Virus record (IMG/VR): IMGVR_UViG_3300020045_013318
Location: 1 to 64,000 of that record
DNA: 64,000 nt
Reading direction: 5' to 3' (one strand)
Origin: a virus
Shown: positions 1 to 64,000 of the stretch, in pieces
Numbering within the stretch: the first letter of the stretch is position 1
How the letters are laid out: each line of letters begins with the position of its first letter
The notes under the pieces: model-generated
What the model was told of the DNA's origin: nothing
Databases searched by the model: none
Seen by the model: only the letters and a program-made list of their open reading frames with translations
Position numbers and translations under genes: made by a program

Positions 1-207
1 TTGATACCCCTTATAAAGTTTTACTCCACACTTGCATAAACCTTTCTGTGATCTTTTCAATAAAAATATACAATACATTTCTATACTACCGTCAACTTGT
101 AGCAAGCCGTCTTTAGTTAGTCTCATGTACTTAATTCTAACATGCTTTAATAATGGCGTAACATATTTTCAAAACAACTGTCAAGGCAAGTATCAATTCA
201 CTATAAA

Positions 208-660
208 TCAATTTTGAGCGTCAAGTGTTGGATCGTCAACATTGTCTTTATTCAATTCTTGAAGAAATTGAGCCATTGATAAATTTTGCGTAGACTGTCC
301 TCGTTCAAGTCGTAGCATTTCGTTTGTTGTGTTCGCTATTTGCGCGACATCCTTTTTACTTCTTATAGCATCATAATCAGTGCTAACGAGCGTTTTTACA
401 GCCTTATTTCTAGCTATTTCTATATTTTTAGTATAATCAAAATGCAACAACTCTAAACTTCTCAACTCTTCTAAAAAAGCCTTGTTTTGAGCTATCTTTT
501 TTTGACCCCCTACAACACTACGAGGAGAATATCCAGCCTTTATCATTGCATGAGTCAATTTCGGTGCAACACCATCAGTCGTCATCATTGCAAAATATAT
601 ACGCGCGCATTTTTTTATTCGTTCTGTTTGAGGAGTAATACTAGAAACAATACTTGACAT
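208..660 (-). CDS. Terminase small subunit-like protein (outer phage)
   Basis: AMIKAGYS HTH-like segment and C-terminal RLERGQSTQN, typical of TerS; heads a minus-strand operon leaving the window. Confidence 0.55.
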   Translation of the reverse strand: MSSIVSSITPQTERIKKCARIYFAMMTTDGVAPKLTHAMIKAGYSPRSVVGGQKKIAQNKAFLEELRSLELLHFDYTKNIEIARNKAVKTLVSTDYDAIRSKKDVAQIANTTNEMLRLERGQSTQNLSMAQFLQELNKDNVDDPTLDAQN

Positions 661-804
661 TGTATTATAAAAATGTTATGCTTATAAATAGACTTGCATT
701 ATACTAACCGCTATGTATAATAGTAATCAGGTCGGTATTATAAATTTACTATATCGTGCTTGCTAAAATCTTTTAACTTAATAGCAAACACGAGATAAGA
801 AACT

Positions 805-939
805 ATGAAAAATCACAAAGAGATTATACATGGCGTATATTCTCCAAAAAAAGAGCGTGTGTCGTTTTGGTATTGGATAGCGATAGCGATAATCTTTTTA
901 ATCATGTCTCACGCAGAGTATCTATCACTTACTAACTAA
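805..939 (+). CDS. Small single-TM protein, 44 aa (MKNHKEIIHGVYSPKKERVSFWYWIAIAIIFLIM...)
   Basis: Manually translated; first ORF after TTGCAT...TATAAT promoter-like sequence near 694-721. Confidence 0.5.
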   Translation: MKNHKEIIHGVYSPKKERVSFWYWIAIAIIFLIMSHAEYLSLTN

Positions 940-966
940 AAGTATAGCACATTATAAATCAATACA

Positions 967-1269
967 ATGACACCATCACAAAAAAATCATCCATCATTCT
1001 ACGCTTTCAAAGATACAAAAGACTTCCAAACATTTTTACAGACGAAAGAATGGAAAGATGGAGAAATTGATTACATCACCGTTACAGGAATTGTCTACAC
1101 TATGCATGAGTACGATATAAACGGAAAATCTGTAACATGGGCGAATCAAAAACATCAGAGCATGATAGAAGCAGAAACATCAAACCGCTATAAAAATGGA
1201 TACAAGGACGCGATAGTATCAGAATCTAAACCTTTCTACTTAAGAAACGACATCACATATTACGAATAA
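967..1269 (+). CDS. Hypothetical early phage protein
   Basis: 100-aa ORF in co-oriented small-gene run. Confidence 0.65.
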   Translation: MTPSQKNHPSFYAFKDTKDFQTFLQTKEWKDGEIDYITVTGIVYTMHEYDINGKSVTWANQKHQSMIEAETSNRYKNGYKDAIVSESKPFYLRNDITYYE

Positions 1270-1375
1270 CCCTCGCACCCTCTTTCTGCTTACCTCATAC
1301 AGATAAGCAGAACAGAGAGCACGAATTACCATAACCGCTCTCTACGCCACGATGTTAGGCGTGGTACATTGACAA

Positions 1376-1648
1376 ATGAATAAGAAAATACAACTTATAG
1401 AAAATATAGGCTATTACCACCCATCAAATGCTAACTGGAGTTATCGCATGCACATTATCATTGATAACACAGGCGCAAGACTCTATAAAGAAACTTTTGG
1501 CGGTGATAGCCGATTGAGAAACAAATTAAAAAGCGAGGGTTGTCAAATAGAGCGACTATATCTAGGTAAAGGATCAAATGTTAAATACATGTGGAAAGAC
1601 ATTAAAGAATTACTAGACATTGAGTCGTATACAGGTAAAAACTACTAA
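1376..1648 (+). CDS. Hypothetical early phage protein
   Basis: 90-aa ORF in the same run. Confidence 0.65.
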   Translation: MNKKIQLIENIGYYHPSNANWSYRMHIIIDNTGARLYKETFGGDSRLRNKLKSEGCQIERLYLGKGSNVKYMWKDIKELLDIESYTGKNY

Positions 1649-1649
1649 T

Positions 1650-1859
1650 ATGAAACAAAAACAACTAACAATGGTAGAGCATATCGGGGACGATGGAGTG
1701 TGGATATGGTATTGCTTACACGCTAAACTTACAGAACAGGAAGCTATAAAGGCTTACTGTAAAGAAATGGGTTTAGCTTGCGGGCGTATAAGACAAGAGC
1801 TAGACGGCTTTTATTCTCAATTAGTAGAAGTCAGAGCGTTTAAGGTAACTACTTACTAA
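1650..1859 (+). CDS. Hypothetical protein
   Basis: ATG 1 nt after previous stop; abuts next gene. Confidence 0.6.
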   Translation: MKQKQLTMVEHIGDDGVWIWYCLHAKLTEQEAIKAYCKEMGLACGRIRQELDGFYSQLVEVRAFKVTTY

Positions 1860-1860
1860 C

Positions 1861-2193
1861 ATGAAACTCTACGCCACAACAACTAGCGAAAGAGCTAGCA
1901 AAGGACAGGGGGGGAATAAGAGACTTGATACAATTATCACAGACGCAAACAGAAATGAAATTGTAAAAATCCTTATACAAATAAATGAGGACGACACAAT
2001 CGCGTTACAATACTGGGATAATACAACAAGCAGAGGAAACAAGCATTGTTTCACTTCCAATCCGATAATGACATCAAAAGGCAATAAGCAAAAAGGCGAA
2101 TACAAAAGCGGCGATATATGCAATTTTAATGCTTGCAAAAATCGCGCAGTTATCTACGGAGTATGTGAAAAACATAAATCGCTAGAAGTATAA
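1861..2193 (+). CDS. Hypothetical early phage protein (MKLYATTTSERASKGQGGN start, C-terminal Cys/His cluster)
   Basis: 110-aa ORF followed by terminator. Confidence 0.7.
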   Translation: MKLYATTTSERASKGQGGNKRLDTIITDANRNEIVKILIQINEDDTIALQYWDNTTSRGNKHCFTSNPIMTSKGNKQKGEYKSGDICNFNACKNRAVIYGVCEKHKSLEV

Positions 2194-2205
2194 AAGCCAA
2201 AAAGC

Positions 2206-2245
2206 AAACAGCCGACACGATCCTAACAGCGTGGCGGTTTTTTGT
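2206..2245 (+). terminator. Probable intrinsic terminator
   Basis: Imperfect GC stem (CCGACACG...CGTGGCGG) followed by T6. Confidence 0.5.
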
Positions 2246-2358
2246 TTGTCTAACAATAACTAACATGCCATCAAAATTGGTTGAATACAGACACAAATTT
2301 GGTTGAATACAGAATTAGTTATACAGACCCAAAACTTTATTAGTTATAAAAACTTACC

Positions 2359-2550
2359 ATGAACCATCAAGAATTTTCATCTAAAGGCGGTAAAGCCTCC
2401 GCCCTAAAACTAACCCCAGAAGAGCGCAAAGCCCGATCTAAAAAAGCCATAAATACCCGTTGGAAAAACCGTGATACAAAAGCGATAAAAACAGACGAAA
2501 ATAGAAACAAGCCCCAAACACAAAAGAATCCAGAACCAAAAAAAGAGTGA
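2359..2550 (+). CDS. Small basic protein (SKGGKA...LTPEERKARSKKA)
   Basis: Lys/Arg-rich 63-aa ORF; resembles 13032..13151. Confidence 0.55.
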   Translation: MNHQEFSSKGGKASALKLTPEERKARSKKAINTRWKNRDTKAIKTDENRNKPQTQKNPEPKKE

Positions 2551-2789
2551 AGAGTAAGTATTTTATTACCCCTATCTATCGCGATAGTTAGGGTAACAAA
2601 TTCTACGAAAATTTGCAAGCCCTATCCTGTGGATAACTATGTTGTTACTAGCCTTTCTGGCTAATCTAATCACTTATAAAAAAGAAAGACAAAATCAAAA
2701 ATCTTATATACTGGTGATGTAGTGAGCCACATTAAAAATAGGCACTCTAAAAACTTGCTTATTATTATTTGCCAGTATACAATATCTCC

Positions 2790-3308
2790 ATGAAAAAGTG
2801 GTGGAAAGATCCAAAACAATTAGCTATCGTTTCAGCGAAAATTAGTGAGGCTGTTAAACTAAAGAAACTAACTAACAAGAAGAAAAAACCCACTTTTGGG
2901 TCAGTTTTTAGAAATAAATTTACAAAATTAGATAATAACTGTTGGATTTGGAAAGGTTCTAAAGATCATAAAGGGTATGGAAAAATCTCTCTTAATAAAA
3001 AGGTTTGGAGCGCCCACAGGCTCTCTTATACTCTTTCGGTTGGTAATATCCTAAGAGACATGCGTGTCTGCCATTCATGCGAAAATCCTGCATGTATAAA
3101 TCCTAAACATTTATTTTTAGGTGATCTGGGAGATAATATGATAAATAGAATAAAAAAAGAATTATCTAAATTATCAGAAGAAAACAAAAATAAAATACGA
3201 AATTTATATAAAGCAAGTTACTCAATAGAAGATATAGCAAAAGAGTTCAATGTTTCTTATGGTGTTGTAAGTTTACTTCTTACCAATTTTCCTCTACCCC
3301 AGAATTGA
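2790..3308 (+). CDS. HNH homing endonuclease with C-terminal HTH
   Basis: CWIWKG...GYG...AHRLSY...VCHSCENPACINPKHL...DN motif; SIEDIAKEFNVSYGVVS HTH. Confidence 0.9.
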   Translation: MKKWWKDPKQLAIVSAKISEAVKLKKLTNKKKKPTFGSVFRNKFTKLDNNCWIWKGSKDHKGYGKISLNKKVWSAHRLSYTLSVGNILRDMRVCHSCENPACINPKHLFLGDLGDNMINRIKKELSKLSEENKNKIRNLYKASYSIEDIAKEFNVSYGVVSLLLTNFPLPQN

Positions 3309-4527
3309 TTTCGTCAATTTCTTCCACAGAAACCTCTCTTTCGGTTTCGTGTGAAACATATTTTTCTATCCTTTCTAGCCTCCTTATTATGTTCCATGTC
3401 TCCTTATTCTTTATACTCCACGAAAGCCCAGTCTGATCTCCGCTTCTGTCCAGTACACCTATAGCGGCAAGATGTTGTAAGTTCATACTCGTTATACTTG
3501 TCGCCAAGCCTATTTCGTCCGCTATTGTCTGCCCTTTTATATACGAGCCAAATTCAACCTCTGCAAGTATCTTCAGGCATGCTCTTCTCTCCTCATTGGC
3601 TAATGAATAAGCGCACCATTCAATATGCTCCATATCCTTATCTGTAATTTCCCATGATCCCGTTTCATGATAGTTCATAACCGATAGACCACGGGTTATG
3701 CTGGATAACTGAAGTGCGATACGCATTGGCATTTCTGTTACAGGTACTCTATCTACGGCTTTCTGGAATTTATCGTAGTGCGTTGGAGTGCGCAAGATAG
3801 CGGCAAACATAGATATATTGATAATCTGTTCATGCACCTTTTGAGACAATGCCGGAATAGTGTCTCCATGTTTCAGGCAATCTCTTATATATTCATCGTA
3901 CAAAACAGAAAGAACATTATCTAGTTCTTTGCCATATATCGTTCTATTTAATGATTGGCGTGTGGCTTTTTCCACATTATAGGGTTTCATACGATAGTAA
4001 ATAAACCTCTCTCCCATATCGGCAACCTCCTCAAAGTGTGAATAGATCGTTGGTGTAGACCCTGCTAGGATTCCGAGATAACCATTCCATGTTAAAGGTT
4101 CTGAATTATTACCAGAGTATTTTGTCATTTCACCGTCATAGACCATGCGAAGTTGTCCTAAAATAGTAGACCGTGTTTCCGATGATTTTGAGAATATAAC
4201 GGTAAAATCAGAGATAACGATAATACCCATAGCACCGATCCTATTTAGGAGTGATATGTCCTTCTCTCCTTTTTTGGCTTTTGCGCCAGAAAGTAGGGTG
4301 TTTTCGGTAAGGTCATCAACTCTATGGATAAATTTCTTATCGGTTAAAGCTAATGGGCGTAGGATTTGCGATTTGCCCGATGATGATGTACCAATTACAA
4401 GTAACCATACAGGATCGCCAAGTTTAAGCCGTGTGGCAACGATTGAAGCAAGAGCAATGCGGATCATGCCATCATCTTCACTGTATAGGTATTTTTCTAC
4501 TTCCTTTTTGAGAGTATCAAAGGTCAT
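3280..4527 (-). CDS. AAA+/MCM-like P-loop ATPase, probable replicative helicase, with C-terminal winged helix
   Basis: Walker A GTSSSGKS, Walker B-like IVISD, LRMVYDG, GERF Arg-finger-like motif; coupled to CHC2 gene. Confidence 0.7.
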   Translation of the reverse strand: MTFDTLKKEVEKYLYSEDDGMIRIALASIVATRLKLGDPVWLLVIGTSSSGKSQILRPLALTDKKFIHRVDDLTENTLLSGAKAKKGEKDISLLNRIGAMGIIVISDFTVIFSKSSETRSTILGQLRMVYDGEMTKYSGNNSEPLTWNGYLGILAGSTPTIYSHFEEVADMGERFIYYRMKPYNVEKATRQSLNRTIYGKELDNVLSVLYDEYIRDCLKHGDTIPALSQKVHEQIINISMFAAILRTPTHYDKFQKAVDRVPVTEMPMRIALQLSSITRGLSVMNYHETGSWEITDKDMEHIEWCAYSLANEERRACLKILAEVEFGSYIKGQTIADEIGLATSITSMNLQHLAAIGVLDRSGDQTGLSWSIKNKETWNIIRRLERIEKYVSHETEREVSVEEIDEINSGVEENW

Positions 4528-5237
4528 GTTAGTTTTTTGACGGCATCTACAAAAGAAAAGCCTGTCAATTTCATGCAGACATCTATTGAATCAGCACTTT
4601 TATTACAGGCAAAACAATATACTCTGTTAGTTTTCCGATAATAGTAAAGATCATCACCATCACAGTCATCGCACCACAAACACTTCCCTATATTTTTTCT
4701 AAATTCAATAAGTTCATCTATAGGAAATTCTTTTGCACGCTCTACATTTAGGTTTCCTTTTGGTTTATTTGATAGAAAAAAACTGTTTCTTTTTATTTTC
4801 TGTTCTCTACCTTCACGCAAGGGTTGTACCCACAAAACATCACAGACACTTTGCCAAAAATACTCACTTTCTTTAGATGATTTTCTATAAATTATGTTAT
4901 GACACTCACTTTCTATCCGTAGAGCCAAATCTAAATCCTTCCGGCACTGTTCAATTTCTGTTTTCATTATTTCTCGTACCACAGATTTCGCTTCAGGAAA
5001 TATCTCTAGGGCTTGTCTTTGCGTATAGGATGGCACATCCCTTTTCAGGCTATCAAAGAAATCCATTTCTTTATCATCATAAATTCCGTGCCAAAAGATG
5101 TGTTTTTTAAGAGTGAGGCTATACATATTTTTTACAACCAAAAAACGCATACCGACTGCATGCCTCGGATAAGGCATCGGTATGCGTTTTTTGGTAATAG
5201 ATTGTCCGATATTTGCATAGGGATAGTATATCCCCAA
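4524..5237 (-). CDS. Protein with C-terminal CHC2-type (primase) zinc finger; start uncertain
   Basis: KCLWC...VYCFACNKSADSIDVCMKLTGFSFVDAVKKL. Confidence 0.75.
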   Translation of the reverse strand: MGIYYPYANIGQSITKKRIPMPYPRHAVGMRFLVVKNMYSLTLKKHIFWHGIYDDKEMDFFDSLKRDVPSYTQRQALEIFPEAKSVVREIMKTEIEQCRKDLDLALRIESECHNIIYRKSSKESEYFWQSVCDVLWVQPLREGREQKIKRNSFFLSNKPKGNLNVERAKEFPIDELIEFRKNIGKCLWCDDCDGDDLYYYRKTNRVYCFACNKSADSIDVCMKLTGFSFVDAVKKLT

Positions 5238-5252
5238 TTAGAAATTATAATA

Positions 5253-5294
5253 TGGGGATAACTTATTTTGCACGCACATATTATGTGCTACAAT
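5253..5294 (+). promoter_or_regulatory. Promoter with upstream TGGGGATAA box and palindromic operator in spacer
   Basis: TTGCAC (5268) - GCACATATTATGTGC palindrome - TACAAT (5289), directly before an HTH gene. Confidence 0.55.
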
Positions 5295-5300
5295 ATATTT

Positions 5301-5441
5301 ATGAAAATTCTTGAGAAGATACTTATTAAAAAACGCAATGAAATTATAATTGCTATGCATAAAGAAGGTTTTAATTATAGCCAGATAGCTAGATTATTTC
5401 ATCTTTCTCATAGTACGGTATTAAGAATCATACAAAAATGA
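5301..5441 (+). CDS. Small HTH DNA-binding protein, 46 aa
   Basis: Manual translation: ...EGFNYSQIARLFHLSHSTVLRII; ATGA overlap with next gene. Confidence 0.75.
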   Translation: MKILEKILIKKRNEIIIAMHKEGFNYSQIARLFHLSHSTVLRIIQK

Positions 5442-5743
5442 CTAAACATAAAATAGAAGGGTTTGATGTGTATGAGTATGACGAGGCTAGAGACTTCTTT
5501 GAAGAAGTTTCTGTGAGTATAAGTCAATGGTTGCAAATAAAAGACGCTGAAAATGAATGGGAATTTGATAGATTAAAAGAAAAAGTAGACGAGTATGTGA
5601 AAGCTAAAAATATAGCATTTTCTTTCTCAAAAGATATTTTTAGATGCAATCCACGAGTTGCTTACAATCATATTAAAGATAGTCATATCTTTATTTTTAA
5701 GTATGACAATGACGGTTACACAATCATAATAGAAAAGTCATGA
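5438..5743 (+). CDS. Hypothetical protein
   Basis: ATGA-coupled on both sides. Confidence 0.7.
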   Translation: MTKHKIEGFDVYEYDEARDFFEEVSVSISQWLQIKDAENEWEFDRLKEKVDEYVKAKNIAFSFSKDIFRCNPRVAYNHIKDSHIFIFKYDNDGYTIIIEKS

Positions 5744-6345
5744 CCCCCTTCTCCATAAAACAATTCACACAGGTTAGACCTCTTTCATGGAGTGCCATAA
5801 GTTCTTTTGAGTACGATCCCGATCAGTGGTTTTCAAGATACATTCTAAACAAAAGACAAGAAGAAACCAACGCTATGAAATTCGGTAAAAGATTCGCCCT
5901 TTCTTGCGAAAAAAGAAAATCTCTAGCACCCGTTACACTCTATTCAAAAGTTGAATATGCGCTTAACACTGTTTTTGATGGTATCAAAATGACTGGCTTC
6001 ATAGATACATACGAGCCTCACACAGCGTTAAGAGAGTTTAAGACTGCTAGGACATTGTGGACACAGGATAAGGCAGATCAGCACGGACAGATTGATATGT
6101 ACCTCTTACAGTTATACATTACCCACAAAGTAAGACCGGAGGATATAAAGTGTTACCTTGATTGCATCCAAACTGAAGAAAGAGGGGATTTCTCTATAGG
6201 TTTCGTAAAGCCCATTAAGGTACATACATTTGAAACCAAAAGAAGCATGTCCGATATTCTGCAATTTGGTGCAAGAATAAGAAAAGTAACAAATGAAATG
6301 GAAGAGTATTGTAACGAGATGAAAGCGTCTAACTTACTAAGTTAA
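5740..6345 (+). CDS. PD-(D/E)XK nuclease (RecB/Cas4-like exonuclease)
   Basis: LSWSAI...G.ID...EFKT...Q...Y motif pattern. Confidence 0.75.
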   Translation: MTPFSIKQFTQVRPLSWSAISSFEYDPDQWFSRYILNKRQEETNAMKFGKRFALSCEKRKSLAPVTLYSKVEYALNTVFDGIKMTGFIDTYEPHTALREFKTARTLWTQDKADQHGQIDMYLLQLYITHKVRPEDIKCYLDCIQTEERGDFSIGFVKPIKVHTFETKRSMSDILQFGARIRKVTNEMEEYCNEMKASNLLS

Positions 6346-6409
6346 ACATTTCCATCTCTTTATAAATTGGTCGGTAAAAAGAGAAATTAAAAGATAATAA
6401 TTAAATAAT

Positions 6410-7204
6410 ATGTCAAAAAAAATAACAGAAGAACAATTAGAGATACTAAACAATAGCTACCCTGTGTCAGAAGAAAGTAATCGCTTGACTCTTCCCCGTT
6501 TCGGGATGATTTCTAAAGATATAGTAGAAACATCTGGCAAAGGTAAAGATAAAAAAATAAATGTAATCCAGCCAGCAGGTTCATTTTTTACAGAAAAAGA
6601 CGAAGGGGAAGTGAACGAGGGCGGCAAAAAGATATGGACAAAAAAGTTTTTAGAAGGAGAGACAGTGGATGTTATTATAGTTTACCACCGCCGCCAGCTT
6701 CGCAAGTTTGATTCCTCGTTGGAGAAATTTATATCCTCTCCTGTCTTTGATAATGCCGAGCAAGTGATACCTCTTTACTTGGATAAACAAGTTATCCACA
6801 AGGGAACACAGAAGCAATTACAGGCTTTATATCCTGCGTTGACACAAAAAGGGAAGCCAACGAGCGATCTCAAAGAAGAGACTATCCTTTATGTGGTGTA
6901 TGAAAATGAATTGTACCAAGCTAACATTAGCCAATCCTCAAAATGGGAGTTCAAATCATACGCAAAGACAGTCAATCCCTCTACGGTTATAACCACATTA
7001 GGTTCTACCGAAGAAACTTTTGGAGAAAATACATTTCGTAAGATGTCTTTTACCTCTAAAAAACAGATTTCTAGTGATGAGTTTGAGATAGTCAATGAAA
7101 AGCAAACACTTCTTAAAGAAACTGTTAAAAACGATGAAAGGTTTTATTTACCAGACGGAGCAGATGGTCAATTAGACTCTCTAGCAGAAGCTAAAAAGTT
7201 CTAG
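6410..7204 (+). CDS. Hypothetical replication protein, possible ssDNA-binding/annealing protein
   Basis: Follows the exonuclease; acidic tail; function inferred from context only. Confidence 0.45.
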   Translation: MSKKITEEQLEILNNSYPVSEESNRLTLPRFGMISKDIVETSGKGKDKKINVIQPAGSFFTEKDEGEVNEGGKKIWTKKFLEGETVDVIIVYHRRQLRKFDSSLEKFISSPVFDNAEQVIPLYLDKQVIHKGTQKQLQALYPALTQKGKPTSDLKEETILYVVYENELYQANISQSSKWEFKSYAKTVNPSTVITTLGSTEETFGENTFRKMSFTSKKQISSDEFEIVNEKQTLLKETVKNDERFYLPDGADGQLDSLAEAKKF

Positions 7205-7250
7205 ATCGTGTTTTTATTCTGCACCTTGAAAGAGGTGTAGGGTTAAGGAT

Positions 7251-7907
7251 ATGAAAATACTAAACTTATACGCAGGAATAGGAGGTAATAGAAAGTTGTG
7301 GGGTGATGACCACGAAATAACTGCCGTGGAATATAAACAAGAAATAGCAGATATTTACCACGACTTCTTCCCAAAGGATAAGGTGATAGTGGCAGATGCT
7401 CACCAATATCTTTTAGAGCATTTTTCAGAGTTTGATTTCATTTGGACAAGTCCACCATGTCAAACACATACAATTATGAATATTGCCAATGCTCTTTCTC
7501 CTTACAAAGATAATACTAAACAATTAAAACAAGGGGGGGGTATTTCACCTCGCTATATTAAAATGGAACTTTATCAAGAGATAATTTTCTTAACTCATCA
7601 TTTTAAGGGTAAGTGGTGTGTGGAAAATGTTATTGCGTATTACGAGCCATTGATAAAACCTTATAAAATGGCAAAACATTATTTTTGGACTAATTTTATC
7701 TTAAGAGATTTCGTGGGGGAGGGTAGAGGTATGGGTATGGATGAAACCACAGAAAAGTTGTCTAAATTAAAAGGTTTTGATTTGAAAAATTATAAGGGTA
7801 TTGATAAAAGGTTGTTATTAAGAAACTGTGTAGAACCTGAACTTGCTAAACACATTTTAGACCTAGCCATCAATCCAATCAATTTACAAAAGTCTATATT
7901 CCAATGA
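7251..7907 (+). CDS. DNA cytosine-C5 methyltransferase (short phage type)
   Basis: Motif I NLYAGIGG, motif IV SPPCQ, motif VI ENV. Confidence 0.9.
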   Translation: MKILNLYAGIGGNRKLWGDDHEITAVEYKQEIADIYHDFFPKDKVIVADAHQYLLEHFSEFDFIWTSPPCQTHTIMNIANALSPYKDNTKQLKQGGGISPRYIKMELYQEIIFLTHHFKGKWCVENVIAYYEPLIKPYKMAKHYFWTNFILRDFVGEGRGMGMDETTEKLSKLKGFDLKNYKGIDKRLLLRNCVEPELAKHILDLAINPINLQKSIFQ

Positions 7908-9073
7908 CCCCCGCTCTCTATTCCCATCAAAAATCATTCGTTGAAAAAGCTCCCAACAAGTATGGCATGTTCCACGCCACCGGTACGGGGAAAACTATTA
8001 CGGCACTTACTATTGTTTCAAAATATACTTACTCTTGTTTAGTCATAGCGCCAAAAGGTGTTAAATCTAAATGGCAAGAAGTAACAAGGGATTATCCAAG
8101 TTGTGTTTTTTTTATTATTACTAAAGAGGAATTTCGCCGAGATTGGAACACAATACCAAAATTTGAATCTGTGGTTATTGATGAATTTCATCATTTTTCT
8201 TCTATAAAATCACAACTTCATAAGTCGTTGATAAAATATCTTAAAAAGTATTCTGTGAAATATGTTTGGGGATTGACGGCAACACCCTATAGGAGAGAAC
8301 CGATGAACATTTTTGCTTTAGCGCGAATACTTGGTCATAACTGGAACTACATAAACTTCCGCCACAAGTTTTATTACGAACAAAGATTCGGTATGCGGGT
8401 AGTGTGGCTTCCTAAAAAGAACATTGAAAAAGAAGTTGCCGAGTTAGTGAGAAAAATTGGTGATGTGGTGGCTTATGAAGAAGTTGCAGAGAGTCCACCC
8501 ATAACTCATATTATGGAATACATAGAACAAACTGCTAGTCAGAAACGAGCCATGAAAGAGTTGGAACTCATTGAAGCCAATCCCCTAACATTTTATATGC
8601 GTGAGCATCAAATTATGAGTGGTGTTGGGGCGAAATCAGGCAAGGACGAGCGTTTGTTAGAATTGGCTGAACAAACTCCTAAAATGGCAATTTTCGCACG
8701 CTATACCTCTCAAATAGATACCTACAAGGTATTATTTCCCGAAGCGGAGGTCATAGATGGACGAACTAAAGACAAGGATTCCACGGCAAAGCGTTTTGAA
8801 GCTATGACAAATGGTATAATAATCATTCAAGCTGATAGCGCAGAGGGGTTTGAGTTGGGGAGTGTCCACACGATTGTATTTGCAAGTAAGTCTTATTCTT
8901 TTCTTTCTTATACACAGGCATTAGGACGATTCATACGAATCAACAATGAACCGAAACCTAAGCGATTCTTCCATCTTTTGACTCGTAAAACGATTGATGA
9001 GGAGGTGGAAAAGAACATTCAAGCAAAGAAAGATTTTGATGTAGAAATATATGCGAGAAAAACACCTCTATAG
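7904..9073 (+). CDS. SF2 (SNF2-like) helicase
   Basis: TGTGKT, DEFH, LTATP, QALGRFIR. Confidence 0.9.
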   Translation: MTPALYSHQKSFVEKAPNKYGMFHATGTGKTITALTIVSKYTYSCLVIAPKGVKSKWQEVTRDYPSCVFFIITKEEFRRDWNTIPKFESVVIDEFHHFSSIKSQLHKSLIKYLKKYSVKYVWGLTATPYRREPMNIFALARILGHNWNYINFRHKFYYEQRFGMRVVWLPKKNIEKEVAELVRKIGDVVAYEEVAESPPITHIMEYIEQTASQKRAMKELELIEANPLTFYMREHQIMSGVGAKSGKDERLLELAEQTPKMAIFARYTSQIDTYKVLFPEAEVIDGRTKDKDSTAKRFEAMTNGIIIIQADSAEGFELGSVHTIVFASKSYSFLSYTQALGRFIRINNEPKPKRFFHLLTRKTIDEEVEKNIQAKKDFDVEIYARKTPL

Positions 9074-9419
9074 CCTCTTCGCTAAAACTCTTACCTCAAC
9101 TTGCGCTTGGGAACTCAAAATCTGCAAGACAAATGCCCTGCCATTCTCCTCTGTGGCTCCGCACCAACTGCGCTCATTAAAGATCGCCAAGCACGGTGTA
9201 TTCCGATGGAAATTAGGCGATTACGGGTATCTTAATCCTTTTGACGGATTCGTGTTAGCAAAAGTCCCCGCCTACATCGTCATCGTTTTTTACAAACCAA
9301 GAAAGCCCATCAGCTTCTTGATGATTGACATAGATGTATTCCTAGAGGAGATGAAGAACTCTACACGAAAGAGTTTGACCGAGGAGAGGGCGATTAGTCT
9401 AAGTGTGGTGAGTCGCTAA
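9051..9419 (+). CDS. RecU-like Holliday junction resolvase / PD-(D/E)XK nuclease
   Basis: WELKI...VAPHQLRSL and NPFDGF; follows helicase. Confidence 0.55.
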   Translation: MREKHLYSLFAKTLTSTCAWELKICKTNALPFSSVAPHQLRSLKIAKHGVFRWKLGDYGYLNPFDGFVLAKVPAYIVIVFYKPRKPISFLMIDIDVFLEEMKNSTRKSLTEERAISLSVVSR

Positions 9420-9687
9420 AATCTTCGGTTACTATCGGACGATTTAGATTGTTCAGAGCTTCAAGATTATCTGTTATATCTTTGTATCTTGAATCAACAG
9501 CTTTTTGAGAATTATAAAGTTCATTCACCAAATTAGTAAACTTTTCTTCTCCGATAAAGAAGGTGCATATATATCCTTTTGTAGAACAACCATAACCTAT
9601 TTGTTTCCCATTACCACCTTTTTGCAATAAATTTCCACACTTTGGACACTTATTATCTCTTAAATTTTTCCAGTTCATATCATCCAA
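9394..9687 (-). CDS. Zinc-ribbon protein
   Basis: CPKCG...GCS...CTF. Confidence 0.6.
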   Translation of the reverse strand: MDDMNWKNLRDNKCPKCGNLLQKGGNGKQIGYGCSTKGYICTFFIGEEKFTNLVNELYNSQKAVDSRYKDITDNLEALNNLNRPIVTEDFSDSPHLD

Positions 9688-10267
9688 ATCTCACTCCCAC
9701 CTCATCAAACTCCTCGACCCCTGCCACCGGCACACCGACCCGAAACGACTGTTTAATTTTTACCATATCCGGTTCTAAAAATTCCAAAGGTATCTTGGAC
9801 TTATCCACAACCTTCCAAGCTGTCCTTGACACTGTGGTTGCCTTACCATTTTCGGTCTTTGTGGTTTTCTCTTGTACCTCTACAGCCTCTATTTTCTCCA
9901 CTGCTTTTTCAATCGTAAGTTTCCCGTCCTCTAACTTCTTGGCGATCTTCAGTTTGGCTTCTTCAGCTCTTTTTGTTTCCTCTATCGTAAAGGACAGCAT
10001 CTTGTCCTTAATGGTTTTTAGAGCGTTTTCTCCGATAGTTTCTAAAGGACTAAATAATTCACGGACACTTTTTAAGGCTATGTTTAAGGGTTTTGTGATT
10101 TCGGTTTTTCTGTCCGTTATGACCTTTAGTTTGTCTTTAATGTTTTTACCCTCTCCTAATGCCTCTTCATAATCCTTTTGGGAAGTGATTTGTAGACCCT
10201 CACTATACTTTTCAATTCTTGAAAGTTCTTTTTTATATTGGCTTATTTCTTTTGTGTTTACTTCCAT
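9680..10267 (-). CDS. Coiled-coil phage protein
   Basis: Long Glu/Lys coiled coil; C-terminal WKVVDKSKIPLEFL...VAGVE. Confidence 0.7.
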   Translation of the reverse strand: MEVNTKEISQYKKELSRIEKYSEGLQITSQKDYEEALGEGKNIKDKLKVITDRKTEITKPLNIALKSVRELFSPLETIGENALKTIKDKMLSFTIEETKRAEEAKLKIAKKLEDGKLTIEKAVEKIEAVEVQEKTTKTENGKATTVSRTAWKVVDKSKIPLEFLEPDMVKIKQSFRVGVPVAGVEEFDEVGVRFG

Positions 10268-10392
10268 ATTAAATTGAAATTATCCGCTAGTACATTTGCT
10301 ATTAAGGTTAGGAATATCAGAAAAATAAACGCACCGATAGTTATCTTAAGAGGATTTTGTTTTTGAACCTTTGGGCTGTACACTCCGTCCAT
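10258..10392 (-). CDS. Small single-TM protein, 44 aa (MDGVYSPKVQKQNPLKITIGAFIFLIFLTLIA...)
   Basis: Manual translation; shares GVYSPK+TM layout with 805..939. Confidence 0.45.
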   Translation of the reverse strand: MDGVYSPKVQKQNPLKITIGAFIFLIFLTLIANVLADNFNLIWK

Positions 10393-10507
10393 GATTTCTA
10401 TATATTTCATAGGCTTTTTTTACTATATTGTTAATAGTGGTTTTTAATTTCACTGCTTCAACTTTTAAGGCTTGATGCAACTTATCTTCTACTTTTAATG
10501 ATTTCAT
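10346..10507 (-). CDS. Ribbon-helix-helix-like regulator, 53 aa
   Basis: Manual translation MKSLKVEDKLHQALKVEAVKLKTTINNIVKKA; upstream TTGTAT...TATACT promoter. Confidence 0.6.
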   Translation of the reverse strand: MKSLKVEDKLHQALKVEAVKLKTTINNIVKKAYEIYRNHGRSVQPKGSKTKSS

Positions 10508-10551
10508 TTACAAAGTATAACCTATGGTAGAAAAGTATACAAGTGGATAAC

Positions 10552-10578
10552 AAAAAACACGGTAGAAACCGTGTTTTT
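10552..10578. terminator. Bidirectional intrinsic terminator
   Basis: AAAAACACGG-TAGAAA-CCGTGTTTTT. Confidence 0.7.
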
Positions 10579-10707
10579 GTCTTCTTGATGGCGAGAGATT
10601 AAATCGTATTATAAATATCCTATGAAATTATTTTTTGTGTTTTGTGGAGGTCTTGTTTGAAAATCCATCAAGGAAAAAGAACCACGCTGATGTAAGCTCT
10701 AACTGTA

Positions 10708-10875
10708 TTATATATTCTTTCTTATCTTAATCAAACCAGCGACTGTCATAACTGTTATAAAATATGCTACAAGAGATACACCGATCCAGAAATTTATATG
10801 GAAGCTCCACAAAATAAGGTAGGTATATAGAGCTAGGGTTAAGATGATAGCTAATGCAATGATTGGTTTTGTCAT
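10708..10875 (-). CDS. Small 2-TM membrane protein
   Basis: Hydrophobic ORF abutting upstream gene. Confidence 0.55.
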   Translation of the reverse strand: MTKPIIALAIILTLALYTYLILWSFHINFWIGVSLVAYFITVMTVAGLIKIRKNI

Positions 10876-10876
10876 G

Positions 10877-11095
10877 TTATTTCCCCTCAAATTTCTCCCA
10901 CTTACCTCCGAGCCACCAGAAGAAAAGAGGGAAGATTAAAACTGGTAAAAAAACTATTGATACTATTACAAACCATACTTTGTGATTGTCCCATAAGCCC
11001 TCCCATTTGGTATAAAGCAGACTTCCAACATACATCACAGGTACGCCTATGGCTATGAATATGATACTTGCTAATGGAAGTAATACTTTTTTCAT
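10877..11095 (-). CDS. Small 2-TM membrane protein
   Basis: Two hydrophobic helices. Confidence 0.6.
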   Translation of the reverse strand: MKKVLLPLASIIFIAIGVPVMYVGSLLYTKWEGLWDNHKVWFVIVSIVFLPVLIFPLFFWWLGGKWEKFEGK

Positions 11096-11577
11096 ATAAA
11101 AAGGGGCAATAATACTTGCCCCTGTGCTGATTAGTAGTCGTGAGTGCTACCTTCCTTCTCTTCTTTTTTGGGAGGAGGATGATAGGTACTCCGTGACGGC
11201 TTCTCGTCCTTTTCTTCGTGGGCTTTGTCTCCACCGTTTTCGTAGTCTGCAACTCCGTCTGGCATGCTATTACCTTTCTCTTGTTTTGTTAATGTGGGAA
11301 ACATCCGTGTATATGTTCCACTGTCCAATCTACATAGTTATAATTCTTTTGTCAAATAAATATATAGTTTGACAATACTATATAATATATGTAAAGAGTG
11401 TGCTTAAATAGCTTATATTTGCTATACTTATTACATGAACCAACCTCCACGCCTCAAAATATGCCTTGTTTGCGATAAAGAACTTGGTAAAACAAGAAAA
11501 GACTATTGCGAAGAACATGCTAATCCTTTAAGGATTGTTTATTACCCATTAGGTAAGACTGTAGGTATTAAAAAAAT

Positions 11578-12399
11578 ATGATTGAAACTATAAAAATAAT
11601 TTTGTATCGTCTTGAAGGAAAAATAGACAAGTTGTTAAAATTAGAACAGCCACCAAAAGGTAAATGGGTTATGCTTAACTGTGTCAACTGGATGCCCTTA
11701 AACAATCTCCCAATTTCTGATACAAGTGAGTGTACATATTTCGTTCTTCCTGTATCAGCGAATGGTGTACTTGTAGGCACAAATTCAACTCTTGAAGCAA
11801 AATTTGTTTCTGATGTTCATTCCGGAGGAAAGAAAGCTACTTTTTCAGTTGCGGGTGGCACTCAAAAGATTGACGATATAACTTTGGCGGTAAAACAAAA
11901 AACTAATTTAGTAAACGCTATAGGTGAACATATCAAACTCCACAAATACGATGGTGTATGGATTGACATAGAAAATACAAAGATTGATCCTCAAGTAATG
12001 GTGGATTTTATTCTTGCCGTTCGTACAAAACTAGACAGCATAGCGCCTAACCTCATTTTAGGCGTATATACTCAACACTGGCAAAAAGACACTGTTTGGG
12101 CGAAGATTCAAGATGCTTCTAGTGCGATTTCTTTCATGTCGGTTATGGTTTATGATTTCCAATACACGATAGATGAACTTAAAAAGATTACTCTTGACTG
12201 GTTTCCAAAAATTAAAGATAGATCAAAACTACTGGCTGGTGTAGCGGTAAACTACCAAACAGGACTAACTGTCTTACAATATGGAGAAGTGTTAGATTTT
12301 GTGAATAGTGAGAAGTTAGGAGGTGTAGGGATATGGGAGAACACCTTATTTACCGAGGAATGGCGCAAGATTCAGAGGTTGAAGTTTATCCCCACCTAA
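11578..12399 (+). CDS. Glycoside hydrolase family 18 (chitinase-like) protein
   Basis: SVAGG, YDGVWIDIE (DxxDxDxE variant), MVYD, LGGVGIWE. Confidence 0.85.
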   Translation: MIETIKIILYRLEGKIDKLLKLEQPPKGKWVMLNCVNWMPLNNLPISDTSECTYFVLPVSANGVLVGTNSTLEAKFVSDVHSGGKKATFSVAGGTQKIDDITLAVKQKTNLVNAIGEHIKLHKYDGVWIDIENTKIDPQVMVDFILAVRTKLDSIAPNLILGVYTQHWQKDTVWAKIQDASSAISFMSVMVYDFQYTIDELKKITLDWFPKIKDRSKLLAGVAVNYQTGLTVLQYGEVLDFVNSEKLGGVGIWENTLFTEEWRKIQRLKFIPT

Positions 12400-12447
12400 C
12401 TCTTGTAAAAGGTGTATAATTAAAGTCTATTAGTTAATTATAAAAAC

Positions 12448-12624
12448 ATGAGTCAGGAATATATTTTGTCTCTAGTGTTGGTTTTGGGAAGTATCTTGAA
12501 GGCTTTTGGAATTGAAATTGAGAACAGTGTTTTGGAAGGAGTAATAGCTGGGGTGATCGCTATTTGGATTGCTGTAAGGCGATTCAAGAAAGGTGATATA
12601 AATGTACTTGGAGTAAAAAAATGA
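12448..12624 (+). CDS. Holin-like 2-TM protein, 58 aa
   Basis: Manual translation MSQEYILSLVLVLGSILKAFGIEIENSVLEGVIAGVIAIWIAVRRFKKGDINVLGVKK; resembles 19232..19423. Confidence 0.65.
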   Translation: MSQEYILSLVLVLGSILKAFGIEIENSVLEGVIAGVIAIWIAVRRFKKGDINVLGVKK

Positions 12625-12745
12625 TATTAAAATGTGCTTCATGTCCTGCTAGGGTAGAAAGAAGAACGCTACCATTAAGAGGAGAGACTAGGTGTTTTGA
12701 TTGTAAGATGGCAAGAGTTAGAGCAAGAAATAAAAAAGTAAAAAA

Positions 12746-12934
12746 ATGAAATACTTAATTTATTTAGTTATAACAGTTTCAATCATAGCTCTTGTGGTTG
12801 CTTGGGTTAAAAACGAATTTGTGAATGATCAAGCTAATTTTAGTGATAATGTAAAAGTATATCCTACAGTCTCGCCACAGCCTTTGCCTGTTAAAGTTTT
12901 TGATTGCTATGATGAGTTTAGTTGTAAGGGATAA
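12746..12934 (+). CDS. Small membrane-anchored protein
   Basis: N-terminal TM; followed by terminator. Confidence 0.55.
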   Translation: MKYLIYLVITVSIIALVVAWVKNEFVNDQANFSDNVKVYPTVSPQPLPVKVFDCYDEFSCKG

Positions 12935-12940
12935 GAGAGG

Positions 12941-12968
12941 AAACCTCGTCATCTGACGAGGTTTTCTT
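12941..12968 (+). terminator. Intrinsic terminator
   Basis: AAACCTCGTC-ATCT-GACGAGGTTT followed by T-rich tail. Confidence 0.8.
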
Positions 12969-13031
12969 TTGGTTGAAAGTTATCCCCACATGCCCCTTGT
13001 ACAAGCGTGTATAATTGTGTACTATAACCTT

Positions 13032-13151
13032 ATGAAAAATACTTTAGTGGAACACTTACGCAAAATAGCTAAATTCCGTTGGAAGAATAAGACCCCCAAA
13101 GAACGATCTGATTTTATGAAAAAAGTTAGAAAAGGTGGGAAGTTTAATTAA
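13032..13151 (+). CDS. Small basic protein (RWKNKTPKERS)
   Basis: ATG after TTGTAC...TACTAT promoter-like sequence. Confidence 0.5.
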   Translation: MKNTLVEHLRKIAKFRWKNKTPKERSDFMKKVRKGGKFN

Positions 13152-13595
13152 CTAAAATAATATGAACCCCCTCTCACAATCCTTACAAAAAATCTTTGAT
13201 TTTTGGTATTCAAACTCTCCCAAAGTTGAAGGCAAAATAGTCCAGAGTATTGATTATAAAGAAAAAAACACCGCCAAATCAAAATGGGGCAATTTTGAAA
13301 CTCTAGCTACAGATTATGAGTAAAATACAAACTTTTTTCTTAGTAATGGTTATATGTCTAATCATTCTGGGAACATATATTACGGGACATATCACTGGTT
13401 ATAGTGAAGGTTTACAAATGTGTTATAAATTATCAGCCTATTATAAGTGAAGATGAAAACATTTACAGTTTATCTTAAATGTTTTAGACGGTATAGATAA
13501 AGCAGGGTATGTGATTTATAAAAAGGTATGACAATAATAAACCCTAGCCCCCCCGATAGTAGAGAAAGATGGTGAGGAATAAATAATAAAAAACT

Positions 13596-13898
13596 ATGAA
13601 AACATACAGAGGAACAAAAGTAGCGTGGGCGAAAACACAAGCAAAAATAGTAAAACTGTTGAACTCAAAGAAAATTTGGGAAACAAGGTTTACTAATTTA
13701 CAGGATAAATTTGTGTTGGAATTTAGGGCAATAAATGCAGAAAAACCTATCGCAGTCAGAATCATTGTTCCTATAAAAGTGGAAACGACTGAAAATAAAC
13801 AGCAAATGGAGTTGAATCAAATGCACCGAGTGCTTTTCCATCATCTTAAAGCAAAATTCACGGCAATAGCAATAGAGATTGTAAAGTTAATGAAATGA
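13596..13898 (+). CDS. Hypothetical phage protein, possibly C-terminally shortened
   Basis: 100-aa ORF, ATGA-coupled to next. Confidence 0.65.
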   Translation: MKTYRGTKVAWAKTQAKIVKLLNSKKIWETRFTNLQDKFVLEFRAINAEKPIAVRIIVPIKVETTENKQQMELNQMHRVLFHHLKAKFTAIAIEIVKLMK

Positions 13899-14212
13899 AA
13901 ATAAAACAAAATAACAAAGAAATAACATTTACATTTCCGAGATACCAAAAAAGAATGAATCCATACGGAAGTGATGAAGCAAATGATAGAGGTGATTTTG
14001 GCGAACATCCTACTTTTACGGGACTTATCATTCACCATAGAAAAAATGGTAGTAATTGGGACGAAATAGGTTTTGCAGAAACTATAGATATGGATTACAA
14101 AGGAAAGGAAGATCAAACTGGTGGTATTATAGTTGCTTGGCAAGGAACTGAAGAAGATTTTATAAAAAAGTGTGAAGAATTAGGTTTAGGTTATTTAGTA
14201 ATGGAGTTTTAG
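13895..14212 (+). CDS. Hypothetical protein
   Basis: 105-aa ORF in operon. Confidence 0.7.
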   Translation: MKIKQNNKEITFTFPRYQKRMNPYGSDEANDRGDFGEHPTFTGLIIHHRKNGSNWDEIGFAETIDMDYKGKEDQTGGIIVAWQGTEEDFIKKCEELGLGYLVMEF

Positions 14213-14224
14213 TTAATAAAACAA

Positions 14225-14539
14225 ATGAAAATATATAGACATGGGGATTTAAGTTTTCACCCAATAGAAAAACTCCCAGAGGGGCTTAAAAAGTCAAAAG
14301 ACAATGTTCTTGCTCGTGGAGAACATACAGGACACAAACATATTATCACTGCTGAAGTTGGTAATTGTGATGTGTACCAAAATGATAAAACAGGAGAATT
14401 AGTTGTTGTTGTGGATGGAAAAGCCAGTCTTGTTCATGAAGAGCATAAAACACTTATATTTGAAACTGGAATTTATAGAATGAAACAAGAGCGAGAATTT
14501 GACTATTTTTCAGGAATTATTTTACAAGTAAGAGATTAA
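14225..14539 (+). CDS. His-rich conserved phage protein (YRHGD...GE.TGH.H...HEEH...Q.RE), usual neighbour of DUF6745-type genes
   Basis: Motif pattern; association recalled from known phage gene pairs. Confidence 0.75.
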   Translation: MKIYRHGDLSFHPIEKLPEGLKKSKDNVLARGEHTGHKHIITAEVGNCDVYQNDKTGELVVVVDGKASLVHEEHKTLIFETGIYRMKQEREFDYFSGIILQVRD

Positions 14540-14540
14540 G

Positions 14541-14957
14541 ATGATAAATGTAAAAGCCCAAGAAATTATAGATCGTATTGAAAAAGCCGCGCAAAATTAT
14601 GGCAAAGTATTTGACTTTGACAAAATTGTAACTGCCTTAAAAAAACATTATACAGCTCTAAACATTCCAATACCTAAAATTGTTGCCGTAGACAATATGG
14701 AAGAAGCTTATAAAAACGCTCGGGATGCCGCTCGGGATGCCGCTCGGGATGCCGCTTGGGGTGCCGCTGACATTCTTGCACTCAACCTCGATGAATACAA
14801 AGCAAAATACCCAAATGGAAACTTTATAAACTTGGTTCCACTCTATGAAGCAGGTCTCTACCCAGTCGGTGTCGTCGATGGGAAATTCATTGTGTACGTA
14901 CCACCATCGAAAACAGAGTTTCCAAGTGATTTAGTAGAGGAGATAGATAGTAAGTAA
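14541..14957 (+). CDS. RDAA/WGAA repeat protein spanning left junction (probable chimera)
   Basis: Composition shifts across repeat; N-half fits DUF6745-type protein, C-half a different family. Confidence 0.65.
   Translation: MINVKAQEIIDRIEKAAQNYGKVFDFDKIVTALKKHYTALNIPIPKIVAVDNMEEAYKNARDAARDAARDAAWGAADILALNLDEYKAKYPNGNFINLVPLYEAGLYPVGVVDGKFIVYVPPSKTEFPSDLVEEIDSK
14718..14768 (+). repeat. 12-bp tandem array: GCT + (CGGGATGCCGCT)x3 + TGGGGTGCCGCT
   Basis: Read directly; same units as 55027..55254. Confidence 0.97.
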
Positions 14958-14961
14958 AAGT

Positions 14962-15420
14962 ATGACCACCCCCGCAAAAAAGGAACACCAAAAACATTGT
15001 AGAGAACGATATGGATATGCGTGTTCTTGTTTCCCTAGTTCAGATATAAATCTTTCATCAGACGTATTTGAACCTACCCCCGCAAAAGAGTGGCGTGAAC
15101 AATTCAGAAATCAATTTTGGCTACATCGTGTACCTAAAAACACAAAGCAGATGCACGATATTGAAGACTTCATTCAAAACCTCCTCACCACCCACTCCGC
15201 TCGGCTTGTAGATAGGTTGGAAAGTAAGAGAAAAGAGTTCGTACCTGCTGATAATGTATGGGTTGGTGATGATGACTATGAAGTTGGGGAGTGGAAATTA
15301 GTACCAAAAGAAGACGGAATGTGGTGTTTGAATTGTGAGCAATTCATCCCAGAAGAAGGTTGTGCGTGTGGAGTTATATCAATCGACCAAGCCTTAGACA
15401 TTATCAAGGATAATAAGTGA
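14962..15420 (+). CDS. Hypothetical early protein with Cys clusters
   Basis: 152-aa ORF in tightly packed operon. Confidence 0.65.
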   Translation: MTTPAKKEHQKHCRERYGYACSCFPSSDINLSSDVFEPTPAKEWREQFRNQFWLHRVPKNTKQMHDIEDFIQNLLTTHSARLVDRLESKRKEFVPADNVWVGDDDYEVGEWKLVPKEDGMWCLNCEQFIPEEGCACGVISIDQALDIIKDNK

Positions 15421-15421
15421 T

Positions 15422-15706
15422 ATGAAAACAATGGAAGAACTACGAATCCTGGAAGTCCAAAAGGAAAAGGACCGCGAAGCAGAGGAAAAGCGACTTGCTG
15501 AGGAAGTGTTATGCGCTGAAATTACCTTCCCAACAAAGATGCAACTCGACCTCGGCATCTCTAACCTCACATTCAAATACGATGATGTAAAAGATTGGAT
15601 AGAAGAAGAACTTGCAAACGCCGATAAGAAGTCCGTCACATTCAGCATCAAGTTCTTTATAAAAACAAACAAGTGGATAGAGAATTTGCCCGAAGCGGAT
15701 ATTTAG
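15422..15706 (+). CDS. Hypothetical protein
   Basis: 94-aa ORF. Confidence 0.65.
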   Translation: MKTMEELRILEVQKEKDREAEEKRLAEEVLCAEITFPTKMQLDLGISNLTFKYDDVKDWIEEELANADKKSVTFSIKFFIKTNKWIENLPEADI

Positions 15707-15715
15707 TAACAGTAG

Positions 15716-15798
15716 GATGGGTGGTTTACACAGGGTCGTGCCTTTGCTGGATTCTCCAGCCCCTAAAGATGGGCGTGACCCGTTGCGAATCACTCATC
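15716..15798 (+). ncRNA. Structured intergenic RNA element
   Basis: Nested helices GATGGGTGGTT/AATCACTCATC, GGGTCGTGCCT/GGGCGTGACCC, GCTGGA/TCCAGC with G-U pairs on + strand. Confidence 0.45.
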
Positions 15799-15834
15799 AC
15801 AGACATAGGGATTATCAAGAGTAATTGAGAGAGT

Positions 15835-16023
15835 ATGAGCAATTATCAACTTATCGCACGAGACAGGATTACAGATGAGGAATTTACTGTTGTTGCTATG
15901 GATGACTATTTTGGAAGACATCACTACGGTTATGCCATAGGTGAACAAATTCTTACCGAGGAACAATTCCACCTAGCTTATGAGCCTGTAGTCAGTTCCC
16001 CCCACAATCGAACAGAGGATTAA
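15835..16023 (+). CDS. Hypothetical protein (DDYFGRHHYGY)
   Basis: 62-aa ORF. Confidence 0.65.
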   Translation: MSNYQLIARDRITDEEFTVVAMDDYFGRHHYGYAIGEQILTEEQFHLAYEPVVSSPHNRTED

Positions 16024-16034
16024 AAGATAAGCAA

Positions 16035-16427
16035 ATGAGCATGAACAAAACCTTTATTTTAGAACAACAGAAGATTGCGAGGGAGAGAGCCAAAAATGCT
16101 TTGCTCCCAAAAGGAATAGACTCAAACGGCTTTGGAATGACATACGAAGACCTTGACACCCTCATTGCCCAAACCATCCTCGCGACTGAGGAAGAGACTC
16201 TTGCACGAGTGAGGGGGGAAGCAATTACTATTACAGCAAGACTTGATAGAGAGTTTTTCAAAGGCAGATTTTCATCTAGTGGACTTGAGTCTATAGAAGC
16301 AATCATCAAAGACGAACTCACACCCACTCCCGTAGAGAGCGAAGAAAGCGGTTTTGCTAAATTCCTCAAAGAAAACGGTCACGGCAATTCAGCAACTTCC
16401 ACACCCTTACCAACCAATAAGACATAA
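16035..16427 (+). CDS. Hypothetical protein
   Basis: 130-aa ORF; shares ETLARVR block with next gene. Confidence 0.65.
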   Translation: MSMNKTFILEQQKIARERAKNALLPKGIDSNGFGMTYEDLDTLIAQTILATEEETLARVRGEAITITARLDREFFKGRFSSSGLESIEAIIKDELTPTPVESEESGFAKFLKENGHGNSATSTPLPTNKT

Positions 16428-16432
16428 GAGAC

Positions 16433-16732
16433 ATGACACAAACAAATGAGGAGAGAGTAGAGGCTCTTTACACAAACATAGTAATGATACTTATGAGTGG
16501 CTACCCAAGCGACCAAGAAGAAGAAAAAATAAAACTGCGCTTGACACAAGCCCTCACCCAAAACACTGCAGAGACTCTTGCACGAGTGAGGGAGGTTGCA
16601 GAAAGCTGTTCAGTTAGTGAAGTTACTCTACAGGGAGACACATATGAGACGGGTATGATTGCAAAAGAGCTGTTTCTTAAAAAACTCACCACCCTCACAC
16701 CATTAACATTAACAGACGATAAGACAGAATGA
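16433..16732 (+). CDS. Hypothetical protein
   Basis: 99-aa ORF. Confidence 0.65.
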   Translation: MTQTNEERVEALYTNIVMILMSGYPSDQEEEKIKLRLTQALTQNTAETLARVREVAESCSVSEVTLQGDTYETGMIAKELFLKKLTTLTPLTLTDDKTE

Positions 16733-16733
16733 C

Positions 16734-17087
16734 ATGAAAGAAATAATCATTGCATTTGACGTTGATGGAACAATTCTCAATAACGAAGGGATACCTCCTG
16801 AAACTCCAACTCATTTACGACCACGTTGTGGGGTAAATCTTGAGGTCATCCAACTGATTCAAATTCTTTCAAAGAAAATGAAAAACACCAAGATTATCGT
16901 GTGGTCAGGTGGGGGAAAAGAGTATGCAACGCAGATTGTTCGAGAATATGGATTAGATAAGTATGTGCACAGATGCCACAGTAAGCAAGACTACGACGAA
17001 ACAATAGATGGAGAAGTTGATATTTGTTTTGATGATGTTCACGCTTGCGAATTGGCGAAGATGAATCTAATTGTAAAAATGAAATGA
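16734..17087 (+). CDS. HAD-superfamily phosphatase-like protein
   Basis: FDVDGT, WSGGG, FDD motifs. Confidence 0.85.
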   Translation: MKEIIIAFDVDGTILNNEGIPPETPTHLRPRCGVNLEVIQLIQILSKKMKNTKIIVWSGGGKEYATQIVREYGLDKYVHRCHSKQDYDETIDGEVDICFDDVHACELAKMNLIVKMK

Positions 17088-17422
17088 AAAAGTACGACAG
17101 AGAAAAAAGGAGGTGGGTGACTGCAGAAGAATACGAACGTACCCATCAATCAAAAGATAAGGCGTTTTGTCATGGGAAAACCCCACACGATTTTGTTTTA
17201 GTACTACCAGAATATGTTTCATACGACAGTAGATATCAACACAATCCAGAAGCGTATTACGACCTACTTGATCAATACGAGAAATTGGAGGAAGAACTTG
17301 AGGAAAAAATAAAAGCAATGGGAGTAGTTGAGCGATTTTCTCGTGGAGGTAAGTGGAGAAGAAGTTATCGTTTTTATCTATGTTCAGCATGCAAGAAGAA
17401 GCATTACGAATACAAAGAGTAA
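17084..17422 (+). CDS. Hypothetical protein
   Basis: ATGA-coupled; C-terminal CSAC. Confidence 0.65.
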   Translation: MKKYDREKRRWVTAEEYERTHQSKDKAFCHGKTPHDFVLVLPEYVSYDSRYQHNPEAYYDLLDQYEKLEEELEEKIKAMGVVERFSRGGKWRRSYRFYLCSACKKKHYEYKE

Positions 17423-17426
17423 CACT

Positions 17427-17957
17427 ATGAAAAGATCTTGGATAAAAAGGGGAACAAAACAGATGAAAAGAACCCCTCTTCGTGCCAAATCAGGATTCAA
17501 GAAGATTCCGAAAGGATCCTCTACTCTAGTCACTCACTCTTCCCTTCGAAATTCAGGTAAATCTGAAGTATCTCAGTGTAAAAAGCGTATACAGGCACTT
17601 TTACGCCAGTTGGCCATCAAACGTGATGGAGGATGTGTTTTGAGGCATTATCAAGACCTTCTTCATCCGGACTATTTGACTTGCGATGATGTTCTTCAGG
17701 CAGAACATCTAAATACCCGAGGATCCTCAGGAAGTTTTGGAGATATGCGGAATATTGTCTGCTTGTGTAGGAGACACCACATTTATTTCAAACCCCAGCA
17801 CTCGCAGCTATATTGGGAAATTATTGAAAAACACCTTGGAGAAGAAGGATGGGCATATTATAAGAGAGTTCGAGATGATTATAGGGCACACCATATGATT
17901 CTCTGGGACTGGCAAAAATTGGAGATGGAGTTAACCCAACAATTGAAACATGACTGA
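17427..17957 (+). CDS. NinG-like HNH nuclease
   Basis: MKRTPL N-terminus; RDGGC...AEHL...NIVCLCRRHH. Confidence 0.7.
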   Translation: MKRSWIKRGTKQMKRTPLRAKSGFKKIPKGSSTLVTHSSLRNSGKSEVSQCKKRIQALLRQLAIKRDGGCVLRHYQDLLHPDYLTCDDVLQAEHLNTRGSSGSFGDMRNIVCLCRRHHIYFKPQHSQLYWEIIEKHLGEEGWAYYKRVRDDYRAHHMILWDWQKLEMELTQQLKHD

Positions 17958-18291
17958 AGCAGAGGAAATAGTTTTTTTGAAGGAAAAGATGGAGAGGGAT
18001 CGTATTCAATATTATCGAGTCGTTGATCAGCTCAAAAACGCACGAGAAGAAGTCAGGATGATCAAAGAGGCTACTCTTGCCTCATCAAAGAGTAAGTATG
18101 TTGAATATCTTCAATTGGCCCTCTCGATGACTGAAAGGCAATATGAAGAACTTCTCGATAAATTTGAGAAGTTAAACAACAAACTTAATCACGAGATGGC
18201 TAAGCGTCAGTATATTTTCCCCAGCAATCGACACGGGAAGATTCCCACGGTTGAAGTCCGTGTCGATCAAAAAGAATACGAGCAAATTTAA
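17950..18291 (+). CDS. Coiled-coil hypothetical protein
   Basis: Last + strand gene before convergence with lysis module. Confidence 0.55.
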   Translation: MTEAEEIVFLKEKMERDRIQYYRVVDQLKNAREEVRMIKEATLASSKSKYVEYLQLALSMTERQYEELLDKFEKLNNKLNHEMAKRQYIFPSNRHGKIPTVEVRVDQKEYEQI

Positions 18292-18661
18292 TATTGTCGT
18301 CGGGATCAAATTTGTTTAATCCAAGGCGGTTCAATTCAGGATCATGAACGCTGTTTAATTGGAAGATTCCTCCATCAGTTGTTCCATCTTTATTTTGAGT
18401 GGTGTTGTGGGCAGTTATTTTGTATTGACTTTCACATCGAGCTACTTCAAGCATGATTGGAGCATCTGGAAACGATTCTTCAATCTTCTCAATGATGTTT
18501 CCTTTTGTGTATTTTACTTCAATTTTAACTTCTTTTTGTTCAATTTCAATGATGGGTGCCTGACAAACAATCATCTCAGCTTGAGCCATCAGTGCATACG
18601 ATATCAATACCCCCAATCCAATCCCCAGAAGCACAATCACAGTTGACATCAACTGTTTCAT
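18200..18661 (-). CDS. Membrane-anchored lysozyme-like transglycosylase
   Basis: N-terminal TM; ARCES, GGIFQLN, NIKFA...GLQPW. Confidence 0.85.
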   Translation of the reverse strand: MKQLMSTVIVLLGIGLGVLISYALMAQAEMIVCQAPIIEIEQKEVKIEVKYTKGNIIEKIEESFPDAPIMLEVARCESQYKITAHNTTQNKDGTTDGGIFQLNSVHDPELNRLGLNKFDPDDNIKFARILFDRHGLQPWESSRVDCWGKYTDA

Positions 18662-18706
18662 ATATTTCTTGTTATTTACAATAGACCTTCTGTCACTGCC
18701 CGCCTG

Positions 18707-19126
18707 TCACTGGCTTTTGCTCTCAATGGGTTTTTTCTTTCTTGAAGCCGTTCTCATTCTGTGACAATTTGCACAGACAACTTCACACTTTTTAACTTCT
18801 TTCTCCAACTTCTCCATAGAGATGGTAGTACAGGAAGCAATGCTAAATCTCTTATCTTGAAGGTGATCAAAATCAAGACACTCAGTTCGCTTCTCTCCAC
18901 AATCTGTACAGGAGTGCTGCTTTTTATAGTTCCAGATCCATTCGCGAATCTTTCTTCTACGTCTACCCGTTTGATCTATATAATGTTGTTTGTTGCGTTC
19001 GTAGGATTGTTTGTGAGAAACAGACTGACACAGACGACATCTGTGACTCAAGCCATCCTTTGCTCTCTGGCGTTTATTAAACTCCAAGAGAGACTTTTTG
19101 ACTTTGCATCTTGAGCAGGATTTCAT
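18707..19126 (-). CDS. HNH endonuclease
   Basis: CSRC...CRLC; CTDCG...LDFDH...KCEVVCANCH. Confidence 0.9.
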   Translation of the reverse strand: MKSCSRCKVKKSLLEFNKRQRAKDGLSHRCRLCQSVSHKQSYERNKQHYIDQTGRRRRKIREWIWNYKKQHSCTDCGEKRTECLDFDHLQDKRFSIASCTTISMEKLEKEVKKCEVVCANCHRMRTASRKKKPIESKSQ

Positions 19127-19231
19127 GTCTATATCATACCTCGTCCTGCCTTTAGACGACAACCCAAACTCTATCTCCCACCTCAATAAGTATACCCAAT
19201 TCAATGAGTTCCTATAACGATAGGGGGTGCA

Positions 19232-19423
19232 TTACTTTTTGAAGAAAAAGCCAGCAACATCTGGGCGAGTGAGCTGATTGTAGATTGCAAGTATGAGTGC
19301 CACAGTTACAAAGAATCCCTCGACTGCCTTCTCGACTGTGCCAGCCTCAAATTCTACTCCGAGAGCTGAAAGTAATGCTTCGACAATAAGTACACCAAGT
19401 GCTATTCCGTTTTTTGAAATCAT
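19232..19423 (-). CDS. Holin
   Basis: 63 aa, 2 TM, basic tail, coupled to peptidase. Confidence 0.7.
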   Translation of the reverse strand: MISKNGIALGVLIVEALLSALGVEFEAGTVEKAVEGFFVTVALILAIYNQLTRPDVAGFFFKK

Positions 19424-20262
19424 GTTTTTTTTAGTAAAAGTTGATAAAGCTTGACCGCCTCCTGAAGAAGGTTGAGGAGTTTACCCTGTAATTCAGTTCG
19501 TGAGTCAAGTTGCTTTTTGACGACTTCAGGCAGTTGATTGTAGTGAACAATCCAACATTCAGTAGGCTTGTACTGAGTGTGAAGACGATATGCAGTACCT
19601 TTGTCTGCCCAATCAGTTCCCCACGTGTTTGCAATGCGGAAAGATCTGCCATCATAGTTTGAATCCGTAACTGCATGTCCACTTATGATTTCTTTAGGTG
19701 GACGCAGTGGTTCAATTGGAGCTCTCCACCACTCATTGCCAATTGCATATCGAGTTAGTACTCCAGCCTCACTTTCATTGATGGCTTGAGCCATAAGATC
19801 GCGATCGACAGGAACACTTGCGTAGGCAAGGATCTTGTTTTTGGCAGCAAGCACTTTAAGTTTCTCAATATCTTTATCTGAGACCGCTTGAAGTTTCTTG
19901 ATATATTTTGCGTAAGAGAGTTTGCGATCATTCTCGTCTGTGAATGTCCAGTCTTTTTCCTCAAGAAATCCAATGTTTTTTGCTACCCACAGAGCGTGAG
20001 AGAGTGAAGATCCTTCATCCCAATTGCCCTGCTTCTTTTTTTGCATCAGATATTGAAAGTCTGCAGAGAATTTCTTCCCAAGAGCCTTTCGTGCGTTCTG
20101 CGTTGTGGCAATTGCGGTACAGATACCAACTCTGTGCTGGTCCTCAATGTCTTCAGGCTGATAACGAACTCCTCCACTGACTGGGATCCCAGAAGAGACA
20201 TACGCAAAAGTACGAACATCGTATGGCGAAGACTCTGCTCCTGTTGAATATTCTTGTGGCAT
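19420..20262 (-). CDS. Papain-like (C1) cysteine peptidase, putative endolysin
   Basis: Q..VGICT, GHAV, ANTWGTDWADKG Cys-His-Asn triad. Confidence 0.8.
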   Translation of the reverse strand: MPQEYSTGAESSPYDVRTFAYVSSGIPVSGGVRYQPEDIEDQHRVGICTAIATTQNARKALGKKFSADFQYLMQKKKQGNWDEGSSLSHALWVAKNIGFLEEKDWTFTDENDRKLSYAKYIKKLQAVSDKDIEKLKVLAAKNKILAYASVPVDRDLMAQAINESEAGVLTRYAIGNEWWRAPIEPLRPPKEIISGHAVTDSNYDGRSFRIANTWGTDWADKGTAYRLHTQYKPTECWIVHYNQLPEVVKKQLDSRTELQGKLLNLLQEAVKLYQLLLKKT

Positions 20263-20263
20263 A

Positions 20264-23104
20264 TTAATCTGGATTACCTGTTAAGTTCAGCTTTTTTGTT
20301 GGAAGAAGAACAATTTCGGCCTCATTCATGTCTCCCCCCATATTCTCATATGCAATCTTCTTTAATTTGGACGGAAGTTTGTCCAACTCAACAAAGATCT
20401 CTTCAGGAGAAACTTCCCTCTCCAGAACTTTGAATTTCCCATACATATCCTTCCCGAAGCGATCAGCAACTTCCCTAGACGAAGTCCAGGAAGAGAACTG
20501 ATCTTTCATAGAAGAATCAATTTCTTTTTGAGATGCATCTGACGCTTTGTATACTTTTATTTTGCCCAGAGGCTTATGTTCTGGCTTATTGAGAAAATCA
20601 AAGACATCTTTGGGAGGATTGTGCTGCATTCCTCGATCTCCTTGCGTCCAGTAAGTTAGCCAAGTTTCTGCATTTTCTCTAGTAACTTTTTCCCTCTTTT
20701 GTTGTGAAATGCTGCCCATTGACTTCTTTTCAGGCTCCTGTACCCTATCATTAATGGTATTAGGCTTTTTAATAGGTCTTGCGATTTTCTGGCTCTTTTG
20801 GGTCCCCTTTCGCGATCGTTGATCTTTCAACGAAGCTGAGACTTTAGGTCCTTCAGATGCTTTGTTGTAGTCGATTGTTGGAAGATCACTCTTTGGAGCC
20901 TTCCCTGCCTTTCCAAAATCAATGACAGGAAGCTCGTCTGCAGGGATCAGAATTGGGTTTCCATTATCGATGATTTGGATATTGCCCTCACTGTCAATTC
21001 CTTCAATCTTGATCTTTCCTTTTGATTGATAGCCCTCCTCAAACGTCTTGATGTTTTCATTAGATCGCTCAGCTGCATCTCGTGTAGTTTGAGTCTTTTC
21101 TGGAAGTTTGATTGAGGATCCTGACTTGATTTCAGAACGATATGCCCCCTCCTTTGGAGCCGGGAGTGCCAATCGTGGAGCTTTGCTTTCTGCAACGGCT
21201 TTTTCGAGAATTGCAGATCGAGACGCTCCCTTGCCTGCTGCACCTCCAAGAGCACGACTGAGCATGATTCCTTGGATCCTTGAAGCCAATTCACCTCCAA
21301 CAATGGTTCCAATTGCTGAGCCAGCCATTCCTCCACTCATTCCTCCAGCAACTCCACCAGCAATATTTCCTGCGATCTGAGCAAAGTACTTGCCCATGCG
21401 GCCTCTGTTTACAATTTTGCCATCGAGACTCTCAAGGAAGTCCAAATCTTCGTAGTATTTTCCAAGCTCCTCATTGGCTTCTCGAATGTTGTATCGACTC
21501 TCTTTTTCAATGGTTCGCTTGAGTCCTTTGGCGACTGCCTTTCTGTAGGCAGATTTGACAGGAGGAGTATTCCAGTTGATTTGAGCAGTAGTTCCAATCT
21601 TTTGACGATGAAGTTCAGCAAGATCAATTCTTCCATCCTTGTTTGCTTTGAGTTTGTATCCCTCGATCTCTTTCTTGACATCATTGAGAGCTTTGAGGTG
21701 ATCTTTCCCAGCAAGTTTACTATCTTTGACCGCTTTGATCAGGTTTCGTTCTACGACCGCAAGCTCAATGGAACGAGCTTCTTTTTCAAGAAGATCCATA
21801 ACGACACTCTCTCCAGGCTCAACGTATTGAGCTTTGTACTGATCGTACGCTCCTCCAGGAGTTCTGGTTCGAATCAAGCCATTTTCGTCGACGGCTCCCA
21901 CAAGAACATCTGTGTCAGCAATACGTTTACGACTGGAAGCACCTCCATCTTTAGAGTAGAGAGCATTCTTTCGCATGCCTGCATACTTTTGTTCAATTTC
22001 AAAGAGGGCTTTCTCACGACCGGCAATAACTTCCTCGGGAGTTTTGGTGAAGGGCTTTTTGATAACGTCTCCAGTTGCTTTGAATGGTGCATTGGCAACA
22101 TTTTCAGCTGTCTGAACTCCTTTATTGATCACTCCTCCAACACTTTCAGGAAGAATGGCATGCTGAGCCATGAATTTTTCAACTGCTTGGGATCCTCGAG
22201 AAGCAACATCTTTCAAGATTGCGGGCGTAATGACACCAATTGTCTTTCCAGCACCGTTGAGAAGTGGTTTCCCAACAAGATCAAGGAGTTTTCCTCCAGC
22301 AAGACCAAGGCCAGCATTGATTGCAGTTTCGGTACTGAGGAGATCATTACCTTGCTCAAGCGACATTCCCGTTCCAAAGGCAGCTCCCCCAGACACAGGA
22401 CCAAGTCCAAAGGCTGCCGTCTGCATTCCTCGTCCGACATCCTTTTTTACATCAGAGAAATTCTCTGGAACGGGAGCGACCCAATCTCCAAAGTTTCCTT
22501 TTGTGTATTTGTTGACTGTTTCTGCCGAAGCTCCAAGAAGTTCTGCTCCCGCTTGGAATGGACGAGCCAGCATTGTTGCTACAGGAGAAACAACTGCTTT
22601 GGCCATTCCTTTCCAAAAACCATCTCCCTCAGGTTGTGGTTGAGGAGCTGCTGTACTGGAAGGATTGTTAGGATCTGCAAATGCTTGACCTCCTTGCTTG
22701 ACGGTCTGATAGGCGTCAGTCACCGATTTGACATACTTAGGAACGTCATATTGGACTCCAGCGCCATTTACTCCTCGTTTGTTTTCCCATCCAACTTCTG
22801 ATCCAGAGTTCCACTTTGCGGCAATTTGAGCTGGATTAAGACCTTGATCTTTCCACGATTTGAGAACGGTGTAGGCAACCGCATTTTGATTTGAGGGAGA
22901 CATCTCTGCATTTTCGTTCCCAAGAGCTTGTTTGGCGTGAGCTTTCCAAGTGTCAGGCATCCATTGGTATGCCCCTGATTCACCTGATCCACCTTTCGCA
23001 TTAAAGTTGCCTCCAGATTCAGTCTGCCGGATCGCTTTTGCGAGATTTATGACATCATTATCCATCGATGGTGCTGATGGTTGTGTGGCTGGCTGTGGTG
23101 GCAT
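20264..23104 (-). CDS. Large internal virion/ejection protein: N-terminal transglycosylase, C-terminal ART-like domain
   Basis: QTESGGN...GAYQWMPDTW; C-terminal KVYKA...SSWTSS...NEAEIVL. Confidence 0.75.
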   Translation of the reverse strand: MPPQPATQPSAPSMDNDVINLAKAIRQTESGGNFNAKGGSGESGAYQWMPDTWKAHAKQALGNENAEMSPSNQNAVAYTVLKSWKDQGLNPAQIAAKWNSGSEVGWENKRGVNGAGVQYDVPKYVKSVTDAYQTVKQGGQAFADPNNPSSTAAPQPQPEGDGFWKGMAKAVVSPVATMLARPFQAGAELLGASAETVNKYTKGNFGDWVAPVPENFSDVKKDVGRGMQTAAFGLGPVSGGAAFGTGMSLEQGNDLLSTETAINAGLGLAGGKLLDLVGKPLLNGAGKTIGVITPAILKDVASRGSQAVEKFMAQHAILPESVGGVINKGVQTAENVANAPFKATGDVIKKPFTKTPEEVIAGREKALFEIEQKYAGMRKNALYSKDGGASSRKRIADTDVLVGAVDENGLIRTRTPGGAYDQYKAQYVEPGESVVMDLLEKEARSIELAVVERNLIKAVKDSKLAGKDHLKALNDVKKEIEGYKLKANKDGRIDLAELHRQKIGTTAQINWNTPPVKSAYRKAVAKGLKRTIEKESRYNIREANEELGKYYEDLDFLESLDGKIVNRGRMGKYFAQIAGNIAGGVAGGMSGGMAGSAIGTIVGGELASRIQGIMLSRALGGAAGKGASRSAILEKAVAESKAPRLALPAPKEGAYRSEIKSGSSIKLPEKTQTTRDAAERSNENIKTFEEGYQSKGKIKIEGIDSEGNIQIIDNGNPILIPADELPVIDFGKAGKAPKSDLPTIDYNKASEGPKVSASLKDQRSRKGTQKSQKIARPIKKPNTINDRVQEPEKKSMGSISQQKREKVTRENAETWLTYWTQGDRGMQHNPPKDVFDFLNKPEHKPLGKIKVYKASDASQKEIDSSMKDQFSSWTSSREVADRFGKDMYGKFKVLEREVSPEEIFVELDKLPSKLKKIAYENMGGDMNEAEIVLLPTKKLNLTGNPD

Positions 23105-23110
23105 AATAGT

Positions 23111-24550
23111 TTACCAATTAGTATTAACAGGACCTGCAGACGTTTGAATGACGTCTCCTCCTTGAGTCTGACCTCCTTGCCCTTGAAGTGCTGTGAGGTC
23201 GTCTCGAAGTTGAGTTAACACCTTACGTGCTTCGGCATTGCCAAGATTCCTTCCAAGAGCTGATGCAGCATTGGCAAGAAGTTTTTGCTCTGCGTCTGAA
23301 ATCGCTCCTGTTCCTTTGAGGTATTTGATATTATCAAGAGAAAGGAGTCCTTTAAGTTGCTCATATTTATTCTTTGCAGTAGCAGCCTCCCCAAAGATTC
23401 CTCCAACAAACTGATCTGCTGGACCAAAGATTCGATCAAGTTTTGGATTGGCAAGAAGTTCTCCAATAACGTCAACTGCTTGCTTGCTGATTTCTGATTG
23501 TGGTTTTGGTGTTCCTGACAAACCCTGCATCACCATATCTTTATATTCATCTGGAATATCAGAAATCTTAGCAGTTCCATCCTGAACAGCCTTGATGTAT
23601 GAATCAATTGTGGTGTTTGATCCAGGTGTGTATGTTCCTGTTGCAGCTCCCTCTCCTTGACCTCCTCCAATTCCTACCGATTCATATGATCCAGTTTCAG
23701 GATTGTATTCGTAACGAGTTTGATCTTTCCCGAGACTGAATCCTTCTCTTTTGCTTGATTCGTCCATTATTTGATACACTCCTGCAGTTCGAGCGGCAGC
23801 ACTTTCTTGGAGGGCAAGATCAGCAAGTTCTTGGTTACTCATTCGTCGTGACAAAGCTGCTCCTTGTTGAGCTGCTGCAACGGTGCCTCCTGATTTATCT
23901 AAAGCTTTTTCATATTCTCGACGAGCTTCAGTTTGTCTCTTTTCTGTCTCAGTTTGAATGTCAGCAAGTTTTTGAAGAGACGCCTCATAATTCTTTTGAG
24001 CATTTGCTTTCTCTGATGGGTTTTCTTTGTCTCGAATATACTGGAGATACGCCTTGTATTCTGCGCTATTTTTGTAGTCTCCTCCTGAGTTTCCAGTTGC
24101 TGCTCCTGGAGTTGTCACTCCTGGAGTTCCTGTCAATCCATTAATGTATGCCTGGCCTGCAGGTGAGGTGATTTGAGTTCCTGTTACTCCAGTTGCTGAG
24201 GTGTCTGATGGAGTTGTTTTTGGTTTTGTTGTTATGGTGGTTTTGCCACTCGCATCAGTTCCGAGAGTTAAATTCTTTCCATAATCAAGCCACGCTTGAG
24301 AAGGCTTTGTCAAACTGAATGGATTATTTGGTCCTATGGTTAGCTTTGATGAGTTAGTCATTGGAGTTCCAGTTGGTTGCATTCCAATCATTCCAGTTGT
24401 ATTGACAGGCTTCTTTGGACCCCAAGATCCACCTCCACCTCCTCCGGCGCCAGCCCCCGCTTTGTATGTCGGAGCACCCAAATACGAACTTGAAGCACTC
24501 AGGTTGGGAGAGGTCAGAAGATTATTTTTGTATTTCGTTTTTGGGTTCAT
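23111..24550 (-). CDS. Internal virion / DNA-ejection protein
   Basis: Low complexity plus coiled coil; LKGTGAISDAE motif; position. Confidence 0.6.
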   Translation of the reverse strand: MNPKTKYKNNLLTSPNLSASSSYLGAPTYKAGAGAGGGGGGSWGPKKPVNTTGMIGMQPTGTPMTNSSKLTIGPNNPFSLTKPSQAWLDYGKNLTLGTDASGKTTITTKPKTTPSDTSATGVTGTQITSPAGQAYINGLTGTPGVTTPGAATGNSGGDYKNSAEYKAYLQYIRDKENPSEKANAQKNYEASLQKLADIQTETEKRQTEARREYEKALDKSGGTVAAAQQGAALSRRMSNQELADLALQESAAARTAGVYQIMDESSKREGFSLGKDQTRYEYNPETGSYESVGIGGGQGEGAATGTYTPGSNTTIDSYIKAVQDGTAKISDIPDEYKDMVMQGLSGTPKPQSEISKQAVDVIGELLANPKLDRIFGPADQFVGGIFGEAATAKNKYEQLKGLLSLDNIKYLKGTGAISDAEQKLLANAASALGRNLGNAEARKVLTQLRDDLTALQGQGGQTQGGDVIQTSAGPVNTNW

Positions 24551-24555
24551 GGTAA

Positions 24556-25545
24556 TTATGTTAATCCGCTAGCGTTCTGGTACGGTTGATAATATGGAGC
24601 TTGAGGCATGTTTGATGTGCTCGCAAATGGTGGAATGTACGATCCTTCCTCAGTCTCACCCTCCGTTGCAAGCATCTGAGAGATCAATCCACCATACTCC
24701 TTGTTGTAACCCGCTTCATTTCCTCCATCGTAGAGCATCCAGTAAGTTTTTGCTCGCTGGAGATCGTTCTGATTCTGCCAATAAAGAGCAGTTGTTCGGT
24801 AGTCGATTGCTGGCTGGTACGCCTCTGGAATCACAGGAACTTGACCAATTGTATATGCGGCAGTTCCAGCAGCAATTGATGTGCCTCCATATGGTTTAAG
24901 GAGTCCAATTGAGGTTGCTGAGGTGTAGGATCCAATCTCGTACCAGAAGCCATCTCCTCCATTTGCGGCTGTTGTTTGAGTAAACTGAATGTAGCGTCCA
25001 ACCATATCTGCCGTCCACGTTGTTCCTGATCCAACGACTGCAGTTGCTCCATTGGCGATTGAAGTAATTGTGCCAGCTGTATAGTCGGCAATTCCAAGAT
25101 TTCGAACATTCAAACGTCCTCGAAGAGTGATCTGATTTCCCGTAGTTGCGGGGACTGGCTGAATGTAGTATTTGGTATTCTCGACATAAACAAAGTATGG
25201 AACATCTTGTTCTCCAAGTTTGTATTGCTTGACGAGCTTCCATCGAGTTGGATCAAAGATCATTTCTGGAGAATAGATTGTGTCGGTTGAAGCTCCTGAG
25301 CCACTATAGATGTACATGTCAATCAGCTTTCGAAACTTGTTTGGAATTTCATAGCCCTCCTGACTCGCAACGGTAGTCATGTTGGAAGTTGCTTCAAGAA
25401 AGCGAAGTTTGCCTCCTTGGAGAGAGCAGATTGTTCGGATTGAATCATTCATTCGCGAATCAAGAGTCGTCATTGCTGTCGTGTCAGATGTCGAGATGTT
25501 ACAATTCGTTGCAATTCCATTCCGTAGTGATGTGTATGTTTTCAT
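24556..25545 (-). CDS. Tail adaptor / tubular-like virion protein
   Basis: Position; TAVVGSGTTWT insert. Confidence 0.5.
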   Translation of the reverse strand: MKTYTSLRNGIATNCNISTSDTTAMTTLDSRMNDSIRTICSLQGGKLRFLEATSNMTTVASQEGYEIPNKFRKLIDMYIYSGSGASTDTIYSPEMIFDPTRWKLVKQYKLGEQDVPYFVYVENTKYYIQPVPATTGNQITLRGRLNVRNLGIADYTAGTITSIANGATAVVGSGTTWTADMVGRYIQFTQTTAANGGDGFWYEIGSYTSATSIGLLKPYGGTSIAAGTAAYTIGQVPVIPEAYQPAIDYRTTALYWQNQNDLQRAKTYWMLYDGGNEAGYNKEYGGLISQMLATEGETEEGSYIPPFASTSNMPQAPYYQPYQNASGLT

Positions 25546-25547
25546 AA

Positions 25548-27377
25548 TTAAGAGGTTATTTTGATGTCTTCATTGCTGACCAAGACCAACTTCTGAAGCT
25601 CTTCATTGGTTCCCGTAAAGGTCATGCAACACTTGATTTGAATTGCAGGGGCACTCGCTCCGATTCCCATCTGTGAGTACATATTGATTTGATCTTGAGG
25701 AACTGCGTTATTTAATTTGATCCACTTCTGGAATCGAGCCTTCCCTGTCGTTGTTGTGGCTCCAGTTGCCGTCTCGTCAATCGTTACAGTGTATGGTCCT
25801 GATCCCGTGATGTTTGTGATGTGAGCGCAAAGTCCAGATCCGACTCCCTGTATAAATTCTACCTCACCTCCGGTCGTTCCGTTAAATCCTGCTGCAGTAG
25901 GACCATATGCAGAAACATCAGTTGAGGTCGTAAATGAGGTCGTATTAACCCATGTAATGTCTGCTAGAGTAGCATCTTCTTCGGTCACTCGATATTTACA
26001 AGTAATTGAATCAGTCGAAGAGAGAAATCGCTTGTAGACAGACCAGAGTCGCTCCCATTTGCTTTGAATTTCAGGAGTATCAATCCATGTTGTGACAAAA
26101 TAACCCTTCTTTTGAACAAAGTTTCGATAATCGTTGTACCAAATTCCAAACTGAGCCGTTCCATTAGGATCGTTGTCGACGGCATACTCAGCTCCCGCAA
26201 GGAGTGTTCCATTTCGAGAAGAAGCATCATTAGGGAAATCAGCAAGAGCAAGAGCTCCAGTCTGCCAAACACGATTTTGACCCCAATCAGTCACCGTTGT
26301 CGTTCCAATTGGTGTGTACGTTAGAGCGTGCTTGTGGACAAAACCAAATTCTGGAGACCATTCCCAGATCCCCGATGGAAGATTTTCTGGATAAGTACTT
26401 CCTGAATCTTCGTAAATATTCCCAACCAAACATTCGATAGTTCCACTCTTTGTAACGACCATGCCATTATGTTGAATGAATTGATCGTTCCCAAGACTGT
26501 CTGCGTTTTTGGGAAAATCATTTGCTCCACTGCCATTAAAGAATGGAAGTCTTCCAACTTCCTCAAATGAGGAGCCTGTAAACTTACTCAAAACTCCATT
26601 TGAATCCATAACGTAAGGAACATCATCAAGAACACACATTGCGAGTGCCGCATGAGCTTTGAGGAGGTAGCGCTCATTTGCTTGAGCAGCAATTCCATCC
26701 CAACGAAAGATTGTTGCTCGATATGTTTCTGATTTATTGTTGGAAGTTCCAAGCCAAAGAGAGTCGGTTGTCTCTACCATGCACTGAATTGCATTGTCGG
26801 TTGCTTGAGTCAGACTGATTGAGTATTGACCTGCAGTGGAGTAGTAGGTTCCAGCATCGTCGACAGAATCGACATTGTCTGAATTTTGAACAATATAAAG
26901 GTGATCTGTTCGTCTGAAGTAGCACGTAATTCCTGCATTCGGACTTGCTGTGATCACAGACCACGCTCCTGTTGCAGATGATTTTGCATACCAACCATCA
27001 TCATTTGAGGCCCAAAGCTTTTCATCAAAGACAGCAAGATCAGAGACTTGATCGTCGTATGTTGTTACGGCTCCAGTTGAAGTGTCTGCCTCAAATGCAT
27101 CACTTGGATATCCTGAGTTTGCTCGAAAGATTCTTCCTCCCGCAATGGTCCAGATGTAGCCATCAAATTCATAAAATGCAATTGGAACAGACGTCATTGT
27201 CGCAAGGGTTGTTGTTGAGGTATTCAAAATCATGCGACCTCCAAGACGCATCACTCCTCGATTGGTCATCAAGTCAAGATTCATTGACGCCCAAATGTTT
27301 CCACTCTTTTCAGAGTCACCAATATTGCCCTGATACCAGGTGTATGATTTGTTTGGATCTGGGTATTGGTAAATCAT
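25548..27377 (-). CDS. Tail tubular/nozzle-like beta-rich virion protein
   Basis: 609 aa, beta-propeller-like pattern, podovirus position. Confidence 0.55.
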   Translation of the reverse strand: MIYQYPDPNKSYTWYQGNIGDSEKSGNIWASMNLDLMTNRGVMRLGGRMILNTSTTTLATMTSVPIAFYEFDGYIWTIAGGRIFRANSGYPSDAFEADTSTGAVTTYDDQVSDLAVFDEKLWASNDDGWYAKSSATGAWSVITASPNAGITCYFRRTDHLYIVQNSDNVDSVDDAGTYYSTAGQYSISLTQATDNAIQCMVETTDSLWLGTSNNKSETYRATIFRWDGIAAQANERYLLKAHAALAMCVLDDVPYVMDSNGVLSKFTGSSFEEVGRLPFFNGSGANDFPKNADSLGNDQFIQHNGMVVTKSGTIECLVGNIYEDSGSTYPENLPSGIWEWSPEFGFVHKHALTYTPIGTTTVTDWGQNRVWQTGALALADFPNDASSRNGTLLAGAEYAVDNDPNGTAQFGIWYNDYRNFVQKKGYFVTTWIDTPEIQSKWERLWSVYKRFLSSTDSITCKYRVTEEDATLADITWVNTTSFTTSTDVSAYGPTAAGFNGTTGGEVEFIQGVGSGLCAHITNITGSGPYTVTIDETATGATTTTGKARFQKWIKLNNAVPQDQINMYSQMGIGASAPAIQIKCCMTFTGTNEELQKLVLVSNEDIKITS

Positions 27378-27379
27378 AT

Positions 27380-27700
27380 TTAGACGGCAGTTAAGTCAAT
27401 GCTTCCTGTAAATACTCCAGACGTTGTGGTGCAGCGGAAGTTTTGAGTAGTCAAATCGTTATAGAATCGCATCTGTCCCTCAACAGTTGGATTGGTCAGT
27501 TGAGGATAAAAGAAGACATCCTTAACACTAATCCCCGTGAAGGTGAAGTTTCGAAATGCATTATCGAGAGCGTACATAGTTGCTTTATCGAGAGGATATT
27601 TGAGTTGATTCTTCTCTTTCTCCTCCTTCCACTTCATGAGAGCTGCGACATCTCGCTCAAGTTGGGCAATTCTTTTTTGTAAATCTTGATTGTTTGGCAT
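27380..27700 (-). CDS. Hypothetical virion protein
   Basis: In operon. Confidence 0.6.
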   Translation of the reverse strand: MPNNQDLQKRIAQLERDVAALMKWKEEKEKNQLKYPLDKATMYALDNAFRNFTFTGISVKDVFFYPQLTNPTVEGQMRFYNDLTTQNFRCTTTSGVFTGSIDLTAV

Positions 27701-27701
27701 A

Positions 27702-28052
27702 TTAATAATTCAACTGACGGATCGCAATTTTAATTTCCTGAAGAACTGCCTCAATTCCTGAAAGTTTTGTTCGTATTTCTCCATTGGTAATCTCTAGAGC
27801 GTTAACTCGCTTTTCAACTGCCTCTGCTTGAATTGCCGCCTTATTTGCTGTTTCGGTTATATTTTGGATGTTGGTTTGAATTGTCCCAACCCACACTCCG
27901 ACAGAAAGGAGTGCCCCAAAGAATCCAATTAGAATCCAGAATGATTTATTCTTGAATTCCTTCCACTCTTTTTGCATTTCCTCAGCATCTTTGCGACGCT
28001 CTGGAAAAGTTGCAAGATGGTTTTCTATTTCTTTTTGAAGTATATCTGGCAT
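27702..28052 (-). CDS. Single-TM coiled-coil protein
   Basis: FWILIGFFGALLSVGVWVG plus heptads. Confidence 0.65.
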   Translation of the reverse strand: MPDILQKEIENHLATFPERRKDAEEMQKEWKEFKNKSFWILIGFFGALLSVGVWVGTIQTNIQNITETANKAAIQAEAVEKRVNALEITNGEIRTKLSGIEAVLQEIKIAIRQLNY

Positions 28053-28053
28053 A

Positions 28054-28875
28054 TTACATTAAACCAAAGAAGTTAGAGTTGACAGCTCCTGCGGCGGCAG
28101 TAAGAGTGAGAGTTCCACTCGAGGTAAATTTCACCCACGTTTCAGAGCCTGTTGTTCCTGTACTATTTCCTCCAGTATGAGTAAATTCAGATGTGGCGTA
28201 GGCAACAATTACAACACCATCGCCCCCATCATTGTTTGGATTCTGATATGCTCCACCGCCACCACCGCCAAGTCCATCAGTTCCAGATGTACCATGTGGT
28301 CCTCCATTTGTTCCTCCATTACCTCCACCGCCGGATCCTCCTGTTCCAAGAGTTCCTCCTGCATATGTGGCACCTCCACCACCACCAGCATATGTAACTG
28401 ATGACCCTGTAATGGAATTAGCTGTACCAGCACCACCATTTCCTGACGATGTTGTAGTTCCTGCCGCTCCAGCACTTGTTGCTCCGCCTCCGCCTCCTCC
28501 ACCGTAGTTTGGAGCCGCTCCACTTGAACCACCTCCGTTTGCTCCCTGATTACCTGTGCCTCCTGCACCTCCACGACCACCTCCACCTCCACAGCCTCCG
28601 TTGCTTCCTGCCGTAGACACATTTGAGCGAGCACCACCACCGCCACCATTCCCCGTTATGGGAGTCCCACTTGCATCAAAAACAGAGTTGCCTCCATTGG
28701 CACCATTAACGTCAGTTACTGCGCCAACTCCTCCAGCTCCAACAGTGATGGTATATGAAGTTGCAGTAACTGTTCTGGTTGCATTATATTGGTAGCCACC
28801 TCCACCTCCACCACCACCATGCCCAGAACCTGGTCCTCCTCCTCCACCTATTACTAATACCTTTGCTGTTGCCAT
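28054..28875 (-). CDS. Glycine-rich tail-associated protein
   Basis: LVIGGGG...ITVGAGG...YAGGGGG...FTSSGT. Confidence 0.8.
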   Translation of the reverse strand: MATAKVLVIGGGGGPGSGHGGGGGGGGYQYNATRTVTATSYTITVGAGGVGAVTDVNGANGGNSVFDASGTPITGNGGGGGARSNVSTAGSNGGCGGGGGRGGAGGTGNQGANGGGSSGAAPNYGGGGGGGATSAGAAGTTTSSGNGGAGTANSITGSSVTYAGGGGGATYAGGTLGTGGSGGGGNGGTNGGPHGTSGTDGLGGGGGGAYQNPNNDGGDGVVIVAYATSEFTHTGGNSTGTTGSETWVKFTSSGTLTLTAAAGAVNSNFFGLM

Positions 28876-28876
28876 G

Positions 28877-29605
28877 TTACATTATTGAAGACTTAATTGT
28901 GTGCATATCTTTAAGACCCCAGACACTATCTGATTCCTTATTTTTATTCTCAATTTTCTTGAAATTATGTTTGTATCGTGGCATTTCAAGAAAATCATAA
29001 ATGTCATTCAATGTTGCCTCTGGGTTTGTCGTCAAATCTTTATATGAAACATAATGGAAAAACGATTGATCTGGATACGTGCGTACTGTTTCATATGCCA
29101 CGAGAGGCATCTCTAGTACACCACCTTTTTGCAAGATGGCATTTCGTCGCATTTCTTTAAGAGTTAGATGTCTGTATGCCTTACTCCCATTATCAATGTC
29201 AAATTGGAAGACTCCATTTGTCTCACTCCGCTCCATCATTCCTATGAATGAATTGACTATCTCTTCAACAGGTCTATACATCACGATAAACTTGGGCTTT
29301 TTAGTGATATACTTTTTTATTGCTTCAATATTTCCGTCGAGCGTCCACGTAAAGCACTTGTCGATTACCACATCTCTTTTTACATCTGCGTAGTAAAGTT
29401 CTGGTAGTTTACTTATGATGGGTTGTAAATCTCTTCCTGTTGCCATCATGTGACGATTGTCTTGCAACTCATTTAGATTTGCCCAAATCTGACCACATAA
29501 AGCAGAAGCTCCTTCAGTATGTATTTTAGGATTTTGATACAAAATTGAAGTAAGAAGAGTACTTCCCGTTCGAGGTAATCCAGCTAAAAAGTAGAGATTT
29601 TTCAT
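28877..29605 (-). CDS. Sulfotransferase family protein
   Basis: 5'-PSB GLPRTGSTLL, IDK, 3'-PB R...IVNS, YKDLTTNP. Confidence 0.9.
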   Translation of the reverse strand: MKNLYFLAGLPRTGSTLLTSILYQNPKIHTEGASALCGQIWANLNELQDNRHMMATGRDLQPIISKLPELYYADVKRDVVIDKCFTWTLDGNIEAIKKYITKKPKFIVMYRPVEEIVNSFIGMMERSETNGVFQFDIDNGSKAYRHLTLKEMRRNAILQKGGVLEMPLVAYETVRTYPDQSFFHYVSYKDLTTNPEATLNDIYDFLEMPRYKHNFKKIENKNKESDSVWGLKDMHTIKSSIM

Positions 29606-29934
29606 ACAATTTTTGACTTATCAACTGGCTCCCACTTCTGTTTCTCTTCATTCCACTCAGACGCTTCCTCTCCAACTTTTTTCTTAATTGAAGCTTCCCA
29701 TTCATCGTCTGAATTCAATACCCAAGAGCTATATGGTTTTGGGCTTATGAATTTTTTCTTTGTACCATTATAGGTATATCCAATGCCTGCTTGTCTCCCC
29801 AATCCTTTGGTGTATTTCTTATCACACTCTACCCACTCGCTAGGGTCACCCCAAGAGCCCATATTGAGCATTTCCTGCTCAATAACAATTACTTGGTCAA
29901 CTATTCCATTTGTGATGTGTGCAAAATAAGCCAT
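29602..29934 (-). CDS. Tail-fiber-associated small protein
   Basis: MAYFAHI...AGIGYTY...FISPKPYSSW. Confidence 0.7.
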   Translation of the reverse strand: MAYFAHITNGIVDQVIVIEQEMLNMGSWGDPSEWVECDKKYTKGLGRQAGIGYTYNGTKKKFISPKPYSSWVLNSDDEWEASIKKKVGEEASEWNEEKQKWEPVDKSKIV

Positions 29935-29938
29935 ATTA

Positions 29939-31147
29939 TTAAGCTGATGCTATACATCGCCACTTACTTGTAACTGTGTTCCAAATAAATCCAACATCTA
30001 GACGACTTGTAGAAACGGTAGTCGTTGGAAGTGCCACTGTGGATGCTTCAAATGAAGCACCCCATGTGATTGCCCGAGCGGCTGTTCCTGTGATTGCAAT
30101 CCAGAGGGTTTGAGCTTCGGTTGGCGTACCTGAAAGATTTGTTGTAAAGGAAGTAATCGCCTCTGTTTGGGCTGTAATCGAATAGAAGTCAACGTTGTCA
30201 GTATTGATTGTTGGAGTTGCTGACGATGTCGTAGTGCCTGTTCGCTTGGTGATTCTTTTGTTTGTAAGTGTATTTGTGCTTGAAATTGTAGGTATAGTTA
30301 CTCCCTCGACAGAAATAACTCCAGCAGAAACTCGTGCAATAGAAGTATCAGTAGCATGTCCTAATTCAATAGAGCCTACCCCTAGAGCGGTTGTTGTCGA
30401 TGCTGTAATTCCTGCAACTGGAAGTCCCGTCGCATTTGTAAGAGTTCCTGAACTTGGTGTACCAAGAGCGCCATCAAAAAGTACAGGAGCCCCAGCAGAT
30501 CCAACACTGACACCAAGAGCTGTTTGAACGCCTGTTCCAAATGTAATTGTAGATTGTTTGGCATTAAGTTGTGTCTGAATTGCCGAAGTAACTCCTTTCA
30601 CATATGTGAGTTCGGTGAGAGAAGGATAAGTAGCAACTGCTGCTGAAACAATATTCTTTGAGCCATCAGTAATGAGTATTTCTGAAGCGGTTAAGTAGCT
30701 TCCTGTTATTGAGGTTGCAAAGGTGGGAGAAGTTGAGGGAGCTTTCGCATTTATTTGTGTCTGAATTGCTGAGGTGACACCTTTAACGTAAGTCAGCTCC
30801 GTCAGTGATGGATAGGTTGCAACGGCTGCTGACGCAAGATTCTTCGATGCGTCCGTTATCACAATCTCTGAGGCAGTCAATCCTGAAACTTGGACTGCAG
30901 ATGGAGTAATTGCTCCAAGAGTCAGGGTGATTGCGGGAGTGGTGGTTGATGTTGCAACAGATCCTGAAACTCCATTAGCTGTCACAACAGAAACGTCTGT
31001 TACAGTTCCTGATCCTCCTCCAGAAACATCAGTAAGGAGTCTCCCCGTGACAGGATTGACTTGAAATGGTGTTGGAGTTGTCGAATCGACACTCGACACT
31101 CCAAGTGCGGTTGGGACATGATTCTGATCTCGTGATGCGTCTGCCAT
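29939..31147 (-). CDS. Tail fiber protein
   Basis: Thr/Ser/Gly-rich; duplicated LTASEI...SLTELTYVKGVTSAIQTQ. Confidence 0.75.
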   Translation of the reverse strand: MADASRDQNHVPTALGVSSVDSTTPTPFQVNPVTGRLLTDVSGGGSGTVTDVSVVTANGVSGSVATSTTTPAITLTLGAITPSAVQVSGLTASEIVITDASKNLASAAVATYPSLTELTYVKGVTSAIQTQINAKAPSTSPTFATSITGSYLTASEILITDGSKNIVSAAVATYPSLTELTYVKGVTSAIQTQLNAKQSTITFGTGVQTALGVSVGSAGAPVLFDGALGTPSSGTLTNATGLPVAGITASTTTALGVGSIELGHATDTSIARVSAGVISVEGVTIPTISSTNTLTNKRITKRTGTTTSSATPTINTDNVDFYSITAQTEAITSFTTNLSGTPTEAQTLWIAITGTAARAITWGASFEASTVALPTTTVSTSRLDVGFIWNTVTSKWRCIASA

Positions 31148-31157
31148 ATTGATAATT

Positions 31158-31418
31158 TTATTGATCTATTAAGACTGCTCCATCAGCGTTGACGTATATT
31201 GGAGTTGGTGTCACTCCATCGACCGAACTGACTCCCATCCATGTTGGGACGTGATTTTCATCTCTCTTCGCATCGGTTGCGGCTACTGAAATTGTACTAG
31301 CTGCATCAACTTTCATATTTCCACCTGCGTCAATCGCAATTGGTACAGGAGTCACCCCATCAGTACACAAAATTCCCATCTTTACCGGTACAAAGTTGTT
31401 GTCTCGAGGTGTTTCCAT
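31158..31418 (-). CDS. Small virion protein made of two RDxN(H/F)VP repeats
   Basis: Internal duplication; similar to tail fiber N-terminus. Confidence 0.7.
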   Translation of the reverse strand: METPRDNNFVPVKMGILCTDGVTPVPIAIDAGGNMKVDAASTISVAATDAKRDENHVPTWMGVSSVDGVTPTPIYVNADGAVLIDQ

Positions 31419-31423
31419 ATGAT

Positions 31424-31870
31424 TTATGCAGCGACTACGTTACCATCTTCTGAAATTGGTACCCAAATACAATAATACTTGAGGGTTCCTCCTGTGACAG
31501 TCGTTGTTCCAATTGTTTGAATAATATTTGCCTGACACAGTGATGGATTGGGAAGCAATTCAATTGTTGCGGCAGCTGTATCAATCCAGAATTCTCCAGA
31601 ATCAATTCCCGTTGCCGTTGTTTGAGCGAGAAGAACAGCAGTATTTCCAGAAATTCCTACCTCAAGTGTTGCAGCTCCTCCAGACGTCAGATCTCCTGAA
31701 CAAACACCAAAAATTCGAACGGCAACCACTCCAGTTACAGTAAATAATGTTGTTGCTCCTGTTGCTCCTGTTGTTCCAGCGGCATAGGTAATTTCTTTTG
31801 TTTCAACCAAGCCAAGGCTCGTGATGGGGACATGATTGGCGTCTCTTGTAAATACTGATGAGGTGCTCAT
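31424..31870 (-). CDS. Virion structural protein
   Basis: N-terminal RDANHVP; beta-rich. Confidence 0.65.
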   Translation of the reverse strand: MSTSSVFTRDANHVPITSLGLVETKEITYAAGTTGATGATTLFTVTGVVAVRIFGVCSGDLTSGGAATLEVGISGNTAVLLAQTTATGIDSGEFWIDTAAATIELLPNPSLCQANIIQTIGTTTVTGGTLKYYCIWVPISEDGNVVAA

Positions 31871-31872
31871 AT

Positions 31873-32451
31873 TTATATTCTTCCTTCTTTAAGTCTGGTA
31901 ATGCCTCGCTTGAGTTCTTCGAGGAGGTCTTTCGCCTTTGTTTCTTGTTTGACAAGCTGTTTTTCACGACTGATTAGTCCAACTCTCTCGTTTTCAAGGT
32001 GAATTTCCTTAGTTTTGAGGTCTCTTTTTATCGCAGAAATGCAATCTTGTTCAATTTTCAACGTTTTTCTGAATTCTTTCTCTCGTTCTGTAAAAAGTGA
32101 TTGTGCTTCCTCAAGATCGTCGACAAGTTTGTAAACAGATTCAGAAAAGTTTTGAATCTGAGAACAAAACTCTCGTATTTTATCATAATTAGAGTGAGTT
32201 TCATTGAGAATTCCCTGACTATCTTCAAGAAGAGTGGCTAGTTCTTTACTCAATTCTTCTGCTCGTTCAGCAAAGTAAGAATCTTTCTGTTGTTCTATCT
32301 TAAGAAGTCCTTCCTTTGCTTTGTTGATTTCCATATTGACATCAGCAAGAGCTTTGAGTGATTCCATTTTCTGTTTGTCAATTTCGTGTATTTCCATATC
32401 TATAATTGGTGGGAGGGCTTGCACCTCCATCAAATTGTCTTTGCACACCAA
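31873..32451 (-). CDS. Coiled-coil protein
   Basis: Heptad-rich. Confidence 0.65.
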   Translation of the reverse strand: MVCKDNLMEVQALPPIIDMEIHEIDKQKMESLKALADVNMEINKAKEGLLKIEQQKDSYFAERAEELSKELATLLEDSQGILNETHSNYDKIREFCSQIQNFSESVYKLVDDLEEAQSLFTEREKEFRKTLKIEQDCISAIKRDLKTKEIHLENERVGLISREKQLVKQETKAKDLLEELKRGITRLKEGRI

Positions 32452-32457
32452 CTTTCG

Positions 32458-33078
32458 TTAGTCTGTAAGCAATTTTTTCAAAGTTTCACGATTTGATCGA
32501 GGATCAAACTTGATTCCTTTTGCAGTTAGTTCAGCTACAATTTCTGCCTTATCTTGATACTTCTTTGATGAAGTTTCAGAATTTTGAGTTCCTGCTCCGG
32601 CAGTTGGTGCTGCTGAATTTGGGACATCAGTTTTTGATTGACCTTCGCCTTCCTCTTGCTTTGGTATCAATTTCTCTACCATCGCTTTATACTCTTCGAC
32701 TTTTGCCATCAAACGATCAGTCTCACTTTGAGGTGCTGCTTTTTCCTCAGTGTACAGATCAGTAATATATGACGACTTTAATGCGGTTAATTTTTCCTCA
32801 TCCCATAGTGGTACTCCCGTTGGGATCCCCGCTGGATCTTTCTCAGGTGCTCGTCTCGTCATCGTTGCTTTTGCAAGATTTTGAGCAAGTAAGTTGCCGA
32901 CGTGATAAGGAAGCATGACGCTTTCACCAGGCTGAATACCTAATGCTCCTGAAGTACCAAAGATGGGGCGTCCATCATACATAGAGCCCAGATCAGGAGT
33001 GAATGCAAAGGTCTCCTTATTTGTGAAGGTGACGACTTTGTAGTCATTTGGATTATTTTGAATTGGATTATTCATCAT
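32458..33078 (-). CDS. Hypothetical protein with C-terminal HeH/LEM-like domain
   Basis: DKAEIVAELTAKGIKFDPRSNRETLKKLL. Confidence 0.65.
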   Translation of the reverse strand: MMNNPIQNNPNDYKVVTFTNKETFAFTPDLGSMYDGRPIFGTSGALGIQPGESVMLPYHVGNLLAQNLAKATMTRRAPEKDPAGIPTGVPLWDEEKLTALKSSYITDLYTEEKAAPQSETDRLMAKVEEYKAMVEKLIPKQEEGEGQSKTDVPNSAAPTAGAGTQNSETSSKKYQDKAEIVAELTAKGIKFDPRSNRETLKKLLTD

Positions 33079-33134
33079 AAAGCCTTAATTTATAACAGAA
33101 GCTTTGTCATTCTTCTGACGGTAATGTACCGCAT

Positions 33135-33160
33135 ATTGCCTCCCAAAATTGAGAGGCAAA
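33135..33160 (-). terminator. Hairpin after capsid-associated genes
   Basis: TTGCCTCTCAA/TTGGGAGGCAA stem on minus strand. Confidence 0.4.
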
Positions 33161-33164
33161 AGCG

Positions 33165-33860
33165 TTACGCTACGTTGTAACGAACGAGAGTGTTTTGGTC
33201 AGCAGCTGCGTTTGCAACAATGGCATAACCGAGAGTCTGCTCATCAAATTCACCCTTTGCAGTAGTGCCTTTGAGAACTTGTCCTGTTGTGTCATCACCT
33301 GAAACGAAACTCTTTCCTACAACAAGTACTTCACCAGCGAGTACACGACCATCTCCTCGTTGGAGAAGCCATCCATAATCACCTGAAGTAAATGCTACCT
33401 GAGCACCACCCTGAGTCATCTGAACTTTGTCGGTTACGGCAGCCTTAACTACACTTCCCATATTAATGTAAGTGAGGTCGGAGTCGGCGACTGCAAGTGC
33501 AGTCGTCAAAGCTGTTTCTGGGTAAAGAGTAAAGGTTGTTGCTGAGTTTGTTCGAATCTTGAACGTCTGTCCTGCTCCTGTACCATCATCAACTACTCCA
33601 ATTGCATCCTCGTACAAACCTACGGTGAGAGAGTTTGCAGCTCGTGTTGCATAAACGATTCGGCTTTGAGAGTCGGTTGAAGATGAATAAAGGTCTGAAC
33701 TTGCAACTGCTGCAGGAACAGCAATGCTGCCGTTTGCAAGAGTGGTTGCGGTTACAAAGCGCCATTCACGACCATCTGGTGTACTAGCTCGTTGTCCAAG
33801 CTTGAATTCACCTCGTTGTGTAATGGTCTGGTATACGTTCTGGAATGAAATTTGGTTCAT
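33165..33860 (-). CDS. Capsid decoration/cement-like protein
   Basis: KLGQRASTPDGREWRFV...YGWL; downstream of MCP. Confidence 0.6.
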   Translation of the reverse strand: MNQISFQNVYQTITQRGEFKLGQRASTPDGREWRFVTATTLANGSIAVPAAVASSDLYSSSTDSQSRIVYATRAANSLTVGLYEDAIGVVDDGTGAGQTFKIRTNSATTFTLYPETALTTALAVADSDLTYINMGSVVKAAVTDKVQMTQGGAQVAFTSGDYGWLLQRGDGRVLAGEVLVVGKSFVSGDDTTGQVLKGTTAKGEFDEQTLGYAIVANAAADQNTLVRYNVA

Positions 33861-33951
33861 AATTTTTTCAGCCTAGGGTTCTTAGCCTTTGGCAATTTGA
33901 ATTAGCAATTCTTATTAATGCCCTTTTGGAAAGGTAGGCTAACCAACTAGA

Positions 33952-34482
33952 TTAAGTAGCTGTACAAGTGATTCCACCTGAAGTACCCGCTTGTCCAGAA
34001 ATGTACCAGTTGGTCCCATCTGAACGAAGCTCTACCCAGTCTCCTGGAAGCTCTGCTGTATTTACAAACGTAACAGTGTCTTCTGCTGAACAGAGGACGA
34101 CTGCACCTGCAACTTCGAGCGAGCCGTAGATTTTATCTTCACCTCCTGAGGTCAAGATGGTCATACTTGTTGTTGCAAAGTTTGCCGAAACAACAAACTT
34201 ATAAACAACGCCTGCTGCAGTCGCAACTGCGGGAAGAGTAATATCTACTCCTGCAGTACCGAAGTAGATGGTCTTTCCCGATTCTGAAATCGTTAAGGTG
34301 TCATCTGCAGTAGCAGTTTCAATAAGCTCTTTTGCTCCCATCTGTCCTGTAACGGTAAGGGTTCCTGGTACGGCTGTGTTCCCTGAAGTGTCAATAGTGA
34401 CACCACTAAGGTCGCACGCCTTATCAGTATTAAGTCCTTCGTACTTTACAACGGGGATATGATCTTCTAAAAGTTGTGCCAT
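33952..34482 (-). CDS. Structural protein (head fiber-like)
   Basis: ESGKT...ITLPA...GDWVELRSDGTNWY. Confidence 0.6.
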   Translation of the reverse strand: MAQLLEDHIPVVKYEGLNTDKACDLSGVTIDTSGNTAVPGTLTVTGQMGAKELIETATADDTLTISESGKTIYFGTAGVDITLPAVATAAGVVYKFVVSANFATTSMTILTSGGEDKIYGSLEVAGAVVLCSAEDTVTFVNTAELPGDWVELRSDGTNWYISGQAGTSGGITCTAT

Positions 34483-34552
34483 AATCTTTTTGTGCCCTCT
34501 CCCGTAGCCTCAAGACAATCCTGAGGCCCGAGGTCAAAGGCGTTATGTTTTA

Positions 34553-35611
34553 TTAAGTTGCTCCTGCGAGTGTTCCATTAAGTCGGCAGTTTGTTGCTAC
34601 GAAGTTTCCTGCGTAGATGAGGTAGCCAACCTTTGTGAGTTGATCGACTGGGCTCATCATCTTGCGGAATTGGAATCCACGAGTTGACTTTACGTTTCCA
34701 GGAACTCCACTAGGTGTTGCATCAGAAGTCTGCTTAAAGTTTGCAGTCATGATGTTTTCATCTTCGTAGTTGAATCCTACGAATCCGAATGCCTTAGTGT
34801 TAACGAGGAAGTACTTTCCAGATGGAACCTGCTCATCTTTCGCAATTGGAGTACCACGGAAGGTAAGGTAAACGAAACCTTGCTGTCCACCAAGTCCTGG
34901 TGTAGCAGGAACGCCTCCCCATGCATTCATACGTGGGTATCCAGCTGTTGAGAAGTTTGCTCGTACGGTTGGAGTCAAAAGAGCCTCATAAGAAGACCAA
35001 AGTGACTTTGTAGTAAGGGCAAGATCTGGTGAATCTACTCCGATTGTTACTGTGTCATCAGCTGTTGCAAGCTTTGCAAGAGTGAGGGCACCAGTAGAAG
35101 CGAGGTAGTAGCCACTCCATGCTGAGTAGGTTGAACGTGAGAGTGAACCGTAAGTCGCAAAGAGAGTTGAGTCAGATGCACCGTTTGCAAGTGAGTCCCA
35201 GTCATTTCCTGTACCGTTTCCAGTATAGAGGTTCTGAGCCATGAGAGTCATAAGAGACTGACCTTGTGAGTCAAACTCGGTGTTGAGGAGATCAACAATC
35301 TTCTCATCTCCCATATTTGCTGTCGTTTCTGCAATTGCTACAACAACAGGCTTGTTTGCTGCCTTGAGGTTGAATGATGCCTTAACACGTACGTTCTGGC
35401 GATCTGTATCAAGACGATCAGCAATACCCATGTTTCCTCCATTCGTTGTATCTGCATACTTGATTGGAAAATCGTAGGTTACTCCTGATGTCCATTCCTT
35501 TGGTTTCGAAAGGAAGGTCATAAGACCTGGAGTTCCAGTCGTTACCTGATCGAACACTTTCTTGATAATGTATTCACGAGTTGTGGTCGTGACTGCTGCG
35601 TTAAAAATCAT
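34553..35611 (-). CDS. Major capsid protein
   Basis: 352 aa after scaffold; LY.GNG, L.FRGTPI..D...P.G..F.VN. Confidence 0.85.
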   Translation of the reverse strand: MIFNAAVTTTTREYIIKKVFDQVTTGTPGLMTFLSKPKEWTSGVTYDFPIKYADTTNGGNMGIADRLDTDRQNVRVKASFNLKAANKPVVVAIAETTANMGDEKIVDLLNTEFDSQGQSLMTLMAQNLYTGNGTGNDWDSLANGASDSTLFATYGSLSRSTYSAWSGYYLASTGALTLAKLATADDTVTIGVDSPDLALTTKSLWSSYEALLTPTVRANFSTAGYPRMNAWGGVPATPGLGGQQGFVYLTFRGTPIAKDEQVPSGKYFLVNTKAFGFVGFNYEDENIMTANFKQTSDATPSGVPGNVKSTRGFQFRKMMSPVDQLTKVGYLIYAGNFVATNCRLNGTLAGAT

Positions 35612-35640
35612 AATAATTAGGATTAATTTTTGTTACTAAG

Positions 35641-36354
35641 TTAAGTTTTGAGACTCCTTAGAAAGTCGCGAGCGGTAGAGAATGCAGATGGATCTGATGT
35701 TGTGCCGATTGCTCCTGGAGATATTGAGACAGGATCTTGTCGCTTTTGTATATTCTCTGTCGTCTGCTTCTGGACAGTTTTTACAATTGCCGACATGTCT
35801 TTCATATTCTGGTATGCAACGGTCAAATCTCGAAATCCATACTTGTTCGCATGAAGGAATAACTGATTTTCATTAACGTTAGGATCAATCTTTTTTACTT
35901 CAGACAGTTGGGTTGCAACTGCTGTTTCGATTGCTTGATCTTGCTTAATTCTTTCTGTCTCCCTCTGTGCAAGTTCATTCAGTGCTGCCTCCTTTGCTGC
36001 TTGAATGATTTCCTCATATGATTGAGGAATATAATCAGGATCAGCGTAGGGACTCTTTGGAGGTTGAGGATCTGTTTGTGGAGTCGTAGTTTTTAGCTGA
36101 GCTAATTCCTGCGACTTCCGGGTGAACTCTGGCAGGAAATTATCTTTGAATTCCGTTGCAAGAGTTGCTGCGTCTACCTTTCGACCATCTGGAAGTTCAT
36201 AGAGTTCTGGCTCTGATGGCTCTGATGGTTCAGCTGGCGTAGCTGGCTCCGTTGGTTCAGTGGGAGCTTCTGGTTCGACTGGCTGACTTGGTGCTTCTGC
36301 AGGAACATTTCCTGACTCTTCACTGGCAACCACTTCGATTGATTCTGGGTCCAT
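35641..36354 (-). CDS. Head scaffolding protein
   Basis: Acidic Pro-rich N-terminus, EFTRKSQELA; between portal and MCP. Confidence 0.75.
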   Translation of the reverse strand: MDPESIEVVASEESGNVPAEAPSQPVEPEAPTEPTEPATPAEPSEPSEPELYELPDGRKVDAATLATEFKDNFLPEFTRKSQELAQLKTTTPQTDPQPPKSPYADPDYIPQSYEEIIQAAKEAALNELAQRETERIKQDQAIETAVATQLSEVKKIDPNVNENQLFLHANKYGFRDLTVAYQNMKDMSAIVKTVQKQTTENIQKRQDPVSISPGAIGTTSDPSAFSTARDFLRSLKT

Positions 36355-36465
36355 ATAATTTTACGACTGCCCCTTTCTCAACTTGGTCTTTCGACTGAAG
36401 AGAAATTGCTTGGTCAAATTATTGATTAATGAACGTGTAGGATGCGCTCGCCCCATATTGTTTTG

Positions 36466-38328
36466 TTAAATAACCGGTGGTTCTCCTTCAGGAGGAGCTG
36501 ATGCCATCACTTGTTCTGGAGTCAAAGTTCCAGGCGTAAATGGAATAGGCATCTCCTCTTGTCCAATTCCTACTGCCTCCATCGGATTCTGTTGATAGAG
36601 AACAGCATTCTTTGCCAACTCTTTTGAGTTGTCATACTGAGCAATCTCAAGGTAGTCGACTGGACTGATGTATCCTTTTTCTACATCATTCTGAGCTTGT
36701 TCAAACTTGAATTCATCATCTTTTGGAAGAGTCTTGCCTGAAATAATGGTGATCTCAGATCCTGTTTCAAAGTCGTCTTGAATAAGTTCAATTACTTCGC
36801 GAGCCCCCTCCTTGCCCATCCATTTTGCATAGTGGTATTCGGTGTATCGAGTCTTTGCAAGTTGCATGCCCCAAGAAAACATTTCATGATACGCAAAGTC
36901 GACAACTTGGACCAACTCGTTGAGGCGAAGGTATGATTGTTGAATCAAAGCAAGTCGTCCAGCCTTAGTCTCTTGGCCTTGTCTCTCTCCTCGGAAAGCT
37001 GACGTTGCTGCCATGATGTTGTCAATTTCAGATCGTGAATCAATCATGTCGTCAAACACCATTTGAGGAAGAGTTCCTCCTGTCTCTCGCTGAACACCAT
37101 TGACTACTCCCTTCCCCCAGATGATTCCTTTGGTTTCCCATCGGATTCTTTGCGCATCTGACTTCGACATTACGTCGGAATCAACTTTGACAATTCCGTT
37201 TGCGAGTTCACAATTCTCATCAATATCCATCTTTCGTTTGTCGATTCCTCTTTGAAGCTCAGCTGATAGAGTAATCATGTCAGTTCTTCCAATTGGAGAA
37301 TTTTCATTATTGAAAATTGTCGCAAAGATGTACGGCTTTCTTGGAAAGTCGAAGTAGTTGAAGTAGAATGGCTTGTATTGAATCTTTTCTTCCTGATATT
37401 CTTGTTCAGGAGTTTCTTCCTCCATTCCAATCATAGACTTCATTGCGTCAATTCCTTTTTCCATCATTCCTTTTTCAGGAGGAGGAAGTTGAGATTGTTT
37501 CCTCTCTTCTTGCTGAGTCTTGATGTCTTGAATCTTATTTCGTCTTCCTTCTCCCTCAAGGGTGGCAAGCTCTTGTTCTTCTTCTTCGGTAATTAAAATA
37601 CCATCCCAATCCCAATATGGATTCTTGATACATCCAAGAATCAGTTCATCCATTTTGAAAATTACATAGTCTTGGATCCACGCCTCTTTGTATTTGCAGT
37701 CAGGGTTCTTGATATAGAGGTCAGCCTCTTTATGAATTCCAAACTTCTTCATCAACTCTTCTTTCTTATCAGGGAATCTTTCACAAATCGCACAAAGATT
37801 GTCATTTATTTCCTCAATGACGAATTCAGAATCAACTTCCTTTCGAGCATACTTCCCAACTCGAATCTTTCGTGGATCGACTGCTCGGAAGTCAAAGTCG
37901 TTGATTTGAGGATTCCAAAAAGGCTTAATGACAAGGAGTCGAGCAAAGTAAAGATTGCGAAGTCCCATACGCATAACCTCTTTTGAGTTGAGATCAAGAT
38001 ATTTCTTTTGAAAGAATCTCTCGAGTTTACGAGCAAAATCTTGAGCGACTTCTCCATCACGAGCAGGAAGGACGTTGACGCCAGGAGGATTTGCAATTAA
38101 AGAGTTGATCACCGCCTCCATATTGACAAAGATTCTATTTGCTTGAACAATCCACTTTCGTCGAACATGATTAATGTTTTCAAGCCACGCTGACGTATTT
38201 GAATAGATTGCAACATTCTCTTTGTATACTCGTTCAAGAATATCCCAAACCTCTGACGAGGAACTCCACCGGTTGTTGACCAGATCTTTCTTTTGTGAGT
38301 CGTCAAATGCTTTGATGTCTATTTTCAT
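36466..38328 (-). CDS. Portal protein
   Basis: 620 aa after TerL; LQRGIDKR...N and G..QGQETKAG P22-like portal patterns. Confidence 0.85.
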   Translation of the reverse strand: MKIDIKAFDDSQKKDLVNNRWSSSSEVWDILERVYKENVAIYSNTSAWLENINHVRRKWIVQANRIFVNMEAVINSLIANPPGVNVLPARDGEVAQDFARKLERFFQKKYLDLNSKEVMRMGLRNLYFARLLVIKPFWNPQINDFDFRAVDPRKIRVGKYARKEVDSEFVIEEINDNLCAICERFPDKKEELMKKFGIHKEADLYIKNPDCKYKEAWIQDYVIFKMDELILGCIKNPYWDWDGILITEEEEQELATLEGEGRRNKIQDIKTQQEERKQSQLPPPEKGMMEKGIDAMKSMIGMEEETPEQEYQEEKIQYKPFYFNYFDFPRKPYIFATIFNNENSPIGRTDMITLSAELQRGIDKRKMDIDENCELANGIVKVDSDVMSKSDAQRIRWETKGIIWGKGVVNGVQRETGGTLPQMVFDDMIDSRSEIDNIMAATSAFRGERQGQETKAGRLALIQQSYLRLNELVQVVDFAYHEMFSWGMQLAKTRYTEYHYAKWMGKEGAREVIELIQDDFETGSEITIISGKTLPKDDEFKFEQAQNDVEKGYISPVDYLEIAQYDNSKELAKNAVLYQQNPMEAVGIGQEEMPIPFTPGTLTPEQVMASAPPEGEPPVI

Positions 38329-38335
38329 AACACAA

Positions 38336-38368
38336 AACGGGCAGAAACTCTTGTGAGTCTCCGCCCGT
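38336..38368 (-). promoter_or_regulatory. 14-bp leader hairpin just upstream of portal ATG
   Basis: ACGGGCGGAGACTC-ACAA-GAGTTTCTGCCCGT with G-U pairs on minus strand. Confidence 0.5.
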
Positions 38369-38437
38369 TGTTTGGGTTTGGATTGCTATTTGGCTGTTAC
38401 AGTAAGTGTACCTTAAAAAGACAACTATCACTACTGA

Positions 38438-38653
38438 TTATTCGGTGGATAACTGATGTCGTCTTGAATATAGAACGTCAGCTCGATTGATTGTTTGAAG
38501 TGTTCCATTTGAATCAAAATGAAGAATTGCGGAGCCATTTCGAATGGAAAACACATCTGATTCGATCATGATGGAAAAGGGCTCAAAATACTCCTGAAAT
38601 AGGAGGAATTTCTGCGCTTCACTATCTGGTATATATACTGCGATTTTCTCCAT
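38438..38653 (-). CDS. Hypothetical protein
   Basis: 71-aa ORF abutting TerL. Confidence 0.65.
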   Translation of the reverse strand: MEKIAVYIPDSEAQKFLLFQEYFEPFSIMIESDVFSIRNGSAILHFDSNGTLQTINRADVLYSRRHQLSTE

Positions 38654-38655
38654 GA

Positions 38656-40218
38656 TTATTGATTATTATCGCTGAATGCCCTGCTTACATCATAAACATT
38701 GTCTGCTCCAAGAACTGACGGAATATCTGCCTTTGTAACCTCTCCAAAGAATGCTCCTGATCCTTGTGAAAGCATTGCTAGATATGCATATAAATCAGCA
38801 AAAACATAGTGATCTTCTCCAGTTGTTGAATCCCAAACGTATCTCTCAATCCCTTTATTGCTGACGACTTTTGTACGCCTCAGCGTCTCATAATGCTTGA
38901 CATACAGCATGAATTCTTTATCTGCCTTGAGTCCAATTGAGTGTTTACCCTCAATCATTCCTGTCAAGTGTTTGTCAAGGATTCTATCACGATGTGAGTA
39001 GACAATTCCTTTTCGATCTCCTTCTCCCCACCATACGATTGTTTGAGGATTGTTGTTATTCTCTTGAAAGAACGACATTTTCATGAATGGGTACTTGTCA
39101 ATCAGGTATTTCGACAAAGTGTTATCAGGCATTGCGTCAATTACTCCTGCGGTGGGCTTCCAAAATGCGATTATATCATCAATTTCAGAATCTTTAGTGA
39201 TTCTTCCTATCTTAATTAATCCTAATTCACTGCGGACAACGTAGTGTTTAATGTTTCCTACGTCAATTCCAAGGAAAATATTGCCTGTTGTATTCAAATC
39301 ACGAGGAGTCCACAAGTCAAGAATGGTCGTTTTTGTGACCGAGAGGTCACCAGGACTGTAGCTTTTCCCAAGGACGAAGTTGTTGAAGTAGGCTGGATCT
39401 CCTTCCGAATCTTCAATGATTTCTTCTGGAGTGATCCAAGGACACATTAAGTGTGAAATGTGATATCCACTTGTTTTAGATCCTGGATTCTGAGCGACCC
39501 ACTTCCCTTGACGACGAACATCATCAGAGATTGGTTCTGTACATGCCCTACAAATATAGATCTTTCTCTCCATATCGATTGATTCTGGCCATTGGAGAAA
39601 GTGTTGATCTTTGCAATGAGGGCAGGTAATGGTCCACTCCTTTTGATCTGATTTGTGGAATTGAATATCGAGCTCATCTCGTTCTGTTCCTGGGTTGCTG
39701 AACATCCAACGCCCTTTGTATTGCGATGCTTTTGTACGAGATTTGTAGGTTTCAATTGCACTCTGATCTGAGCGAGAAATCTCATCGTGAATCAAGAGGT
39801 CGGCAGTTGTTGAAATGGCAGCAGTCTTTGAATTGGTACCCTTGAAGAAGATAAATCGATCATTAAGCTGCTTTCTTTCTATATTGTCGGTCTCCATTCC
39901 TTCAAACTCATGATAGTTTGCTTGGATGATTTTATTCATTTTTGACGAGACAAACTCTCGAACATCATCATCTGACGACATTGTGTAAATTGCGTTGAAT
40001 CTCAGGTATTTAATCGCAAACAGCGATTTAATTGAGAAGGTGACTGATTTCCCAACCTGAGCACAAGCTGTAAGAACTATCGTTGGATTCCAATCACATA
40101 GAATGTCAAGAAGAAAAGGACGATCAATAAAGCTGAAAGGTTCACCCTTTTCATCAACAATTCCTTCTTGGACGATCCATTGAAGGATTGAGTAGTATTG
40201 TTTAGTTTCCTTCTTCAT
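38656..40218 (-). CDS. terL: Terminase large subunit (lambda gpA-like)
   Basis: AQVGKS, HDE, SNP, SDQKEW...CPHC zinc motif, GIDVG nuclease, DHY. Confidence 0.92.
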   Translation of the reverse strand: MKKETKQYYSILQWIVQEGIVDEKGEPFSFIDRPFLLDILCDWNPTIVLTACAQVGKSVTFSIKSLFAIKYLRFNAIYTMSSDDDVREFVSSKMNKIIQANYHEFEGMETDNIERKQLNDRFIFFKGTNSKTAAISTTADLLIHDEISRSDQSAIETYKSRTKASQYKGRWMFSNPGTERDELDIQFHKSDQKEWTITCPHCKDQHFLQWPESIDMERKIYICRACTEPISDDVRRQGKWVAQNPGSKTSGYHISHLMCPWITPEEIIEDSEGDPAYFNNFVLGKSYSPGDLSVTKTTILDLWTPRDLNTTGNIFLGIDVGNIKHYVVRSELGLIKIGRITKDSEIDDIIAFWKPTAGVIDAMPDNTLSKYLIDKYPFMKMSFFQENNNNPQTIVWWGEGDRKGIVYSHRDRILDKHLTGMIEGKHSIGLKADKEFMLYVKHYETLRRTKVVSNKGIERYVWDSTTGEDHYVFADLYAYLAMLSQGSGAFFGEVTKADIPSVLGADNVYDVSRAFSDNNQ

Positions 40219-41761
40219 TCGTTAGAGTAACCTCCATTCCTACCAACGCAGACGTGATGGCAACAGCACTCTCTAAAGCAAGTCGAGTTACTTTGAATGG
40301 ATCAATGATGCCTGCCTCAAACATATTGACATGCTTTTTGTTCTTGAAGTCAATTCCTATGCCATTTTCGGTATTAACACTTACATTGGTGGGCAATCTA
40401 AATAGCTTCTGGATCCAAGTTTTTTGATACATTCCTGAGTTGTCTACCATTTGAGTGAAGGGGGTAGATAAAGCGTTCTTAAATATTGAATCTTCATGTC
40501 TAAATGCGGCCGTTAGGAGAGCTAGTCCTCCTCCAGGAAGTATTCCTTCTTGAAGAGCTGCTTGAGTAGCATTAATTGCATTCTCAAACTTATACTTCTT
40601 GGCATTGAATTCGGTGTCTGTGTACGCCCCAACTCGAATCACTCCAATTCCTCCCGTCAGCGCAGCCAAGCGATCATTAAGTATTTCTTTCTGATATTCT
40701 GAGGTAGTTGAATCAATCTCTCCCTGAATCACTTTGATTCGATCCCAAAGTTCTGGATTTTCAGTCGCTCCAATGATGGTTGTTCGATCTTTAGTTACGA
40801 TGACTTTTTCCGCTCGTCCACACACCTCTTTCGTTTGTTTATCGAGTCGCATTCCTCTCTCCTCCGAAATGATGGTTGCTCCTGTCAATGCTGCCATATC
40901 AAGAAGGAAGTCTCGTGCCGGAGAGGCAGTATATGGATTACGAACACATGCGATGTTGGCAATTTTGTTGACGGCATTCTGAGCGAGAGTCCCAAGAGCA
41001 ACTCCATCAACGTCATCGGCTATGATTAGAATGTCGTTCCCCGTTCCAATTGAGTTTAATAGAGAAATAATCTGCTCATTAGTACTTATCTTTCGATCAA
41101 CTAGAATGATGTAGGGATTTTCAAGAATTGTCTGCATCTGCTGATGATCATTGACGAAATATGGAGAAATAAGACCTCTTTCAAATCGAGCTCCTTTCAC
41201 CACCTCTTTTGAATAGCCTAGCTGTGCCCCCTTTTCAACTGTCACTACCCCCTTAACACCAACCTCTTTGATTACTTCCGCAATTAGCTTTGCAACTTCA
41301 GGATCTAGTGATGAAATGTTGGCAATTTTTTCAATATCATCTTGAGATACTTCTCGTTTAATATATTCAAGTTGTGCAAGTACTTCCTCCAATCCTTGAG
41401 TCAGTCTCTCTTTTATTTTTCGACTCTTTGAGCTGTCTTTCCCAAGCTCTTTGAAGGCTTCAGTGAGAAGTGCTTGAGTAAGAACTGTCGTTGTGGCCGT
41501 TCCGTCTCCACCTTCGACCGATGTTCGAACACCCGCTTTGCGGAGCATTTGAAGTCCAATATTTTCGTATTTATCTTTAAAGTCAAGCTGTCTAAGGATC
41601 GTTACTCCATCATCACATTCAATAGGATCCAAGCCAGGAACCTCAATGAATGCTGTCATCCCGACTGCTCCAAGTGTTGGTCGAACAGCATCACACGCCT
41701 TATCAATTCCAGCCTTGACTCTCATTCTTGCTTCGTGTCCCTTTAGTATTTGTTTGCTCAT
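40202..41761 (-). CDS. groEL: Phage-encoded chaperonin GroEL
   Basis: TLG, DGVTI, GDGTATT, RG.ISPYF, ERLA-like/GGIGVI.VGA.T, GI.PGGG, GIIDP.KV. Confidence 0.95.
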   Translation of the reverse strand: MSKQILKGHEARMRVKAGIDKACDAVRPTLGAVGMTAFIEVPGLDPIECDDGVTILRQLDFKDKYENIGLQMLRKAGVRTSVEGGDGTATTTVLTQALLTEAFKELGKDSSKSRKIKERLTQGLEEVLAQLEYIKREVSQDDIEKIANISSLDPEVAKLIAEVIKEVGVKGVVTVEKGAQLGYSKEVVKGARFERGLISPYFVNDHQQMQTILENPYIILVDRKISTNEQIISLLNSIGTGNDILIIADDVDGVALGTLAQNAVNKIANIACVRNPYTASPARDFLLDMAALTGATIISEERGMRLDKQTKEVCGRAEKVIVTKDRTTIIGATENPELWDRIKVIQGEIDSTTSEYQKEILNDRLAALTGGIGVIRVGAYTDTEFNAKKYKFENAINATQAALQEGILPGGGLALLTAAFRHEDSIFKNALSTPFTQMVDNSGMYQKTWIQKLFRLPTNVSVNTENGIGIDFKNKKHVNMFEAGIIDPFKVTRLALESAVAITSALVGMEVTLTNEEGN

Positions 41762-42051
41762 AGAATGGCTAGAATATCATCTATATTTACAATCTTCATC
41801 TTTTGTCCTTCATGATCAATCTCTTGAGTGTCAGGAGAGTATTTGGCAAATAAAACAATTTGTCCTTGTTGAAATCCTCCCTCAACGAAAGGAGAGACAG
41901 TTGAGGTTCCTTTGAGGGCAAATGGATCTTCTCCAACTTTCTCAATCTTTCCTTTGTAAATAAAAGAATCGACAACATCGACTGTTTGAAATCCCTCCTT
42001 CGCTTCCTCCTCTATTCGAGAGATAAGAATTCTATTTCCTAGTATTTTCAT
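41758..42051 (-). CDS. groES: Co-chaperonin GroES
   Basis: LGNRILI...GKIEKVG...VLFAKYS...DDILAIL; coupled to groEL. Confidence 0.9.
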   Translation of the reverse strand: MKILGNRILISRIEEEAKEGFQTVDVVDSFIYKGKIEKVGEDPFALKGTSTVSPFVEGGFQQGQIVLFAKYSPDTQEIDHEGQKMKIVNIDDILAIL

Positions 42052-42488
42052 TATATTTTTTTATAAAGAAGATTATATCCAGTCTCGAAAGGCTGAATGG
42101 TATCCTTGTAATGAGCTCCTCGATCCCTAAGTACTGCCTTTGATTTGACCCAATACCCATCTCTGTGTTTGTCGGTAATCAATCTGATACACCAATGTCC
42201 CTCAAAGCATTTTGTTTTGTAGAAAGCGATAAACTGATTTGGATTACTCCAGTCAATTTCCACCTCCTTGATACTCTGCGCCTTAAAGTCTTCCCCGCAC
42301 TTTACACAATAGAATTCAGTTAAGACAAATGGCTTTGCATCCTTTATTAAATCCTGTCTCTCCGCCTTATTCTTTTCCCTCTCAAGGTGGTAGGTTCGAT
42401 CGTCAGCTTTCTTCTCCTGACCCTCAATAAGCATTCGGATGTGGTAATGATCTTCGATTAAAGGTCTTGGAGAATGTTCGTATTTCAT
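42051..42488 (-). CDS. Hypothetical Zn-binding protein
   Basis: CVKC, C..GH. Confidence 0.7.
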   Translation of the reverse strand: MKYEHSPRPLIEDHYHIRMLIEGQEKKADDRTYHLEREKNKAERQDLIKDAKPFVLTEFYCVKCGEDFKAQSIKEVEIDWSNPNQFIAFYKTKCFEGHWCIRLITDKHRDGYWVKSKAVLRDRGAHYKDTIQPFETGYNLLYKKI

Positions 42489-42642
42489 ATCATTTCTTTC
42501 ACCAGCTTCTTTAGAAATTCCAATGTTTCTCCCTCAATAGAAATGTACCTATTCCCAAAATCATCACTTTCAATCCAGATGTGAATTGCATTTTCTTCTT
42601 TTGAGAGATTTATATCTTCTGCTTTTGGAAGTATCCATTCAC

Positions 42643-42840
42643 TCATAGTCCAAAAATTCCTTTAATTCCCTTCTCTTCATTCTCAAATTGTTTGAACTCC
42701 TCTTCAGATCCTAAGGGAATAAATACAGCTTTCCCGTCTCCAGCATCAGGAATGGCTTCAATTTGCTCCTCTGTCAGATTGTTGAGAATTTCCGGATCTT
42801 TCTGACTCAGTTTCCACATTCTCTTGAGGCGTTTCAACAT
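42643..42840 (-). CDS. Hypothetical protein
   Basis: 65-aa ORF overlapping TerS 3' end. Confidence 0.55.
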   Translation of the reverse strand: MLKRLKRMWKLSQKDPEILNNLTEEQIEAIPDAGDGKAVFIPLGSEEEFKQFENEEKGIKGIFGL

Positions 42841-43327
42841 AGGATTTGGTTAGTAAACTCTTAATTTCCTCCTCCATCTCTCGGACCCGTTCTCGAACTT
42901 CTGTACTAAAGATAAAGTTGTAGGTTGTTTTATTTTCTCCTGGAGGCTTTTCTTGAACTACTCCAAAGATTGCTGTCGCGTGTTTTAATCCCTTATCAAT
43001 TGCTTGATAGTCGTCTTTCTTAAATCTATCTTTAGCTTCGAGTAAGACATCTATCTTTTTGGCTATCTTCTGGGGCGTAATTCCTTGAGCAAGGAGTGCC
43101 TTCTTTAATCCCATCTCTTCTAAAGCCGTTTGAAATCCCTCTGATTCAATTACTCTTCCGGGAGATTCTGAGACTCTTCCATATCCCTCTTCGCTAAGGA
43201 TTTGTCCAAGTGGAGCCGGGTTAGGACTAAGAAGATTCTCCACCACTCTCTTTGCTGCTCTTCTCTGCTTCGGAGTTGGGTTGGTTGTCCTCTTCTTTCT
43301 TGGCTTCTTGTCCAGTTTCTGTTCCAT
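42758..43327 (-). CDS. Terminase small subunit-like protein (inner phage)
   Basis: PTPKQRRA...LGQIL...GY...P..VIESEGF; upstream of TerL. Confidence 0.65.
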   Translation of the reverse strand: MEQKLDKKPRKKRTTNPTPKQRRAAKRVVENLLSPNPAPLGQILSEEGYGRVSESPGRVIESEGFQTALEEMGLKKALLAQGITPQKIAKKIDVLLEAKDRFKKDDYQAIDKGLKHATAIFGVVQEKPPGENKTTYNFIFSTEVRERVREMEEEIKSLLTKSYVETPQENVETESERSGNSQQSDRGAN

Positions 43328-43478
43328 AAGGGGTTGGGACTCCTGGAGATCGCATCAGTGTGATTGTTGATTGAACTCCCATATCCGCATTGTGTTTAAT
43401 TAAAACTGCCTGAATGTCTTTGGTTAGCGCATCGATCTCATCTTTGGTCAAAGTTAAATCTTGAAGTTGTTCTGACAT
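43227..43478 (-). CDS. Hypothetical protein
   Basis: First ORF of late operon; AT-rich leader. Confidence 0.55.
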   Translation of the reverse strand: MSEQLQDLTLTKDEIDALTKDIQAVLIKHNADMGVQSTITLMRSPGVPTPYGTETGQEAKKEEDNQPNSEAEKSSKESGGESS

Positions 43479-43553
43479 AAATAAAAATAGTTATTAAAAA
43501 TGATTGTATTTATTTGAATAGCGTCATTTGTTATGATTTGCTTAATTATAATA

Positions 43554-43795
43554 TGGCCGACGTCTGGTATCGATCCAGACCTTATTTCCTGCGTAAGCTC
43601 TCTTAATATAGAAAGTGAAGAGTATTGCAGAGGAAGTAAGACTTCCTAGTGTCGGTATGATGGCTTGAGGTCTGCATTAAGGTTGGGGACTCCATCATTC
43701 TCGATGGGATGCGATGTACTATTCGTTTTATTAGAGTAAGATATTTTATATATGGCAATGCAGAGGAGAACCAATATGTAAGGTACAAGCCATCC
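43554..43795 (-). ncRNA. Structured RNA with 3' tRNA-like cloverleaf ending CCA
   Basis: GATGGCTTG/CAAGCCATC, TCTGCATT/AATGCAGA, CCGAC/GTCGG-CCA, GGAAG/CTTCC, GTCTGG-ATCGATA-CCAGAC; TATACT just upstream. Confidence 0.5.
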
Positions 43796-43861
43796 ACATA
43801 TAGTATACTAAATAGTCAACAATAAGAGCTCTATCTCTCGGTGGATAACTGGGTAGTTGGG

Positions 43862-43888
43862 AAAGCAGCCTTTTTGAGGCTGCTTTTT
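43862..43888. terminator. Intrinsic terminator
   Basis: AAAGCAGCC-N7-GGCTGCTTTTT. Confidence 0.7.
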
Positions 43889-43917
43889 GCTTGTCTTTCC
43901 AAGCGGCCAAGATTTGA

Positions 43918-44121
43918 TCACCTCCTTTTCAGGATTAGGATCCAATCGGGATCCAACCACACGTCGTTGATTATTTGGACGATCTGCCATGGAGGATGAT
44001 TGTGAAATAATCCATGCCAATGACGATGTTCGTCTTCAGAAACCATTGAAATGTTTCGAGGGGCGTCATCCCCACCATTGGATTTACATTTCCGATGATG
44101 AGTACTCTTCTTCGGCTTCAT
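43918..44121 (-). CDS. Small HNH-like protein
   Basis: HHRKCKSNGG...N......H..WH. Confidence 0.7.
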   Translation of the reverse strand: MKPKKSTHHRKCKSNGGDDAPRNISMVSEDEHRHWHGLFHNHPPWQIVQIINDVWLDPDWILILKRR

Positions 44122-44372
44122 GTATGCCTCCAGCGAATGTCCCAGACCTTCTTGGGTACCTCGTTTTCGAGCACATGGATTTCAAGTGCCTCGAAGTTTC
44201 CCCCCGAGACATCACCGACAACCATGTACTGCTTGCCCTCGTACTCCATGAAGAGACAGGTGCGCTCGCCGCACCGTGCCGTCTTGACCACGTTTCCTTC
44301 AACGAGTTCGACGGGGGTGATGGCGAGTGCGTTCGTTACCACAAATGCGAGTACTGCGATAAGGTATTTCAT
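44118..44372 (-). CDS. Small secreted protein
   Basis: Signal peptide MKYLIAVLAFVVTNALA; GAGGAGG RBS. Confidence 0.65.
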   Translation of the reverse strand: MKYLIAVLAFVVTNALAITPVELVEGNVVKTARCGERTCLFMEYEGKQYMVVGDVSGGNFEALEIHVLENEVPKKVWDIRWRHT

Positions 44373-44522
44373 TCTGCGTCCTCCTCAAGTTGGCGATACT
44401 GAAAAATGACATTTACTCGCTCGACGTATGTTTTGTCGAACCACTCTTTGACGCACTTTGAATCGTTACAAATCGGAACACCAAGACTGTGCGACGATGT
44501 TTGATATCCACAGATATAGCAT

Positions 44523-44714
44523 TCATCGAGGTAGTTTTCCATACTTTCCTCCCGTTAGTTTCAAAAGTAGATTTACATACACCTTGATGACTCTTTCGCG
44601 TACGGGCCCATAAAAACAGTCAGGATGGTAGGCGAGAGTTTCACCACTCTCGAAGTCGTAGAAGAGTGTTGGTCTGCTACCAACCTCTTTTTTACAATGA
44701 TTGCAGATCAACAC
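44523..44714 (-). CDS. Small zinc-finger protein
   Basis: CNHC...HPDC. Confidence 0.55.
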   Translation of the reverse strand: MLICNHCKKEVGSRPTLFYDFESGETLAYHPDCFYGPVRERVIKVYVNLLLKLTGGKYGKLPR

Positions 44715-44923
44715 TGGGTCCCCCTTTCAAAGAACATAGATAGAATAATTCTTCTCTTTCATTATCTCATTATTTTGTTCTATCTACTCCTTTCGTGGGG
44801 TGCACAACTAAATTCTTTTATTGCAATTACAACAATAAAGACGATCGTCCCACCCTATTGATTCGTATGTTTTGGCGTAGCAACAAGAAGATCTGAATCC
44901 TAGCCAGATCATTAATTTTCTTA

Positions 44924-45259
44924 TCATTTTTTCTTTTTCTTATTCTCTTTTTTTATCTCTTTTGTTAGGTAAAAATCGACATTCTTTTCATCTCTGAGTC
45001 TACTTTTTTCTGCCAAATTTTTCTCCAACTCCTTTTGTCCCTCTTCGATTGCTGCCTTCATGGCGTCAAGAATTCTGAGCCAAGGACGCATGTAGTTTAG
45101 TTCTCGATTGTTGAATAAATACTTCTTTCCTCTCCATCGATTTGCTGAATTCATTGGGTCTACTTCAACTAAGCTTAGAGTGCCACGATCGTAATCTATC
45201 AAAATAGACACCTTTATTTCGTTAGTTTCAACTGTTCTTACCTCCAGATGTTTTGTCAT
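44924..45259 (-). CDS. Hypothetical protein
   Basis: 111-aa ORF. Confidence 0.65.
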   Translation of the reverse strand: MTKHLEVRTVETNEIKVSILIDYDRGTLSLVEVDPMNSANRWRGKKYLFNNRELNYMRPWLRILDAMKAAIEEGQKELEKNLAEKSRLRDEKNVDFYLTKEIKKENKKKKK

Positions 45260-45506
45260 AATTGAATCTATTTAATAGGTTTGTCTTGTAATTTTTCAAC
45301 AATCGCCATTCCCTTCCCCGCAATAGGAGCAACTTTGTATCGAGTTCGTCCGTACGCTTGTTTGATTTCCAAGATTTTTACTTGGATCCACATACCCTTT
45401 ATCTCAAAGTATGCACATTGTCCTTCTTTATACATGAAATGATTTGTTACTTATAATTCATCTCATATAGTATCAGACATTCCCCTATCATTGGCAAACT
45501 TCATTG

Positions 45507-45552
45507 TGTTCATAACTATAGTTGACAGGAAGAGGGGGGTGGAGTACACTAT
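45507..45552 (+). promoter_or_regulatory. Rightward promoter at the divergence point of the inner phage
   Basis: TGTTCATAACTATAG-TTGACA-17 nt-TACACT; first 19 bp repeated at 54326. Confidence 0.7.
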
Positions 45553-45731
45553 GAATATTAAAAGTAATGTAAAAATATTATGTTGGAAAAAGAATGGGAT
45601 GAGGAGGATCAAGATCCTGTCTTAGACCACACCTATTTAGAAAATCAATCAATTCAAGAGTTGGCTGAAGAGGCCCTCAAGTCAGAAGAAGAAATCCAAA
45701 GAATTATAATGAACGACAATAATCAATAATT

Positions 45732-46025
45732 ATGAAACTAACCATAACAAATGGCACAGTTGTAGTTGAAAGTGAAAATAAGAAGGAAGCCTCTGAATTA
45801 TTCAATCGATATTTTGACACCGCATCTCCAAGCGGAGAAGTTAAGGTTGTTGTGAAGAATATTAAAACTCCCAAAAAGCACAAGAGACACCTTTTTGCAA
45901 AACGATGTCGATATTGCGATCGAGCTTGTAAGGGAGGAACAGGATTGTCTTCTCATGAACGATCGTGTGTGAAAAAACAAACATCTTTCACTCCCTCCAA
46001 CATTCCAACAAACCTCTTAAGTTAA
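45732..46025 (+). CDS. C2H2 zinc-finger protein
   Basis: CRYCDRACKGGTGLSSHERSC. Confidence 0.7.
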   Translation: MKLTITNGTVVVESENKKEASELFNRYFDTASPSGEVKVVVKNIKTPKKHKRHLFAKRCRYCDRACKGGTGLSSHERSCVKKQTSFTPSNIPTNLLS

Positions 46026-46046
46026 TAGAAATATAGAAAAAACATT

Positions 46047-46652
46047 ATGGCGAAAAAAACAGCAACAATGAAGCTTGGGAAAGCAGACTACGCAAAAGTT
46101 CCCGACAGAGTAAAAGAGTTCAGAACTGCACACCCAGACGGAAAGATCGAACAAGACAATATTAATCTTCCAGATGGACAAATTGAGTTTAGAGCTTGGA
46201 TTTGGAAAGATAAAACCCAACTAATCGAACTGATAAAGTCTGGCGTAACGAACACAGCTGTTCTGCGATCCAGTTCCGACTCAAATGGAACGGCCAAGAA
46301 GGCTACAAAAGACGTCAAAGATTTTGAAAAACTTGAAACTATTGCGGTAGGACGAGCTTTGGCAATGCTTGGATACCTTGCGAGTGGAGAGATAGCCTCA
46401 AGTGAAGAAATGGAGGAGTTTCTTGCAGATAAAGAACAAAAAGCTCAGGAGGAAATCAATGAAATAACTGAAAAGATTGGTGAATGTAAATCTGATTATG
46501 CACTTGCAAAGTACTGGCTTTCACTTCCTGGAATCTTCAAAACTAATCCTGCAGTATTCCTAGCCAAAGAGGAGAAGAAGAAGAGTTTTAAGAAACCAAA
46601 GGAAGAAGAGGTCTCTCCTGAGGAGGGGATAATCGAAGAGGAAACACAATGA
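46047..46652 (+). CDS. Probable single-strand annealing protein (recombinase)
   Basis: YAKVPDRV...EKLETIAVGRALA; coupled to exonuclease, near SSB. Confidence 0.6.
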   Translation: MAKKTATMKLGKADYAKVPDRVKEFRTAHPDGKIEQDNINLPDGQIEFRAWIWKDKTQLIELIKSGVTNTAVLRSSSDSNGTAKKATKDVKDFEKLETIAVGRALAMLGYLASGEIASSEEMEEFLADKEQKAQEEINEITEKIGECKSDYALAKYWLSLPGIFKTNPAVFLAKEEKKKSFKKPKEEEVSPEEGIIEEETQ

Positions 46653-47380
46653 AAATAATAACATACGACAGTCGAGAGGAGTGGCTCAAGGGTCGCCTTG
46701 GCAAGATCACAGGATCTAAACTCAATGAGGTGTTCTCTGTCAAGGAGGTAACAAAGGATGAGATTTCGAAGATTCTAGATCGAGAAAAAATTGAGTACAA
46801 AAAGAGCGAAAAGAAGGAAGTTTTGGAGCAATTGGTTCCAGAAAAATACAAATCAGAACTTCTGGGAAAGCGAGAGTATAAACTTGGATTCTATGAAGTA
46901 TTGGCAGAACGATTGTCTGTTCCCGAAGAGGGAAATGAGACACCAATAGATCGCGGAACTCGACTTGAAGGACCAGCTCTTGACGTCTTTGCAGAAATGA
47001 CTAAAAAGAAAATCAAAAATGACTTGATTCTTTGGGTCTCTGATGAGGATGAGGGAATGGCCTACTCACCTGATGGATGTATTTCACCCAAGGAAGTCGT
47101 TGAGGTAAAATGTTTGTCTTCTGCCAGACACTTAATGGCATACTTCGAACAAACAATTCCTTCTGAGTATGTCAAGCAGTGCTTGCAGGGATTTATAGTC
47201 AATGAAAAGCTTCAGATTTGTCATATTGCCTTCTTTGATCCAAGAATTCCATCAAAACCTCTTCACTGGATAACTCTCAATCGGAAAGATCTTGTTTCGG
47301 ACATTGAGATGTATCGACAACACGAATTATCAACAATTAAAGAATTAGAAGAAAAAGTTAATCAACTAGCATCATACTAA
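46649..47380 (+). CDS. YqaJ/lambda-type exonuclease
   Basis: EWL..R.GKITGS, RGTRLE, SPDG, EVKC, Y..Q. Confidence 0.9.
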   Translation: MKIITYDSREEWLKGRLGKITGSKLNEVFSVKEVTKDEISKILDREKIEYKKSEKKEVLEQLVPEKYKSELLGKREYKLGFYEVLAERLSVPEEGNETPIDRGTRLEGPALDVFAEMTKKKIKNDLILWVSDEDEGMAYSPDGCISPKEVVEVKCLSSARHLMAYFEQTIPSEYVKQCLQGFIVNEKLQICHIAFFDPRIPSKPLHWITLNRKDLVSDIEMYRQHELSTIKELEEKVNQLASY

Positions 47381-47562
47381 ACATGCAAATTCGAATCTCA
47401 GTGACGGACTTCAAAAGTAAAAGAGGATACAACACTCTTGTAAAAAAACTCAGCAACAATGGTATTGGATATGCAATTGAGTATGCCAAAGCACCAAAGG
47501 AGCGACTTTTGGTTTCTGGAAGAAAGGATCAAATATTAAAAGTTCTTGAATTAATATAAATT

Positions 47563-48015
47563 ATGTCAATCAATCTAAATGTGGCAATTGTGTCAGGACG
47601 CCTTGTTCGAGATCCAGAATTAAAAGCACTCCCAAGTGGGGTTTCAATTTGTAATTTCAGTCTAGCTACCAATCACATCTATACAAAAGATAGTGAAAAA
47701 AAGGAGTCGGTTGAATTTCATAATGTCGTCCTGTTTGGGAAACAAGCAGACAACACGGCTCGGTTCCTCAAAAAAGGATCAGAAGCTCTCGTTGAGGGTC
47801 GCCTTCAAACTCGATCTTGGGAAAAAGATGGCGTAAAGCACTACCGAACTGAAATTGTGGGAGACTCAATACAATTTGGATCCAAACAATCATCTCAAAA
47901 CAACGATGTTGAAGAAGAGAATAATGAGGAAGAAACTCCAAAATTAAAAACAAAGAAGATTGAAGCGCCTGAATATCCAGAAGGTGAGATAAATCCCGAC
48001 GATATTCCTTATTAA
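47563..48015 (+). CDS. ssb: Single-stranded DNA-binding protein
   Basis: GRL.RDPE...FSLATN...VEGRLQTRSW; DDIPY tail. Confidence 0.95.
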   Translation: MSINLNVAIVSGRLVRDPELKALPSGVSICNFSLATNHIYTKDSEKKESVEFHNVVLFGKQADNTARFLKKGSEALVEGRLQTRSWEKDGVKHYRTEIVGDSIQFGSKQSSQNNDVEEENNEEETPKLKTKKIEAPEYPEGEINPDDIPY

Positions 48016-48076
48016 AATGAGGTGTGCATAACTGAAGTTGTTTCAAAACCAAAGTATGAGATACTTGTCGGATGCA

Positions 48077-48184
48077 GGTATTAAATGTAAAATGCGTCTT
48101 GGATATAAACAGCAATGTTTGTATCTACAACGCATTTAATACCGCCGAGAGAGCCCCACAGTCTTAAAAGCTGCGGGGTTTTTT
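48077..48184 (+). ncRNA. Candidate small RNA: long hairpin plus terminator
   Basis: GGTATTAAATG/CATTTAATACC, GATATAAACA-GCAA-TGTTTGTATC, then CCCCACAG/CTGCGGGG-T6. Confidence 0.4.
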
Positions 48185-48476
48185 CGTGTGTTTGACAATT
48201 TGCAATGTCATAGTTCTCACAATCTATGAAATAAATATGTGAAATCTGAACAAGGTTTGTTTGCAGATATAAAGTGCCCGCAATGTCCTCTCTGACAACG
48301 GGCGACCTCATCTGCACGCAAATCTCCTCGTTGGAAGAAATAAAAATAAAGCGGTGCGTTGATAAGCAACAATCTTAGCTGGAGGGAATTTTTTCTAAAC
48401 GTGTCTACATTGCAATACAGAAAAAGAATCATGTCCTGAAATATGGTATGAGGGAAATAAAGAGACTATATCTAAA

Positions 48477-48845
48477 ATGTCTTGGATAGAAATTGAGCAA
48501 AAAGGATCCACCAAAACAAAGGTGTCTGTTTTGCATTTGAGGAAGCTTGCTAGAAAAAAGAGGGAGCTTTCCAAAAATAAAAACACATTTAGTTATGATG
48601 CCTTTCTTGTGGGGCAAAGATGGCAAAGCTTCAAGAGAAAGTATTGGGAAAATCATGAAAAGAAGTGTATAAAATGTGGCTCATTATCCAATGTTTGCAT
48701 TCATCACAAAACCTACAAGAATTTTAAGAGAGAAAAGGAGGAGGATGTTGTGGCTTTGTGTGAAGGTTGTCATAAAAAATTCCACAATAGATTTGGCACT
48801 CAGAAAGACATGAGAAAAAACACCGACTACTTCTTGAGGGAGTAG
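48477..48845 (+). CDS. HNH endonuclease
   Basis: CIKCG...HHKTY...LCEGCHKKFH. Confidence 0.85.
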   Translation: MSWIEIEQKGSTKTKVSVLHLRKLARKKRELSKNKNTFSYDAFLVGQRWQSFKRKYWENHEKKCIKCGSLSNVCIHHKTYKNFKREKEEDVVALCEGCHKKFHNRFGTQKDMRKNTDYFLRE

Positions 48846-48925
48846 TTATGCACCTTTAGATTTGATTGTCCTATACCAATCAAGTATACTGAAGGTTGGC
48901 TCGTTCTTTGAAAAGGAGAAAGAAA

Positions 48926-49651
48926 ATGCTTAAAGTAAATGAAATCTTTGGACCAACAATCCAAGGTGAAGGAAAGAATGCGGGGAAGCCAGTTGTTTTC
49001 CTCCGCTTGTCGCAATGCAATCTCCACTGTATTTGGTGTGATACTCCTCATACATGGAATTGGGAGGGTACGAAGTTTGCTCACCCAATCAAGTTTGTCC
49101 AAACTGAAGAAGAGCATCTGATGTCAGTTGATGATGTTTTTTTGAAGGTTTTGGAAAAAAGTGGTGGAGAAATCGAGTCGTTGGTGATCTCGGGCGGCGA
49201 GCCCCTTCTTCAACAAAAAGAACTAACCGACCTGCTTCGCGTCTTGAAGTCGATTGGTTGGTTTGTTGAAGTTGAAACCAATGGAACGGTCCCACTCCGA
49301 CCTGAGTTTGCAATTTTGATAGATCAGATCAATTGCTCTCCCAAGTTGGCAAATTCGTTGGATCCTGAATCGCTTCGAATCAAGAAGAAGACGTTAGAGC
49401 AACTTGCTTCAAATTCTAAAGTCAACTTCAAGTTTGTTGTGTCAGATGAAGGAGATGTCCCTGAAATCTTGTCGATTGTTGAACTGCTTCGGCAGTCTGG
49501 CACTCCTGAGATTCGTCTGATGCCCCTTTGTCAGACGCGGGAAGAACTCGAGATGAGAGAACTTCTCGTCAAAGAGTTGGCCCAGAAGCACAACTTCATT
49601 TACTGCACACGGTTGTCGATTTTGATGTCGGGGACCAAGCGTGGTGTTTGA
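48926..49651 (+). CDS. queE: 7-carboxy-7-deazaguanine synthase (radical SAM)
   Basis: TIQGEG...FLR...CNLHCIWCDT, SGGEP, VETNG, SPK. Confidence 0.95.
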   Translation: MLKVNEIFGPTIQGEGKNAGKPVVFLRLSQCNLHCIWCDTPHTWNWEGTKFAHPIKFVQTEEEHLMSVDDVFLKVLEKSGGEIESLVISGGEPLLQQKELTDLLRVLKSIGWFVEVETNGTVPLRPEFAILIDQINCSPKLANSLDPESLRIKKKTLEQLASNSKVNFKFVVSDEGDVPEILSIVELLRQSGTPEIRLMPLCQTREELEMRELLVKELAQKHNFIYCTRLSILMSGTKRGV

Positions 49652-49856
49652 ATTCGGGGGAAGAAATTCCCCCCTCTTTTCTACTTTCTAAATCGGAATC
49701 ACCAGCCTTATGGGTGCCTGACAGGGAGGAGCTCTGTTTGGTTGTAGACAGCCAATACAAGGTTTGGAAAGTAGAAAAGAGGAGTGTGCATAACTTTTGT
49801 AGACAAAATAATCGCCTATCTGTATACTTTATACATTACAAGATAAGTATTAAGAG

Positions 49857-50291
49857 ATGTTAATTACCAAAGAAATAGAAATCGACATGGGTCACCGTGT
49901 CACAAATCACAAATCGAAGTGCAGTTCACTTCACGGACATCGTTATCGAATTGAAGTAGGAGTTGATGATAAAGTAATCACAACCGAAGGATCTTCGGAC
50001 GAAGGAATGGTGATAGACTTTGGAGATTTGAAAGAAGTTATGATGGAAGTATTGGATGCTCCATTCGATCATGGAATGGTCTTATGGCTCAAAGATCCTC
50101 TTGTTTCATATATTCTAGCAGATGAAAAGACTAAGTGTCACTTGGTTGGATTTATTCCAACGGCAGAAAATCTAGCTCGGTATTGGTTCTATCTTTTGAA
50201 GCCAAGATTGGAGGAGAGAGATGTTAAAATTAAACACATTAAAGTTTGGGAAACTCCATCTAGTACCGCAACATATGAAGAAACTAACTAA
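49857..50291 (+). CDS. queD: 6-carboxytetrahydropterin synthase
   Basis: GHR...KC..LHGHRY...GMVIDFG...DH...PTAEN...WET. Confidence 0.95.
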   Translation: MLITKEIEIDMGHRVTNHKSKCSSLHGHRYRIEVGVDDKVITTEGSSDEGMVIDFGDLKEVMMEVLDAPFDHGMVLWLKDPLVSYILADEKTKCHLVGFIPTAENLARYWFYLLKPRLEERDVKIKHIKVWETPSSTATYEETN

Positions 50292-50916
50292 AGCAAACGG
50301 AAATATATTCCGTTCAGAAGAAGAAAAAGAATCAATGGTCCTCAGTGCATCACATCATTATGGGTTGTTTCTCAACGCTCTAGGATTCGATTGGGAGGCC
50401 GATTCAGCAATGAAAGATACACCAACACGAGTGGCGAAGGCGTGGGTTTATGACTTAATTTCAGGATCTATGGCAAAAGAGCCATCTGATAAATCATTTC
50501 CAAACGAAGAGGGGTACACTGGACTAATTTGTCAAACAAACATTCCGGTTGTCAGTATTTGTGCTCATCATCACTTGCCATTCACAGGGACTGCTCATGT
50601 TGCTTATATTCCTGGAAAAACAATTCAAGACTCAGTGATTGGACTTAGTAAATTGAATCGAATTGTCGAATTCTATTCACGACGTCCAAATATTCAAGAA
50701 TCTCTTACAAAGCAAGTTCACGATCATATTGACCGGCTATGTGTTGGGAATCGAGGAGTTGCAGTTGTCATTGAGGCTCAACATAGTTGTGTTTCTTGTA
50801 GAGGCGTAAGACATACAAGCAAGATGAAGACAAGTCAGTTGTCGGGGTATTTTTGGGCCAACGAAGTTGGTACAAGACAAGAATTCTTCAATCTAATTGA
50901 CCAGGGGAGATATTAG
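50275..50916 (+). CDS. folE: GTP cyclohydrolase I
   Basis: DTP.RV, S.CAHHHLPF.G, GLSKL.R, R...QE, HSC...RG. Confidence 0.97.
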   Translation: MKKLTKANGNIFRSEEEKESMVLSASHHYGLFLNALGFDWEADSAMKDTPTRVAKAWVYDLISGSMAKEPSDKSFPNEEGYTGLICQTNIPVVSICAHHHLPFTGTAHVAYIPGKTIQDSVIGLSKLNRIVEFYSRRPNIQESLTKQVHDHIDRLCVGNRGVAVVIEAQHSCVSCRGVRHTSKMKTSQLSGYFWANEVGTRQEFFNLIDQGRY

Positions 50917-50933
50917 AAGTAGAATGAAAGTAT

Positions 50934-51362
50934 ATGAAAAAAAATACTTTCACCCCAAAAAGGATCCAACAACAAAAAGAGGCAAGCAAAAGATACTACG
51001 AGAAAAATAAAGATTTGGTAAATGAGAGAGCAAAGAGATTTGCTTTAGAGAATCCCAAAGATACTCGGAAGTATATGAGGACACTGAGAGTTAAAAACAG
51101 AGAGGCCGCCCTTAGACAATACGGAGGAGAAAATCCAAAATGCAAAAAATGCCTACTTGAGGACAAAAGGGCACTAGACGTGGATCACATAGACGAAAAC
51201 GGATCAACCCACAGAAGGGAGTTGGGACACTATTCGATCTATGCGTGGCTGAAGAAGAATAACTATCCAAAGGGATTTCAGATCTTGTGCAGAAATTGCA
51301 ATTGGATCAAATACTGCGAAAGGAGGGAGAGAGAAAGAATTACGAGAGAAAATGCAAAATAA
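50934..51362 (+). CDS. HNH endonuclease inserted in modification cluster
   Basis: YGG...CKKC...LDVDHI...FQILCRNCN. Confidence 0.85.
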   Translation: MKKNTFTPKRIQQQKEASKRYYEKNKDLVNERAKRFALENPKDTRKYMRTLRVKNREAALRQYGGENPKCKKCLLEDKRALDVDHIDENGSTHRRELGHYSIYAWLKKNNYPKGFQILCRNCNWIKYCERRERERITRENAK

Positions 51363-51711
51363 TATGGAAAAACTAACCACCATCATCGTCCGATTTGCCA
51401 TTGAAGGAACTCATCGATGGAAGGATGCAGAAGAAAAAGAGCCAGAGGTTGCCTTTCTTCAATTCCCTCACCGCCATATGTTTCACTTCGAAGTTCGAAA
51501 GATTGTCGAACACGACGATCGAGACATTGAGATTATCTTATTCAAGAGAGCAATCTTCGATTACTTAATTGAAAAATATGGATCCCCTTGTGATTTCGAC
51601 ACAATGAGTTGCGAGATGCTTGCAAACGAGATTGCAGACAAGTTTGAGTGTTTATCAGTTCAGTGTCTTGAAGATGATGAAAATGGGGCACACATAACAA
51701 GAATGATATGA
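51352..51711 (+). CDS. dpdL: QueD-paralog T-fold protein, DpdL-like CDG decarboxylase
   Basis: LQFPHRHMF matches the LxxxHRHxF signature I recall for DpdL; SCEMLA, EDDENGA; cluster context. Confidence 0.7.
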   Translation: MQNNMEKLTTIIVRFAIEGTHRWKDAEEKEPEVAFLQFPHRHMFHFEVRKIVEHDDRDIEIILFKRAIFDYLIEKYGSPCDFDTMSCEMLANEIADKFECLSVQCLEDDENGAHITRMI

Positions 51712-52172
51712 ATGAAAGATTGTCAAAGTTGATCAGTTTATTCTCTAAAATTGAAGGAGTTAAGATTTCTGGAGACTATCAAGTTCGAGGAACAACACTG
51801 AGGAAGCTTGCAGAGACAAATGGAGGAGGATACCAGCGAGTCTTGAAGTGGGCTGAAGGAAAAGCATATCCAAAGAAGGTTGTGGGGCCAGAACTGCCTG
51901 TAATCAGTGAGGAAATGCTGGAGATGAAGAATCAACTCAAGGGAGCTTGGGAGGTTATGGTGGGAAGGAATACAAAGTATGGAGACTCGTGGAAGGTTTT
52001 GAGTATTCCATCAATGGCAAATCTTGTGGAAATGAAGATGCACCGTATAGCAAATATGACCGAGAAGGAACTCAATCCAAAAATCATTGATGAGGCAGTT
52101 GACGCAATCAATTATGCAGCAATGATCTTATTCAAATTAAAAGAAAAAGGAATAACATATAAACATGATTAA
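51708..52172 (+). CDS. DUF1599-like nucleotide-modification-associated protein
   Basis: RNTKYGDSW...K..R...D...DAINYA. Confidence 0.7.
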   Translation: MNERLSKLISLFSKIEGVKISGDYQVRGTTLRKLAETNGGGYQRVLKWAEGKAYPKKVVGPELPVISEEMLEMKNQLKGAWEVMVGRNTKYGDSWKVLSIPSMANLVEMKMHRIANMTEKELNPKIIDEAVDAINYAAMILFKLKEKGITYKHD

Positions 52173-52977
52173 AGTATCATTCATTGCTCCAACGAGTCTG
52201 ATCCCACAATACGGGAACCAAGGAGATTTTCATCTAGCACTCGCTCATCTTCTTGGGCCAGTCAATGAGACTCCTAACGAGTACGAACAAGCGTTGATCA
52301 ACTCAGGACTTCCAATCATTCTTGACAATGGACTATTTGAAAATAAAGAATCGGTCCCAGTACGAGAATTAATGGAGAAGGCTGTCCACCTCAACGCAAC
52401 ACATGTCTTTGCTCCTGATGTTCTTTTTGATCGAGAGGGTACAGAGGCAAATATTGAGGAGGCTTATGCAGTTCTAGAGGAGATTAAGGCAGACTTTCCA
52501 GAATGCCAAACAAAACTTGCAGCAGTTGTTCAGGCAAACAGCGCTGATGATTTTCTAGCAAGCTACCTTCTCATGGCAGACGATCCAAGAATCGATCTGA
52601 TAGGGTTATCCATTCTGTCTGTTCCACATTCATTTAAGGAGATCTCAGGAACTGACGACATTACAATCAATCGAATTATCTGCCTCAAGAGACTCAACAA
52701 ACTTCCAATTCATAAAGACTCACACCTTCTTGGACTTGGAGACTCATACGAAGATGTTGCGTTTGCAAACGAGCATTGTCCTTGGGTTGTTTCTCACGAC
52801 AGCTCATCTGCTGTCTGGAATGGAGTTCAGGGGAAGAATATTCACTCAACATCTCTCAAGGTTGCTGGAGGTAAAACTAAAGTTCATGTCGACTTTGCCT
52901 TTGGGGATGAGTTGACTGAGGTACAAGTGGCCGACATTACACACAACATTGAAGTCGTTAAATCAATCATTAAATAA
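52165..52977 (+). CDS. TGT-fold DpdA-like deazaguanine transglycosylase
   Basis: ILDNG.FE, APDV, VVQ, HLLG, S.DSSSA; within que/fol cluster; subfamily not assignable by eye. Confidence 0.75.
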   Translation: MIKVSFIAPTSLIPQYGNQGDFHLALAHLLGPVNETPNEYEQALINSGLPIILDNGLFENKESVPVRELMEKAVHLNATHVFAPDVLFDREGTEANIEEAYAVLEEIKADFPECQTKLAAVVQANSADDFLASYLLMADDPRIDLIGLSILSVPHSFKEISGTDDITINRIICLKRLNKLPIHKDSHLLGLGDSYEDVAFANEHCPWVVSHDSSSAVWNGVQGKNIHSTSLKVAGGKTKVHVDFAFGDELTEVQVADITHNIEVVKSIIK

Positions 52978-52978
52978 T

Positions 52979-53365
52979 ATGCAAATCAATCCACGAACAA
53001 TCCTCGATCGAGGAATCATAAAGTATTGTGAAACAACCAAGGTTCAGCAGGTAGGAGTAGATCTCTCAATTGGACAAGACTTTGTCGTCAAAGTGGGCGA
53101 GTCGAAGAATATCAACTTCCGAGAAAGCATCAAGCTTCCTGACAACATGTATGCACTGTTCTATGTGCGATCATCATGGAGTCGCAAGGGAGTATTTGTA
53201 AGTTCTGGCGTCTACGATAGTGGATATGAGGGAACGATTGGGTGCACCATCTACAATATGTCTGGAGAAGATGTTCAATTTACAGAAGGAGATCGTATTG
53301 GGCAAATGATTTGTTATTTGGCTGATGCGGCAAGTAGTTACAATGGTCAATTTCAGGGGAAATAA
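52979..53365 (+). CDS. dCTP deaminase / trimeric dUTPase family protein
   Basis: GVDL, RSSWSRKG, DSGYEG, RIGQ, YNGQFQ. Confidence 0.85.
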   Translation: MQINPRTILDRGIIKYCETTKVQQVGVDLSIGQDFVVKVGESKNINFRESIKLPDNMYALFYVRSSWSRKGVFVSSGVYDSGYEGTIGCTIYNMSGEDVQFTEGDRIGQMICYLADAASSYNGQFQGK

Positions 53366-53509
53366 TATGAGAGTAAAAATTAAAATATCGTCAGGGAAAA
53401 TCCTCGAGATTGAGGGAAAGATTCTTGAGAAGAGAGAGTTGTTTGGACGCAAGGAGGCTCTGATTGATGGGAAGCTGTCGAAGCCTATCTGGGTGACTAT
53501 TCCAAAAAA

Positions 53510-53836
53510 ATGAAAGGAATAGATTTCTCCGCATTGAAGGAGAGATTGAAAAATCCAACAGACGATCTTCCAAACTTCCCATACGAATTTTGGGTAAATA
53601 AGACAGCAAAGCTATTGAAAAAACCCTACATTCAAGTTCATGGATTAGTCGCAAAAGAAGGATTGACACTCGAGGGGATCACAAGGAGATACAACAACGC
53701 AACAAAACACAATGGAGACATGCCGTCGGAAGTCTATTGGTGGTGGAGGAGAAAGGTTGAATATAAAAATGAAAAAGAAAAAAGTATACCCAACAAACAA
53801 AAGTGTGCACCTTCTCGGGAAGGTAGCAAATCATGA
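53510..53836 (+). CDS. Hypothetical protein
   Basis: 108-aa ORF in operon. Confidence 0.6.
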   Translation: MKGIDFSALKERLKNPTDDLPNFPYEFWVNKTAKLLKKPYIQVHGLVAKEGLTLEGITRRYNNATKHNGDMPSEVYWWWRRKVEYKNEKEKSIPNKQKCAPSREGSKS

Positions 53837-54302
53837 AGGCAAACTCAAGGTTAAATTAAATGGACCTCAGTACTTGGATCACTTCCTCAAGAATCACACT
53901 AAGGTTGGAGATGATGTTTTGATGGTTGTGACAGCAAAAAGGCCAAAAAGGTCAGCTTCTCAAAACAACTTCTTTTTTGTCTATTTAGATTTAATCTCTC
54001 TCTCATGTGGACACTCAATTGAGGAGCTCCATAAGTGGGTCAATGGGTACATCTTGGGACAAGGAATCACTGAAGTGTTTGGCCAGAAGGTTCGTATGGT
54101 TGGAAGTACTTCTGATCTCAATATCAGTGAGTTTTGTGAGATGATGAATAGAATTTTTGAAGAGACTGATATTCCGATTCCAGATCCTGAGCCCTTCAAT
54201 CTTCCTCTGACGTACAATGAGTTTGGAAAATTAAAACTAGATCAGCAAATTCAGTATAAAAAAATGAAAAATAGACTTCTCGAGAGGAATTTGTCTAATT
54301 AA
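53769..54302 (+). CDS. NinB-like recombination protein
   Basis: RSASQN...EELH...STSDL...EF. Confidence 0.75.
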   Translation: MKKKKVYPTNKSVHLLGKVANHEGKLKVKLNGPQYLDHFLKNHTKVGDDVLMVVTAKRPKRSASQNNFFFVYLDLISLSCGHSIEELHKWVNGYILGQGITEVFGQKVRMVGSTSDLNISEFCEMMNRIFEETDIPIPDPEPFNLPLTYNEFGKLKLDQQIQYKKMKNRLLERNLSN

Positions 54303-54396
54303 GTGCATATTTTGAAGTAAATGACTGTTCATAACTATAGTTGATAGGGATAAGGAATGGGAGTATGGTGTATGTATACAAGTATAAGCAAACAAT

Positions 54397-54582
54397 ATGA
54401 GAAAACAACAAAACCAAGGCTACGAAATATACAACACCTTCAAACGAAGCCCTATCGAGAACGATTGGTACATCATCCCCCTTGTTATTCTAGGCACCTT
54501 CCTCGCCGTAACCCTATACGCAGGAGTAGATTTGGTCTTTAATGTCATGGTCGAGTTTATTGGAGGGTTAATGGTGAACTAA
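54397..54582 (+). CDS. Small membrane protein
   Basis: First ORF after promoter at 54326; TM helix. Confidence 0.6.
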   Translation: MRKQQNQGYEIYNTFKRSPIENDWYIIPLVILGTFLAVTLYAGVDLVFNVMVEFIGGLMVN

Positions 54583-54583
54583 C

Positions 54584-54826
54584 ATGACATTCATACAAGA
54601 GAAGGTGGAGGCTCTATTTAAAGACGACTCAATTCGCAGTCGCAAATTTGAAAACAAAATAAAGAAAGCCCTCACTGAAGCTCTCGAAGAAGGCAAGCGG
54701 ATGGCCTGTGCAGAGATAGAGAAGAGGGTGGAACAGACGCATGGCTTTACAAGCCCAAATTCAGTTGAAAGAATCATTAAGGAACGTGACATCCTCACCA
54801 TTACCAAGGAGATAGCTAACAAATAA
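54584..54826 (+). CDS. Hypothetical protein
   Basis: 80-aa ORF. Confidence 0.6.
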   Translation: MTFIQEKVEALFKDDSIRSRKFENKIKKALTEALEEGKRMACAEIEKRVEQTHGFTSPNSVERIIKERDILTITKEIANK

Positions 54827-54828
54827 AT

Positions 54829-55848
54829 ATGAAATACAAACAAGAACTACCTGTAAAAGTTGAAGCACAATTAGACGCATACATAGAACGTATCAAAGCG
54901 ATTAAATGGTTCCAACCAAGTAGTGAATTAAAACGTGCAGAGATTGACACCCAAGTAAACCTTGCCCTTAAGGCATTTGGTGTAGAAGCATCTATTGAGT
55001 ATCGAACATTAAAAACACCACAAGATTGGGATGCCGCTTGGGATGCCGCTCGGGATGCCGCTCTGGATGCCGCTTGGGATGCCGCTTGGGATGCAGCTTG
55101 GGATGCCGCTTGGGATGCCGCTCGGGATGCCGCTCGGGATGCCGCTCTGGGTGCCGCTTGGGATGCCGCTTGGGATGCCGCTTGGGATGCCGCTCGGGAT
55201 GCCGCTTGGGGTGCCGCTTGGGGTGCCGCTTGGGATGCCGCTTGGGGTGCCGCTGCAATAAATACTAAATTACAGGATAAAACAATGCTTAAATTTATTG
55301 AAATTGAAACCCCCTTATTGGAAGCTTTAGAATTTGGTTTGGGATATTTCTTTCCCATGAAAGATATGCTAATTATTGTCCCTTGTCCTTCTTTTATTTT
55401 TAACAATAAAAAACAATTACATTCAGAAGAGACAATGGCTATATCATGGAAAGATGGAACGGGGTATTATTTCCTTGATGGAGTAAAATTAAAAGAATCT
55501 GTTTGGAAAAACATTCTCTCTCGTTCTATGTCTTTTGAAGAAGTTGCCATGCTTAAAAATATAGAAGATCGTATGGTCGCTCTTAAATACAACCCTAATG
55601 CTCTTCTTAAAAATGCGATTTTACTTGACAAAACAAAGCGTAACGAACTTTGGCTTATAGAAGGATTTGGTACAAATTCACAAAACAAAATTGATGCCTT
55701 TTTTCTGAAATATACTTGTCCTTCTACAGGTAGAGTTTATACAAAAGGCGTTCCTGTTGAAGTTGGCAAACAAAAAGATGCTGACGAAGCTCAAGCATGG
55801 AGCCATTGGCTTTCAAAAGAGGCTTATCAATTATTAAATGAGTCTTAA
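54829..55848 (+). CDS. WDAA-repeat protein with C-terminal DUF6745-like domain, spanning right junction (probable chimera)
   Basis: LHSE...AISWKDG...YFLDGV...NIEDR...CPSTGR.Y...VP. Confidence 0.75.
   Translation: MKYKQELPVKVEAQLDAYIERIKAIKWFQPSSELKRAEIDTQVNLALKAFGVEASIEYRTLKTPQDWDAAWDAARDAALDAAWDAAWDAAWDAAWDAARDAARDAALGAAWDAAWDAAWDAARDAAWGAAWGAAWDAAWGAAAINTKLQDKTMLKFIEIETPLLEALEFGLGYFFPMKDMLIIVPCPSFIFNNKKQLHSEETMAISWKDGTGYYFLDGVKLKESVWKNILSRSMSFEEVAMLKNIEDRMVALKYNPNALLKNAILLDKTKRNELWLIEGFGTNSQNKIDAFFLKYTCPSTGRVYTKGVPVEVGKQKDADEAQAWSHWLSKEAYQLLNES
55027..55254 (+). repeat. 19 x 12-bp tandem array (TGG/CGG/CTG)(GAT/GGT)GCCGCT
   Basis: Counted directly; one unit has GCA instead of GCC. Confidence 0.98.
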
Positions 55849-55990
55849 TGAAAGACAATTTTTGTGATAGTTGTGGAGATGTTATTGAATGGGGATGGAA
55901 TGACACAGATATTCCAGAGTTATGTAGGTTTTGTAAAGAGGAGGGTGAGAATGGATAGGTATATTTATTAAATTAAGGTAAAATAATAGT

Positions 55991-56251
55991 ATGAAAATAC
56001 TTGTTAAAAATTATTCTTCTCGTTCTGAACTTGAACAAGATGTAAAGATAAAAAAAGAAACTCAACCTTTGACTATTGAAGGAACAATAGAACAACTTGA
56101 GAGACTATCTTTATCTTCTAAAAGATTAGTCTTTGGCATTCAATGTGTTGCTACAGATGAAAAAAAAGAAATAATACTTGCACCCCCTAAACCTAATCGT
56201 GGAGAAATTTTTGAAAGTAATCTTAATAATAAAAAAATAAAATTCAAATGA
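55991..56251 (+). CDS. Hypothetical protein coupled to GroEL (not GroES-like)
   Basis: 86 aa; ATGA overlap; no GroES motifs. Confidence 0.6.
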   Translation: MKILVKNYSSRSELEQDVKIKKETQPLTIEGTIEQLERLSLSSKRLVFGIQCVATDEKKEIILAPPKPNRGEIFESNLNNKKIKFK

Positions 56252-57969
56252 GGAAAACTGAAACTTTGCTTCATGGTGAAGCTAGAGATGCAATCTTACG
56301 AGGTGTAAATGCTGTAAATGACGCTGTTAAATTAACTCTTGGAGTAGAAGGAGCCAGTGTATTATTACACCGTTCATTTAATCGTGGTTCACGAATAACT
56401 AATGATGGCGTAACTGTTGCAAAATGTATAGAACCAAAAGATGAATTTGAGAATCTTGTCGCTACCTGTTTCAAAGAAGGGTCTAGTAAGACAGGTGAAA
56501 GAGCTGGAGATGGAACAACAAGCACTTGTGTCATATCTGCAAAACTTATAAATGATGTTCTTTCAAAAACAGATCAAAAACTTAAGACTCAATTCACGGG
56601 TATTTCTTCATCTAAAGTCGGAGTTGTTGCTATAAAGAAAAAGATATTAGCTTCTATTCCAATTATTAAAGCTGAAATAGCTAAAGTTACGAAGAAAATA
56701 AAAACTCAAGAAGAATTAGAACATATTGCCAATGTATCTTTGAATGATAATAAGGAAGTAGCAAAAATTATAGCAGATATTATTTGGAAAACTGGAGAAA
56801 ACGGTTTTATAACTCTCTCTGATGGCTTTAAGGGATTATTAGAAACAGAAATCATCAAGGGTTCAAGATTCCCTATGAAAGTACCCCATGTTAATTTTCT
56901 AACTAATCCTGAAAGATTTGAAATGGTAGCAGAACAAGCTGATTGTGTTGTTACTAATTGGAAACTTGACTCTATTCGTGAATTTGGGAATTTATGGAAT
57001 GGGATATGTAATTCTGATCCTAAAAAAGTTAAACCTAAACTTATTATTTTTGCTAGTGATTTTTCAGATGAAGTCTTGGGACAAATGATTCAAATTATGT
57101 TTCCTATAGGTCAAGATGGTAAAAGAGGAGTGAGTGGTTTACGCATTTTTCCAGTTAAATGTCCGTCTTTAAGAACGGAACAGTTTGATGATTTAGCTGT
57201 TTTTTTAGATGCCAGATTCATAGATATAAATAAAGGTGATAAATTATCCCAAGTTAGAGAAGTAGATTTGGGTTTTGTTGATAAATGTACTGTAAAAAGT
57301 GTTGAAGATAGAGAAGATGCTGTATTACTGGGTGGTAAAGGATCAAAAAATACTAAAGTTCAAGAAAGAATAGAAATACTTAAACAACAAAGGGATTTAA
57401 CAAAATTACATCCTTATAAATTGACAATAGACAAGAGGATTGCCTCTCTTTCCTCATCTGGCGGACTTATTCGTGTAGGAGCTTCAACAGAAGCAGAAGC
57501 GTTACCTTTGAAACATAAAATTGAAGACGCTGTTTTTGCTTGCCAAAACGCATTGAAATTTGGTTATGTTGAAGGTGGAGGATTGTGTTTGAAAAAGATT
57601 GCTGATAATTTATATAAAGATGAAAAATTTATATACGATGCTCTGTGTGCGCCATATTTTCAAATACAAGAAAATGCTGGAGAAGAAGTGAAAATTACCA
57701 AAAATATAATAGACCCTGCCCGGGTAGTTGAATTAGAAGTTGAATGTGGTTTTGGAGTGGCGGCTAATCTTATAACAGTAAAAGCAATAATCCCTGAATT
57801 TGATGAACACGATCCAAAAGATGGATATAAACTTATAGCGGAAGCTATACATCATTATAATTATTATTTTGCCAAAAGAGAGGGCTTATTAAAATCTGGT
57901 ATTGATGAGGCTAAAACCGAACAGTTAGAGAGACAGGAAGCAAAAATACAATCAGAATTATCTGATTAA
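56248..57969 (+). CDS. groEL: Divergent phage-encoded GroEL-like chaperonin
   Basis: LTLG, ITNDGVTVAK, AGDGTTS, RVGASTE.E, KIEDA, GGG, IIDP. Confidence 0.92.
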   Translation: MRKTETLLHGEARDAILRGVNAVNDAVKLTLGVEGASVLLHRSFNRGSRITNDGVTVAKCIEPKDEFENLVATCFKEGSSKTGERAGDGTTSTCVISAKLINDVLSKTDQKLKTQFTGISSSKVGVVAIKKKILASIPIIKAEIAKVTKKIKTQEELEHIANVSLNDNKEVAKIIADIIWKTGENGFITLSDGFKGLLETEIIKGSRFPMKVPHVNFLTNPERFEMVAEQADCVVTNWKLDSIREFGNLWNGICNSDPKKVKPKLIIFASDFSDEVLGQMIQIMFPIGQDGKRGVSGLRIFPVKCPSLRTEQFDDLAVFLDARFIDINKGDKLSQVREVDLGFVDKCTVKSVEDREDAVLLGGKGSKNTKVQERIEILKQQRDLTKLHPYKLTIDKRIASLSSSGGLIRVGASTEAEALPLKHKIEDAVFACQNALKFGYVEGGGLCLKKIADNLYKDEKFIYDALCAPYFQIQENAGEEVKITKNIIDPARVVELEVECGFGVAANLITVKAIIPEFDEHDPKDGYKLIAEAIHHYNYYFAKREGLLKSGIDEAKTEQLERQEAKIQSELSD

Positions 57970-58138
57970 CTTGTAAAATATTTTATTTTGTTTATTATTA
58001 TAAAGTTTTATTTTTAATCAATTTATAAAATGGACAATCCAATAGAAGAAGTAGCGAAAGAAAATGTAGAAGCTGTTGAAAAGACAGAATCAGAAGAAAG
58101 TGAAGGACAAGGAGAATAGTTACATAGTTTGATTGGCT

Positions 58139-58175
58139 TAAAGCGTACCATTATCTATGGCTCGCTTTTTGCTTT
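58139..58175 (+). terminator. Probable terminator between convergent arms
   Basis: AAAGCG..CCAT/ATGG..CGCTTTTT. Confidence 0.5.
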
Positions 58176-58333
58176 ATATATCTACTTATTTTCGGTTTTG
58201 TTGATATTGTAATGACCAATATCAACTATTTGACCGCCATTCAGAGTTGAAAATTAGAAACAGCCCCGTAGAGGATTACGGAGCTGTTATGGTTTTTGGC
58301 AGGTTTGTCTACTTGCCTCCTAAAAGTTGTCGT

Positions 58334-58561
58334 TCAGTATTGAGCCGAATAAATGTCATCACTTGGTGCAACGGAATGTTCGGCTTGAACTTGACCGCTA
58401 GTTTTTTCTTGTGTGATTTCTTTTTCATAACCTTGCGGAAGTTGTGTGGTTTCGCCAGACATTAAGTAATTGCCTCTACAGAGTAAACTACAATAAAGTC
58501 TGTCCTTGATTATGAGAAATGGCTGACTGATGTATGTACCACAGTAAGAACATTGTGCCAT
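58334..58561 (-). CDS. Small zinc-finger protein
   Basis: CSYC...YCSLLC. Confidence 0.5.
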   Translation of the reverse strand: MAQCSYCGTYISQPFLIIKDRLYCSLLCRGNYLMSGETTQLPQGYEKEITQEKTSGQVQAEHSVAPSDDIYSAQY

Positions 58562-58592
58562 AATTCACCTTTGGTTTTTTATTCTATGTTTA

Positions 58593-59906
58593 TTATAACA
58601 CGCGATAGAAGAATGTCTGTAACTTCAAGACACCCTCATAGTATTTTTTCCACGAATCTAGTTGATAAAAAGTGTCTATTTTTCCTGTAAGACTATTGTT
58701 TGAAATTATGTGAGTTTTACCACAAATTCCCGCATGTCCTTGAACCTTAACTGTCCCATCATCATTTAAGATTTGAGGGGATATTATAATCGCTCCCACT
58801 TCGTATCCATCTACTCTATGAAATCGTGAATCACTTTCAAGTATCTTATACATCCGAGCCGTAGAAGCTCCTCCTCCTATCTCTCTACCAAAAGTCTTTT
58901 TATAAACAGCATTGAGTTGTAAGGCGCAAGATAGATGAGGAGGAGCAATGTTATGATCTACCAAATCAAGTCCTAAACATCCTTTAGCTGTGTAATAAAG
59001 CAATTTAGCATTATCTGTCCACTCATTTGTAGGTGGTAGCGGTTTAGGGACAACAGAAGGCGGAATGACTATAGGTATATTGTTTTTTTTTAGGATTCCT
59101 AGAAGTTCAGCTAATCTTCGTAAGAATAGGGGAATATTGCTACTGACTGTAAAAGTTGGTTTTTTCAAAGCTATATGATACCTCTTACAAAAGAGTATGC
59201 TGTGATCCCACGCTAGATGTTTAATGGTTGAGCTTTCTTCTTCGTACGAGTCATTGACTACCCAAAAATTATTATTCAAAAAATGAACATAGTTAGTCCA
59301 GTGGTTATTGGATAGACTTTTATCCACATATACCCCATTTTCTTTGTACCATGCCGTTACGGAGATACTGGGAGGGCATAAAGTTAAAGACTCTTTCATG
59401 TTTTTGATCCTAACCTCAAGAGAAGTACCCGGAGTAAAAACCCACTCATGGAAAAATTCAAATTTATCTAACCATTTTTTACCCGCTTCTCTACATGCCT
59501 TTTCATCTGCTCCTTTGAATGAATAGTATTCATCAACATTTTGCAAATCCTTTGAAAAAGGTAACATCTCCTCTGGTATCAATCCGTGTTTTCTTATAGC
59601 TTCTGCTACGATGTGGGGACTATTACCTGGGGGTTTAGTACCTGCTACAATTCCCAACCACCTGTCAGAATAATTGACAGTCTCTCCTGTGATGACAAAT
59701 ATCATCTTTTCTACTGAAGATAGGGTGTTGAAGCTAGTGCAATTATAAGTTTCAAAGTTAGCGTTTTGTATTTCTTTATCCACAAGATCAGACCAGTCTG
59801 CATTTGGGCGTAAAACCAGTTTTGGGACATTACTTGCTCCAAAAACATAGTCTTCGGCAAGAAAGACATCTGGTAAAAATCCTTTATTTTCAAAACCTAA
59901 TTTCAT
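58593..59906 (-). CDS. Two-domain cysteine peptidase/amidase, putative endolysin
   Basis: Papain-like YNCTSF...NHW...NDSY plus second SCA...GHAGI...SNNS domain. Confidence 0.7.
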   Translation of the reverse strand: MKLGFENKGFLPDVFLAEDYVFGASNVPKLVLRPNADWSDLVDKEIQNANFETYNCTSFNTLSSVEKMIFVITGETVNYSDRWLGIVAGTKPPGNSPHIVAEAIRKHGLIPEEMLPFSKDLQNVDEYYSFKGADEKACREAGKKWLDKFEFFHEWVFTPGTSLEVRIKNMKESLTLCPPSISVTAWYKENGVYVDKSLSNNHWTNYVHFLNNNFWVVNDSYEEESSTIKHLAWDHSILFCKRYHIALKKPTFTVSSNIPLFLRRLAELLGILKKNNIPIVIPPSVVPKPLPPTNEWTDNAKLLYYTAKGCLGLDLVDHNIAPPHLSCALQLNAVYKKTFGREIGGGASTARMYKILESDSRFHRVDGYEVGAIIISPQILNDDGTVKVQGHAGICGKTHIISNNSLTGKIDTFYQLDSWKKYYEGVLKLQTFFYRVL

Positions 59907-60265
59907 TCTATTAGTTTAGATAAATAAGCTATTCCACCTGCAATAACTCCGATAGAGCCTATGATTGCTGCTATATAAGCTAAAACTTTCACACCACTTG
60001 AAAGCCATTCACGAGATTTATCTAGGGGTATAATTTTATTATTAAGTTCAGTGAGGATTGTATCTTGTTCGTTCAGATGGTTTTTAATAGAATCTAATTT
60101 ACCATTTACTGTAATTTGTACCGCAGAAGACACGATTGTTTCAATAGATTTCTTGTCAGCAACATTTATAAGCATATCTCTAATTTCTCCAAAATTACGA
60201 CTATCATCTAGTTCATGCTTGATTTGCCAATCGGATATTGTTTTGAGAGTTACTTCTTTTTCCAT
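59903..60265 (-). CDS. C-terminal TM protein in lysis module
   Basis: Hydrophobic C-terminus; coupled to lysin. Confidence 0.6.
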   Translation of the reverse strand: MEKEVTLKTISDWQIKHELDDSRNFGEIRDMLINVADKKSIETIVSSAVQITVNGKLDSIKNHLNEQDTILTELNNKIIPLDKSREWLSSGVKVLAYIAAIIGSIGVIAGGIAYLSKLIE

Positions 60266-60267
60266 AT

Positions 60268-62025
60268 CTAATTATTAGAAAGAGCTGGCACTATAAATAC
60301 AACAGCCGATGATCCTCTCATACTTGCTCCTGTTGATGGAGTTGGAAATGTTGCAGGAAAATTAACAGCATCATAAGTTCGTGTTACTTGCCACGCACAC
60401 TGCACAACACCAAAGTCTTGGTCAATTCCCATAGGACAAGCTATAGCAGAGTTAGTAGATGAACCACGCAAAGTTGGTGTTGCGACTCCTGTCCAATAAG
60501 CAATCCAATAAAGTTTTCCTACTTCAGGAGTCCAATTTACCGCACCAGTTATTCTTCCAGTAGCATCACTAATTAACTCGCCTGTAGAGGTTACGAGAGT
60601 GGTTGGAAAGAGAGCAGTAGATGAGGAATTTTCATATACGGCAAATCGTGTTCGTGAACCAGCACCACCTGCTGTTCCTACCCAACCTATAAGGGAGTTT
60701 ACTTTACAATTTTCATGACATACCCACGGGAAAGCTACGATAGTGTTAATGATTGCACTTTGATTAGAAACAATCATAAACCCACCAGTTACTCCAGCTG
60801 GGTGATATAAGGTTGAGGTACTAATTGCTGTATTAGTAGTTGTTCCACTTTTGAAATCTGTTAATGACATAACAGGATTTTGCCATATAGGTTTACCTAT
60901 AGTGGTAGAAGCGACAAGTGTTTGTCCGCTAAGACCTTGCGTTGATGTACCCGTACCACCACTTGAAACTGGTAATGGGTTAGTAAGTGATAAATCTCTA
61001 GCAGATAATCCTCCTGTTATACTTGTTGTTGCAGTAGTGGAATTAGTGCGCAAGTAATCAAACTGTGGACGAGCAGTATATGACGGTATCGTTCCATTAC
61101 TTGTGAGAATAGTTGAAGAAGCACCTATGCCAAGTTGGGTTAAAGATGAGGGGGCAACACCGTAAAGTAGATCACCATCTAAATAAGAACTTAATCCTGT
61201 ACCTCCACTTGCTCCAATAAGTGGGGTTGATAGGTTCAATGTGCCTGCTATGTAGACATCTTTGACCCGTTTAGTTGCCGAACCGATGTCTTCAGTATTA
61301 GTAGTTACAGGTAAAAAGTTACCAGTAGAGTCAATCCTCCACTGTTGAGTACCTGCTGTTTTGAAGATAATATCTCCCGAACTTCCAGCCGCTCCACTTA
61401 TAGATAACTCCAAATGTTCATCACCTACCGAAGCTCTATTGTAATATAAATACCCTTCTTCACCTCCCAATTCTTTGAAGGACAACTTTGCCCCCTCCCC
61501 ATCAGCACCATCAAATACAATCGTAGGTGTTCCACCACTCTGTAATGTAATAAGTTCACTGTCAGTTTCAAAACTGTGTCCGATATGTAAAGCAGTTGAA
61601 GGTGTTGGTGTTCTTAAACCAAGTCTCGCATTAGTATTGTCCCAGAAAAAATTATCGTTATTTTGTGCAACTAAACCACCAGTATTGGCGAAAAGGATAG
61701 AACCTGCTGTGAAAGGAGTGATGATTGACGAACCTGTACGAAGTGCGCCACCTGTAATAGTTAGTCCATTCGTGCTAGAAAGTCCTACTGTTGATACACC
61801 ACCTGCAAAGGTGGAGGTGGCTGTACCAGTTACATTCAAAGATGTTGTTGCGGTAAGAGTTCCAACCGTGGGTGATGTAGTAGCTGAAAGTTTTGTTATA
61901 CCTGATGTGGAGGTCGCATAGATTACTCCTTGATATGGTTTTATTATTAACTGATTTTGGTCAAAGACTTGTGCGTGAAGAGGTAAAGCAAAGAGTATAA
62001 AAAGTGATAGTAGTATTTTTTTCAT
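60268..62025 (-). CDS. Tail-fiber-like protein with N-terminal signal peptide
   Basis: MKKILLSLFILFALPLHAQ; ATST and GGTG motifs, FFWDNTNARLGL. Confidence 0.7.
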   Translation of the reverse strand: MKKILLSLFILFALPLHAQVFDQNQLIIKPYQGVIYATSTSGITKLSATTSPTVGTLTATTSLNVTGTATSTFAGGVSTVGLSSTNGLTITGGALRTGSSIITPFTAGSILFANTGGLVAQNNDNFFWDNTNARLGLRTPTPSTALHIGHSFETDSELITLQSGGTPTIVFDGADGEGAKLSFKELGGEEGYLYYNRASVGDEHLELSISGAAGSSGDIIFKTAGTQQWRIDSTGNFLPVTTNTEDIGSATKRVKDVYIAGTLNLSTPLIGASGGTGLSSYLDGDLLYGVAPSSLTQLGIGASSTILTSNGTIPSYTARPQFDYLRTNSTTATTSITGGLSARDLSLTNPLPVSSGGTGTSTQGLSGQTLVASTTIGKPIWQNPVMSLTDFKSGTTTNTAISTSTLYHPAGVTGGFMIVSNQSAIINTIVAFPWVCHENCKVNSLIGWVGTAGGAGSRTRFAVYENSSSTALFPTTLVTSTGELISDATGRITGAVNWTPEVGKLYWIAYWTGVATPTLRGSSTNSAIACPMGIDQDFGVVQCAWQVTRTYDAVNFPATFPTPSTGASMRGSSAVVFIVPALSNN

Positions 62026-62026
62026 T

Positions 62027-62929
62027 TTAATAAAGATAAGATACTAAAAAAGTATTACCTGCCGAGGCATTAGTAATGGTGATTGTATTTCCACTTCTTG
62101 TCCATGACTCTGTGGGTGTCAGTATTTGACCTTGTCTTGTAACAAACAAAATAGTTGAAAAGGTGTTAGTAAGCTGTGTTAAATTAAGTGTTACATTGTC
62201 GCCAGATTGAGTACCTTGCAAACTTTCAGTAAGAACATTCAATCCTGTAAATGAAGTAGAAATAGTTTTTGTGCCATCAGAATTAGACACTATTGTAATA
62301 TTACTTCCAGCTTGGATAATATCACCCCCACCTCGCATGACAGATTTTTCTTTCTGTCTTAAGGGTTTATTTTTTAATCCCAAAGTGTAGTCTAACTTTT
62401 GAGTGTATCCTAAACTTTCTAAACCCCTTGCAATTTCTTCCCATGTTAGCTGTGGGGCAGTTTCTTTAATTTCTTTTATAATTTCTCTAGTTGTCTCCTT
62501 AATAGGCTGAATAATAGGAATTTCACGAATAGTCTCAATCCTTTCCACTACTTTTTCAACAACAGGGGGGGTGATTTTTTTAGAAGCAACTTCGGCAATG
62601 TCTTCTATGTCTTTTTGGGTAAGCATGTAATCTTCGCCATCAAGTCCTTCATCGCCTTGTTCTCCTTTAAGTTTTTCTAAATCAATTTTAACATTCTCAA
62701 TTTTTCTAGCGTAATCATGGGTATCAAAAACAAATTCAGTGATTTTCTTTATTCCGTCTTCATGTTTAGAAAGAACATCCAATATAAATTTAGCAAATTT
62801 ATCAAATTTCTGTGTAAGGTCTCGCACATCTCCAGTTTGTTTTTCAGAGAGTTTGAAGAACTGAAAGTAAGGAGAGGCTTGATATTCTCTTTTAGTGTCA
62901 AGTAATCTTTTGAGTTGCTCTTTGTCCAT
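62027..62929 (-). CDS. Virion-associated protein
   Basis: KGEQGDEG.DG.DY.LT..D..DIA; AGSNITI. Confidence 0.6.
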   Translation of the reverse strand: MDKEQLKRLLDTKREYQASPYFQFFKLSEKQTGDVRDLTQKFDKFAKFILDVLSKHEDGIKKITEFVFDTHDYARKIENVKIDLEKLKGEQGDEGLDGEDYMLTQKDIEDIAEVASKKITPPVVEKVVERIETIREIPIIQPIKETTREIIKEIKETAPQLTWEEIARGLESLGYTQKLDYTLGLKNKPLRQKEKSVMRGGGDIIQAGSNITIVSNSDGTKTISTSFTGLNVLTESLQGTQSGDNVTLNLTQLTNTFSTILFVTRQGQILTPTESWTRSGNTITITNASAGNTFLVSYLY

Positions 62930-62946
62930 GAGTAAATTATAAACTA

Positions 62947-63999
62947 TTATTTGAATATATCGCTATATGCACCTTGCAATTCTGGTGGTATTTTTATTAT
63001 TCCATCCCTTCCCGCAAATTCAGCCATAAAAGCAAACCTTTCTCCTGCTAATTGTTCTTCATTTCTAATTTTATATACATTGTCTGTTTTCAAAAAATTC
63101 TCTATGTCTCTAACCATTGGTTCATTGAGTTGAGTTTCCCACACCTCATTAAATCTCTGTGGATTGAAGCCAATCCTATCTTGCATTGAGTGAACAAATT
63201 CGTGAAAAACTACATCTTCTTGCTGTAATGGTTCAAGACTTTTAGATGTATCACTCAAAAAGATTTTTTGTTTTCCACCTTTAGTTTCGGTAAGCAGAAT
63301 ACGATAAACAACTTCAGGAATTTTATCTCCAAATTTTTGTTCCAAAATATCAAACACCTTTCCACCAAAGGGAATATAATCAATAGGAACTACAGGACGG
63401 GTTGTTCCTACTATATTTTTTGCATCGCTAAAATCAGAAAATTCAGTTTCAGTTTTTTTTAGAAACTGTTTCGCAGTATCAGTGATTGGAAAAGTGTTTG
63501 ATATATTATTTTTTAATTCTTTTCCTTTGCTAGATTCCAAAAATGGCACATTTTCAGTTATTGTTTCTGATATTTTTGATAACAATTTAGTTGTATTCTC
63601 TTTAGATATATTCAATCCGGCGCTAACTCCTAGAGCCGTAGCCTTAACAGGGTCTACAATTCCTTTGTTAAGTAGAGCGGGTTTAACAATGCTTTCTAAT
63701 GTAGATGATTTAGGCACAGCTATCATGGGATTTGAGCCGAATGTAGAGTCAATAGAAATTACTCCGTCATAACCTTTAGTCTTTATGAAATCCGCAAAAC
63801 TTACTTTTGGATCAAAACCGTGAGCTAATCTCCATTCTTTATATAGAGGATTTTTTATAAGATCGTCCCCCAAAGAGCGGAGATCAAGAACTTTCTTACC
63901 CGGAACAAAAAACTGTTTAAGTTCATTCCCATAAGGTGTTGCACCCTCTTTAGTTAAGGACAAATACTGACTATCCCCAAATTGCATACCGCCTCTTCC
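62947..63999 (-). CDS. C-terminal part of large internal virion (polyvalent-type) protein; 5' truncated by window
   Basis: Frame open to window end; KGYDGVI motif and HEFVH zincin motif. Confidence 0.65.
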   Translation of the reverse strand, partial: GRGGMQFGDSQYLSLTKEGATPYGNELKQFFVPGKKVLDLRSLGDDLIKNPLYKEWRLAHGFDPKVSFADFIKTKGYDGVISIDSTFGSNPMIAVPKSSTLESIVKPALLNKGIVDPVKATALGVSAGLNISKENTTKLLSKISETITENVPFLESSKGKELKNNISNTFPITDTAKQFLKKTETEFSDFSDAKNIVGTTRPVVPIDYIPFGGKVFDILEQKFGDKIPEVVYRILLTETKGGKQKIFLSDTSKSLEPLQQEDVVFHEFVHSMQDRIGFNPQRFNEVWETQLNEPMVRDIENFLKTDNVYKIRNEEQLAGERFAFMAEFAGRDGIIKIPPELQGAYSDIFK

Positions 64000-64000
64000 A

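What the first reader, a model, noticed from the sequence alone, without database searches (positions are those of the whole stretch)
14718..55254. A whole ~40-kb phage genome nested in a second phage, joined through identical coding 12-bp tandem arrays
Seen: arrays of the same unit at 14718-14768 and 55027-55254, in direct orientation, both ending TGGGGTGCCGCTG. Between them is a self-contained genome whose + arm (45.5-55.0 kb) continues naturally into 14.77-18.3 kb if circularised. The flanks also read as one operon when joined and duplicate functions (second TerS, GroEL, holin, lysin, tail). No integrase is visible. Inference: a single crossover between two circular phage DNAs at a shared repeat, i.e. 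an integrase-free cointegrate. A de Bruijn figure-eight misassembly gives the same picture and is at least as likely.
Basis: partly seen in the sequence, partly recalled or inferred. Interest (0 to 1): 0.88.

Follow-up and report, generated by a model that had tools for sequence, protein, structure and literature searches.

The report
Two phage genomes joined at repeat
A complete 40-kb phage genome sits inside part of a second, unrelated-looking phage exactly at a short coding repeat that both carry, and this is most likely a metagenome assembly error rather than a natural fused genome.

Summary
Two arrays of one 12-bp unit (14717-14769, 4 units; 55027-55255, 19 units) bracket a self-contained 40,486-bp phage genome ("Y", GC 0.42). 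Y lies inside 36.6 kb of a second, incomplete phage ("X", GC 0.36).

The window is part of a 77,135-bp linear metagenome virus record. Composition switches exactly at the arrays. TCGA occurs 199 times in Y and 4 times in X, with the first and last Y sites 19 and 22 bp from the arrays.

Both junction genes are hybrids. Of 122 database homologues, 112 pair the N-part of 54829-55848 with the C-part of 14541-14957. One pairs the other two halves, and none shows either of the window's combinations. The closest relative (TerL 92%) is colinear with circularised Y and carries no X gene apart from weak GroEL and tail-fibre-like matches. Relatives' complete genomes are about 41 kb. Six of 25 related contigs end in or at this array gene.

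No reads could be obtained, so an artefact and a real crossover cannot be separated directly. My odds are about 0.68 for an assembly chimera and about 0.3 for real recombinant junctions. A single genome or an integrase-mediated insertion is rejected. The scan had already noted related arrays on other DNA.

The parts
14717..14769 (+). Left 12-bp array, 4 units coding RDAA RDAA RDAA WGAA, GC 0.755. Junction A runs from X on the left to Y on the right.
55027..55255 (+). Right 12-bp array, 19 units coding W/R/L-D/G-A-A, GC 0.70. Junction B runs from Y on the left to X on the right.
14541..14957 (+). Hybrid ORF P0001 (138 aa): N-part of the X type (GC 0.30), then the array, then C-part of the Y type (GC 0.40).
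   Evidence: None of 122 homologues has this combination.
54829..55848 (+). Hybrid ORF P0002 (339 aa): N-part of the Y type, then the array, then C-part of the X type, which is distantly DUF6745-like.
14770..55026 (.). Phage Y, a complete genome. With one array it is 40,486 bp. GC is 0.418 and TCGA and ACGT are frequent.
1..14716 (.). Phage X, left arm (early and replication genes). GC is 0.355, with 1 TCGA and 0 ACGT.
55256..64000 (.). Phage X, right arm. It runs on to contig base 77135 and holds the rest of the array gene, GroEL, tail genes and a capsid-like gene. GC is 0.361.
38656..40218 (-). Y large terminase, the only one in the 77-kb contig.
40202..41761 (-). Y GroEL-type chaperonin.
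36466..38328 (-). Y portal protein.
34553..35611 (-). Y major head protein.
46649..47380 (+). Y YqaJ-like recombination exonuclease.
47563..48015 (+). Y single-strand DNA-binding protein.
53712..54302 (+). Y NinB/Orf-like recombination mediator. It is one of the last Y genes before junction B, and its homologue in G006 is followed by homologues of Y genes at 16.0-18.7 kb.
56248..57969 (+). X GroEL-type chaperonin. It is 25-27% identical to the GroEL regions of three Y-family relatives.
7904..9073 (+). X DNA helicase.

Best explanation
The 77-kb record is most likely a chimeric metagenome contig.

Two distantly related phages of the same broad GroEL-encoding group were in the sample. Each carries, at the end of its early operon, a homologous gene with an in-frame, fast-changing 12-bp (xDAA/xGAA) array built from the same DNA unit.

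In the assembly graph, or in an overlap-merging step, the array acted as a shared node. The path entered from X's left arm, went once round the whole circular genome of Y, and left into X's right arm (a figure-eight or simple-loop traversal). That would create two hybrid ORFs that do not exist in nature.

Shown: two genomes, a join exactly at the arrays, hybrid junction genes, and native joins in relatives. Inferred: that the join was made by the assembler and not in a cell.
For: (1) Source. The window lies in a 77,135-bp linear IMG/VR-type virus record with no end overlap. CheckV rates it 100% complete. Five relatives also rated 100% complete are 41.0-42.6 kb. None of the contigs behind the 57 terminase-relative loci exceeds 57.9 kb.

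(2) Two genomes.
- GC is 0.355 and 0.361 outside the arrays and 0.418 inside.
- Tetranucleotide correlation is 0.91-0.97 among X pieces, 0.92 between the two Y halves, and 0.59-0.81 across.
- TCGA occurs 199 times in Y (observed/expected 1.34) and 4 times in X (0.03). ACGT occurs 72 times against 1.
- The first Y TCGA is at 14788 and the last at 55002, within 25 bp of the arrays.
- Outside the arrays, X and Y share no exact word of 18 bases or more.

(3) Hybrid junction genes. Of 119 homologues, 109 have the N-part of P0002 with the C-part of P0001. One (P0003) has the N-part of P0001 with the C-part of P0002. Seven have the P0002 C-part with other N-parts, and two have the P0001 C-part only. 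None has either of the window's combinations. A search with the P0002 N-part among proteins of 186-594 aa gave 8 proteins. Five were read and end in the P0001-type C-part, and the other three were already classed that way.

(4) Synteny. G006 (34.5 kb, terminase 92% identical) runs from the homologue of 53712-54302 directly into homologues of 16035-16427, 17328-17957 and 18200-18661. Its only matches to X genes are a 27% GroEL match and one 34% match to an X tail-region protein.

(5) The array disturbs assemblies. Six of 25 distinct related contigs end in or at the array gene. One 49.5-kb contig has the gene's two halves at its two ends. P0016 and P0018 are identical apart from 11 units, and their contigs (40,515 and 40,383 bp) differ by exactly those 132 bp.

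(6) No way to propagate the fusion is visible. No integrase was found. An X+Y molecule of 77 kb or more is about twice the roughly 41-kb genomes of the family (inference about packaging).

(7) Literature. Chimeric contigs between related viruses, arising at conserved sequence, are documented for virome assemblers (PMC3901335, passages; PMC6350398, passages).
Against: (1) No read evidence was available, so this explanation rests on priors and indirect signs.

(2) At junction A the shared stretch is only 53 bp, so any word of 55 bases or more across 14716-14770 is specific to the hybrid. The longest exact match between the two array regions is 35 bp. A de Bruijn assembler with a final k of 55 or more could not build junction A from the two native genomes alone. 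It would need a smaller k, an overlap-merging step, or longer native arrays that were collapsed. The assembler used is unknown. This step is my inference.

(3) The left array (4 units) matches the length of the only X-type relative's array (P0003, about 3.5 units). The right array (19 units) is within the range of native Y-type arrays (1-21, median 8). So both arrays may be intact native arrays, exchanged within their last 24 identical bases. That is short for an assembler but within reach of phage annealing recombinases.

(4) Y encodes a YqaJ-type exonuclease, SSB and a NinB/Orf-like mediator, which are recombination functions.

(5) Both hybrid ORFs are intact and in frame. Either explanation predicts this.
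Confidence: 0.68

Rival explanations
1. The recombinant molecule is real. X and Y infected the same cell and a single homologous crossover took place within the shared array, possibly catalysed by Y's own exonuclease, SSB and NinB-type functions. The product was an intracellular cointegrate or a hybrid concatemer with the order X-left, Y, X-right. It would be a replication-stage intermediate, not a packaged genome.
For: The arrays are direct, in frame and built from the same DNA unit, and the junctions are exactly reciprocal. Junction A is short enough that a final k of 55 or more would need real hybrid reads (inference). The array lengths fit intact native arrays. Y has a recombination module. 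Within this phage group, G005 combines X-like replication genes (29-46% identity) with Y-like structural genes, so modules do move between the lineages.
Against: None of 122 natural homologues shows either hybrid gene. The two parts show no blending of composition and switch within 25 bp of the arrays. Restriction-site avoidance and GC differ strongly between X and Y, so a shared host is not established. An X+Y molecule of 77 kb or more is about twice the family's genome size, so it could not spread as a virion and should be rare next to its parents. No near-identical copy of either junction was found in the IMG/VR or JGI contig collections.
Confidence: 0.2
2. One or both hybrid junctions exist in the population as separate recombinant molecules or as low-frequency template-switch products. 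The nested order, with one whole Y inside X, was still produced by the assembler threading them together.
For: The evidence is the same as for the real-recombinant reading at junction A. In addition, arrays often break or collapse in assemblies.
Against: There are no data on junction frequencies. It needs both a real event and an assembly error.
Confidence: 0.09
3. The record is one natural genome: either a phage of 77 kb or more with duplicated modules, or Y inserted into X by a site-specific recombinase using the array as its attachment site.
For: The contig is continuous and all ORFs are intact.
Against: No tyrosine or serine recombinase was found at E <= 1, and the controls gave matches. 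No relative is colinear across a junction: the three relatives compared over their whole contig length (G003, G005, G006) carry no X structural genes apart from one 34% tail-fibre-like match. The composition is sharply two-part. Both junction genes are hybrids of two gene types that are otherwise kept apart.
Confidence: 0.03

Closest known systems
Chimeric contigs caused by sequence shared between genomes, in metagenome and virome assemblies (simple-loop or figure-eight traversal)
   Same: Two genomes of different composition are joined exactly at a sequence both carry. A complete circular genome is threaded once into a linear path. The source is a metagenome contig. Benchmarks report chimeras mostly between related viruses, arising at conserved sequence (PMC3901335, passages). 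Repeats and regions conserved between species are named as causes of misassembly (PMC6350398, passages).
   Different: The shared sequence is a short, imperfect coding minisatellite, not a conserved gene or an insertion sequence. At junction A only 53 bp are shared, which is short for assemblers with large k. Read support could not be checked.
Cointegrates formed by a single homologous crossover between two circular replicons (Campbell-type; recalled from general knowledge, no paper read)
   Same: One replicon is flanked by direct copies of the shared sequence, the hybrid junctions are reciprocal, and no site-specific recombinase is involved.
   Different: Both partners here are lytic-looking phage genomes and the product exceeds the family's genome size. 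No molecule spanning a junction has been shown. A search for phage cointegrates at tandem repeats listed no paper describing such a case (listing only).
Fast-changing coding 12-nt arrays (xAA[R/W] tetrapeptides) in phage early genes, noted earlier in this scan (e1-3475698, e1-3459048)
   Same: The period is 12 nt and the repeat is alanine-rich and predicted helical. Copy number differs between near-identical alleles (P0016 against P0018). Codons are uniform within an array but differ between phages.
   Different: Here the same DNA unit occurs in two different phages on one contig and coincides with a genome join.
Pfam DUF6745 (PF20530)
   Same: Seven of 8 homologues of the P0002 C-part match PF20530 at E <= 0.01, four of them above the curated cut-off. 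Seven of the 8 have the layout N-domain, 4-residue tandem repeat, C-domain.
   Different: The window's own protein does not match the model. No paper mentions the family. Its function is unknown.

Membership tests
Assembly chimera at a repeat shared between genomes | The two sides of the joint have the composition of different genomes | tested here: met
   GC is 0.355/0.361 against 0.418. TCGA is 4 against 199 and ACGT 1 against 72, switching within 25 bp of the arrays. Tetranucleotide correlation is 0.91-0.97 within a genome and 0.59-0.81 across.
Assembly chimera at a repeat shared between genomes | The joint lies inside sequence present in both genomes | tested here: met
   Both joints lie in arrays of the same 12-bp unit, and the arrays are the only DNA shared at 18 bases or more.
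Assembly chimera at a repeat shared between genomes | Each part exists on its own elsewhere, with the alternative (native) joins | tested here: met
   For Y: 112 native-type genes, G006 synteny and relatives of about 41 kb. For X: only one protein, P0003, shows the native join, and no X-like genome was found.
Assembly chimera at a repeat shared between genomes | Reads do not span the hybrid joints, and depth steps at the joints | not testable with these tools
   No sequencing run was listed, so read laying could not be used.
Homologous-recombination cointegrate | The inserted replicon is flanked by direct copies of the shared sequence, with reciprocal hybrid junctions | tested here: met
Homologous-recombination cointegrate | Physical molecules carry the hybrid junctions | not testable with these tools
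   No reads were available. No second contig with either hybrid gene was found in the searched collections.
Integrase-mediated insertion (nested prophage) | A tyrosine or serine recombinase is encoded in the element | tested here: not met
   PF00589 and PF00239 gave no match at E <= 1 in the whole contig. The controls matched in 14 and 13 of 14 genomes.
Single colinear phage genome | Relatives are colinear across the junctions | tested here: not met
   G006 passes from the 54-kb region directly to the 16-18-kb region. G003, G005 and G006 carry no X structural genes apart from one 34% tail-fibre-like match in G006. There is only one large terminase in 77 kb.
Pfam DUF6745 (array gene of X) | Match to PF20530 above the curated cut-off | tested here: inconclusive
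   P0002 and the contig give no match. Seven of 8 homologues match at E <= 0.01, four of them above the cut-off.
Coding minisatellite under concerted evolution | Copy number varies between otherwise identical alleles, and codons are uniform within an array but differ between arrays | tested here: met
   P0016 and P0018 differ by 11 units only. Native Y-type arrays hold 1-21 units. The alanine codon pairs are array-specific: GCC-GCT, GCA-GCA, GCC-GCA, GCG-GCA, GCT-GCT and others.

The most novel reading that the evidence does not exclude
The junctions are real. During a mixed infection, a single crossover inside a shared, fast-evolving 12-bp coding minisatellite fused two different phage genomes without any integrase. 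Y's own exonuclease, SSB and NinB-type recombination functions may have catalysed it. On this reading such arrays act as portable recombination linkers, which can swap protein halves and whole genome arms between distantly related phages.
Probability: 0.2. Interest if true: 0.6.

Novelty: not a real feature. Interest (0 to 1): 0.25.

Why it matters
If the join is an artefact, the record should be split at the arrays into one complete 40.5-kb genome and one 36.6-kb fragment. As it stands, CheckV rates it 100% complete. It would also feed catalogues three false items: a 77-kb phage with two chaperonins, two hybrid proteins that do not exist, and a false mix of restriction-site avoidance.

More generally, short coding minisatellites shared between co-occurring phages are a class of chimera-prone site that marker-based quality checks do not see. 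Six of 25 related contigs break at this gene.

If the join is real, it would be a direct snapshot of integrase-free fusion of two phage genomes at a minisatellite. It would then give a testable mechanism for module and domain exchange between phages.

Tried and rejected
Near-identical DNA in the phage collection. Megablast of 1-14717 and of 18300-43000 found no match.

Sequencing runs. None was listed for 9800-19700, so read laying was never called. The read test is therefore open, not negative.

The ENA and Logan contigs that carry P0003, P0011, P0016 and P0018 could not be read, so synteny around those genes is unknown.

Relatives of X. X's GroEL found one distant locus at 30% identity. X's helicase found none. 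The P0002 patterns found no X-type C-part in viral or JGI contigs. The native order of X therefore rests on one protein, P0003.

Array gene in Y's terminase relatives. It was absent from 9 of 9 records checked (G001-G009). The control record G010 matched. So the gene is accessory in this phage group, and G006 shows colinearity but not the native array gene itself.

Function of the array protein. Pfam and PHROGs gave nothing for P0001, P0002 or P0011. An AlphaFold model of native P0011 has mean pLDDT 69.5 and pTM 0.70, with the array region below 50. It had no PDB match at E <= 0.001; the best was an Rhs immunity protein at E 0.14. I draw no function from that.

Host. The genome-contig scan with Y's terminase found two MAG contigs: one of 40,646 bp binned with Candidatus Scalindua and one from an unnamed bacterium. 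These look like binned phage contigs and name no host.

Shared alanine codons. Both arrays use the pair GCC-GCT. I considered this as evidence that the arrays were mixed, and rejected it as uninformative, because about a third of the unrelated arrays use the same pair.

Literature. 'DUF6745' returned 0 papers. The phage cointegrate and tandem-repeat search listed nothing on this case, and I saw the listing only. Of the assembly papers I read matched passages only (PMC3901335; PMC6350398). For 10.64898/2026.10.15.759294 I saw only the listing and the start of the abstract. Supplementary files were not consulted.

Full report
**What is there**

The window is the first 64 kb of a single 77,135-bp contig that the tools class as a linear virus record. 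It has no terminal overlap.

Tandem Repeats Finder reports two arrays of one 12-bp unit, at 14717-14768 (4.3 copies) and 55026-55254 (19.1 copies). In frame they code 4 and 19 tetrapeptides of the form W/R/L-D/G-A-A. Both are on the + strand and both end in TGGGGTGCCGCTG. The flanks then diverge at 14770 and 55256. The array core occurs 22 times in the contig, always inside these two arrays.

**Two genomes, switching exactly at the arrays**

- GC is 0.355 (1-14717), 0.418 (between the arrays) and 0.361 (55255 to the end). The 2 kb on either side of each array give 0.32 against 0.42 at junction A and 0.40 against 0.32 at junction B.
- Tetranucleotide frequencies correlate at 0.91-0.97 among the three outer pieces and 0.92 between the two inner halves, but only 0.59-0.81 across.
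- Restriction-type palindromes give the sharpest marker. TCGA occurs 199 times inside (observed/expected 1.34) and 4 times outside (0.03). ACGT occurs 72 times inside and once outside.
- The first inner TCGA is at 14788 and the last at 55002, which is 19 and 22 bp from the arrays. The 14.7 kb to the left holds a single such site.
- Outside the arrays the two parts share no exact word of 18 bases or more.

**The inner part (Y)**

Y has a major head protein, portal, large terminase and GroEL. It also has a YqaJ-type exonuclease, SSB, a radical-SAM QueE-like protein, GTP cyclohydrolase I, a dUTPase and a NinB/Orf-like protein. Counted with one array it is 40,486 bp.

Its terminase finds 57 loci in IMG/VR. 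Twelve lie on contigs of 36.9-44.0 kb and none on a contig above 57.9 kb. Five of these records are 41.0-42.6 kb and rated 100% complete by CheckV. One of them has a 121-bp end overlap.

**The outer part (X)**

X has a helicase, an exonuclease, an HNH endonuclease and a methyltransferase fragment. It also has a second GroEL and a weak tail-spike hit, and a capsid-like protein just under the Pfam cut-off. It has no large terminase; only one is found in the whole contig at E <= 10. An ORF runs off the contig end. X is thus an incomplete genome of which 36,649 bp are present.

**The junction genes are hybrids**

P0001 (14541-14957) and P0002 (54829-55848) each cross an array.

- A relative in IMG/VR (L002) has a 170-aa protein with the N-part of P0002, 12 repeat units and the C-part of P0001.
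- A search with P0001 returned 111 proteins that match only its C-part. The twelve I read all have the P0002-type N-part.
- I classified all 119 retrieved homologues by local blastp against the four half-proteins:
  - 109 have the P0002 N-part with the P0001 C-part.
  - 1 (P0003, 70% identical to the P0002 C-part) has the P0001-type N-part with the P0002-type C-part.
  - 7 have the P0002-type C-part with other N-domains.
  - 2 have the P0001-type C-part only.
  - 0 have either combination seen in the window.
- A further search with the P0002 N-part among proteins of 186-594 aa gave 8 proteins. I read five, and all five end in the P0001-type C-part. The other three had already been classed that way. 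Three of the 8 were new, which brings the total to 122 homologues and 112 native Y-type genes.

So the native genes are the two alternative joins, 55026->14770 for Y and 14716->55256 for X.

By eye the two gene types look related to each other (N-domain, repeat, then a segment like "PLYEAGLYPVGV...VYVPP" or "PLLEALEFGLGYFF...IIVPCP"). I did not test that with a profile comparison. Seven of 8 homologues of the X-type C-part match Pfam DUF6745 at E <= 0.01, four of them above the cut-off. The window's own protein does not match.

**Synteny**

I compared three relatives over their whole contig length with all 106 ORFs that I called on the contig. G006 (34.5 kb, terminase 92% identical) is the closest.

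- Homologues of window genes 33.2-54.3 kb lie in order at G006 2-19523.
- They are followed directly by homologues of 16035-16427 (at 19966-20112), 17328-17957, 18200-18661 and the tail genes up to 28052.
- Its only matches to X genes are the GroEL paralogue (27%) and one 34% match of 290 residues to an X tail-region protein.

This is the colinearity expected if Y is a closed circle, and the opposite of "relatives colinear across the whole window". G006 lacks the array gene itself, as do all 9 terminase relatives searched, while the control record matched. The gene is therefore accessory in this group.

G005 (41.3 kb) combines Y-like structural genes with X-like replication genes at 29-46% identity. 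X and Y therefore belong to one broad, mosaic phage group.

**Real fusion or assembly error?**

Nothing in the sequence can prove either.

Indirect evidence for an artefact:
- The source is a metagenome contig about 1.9 times as long as its complete relatives.
- None of 122 natural homologues shows either hybrid gene.
- The composition shows no blending at all at the joints.
- X and Y differ strongly in GC and in restriction-site avoidance, so a common host is unproven. Avoidance also varies widely within the family, so this point is weak.
- The fused length is about twice the family's genome size.
- The array visibly disturbs assemblies. Six of 25 distinct related contigs end in or at this gene, and one 49.5-kb contig carries the two gene halves at its two ends.
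- Two database alleles are identical apart from 11 units, and their contigs differ by exactly those 132 bp. This is either real copy-number change or array collapse.
- A circular genome that shares a node with a linear path is the loop shape that path-extending assemblers traverse once. This is my knowledge of assemblers and was not tested.
- Benchmarks report virome chimeras mainly between related viruses at conserved sequence (PMC3901335, passages), and name repeats and regions conserved between species as causes of misassembly (PMC6350398, passages).

Evidence against an artefact:
- Junction A shares only 53 bp, so any word of 55 bases or more across 14716-14770 is specific to the hybrid. 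The longest exact match between the two array regions is 35 bp. A de Bruijn assembly with a final k of 55 or more could not create junction A from native genomes unless their arrays were longer and were collapsed. A small k or an overlap-merging step would be needed. The assembler is unknown.
- The left array (4 units) is close to the array of the one X-type relative (about 3.5 units in P0003). The right array (19 units) lies within the native Y-type range of 1-21, median 8. Both arrays could therefore be intact, with the exchange in their last 24 identical bases.
- Y encodes recombination functions.

**Weighing**

I put about 0.68 on an assembly chimera. I put about 0.2 on a real intracellular cointegrate or hybrid concatemer. 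I put about 0.09 on real hybrid junctions that the assembler threaded into a nested order. I put about 0.03 on a single genome or an integrase-mediated insertion. That last reading is contradicted by the absence of any tyrosine or serine recombinase and by the synteny and composition results.

**What is known, and novelty**

As an artefact this is an ordinary kind of error at an unusual kind of site. As a real event it would be a Campbell-type homologous cointegrate between two phages at a coding minisatellite. My one search for such a case listed no paper describing one (listing only).

The array itself is real. Earlier notes of this scan described the same kind of array on other DNA (e1-3475698, e1-3459048). 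My codon analysis agrees with rapid gain and loss of units with homogenisation: each phage's array uses its own pair of alanine codons.

**Verdict**

The two-genome join is confirmed. The natural-cointegrate reading is unproven and is the less likely one. Interest is low unless reads show the hybrid joints.

Noticed in passing
window 1-14716 and 55256-64000 (to contig base 77135): Phage X almost completely lacks TCGA (4 sites, observed/expected 0.03), ACGT (1 site, 0.01) and GGCC (3 sites, 0.08) over 36.6 kb. Phage Y has 199, 72 and 29. This looks like strong restriction-site avoidance in X. Y carries a putative 7-deazaguanine-type modification cluster instead. Avoidance profiles also vary widely among terminase relatives (for example L038: TCGA 5, ACGT 3, GATC 0, GGCC 0 in 21 kb).
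   Followed up: partly
window 48896-53365: Y encodes a radical-SAM QueE-like protein, GTP cyclohydrolase I, a DUF1599 'nucleotide modification associated' protein and a dUTPase/dCTP-deaminase-like protein. The proposed DpdA-like gene at 52165-52977 had no Pfam match.
   Followed up: partly
window 14541-14957, 54829-55848; loci L002, L062-L080, L089-L096: The array gene family is widespread: 111 hits with P0001. It has 1-21 repeat units. The alanine codon pair is uniform within each array but differs between phages. The gene occurs in phages otherwise unrelated to Y: 18 of the 19 array-gene loci share at most 3 other Y genes and the last has 4. An AlphaFold model of a native member is helical in the array, with the array region below pLDDT 50. 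No PDB match reached E <= 0.001.
   Followed up: partly
proteins P0016 and P0018 (ENA contigs of 40,515 and 40,383 bp): The two proteins are identical apart from 11 repeat units, and their contigs differ by exactly those 132 bp. This is either true copy-number variation between samples or collapse of the array by the assembler.
   Followed up: no
L094 / L002 (Ga0265296_1000175, 122,695 bp; IMG/VR calls a 35.5-kb part a provirus): An array-gene copy identical to P0045 lies on a contig that NCBI labels as a Patescibacteria group MAG. GGCC is over-represented there (observed/expected 3.2-3.9). Whether this is a true provirus of a Patescibacteria member was not examined.
   Followed up: no
window 40202-41761 (-) and 56248-57969 (+): Both phages encode a GroEL-type chaperonin. 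In Y it overlaps the start of the large terminase gene by 17 bp. X's GroEL is 25-27% identical to the GroEL regions of three Y-family relatives. Chaperonins in phages of about 40 kb seem typical of this whole group: 50 of the 57 terminase-relative loci gave a GroEL hit.
   Followed up: partly
G005 = IMGVR_UViG_3300020045_011942 (loci L040, L084-L086): This 41.3-kb relative, rated complete, combines Y-like structural genes (50-83% identity) with X-like replication genes (29-46%). It shows natural module mosaicism between the two lineages, without an array gene.
   Followed up: partly
L098 (JABGRF010000252.1, 40,646 bp): A whole Y-family-sized contig (terminase 74% identical) is binned in a Candidatus Scalindua MAG. 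It is probably a phage contig swept into the bin and is not host evidence.
   Followed up: no

Follow-up and report, generated by a model that had tools for sequence, protein, structure and literature searches.

Two phage-like genomes joined at in-frame 12-bp coding arrays in a 77-kb virus record

Homologous recombination between short stretches of common sequence gives rise to phage mosaicism, and in Red-type systems homology arms of 35 to 50 nt suffice for this. In Campbell-type insertion, a single reciprocal crossover between a circle and its target leaves two hybrid junctions around exactly one unit genome. Joins can also be created during assembly, and a study of simulated viromes (PMC4247695) describes the majority of assembled contigs as chimeric. 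The locus analyzed here lies in IMG/VR record IMGVR_UViG_3300020045_013318, classed as a linear virus record, which has a total length of 77,135 bp and contains two phage-like genomes; the window, that is, the whole stretch of DNA analyzed, comprises its first 64,000 nucleotides.

As in Campbell-type insertion, two hybrid junctions enclose one unit genome, and the profiles of two protein families, termed S and L here, are split in the manner of attP and attB. However, no integrase family was matched among the 30 inner and outer ORFs scanned with PHROGs (including 20 of the 58 inner ORFs), and there is no defined att core. The site is instead a minisatellite within the coding sequences of two different proteins, the recipient is a second phage-like genome, and the event may not be cellular. 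The record also resembles chimeric metagenome and virome contigs, in that two genomes of distinct composition meet exactly at a shared repeat, contigs of relatives break at the arrays, and composite contigs occur in the clade of the inner phage; the shared sequence is nevertheless short for large-k assemblers. If the event is real, it would resemble mosaicism, in that unrelated phages recombined across a short identical stretch and one of them carries recombination functions. It would differ in that this stretch is a tetrapeptide array read in frame within genes and the product a whole-genome cointegrate plus two chimeric proteins, rather than a module replacement.

Reciprocal hybrids of two protein families

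Two 12-bp arrays, each inside an ORF, mark the junctions (Table 1), and the record (77,135 bp) has no others of this type. Located on the plus strand, they are read in an identical frame (GAT GCC GCT xGG) and use identical codons, the longest exact run common to both being 35 nt. Since the reading register of the array is shared by both parent genes, both hybrids stay in frame, as had been expected from the 12-bp unit.

Table 1. Coordinates of the arrays, junction ORFs, and genome segments in the 64,000-nt window
Feature	Position	Strand	Description and evidence
Left flank of outer phage-like genome	1-14716		GC 35.5%; helicase 7904-9073; methyltransferase-like ORF 7251-7907
Partner gene (YRHGD...HEEH, 104 aa) of outer L-type gene	14225-14539	+	PHROG 27831, E 4.4e-11; ends 2 nt before ORF 14541
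Left junction hybrid ORF, 138 aa	14541-14957	+	L-type N-domain 14541-14716, array, S-type C-module 14769-14957
Left 12-bp array (proposed crossover site)	14717-14768	+	Tandem Repeats Finder: 4.3 copies, 95% matches; RDAA x3, then WGAA; 52 nt
Inner phage genome, 40,257 bp, opened at its S-family gene	14769-55025		GC 41.8%; composition, structural genes, relatives
Major head protein, inner phage	34553-35611	-	PHROG 9953, E 4.3e-28
Portal protein, inner phage	36466-38328	-	PHROG 156, E 1.6e-6; 86% identical in G001
Terminase large subunit (TerL), inner phage	38656-40218	-	PHROG 675, E 3.8e-79; 57 IMG/VR relatives
GroEL-like chaperonin, inner phage	40202-41761	-	PHROG 5725, E 1e-114
RecE-like recombination exonuclease, inner phage	46649-47380	+	PHROG 149, E 4e-17; PHROG 434, E 4.3e-15
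Single-strand DNA-binding protein (SSB), inner phage	47563-48015	+	PHROG 44, E 1.3e-42
NinB/Orf-like recombination mediator (weak match)	53712-54302	+	PHROG 72, E 2.3e-7; 0.7 kb from right junction
Right junction hybrid ORF, 339 aa	54829-55848	+	S-type N-domain 54829-55025, array, L-type DUF6745-like C-domain 55255-55848
Right 12-bp array	55026-55254	+	Tandem Repeats Finder: 19.1 copies, 92% matches; units W/R/L - D/G - A - A
Right flank of outer genome	55255-64000		GC 36.1%; runs on to record base 77,135; outer GroEL-like gene 56248-57969

ORFs 14541 and 54829 are reciprocal hybrids of families S and L, in agreement with the original prediction, made from the sequence and its ORFs, that their halves had been swapped. 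Family S comprises short proteins of about 125 to 240 aa, with the N-half of ORF 54829 (N_S), an xDAA array, and the C-half of ORF 14541 (C_S), and the DUF6745-type family L combines the N-half of ORF 14541 (N_L), an array, and the C-half of ORF 54829 (C_L). The L profile (A2) is split across 40 kb, its positions 1 to 77 matching at 14541-14768 and 60 to 297 at 55129-55839, and the S profile (A1) matches at 54829-55182 with positions 1 to 120 and at 14652-14933 with positions 91 to 175. No continuous gene at these two loci matches the whole of A2, and no continuous gene anywhere in the record matches the whole of A1, which recovered five of five known holders as a positive control and is found here only as two separate pieces.

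The pairings seen among homologs point the same way. N_S and C_S occur together in 109 of the 111 database matches of ORF 14541, the other two being N-truncated and none carrying N_L, and three further proteins bring this combination to 112, which places the N-half of ORF 54829 with the C-half of ORF 14541 as foreseen. All eight N_S-bearing proteins in the range of 186 to 594 aa are S-type, none of them exceeding 239 aa. Conversely, seven of nine N_L matches possess the DUF6745-type C-domain, so that the N-half of ORF 14541 was correctly recognized as the N terminus of a DUF6745 protein; the combination has seven clear full-length homologs and one weak one (P0003). Among classified proteins, the tally is thus 112 N_S+C_S, 7 N_L+C_L, 1 N_L+C_S, and 0 N_S+C_L. 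The homolog check proposed for the two pairings therefore came out for the swap in the case of the re-swapped proteins, which have many full-length homologs, and of ORF 54829 as assembled, which has none, but ORF 14541 as assembled was matched once, by a singleton protein from another lineage on a 3.6-kb contig (P0124).

The expectation of a DUF6745-like domain in the C-half of ORF 54829 held through homologs and not by direct comparison. The ORF matches 0 Pfam families at an E value of ≤1 and does not reach the gathering score of PF20530 (27 bits), whereas this cut-off is passed by four of eight homologs of its C-half (P0006, P0007, P0008, and P0010; 28.0 to 58.8 bits); three score below it (P0004, P0005, and P0009; 22.4 to 26.5 bits), and P0003 has no match. 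Comparison of the C-half with PF20530-bearing proteins by phmmer and BLAST gave E values of 1.4e-32 to 4.8e-21. ORF 54829 thus appears related to DUF6745 by way of its C-half homologs, a kinship weaker than a direct Pfam match. It shares with these proteins the order of N-domain, array with a four-residue period, and C-domain, but its N-domain comes from family S.

Families S and L show homology around the array (hhalign probability, 99%; E value, 2e-18; 130 columns), with an identical order of predicted secondary structure as far as the hairpin after the array. The C-half of ORF 14541 is not an unrelated domain, aligning with the first ~40 residues that follow the array in DUF6745-type proteins. 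No solved fold was matched, with Foldseek returning nothing at an E value of ≤0.001 and the best VIA Z being 5.7; no literature on “DUF6745” or “PF20530” was found.

A whole phage genome between the arrays

The interval between the arrays is a whole, self-sufficient phage genome of ~40.3 kb, distinct in composition from the flanks. As had been noted for AT content, composition changes at each array: in 1-kb windows, GC rises from 0.333 to 0.422 at the left one and falls from 0.414 through 0.362 to 0.325 at the right one, and within ORF 14541 the GC3 is 0.21 in the N-half versus 0.38 in the C-half. The motif GATC is observed 211 times against 149 expected in the insert (ratio, 1.42), compared with 30 against 48 (0.62) in the left flank and 37 against 73 (0.51) in the right flank. 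Only one homologous ORF pair connects the 58 inner with the 46 outer ORFs. The N_S segment, with a GC3 of 0.23, lies below the 0.40 to 0.48 of its inner neighbors.

In addition to head, portal, terminase, and recombination genes (Table 1), PHROG matches place tail genes in the inner segment. The sole matches of ORF 46047-46652, upstream of the exonuclease, are to families of unknown function, and no annealase was identified beside the exonuclease, SSB, and weakly matched NinB/Orf-like protein of this candidate Red/RecET-like module. Relatives of the inner phage have TerL proteins up to 92% identical and complete genomes of 38 to 44 kb, and those rated 92 to 100% complete by CheckV measure 37 to 44 kb; direct terminal repeats are present in four searched relatives (G004, G007, G009, and G012). 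In the closest relative, G001, the gene matching ORF 53712 has the homologs of ORFs 16035 and 14962 after it at a distance of at most 0.7 kb, and the homolog of ORF 17328 comes next; the right and left ends of the insert are therefore contiguous there. Based on where S genes occur, candidate hosts belong to the Patescibacteria/Saccharibacteria group.

The flanks carry the interrupted partner and L gene pair of the outer genome, which measures at least 36.6 kb and has a weak capsid Pfam match at record positions 74570-75535. Of 33 IMG/VR L loci, 23 have a partner homolog adjoining the L-family gene, in 18 cases directly before it in the same orientation, and in 22 of the 24 L loci with upstream DNA the partner is adjacent; another homolog is found in G002. 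The gene preceding ORF 14541 is thus one that goes with L-type genes. As for host chromosomal DNA beside the insert, no cellular genes were recognized in the flanks, which instead contain a phage-type helicase and a GroEL-like gene, besides the weak capsid match and tail-fibre-like segments.

Assembly join or recombination between phages

A single crossover would explain both the topology and the split profiles, if it fell within the in-frame 12-bp array that an inner circular 40.3-kb phage carrying an S gene has in common with the L gene of an outer, AT-richer genome in which the partner preceded L. The product would read outer-left, partner, N_L-array-C_S, the whole inner genome, N_S-array-C_L, outer-right, and the two hybrid ORFs would mark, as scars, the left and right edges of a genome lying inside another. 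We consider it most likely, with a probability of roughly 55%, that this crossover happened during assembly or when contigs were merged: where a circle shares a repeat with a linear path, a loop would form, which an assembler may walk once. The arrays do cause assemblers trouble, as the contig of G002 ends inside one, contigs start inside one at 5 of 33 L loci, and two proteins (P0016 and P0018) differ solely by 44 array residues, their contigs differing by exactly 132 nt. A 77-kb cointegrate would also have about double the genome length usual in the inner clade; it would be hard to package and is therefore unlikely to be the dominant form.

Against an in silico join stands the length of the shared sequence. 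With a left array of 52 nt and an exact shared run of 35 nt, a de Bruijn assembler whose final k exceeds ~53 could pass from one genome to the other only if reads span N_L-array-C_S; a purely in silico join would thus call for a small k, merging of overlaps, or gap closing. P0124, an independent N_L+C_S hybrid in another lineage, likewise argues against a pure artifact.

A real cointegrate is less likely than an assembly join. During co-infection, a replicating inner phage, circular or concatemeric, would have recombined homologously with the outer phage inside the xDAA array, probably through its own exonuclease, SSB, and NinB-type functions, and the sequenced DNA would hold the 77-kb molecule or at least both junctions. 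The expected topology is identical to that of the assembly join. The presence of these genes in the insert makes recombination over 35 to 52 nt of homology mechanistically possible in vivo, the arrays have identical codons and the exact 35-nt run in common, and many current assemblers finish with a k larger than the left array, an indication that reads span it. Segments of tail-fibre-like ORFs in the outer genome are 34 to 35% identical to sequences in relatives of the inner phage, as a common host range would allow, and P0124 shows the same hybrid pairing. However, packaging or dominance of a molecule about twice as long as the unit genome is improbable, and with dominant parents an assembler should break at the arrays. 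We found no second record of the junction (0 matches in IMG/VR to an exact 35-nt probe from the C_S side), and neither hybrid protein is among the matches from searches of a 5.8-billion-protein collection. Moreover, P0124 is a singleton on a short contig, and composite contigs arise in the inner clade without an array: G006 (57.9 kb) contains two 65 to 68% identical copies of structural genes.

It is improbable that a single 77-kb phage owns both genes and that exchange between its arrays swapped their C-halves, as a built-in form of the domain shuffling that the original prediction had raised. Both hybrids are intact and in frame, and given the homology and identical secondary-structure order of S and L around the array they might fold. 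On topological grounds, however, a single crossover between direct repeats within the same molecule leads to loss or duplication of the interval and not to a reciprocal swap; the interval is exactly a self-sufficient genome with its own GC and GATC content and relatives of 38 to 44 kb, and a single inner/outer ORF pair is homologous. Least credible is the absence of any swap, with the assembled pairings native to a family so modular that N-domains and C-modules combine freely, since pairing is strongly non-random and the two exceptions in the record fall exactly on the two composition boundaries, even though P0124 carries the pairing of ORF 14541 and L-family N-domains and array units are very diverse across loci.

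If the genomes were joined in assembly, as we favor, neither the 77-kb molecule nor the two hybrid proteins would have to occur in nature. More doubtfully, the 77-kb molecule or both junctions would be real, and the in-frame tetrapeptide minisatellite, common to two otherwise unrelated accessory-gene families, would be a portable crossover site between co-infecting phages. In that case, the array site would fuse whole genomes, with exchange of N- and C-modules in DUF6745-superfamily proteins, without frameshift, as a by-product, and P0124 would represent a second, fixed product of the same crossover process.

Pairing of the halves among homologs

Both array-bearing ORFs of the original prediction are present in the window, and the 12-bp arrays within them are the only two that Tandem Repeats Finder reports there. 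A pattern search of the full 77,135-bp record, of which the window is bases 1 to 64,000, found no further array copies. The register is identical in both arrays (GAT GCC GCT xGG, giving D-A-A-W/R/L), and the longest exact run they have in common is 35 nt. Since the array is translated in one and the same register in the two genes, the hybrids stay in frame. In blastn searches of GenBank phages the DNA match is confined to the arrays, which match Mycobacterium phage Maddy2 at 82 to 87% and 13 Propionibacterium freudenreichii phage records at 72 to 76%; similar GC-rich coding arrays thus exist in unrelated actinophages. With the database proteins P0011 and P0122 as queries, tblastn against the same phages gave no match.

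Coordinates of the features discussed
Feature	Position	Strand	Detail
Partner gene (YRHGD...HEEH)	14225-14539		outer genome
Left hybrid ORF (N_L, array, C_S)	14541-14957	+	138 aa
Left 12-bp array	14717-14768	+	4.3 copies, 52 nt (Tandem Repeats Finder)
Interval between the arrays	14769-55025		inner phage
Inner GroEL-like chaperonin	40202-41761	-	27% identical to outer copy
QueE-like radical SAM gene	48896-49651		inner phage
GTP cyclohydrolase gene	50221-50916		inner phage
dCTP deaminase/dUTPase-like gene	52949-53365		inner phage
Right hybrid ORF (N_S, array, C_L)	54829-55848	+	339 aa
N_S	54829-55025		GC3 0.23
Right 12-bp array	55026-55254	+	19.1 copies (Tandem Repeats Finder)
Outer GroEL-like chaperonin	56248-57969	+	27% identical to inner copy
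Four large ORFs of the outer genome	3280-4524, 58593-59903, 60268-62022, 62027-62926		no structural PHROG match

Splitting each protein at its array gave four parts (N_L and C_S from the left ORF, N_S and C_L from the right), against which we sorted homologs by BLASTP. The full left ORF matched 111 proteins of 80 to 239 aa (18 sequences inspected), of which 109 contained N_S with C_S and two, both N-truncated, C_S alone; none contained N_L. Among proteins of 186 to 594 aa, all eight N_S matches were of this short (S) type, at most 239 aa long, and none joined N_S to C_L. C_L matched eight proteins, all lacking N_S and six bearing a precomputed PF20530 (DUF6745) assignment. Of the eight, P0003 is the closest, at 70% identity, and its start is N_L-like but shortened. 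With the 58-aa N_L as query, phmmer run over all 1.84 billion representatives returned nine matches, seven of them with the N_L, array and C_L layout that we call the L family. Of the other two, P0124 pairs N_L with C_S as the left ORF does, and P0123 (142 aa) has an N_L-type N-domain followed, after the array start, by what appears to be another reading frame, so that it may represent a frameshifted or misassembled array. P0003, P0122, and P0124 are each singletons from one contig apiece (3.3 to 5.9 kb). An exact 35-nt probe on the C_S side had no match in IMG/VR, and a metagenome scan with the S-family profile gave three short loci, its output being swamped by repeat patterns.

The classified proteins comprise 112 with N_S and C_S, seven with N_L and C_L (plus P0003, weakly), one with N_L and C_S, and none with N_S and C_L. 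The family profiles are split correspondingly on the record: the L profile matches with positions 1 to 77 at 14.5 kb and 60 to 297 at 55.1 kb, and the S profile with positions 1 to 120 at 54.8 kb and 91 to 175 at 14.7 kb. This non-random pairing and the reciprocal splitting of both profiles show that the swap of halves is real in the sequence, as had been proposed. The re-swapped proteins are the ones with homologs; the pairing as assembled has no counterpart for the right ORF and a single one, P0124, for the left.

A phage genome nested in another

The earlier interpretation is supported in part. The halves have indeed changed places without loss of frame, but what the hybrids mark are the two junctions at which one phage genome lies inside another. 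A circular inner genome and an outer target would undergo one crossover in the shared array, giving the order outer left, N_L-array-C_S, inner genome, N_S-array-C_L, outer right. With high confidence, the arrangement is exactly the Campbell-type product of such a crossover, the likeness to Campbell-type insertion being that a circle recombining once with its target would leave two hybrid junctions. Two direct repeats on one molecule do not yield a reciprocal swap by a single crossover; a circle and a target can.

The interval between the arrays (40,257 bp) differs in composition from what surrounds it, with a GC content of 41.8% against 35.5% and 36.1% in the flanks. GATC is overrepresented inside (211 observed versus 149 expected) and underrepresented in both flanks (30/48 and 37/73). 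GC3 is 0.17 to 0.21 in the partner gene and N_L, 0.38 in C_S, and 0.09 to 0.22 in C_L and the next genes. N_S lies below its inner-phage neighbors (0.40 to 0.48) and nearer the outer genome; the S gene may have been acquired horizontally not long ago. When 58 inner ORFs were compared with 46 outer ORFs, the GroEL-like genes were the only homologous pair.

In addition to that gene, the inner segment carries terminase, portal, major head, and tail genes and encodes an exonuclease, SSB, enzymes of the 7-deazaguanine pathway, and a NinB/Orf-like protein; its QueE-like, GTP cyclohydrolase, and dCTP deaminase/dUTPase-like genes would fit a cluster for 7-deazaguanine modification of DNA. Its terminase has 57 IMG/VR relatives at up to 92% identity. 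Near-complete relatives (CheckV estimate, 92 to 100%) measure 37 to 44 kb, and direct terminal repeats occur in four of the searched ones. Gene order in G001, the closest relative, runs from a homolog of ORF 53712 (right end of the interval) to homologs of the left-end ORFs 16035 and 14962, which lie within 0.7 kb of it, and on to one of ORF 17328, also from the left end. G001 thus joins the two ends, and the interval is a single unit genome, circularly permuted, with the S gene as its point of opening. The S gene itself was found in none of 15 close relatives (five searched with P0011 and tblastn, 10 with the S profile; positive control, 5/5). This makes it an accessory gene, and it is from the flanking genes in G001 only that the circle is read as closed.

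On the outer side, the partner gene ends 2 nt upstream of N_L. Of 33 IMG/VR loci of the L family, 23 have an adjoining partner homolog, which lies immediately upstream in the same orientation at 18, downstream at four, and in divergent orientation at one. A partner is present at 22 of the 24 L loci with upstream DNA; the related contig G002 carries the same gene pair. This pairing indicates that the left flank (partner gene and N_L) and the right flank (C_L) are parts of one interrupted outer gene pair. Judged by its gene content, the outer genome looks phage-like, with a helicase, the GroEL-like gene, a subthreshold capsid match, and tail-fiber-like segments common to inner-phage relatives. 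Most large outer ORFs match nothing in the PHROG and Pfam scans. A Pfam scan of ten large outer ORFs gave the one capsid match (25.1 bits against a cutoff of 27). The ten large ORFs at 62.9 to 76.0 kb of the record gave no structural PHROG match, with one of them matching phrog_5906, of unknown function. The record has no terminal repeat. Searches for outer relatives gave one IMG/VR locus at 30% identity with the outer GroEL and none with P0003 or ORF 14962; without a close relative from these queries, the outer phage itself is not represented by an uninterrupted “empty site.”

Assembly join or crossover in the cell

We consider it somewhat probable (roughly 55%) that the nesting was made by an assembly join. 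Assembly of phage metagenomes breaks repeatedly at the in-frame 12-bp arrays of DUF6745-superfamily genes: both ends of G002 lie inside such arrays, and so do contig ends at five of the 33 L loci (L112, L113, L120, L122, and L123). Between the S proteins P0016 (180 aa) and P0018 (136 aa) the one difference is 44 residues of array, and their contigs (40,515 and 40,383 nt) differ by exactly 132 nt, which points to either array length polymorphism or array collapse in what is otherwise one phage genome. An inner-phage relative of 57,878 bp (G006; TerL, 74%), rated 100% complete, contains a second copy of structural-module parts, 65 to 68% identical, at 49.5 to 57.9 kb and running off the contig end; it has the look of two related phages combined in one record. 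In a study of simulated viromes, chimeras made up most assembled contigs (PMC4247695). We count all four observations for an assembly join. Such an artifact needs two genomes, since an assembly path through a single genome cannot swap segments; misassembly within one genome, where only one path exists and a swap at two direct repeats is impossible, was rejected.

A real recombinant molecule, formed by crossover in the cell, is a possible though less probable origin. With a 52-nt left array and 35 nt of exact identity, a large-k de Bruijn assembler would need spanning reads to cross the junction; recombination genes are present in the inner phage; and P0124 is an independent hybrid of the left-ORF kind, yet a singleton on a 3.6-kb contig. 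Against this, and in favor of the assembly join, a double-length cointegrate should be neither packaged nor dominant. An exchange between two arrays of one phage is improbable, given that one crossover between direct repeats on a single molecule produces no reciprocal swap. That no swap occurred and the assembled pairings are native deserves almost no weight in view of the homolog tally.

The S and L families

L genes consist of an N-domain, an array with a four-residue period, and a DUF6745-type C-domain. Across the 33 IMG/VR loci the array unit varies (SAWS, xQVx, SQLx, xAVx, xASV/xDSV, DATx, and xDAA) and the period is always four residues; the N-domains are diverse too. The S and L families align by hhalign with 99% probability (E = 2e-18, 130 columns, the repeat supplying much of the score) from the last part of the N-domain through the array and some 40 residues farther, and their AlphaFold models (pLDDT, 75.3 for S and 87.2 for L) share element order up to a beta-hairpin after the array. 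From this alignment and the models, the S family looks like the L-family N-terminal module without the C-domain. For the L model, Foldseek against the PDB gave no match at E ≤ 0.001, and the best VIA score (Z = 5.7) was under the tool's meaningful level; WGR-domain matches (Z = 4.9 to 5.3) were not counted as evidence. Neither solved folds nor literature under “DUF6745” or “PF20530” gave a function, and the two families, the partner gene, and the common N-terminal module are not in print under these names.

S genes also occur on a Patescibacteria MAG contig (L096; 122,695 nt) and a Saccharibacteria MAG contig (L097), and an IMG/VR record whose S-gene match statistics are identical to those of a MAG-contig match is classed as a provirus. 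Candidate-phyla-radiation bacteria are thereby a host lead for these phages.

If the join was made in silico, the record serves as a warning: despite its rating of 100% completeness, it would combine two genomes and contain two proteins with possibly no existence in nature. Arrays of this kind are then a repeated point of assembly failure, where contigs stop and array extent moves with contig size. If the join is real, it would show that unrelated phages can recombine at a coding minisatellite, with protein modules shuffled in frame, and would be a concrete mechanism of mosaicism in a very diverse, uncharacterized accessory gene family. Either way, two related families, a conserved partner gene, and a common N-terminal module are defined.
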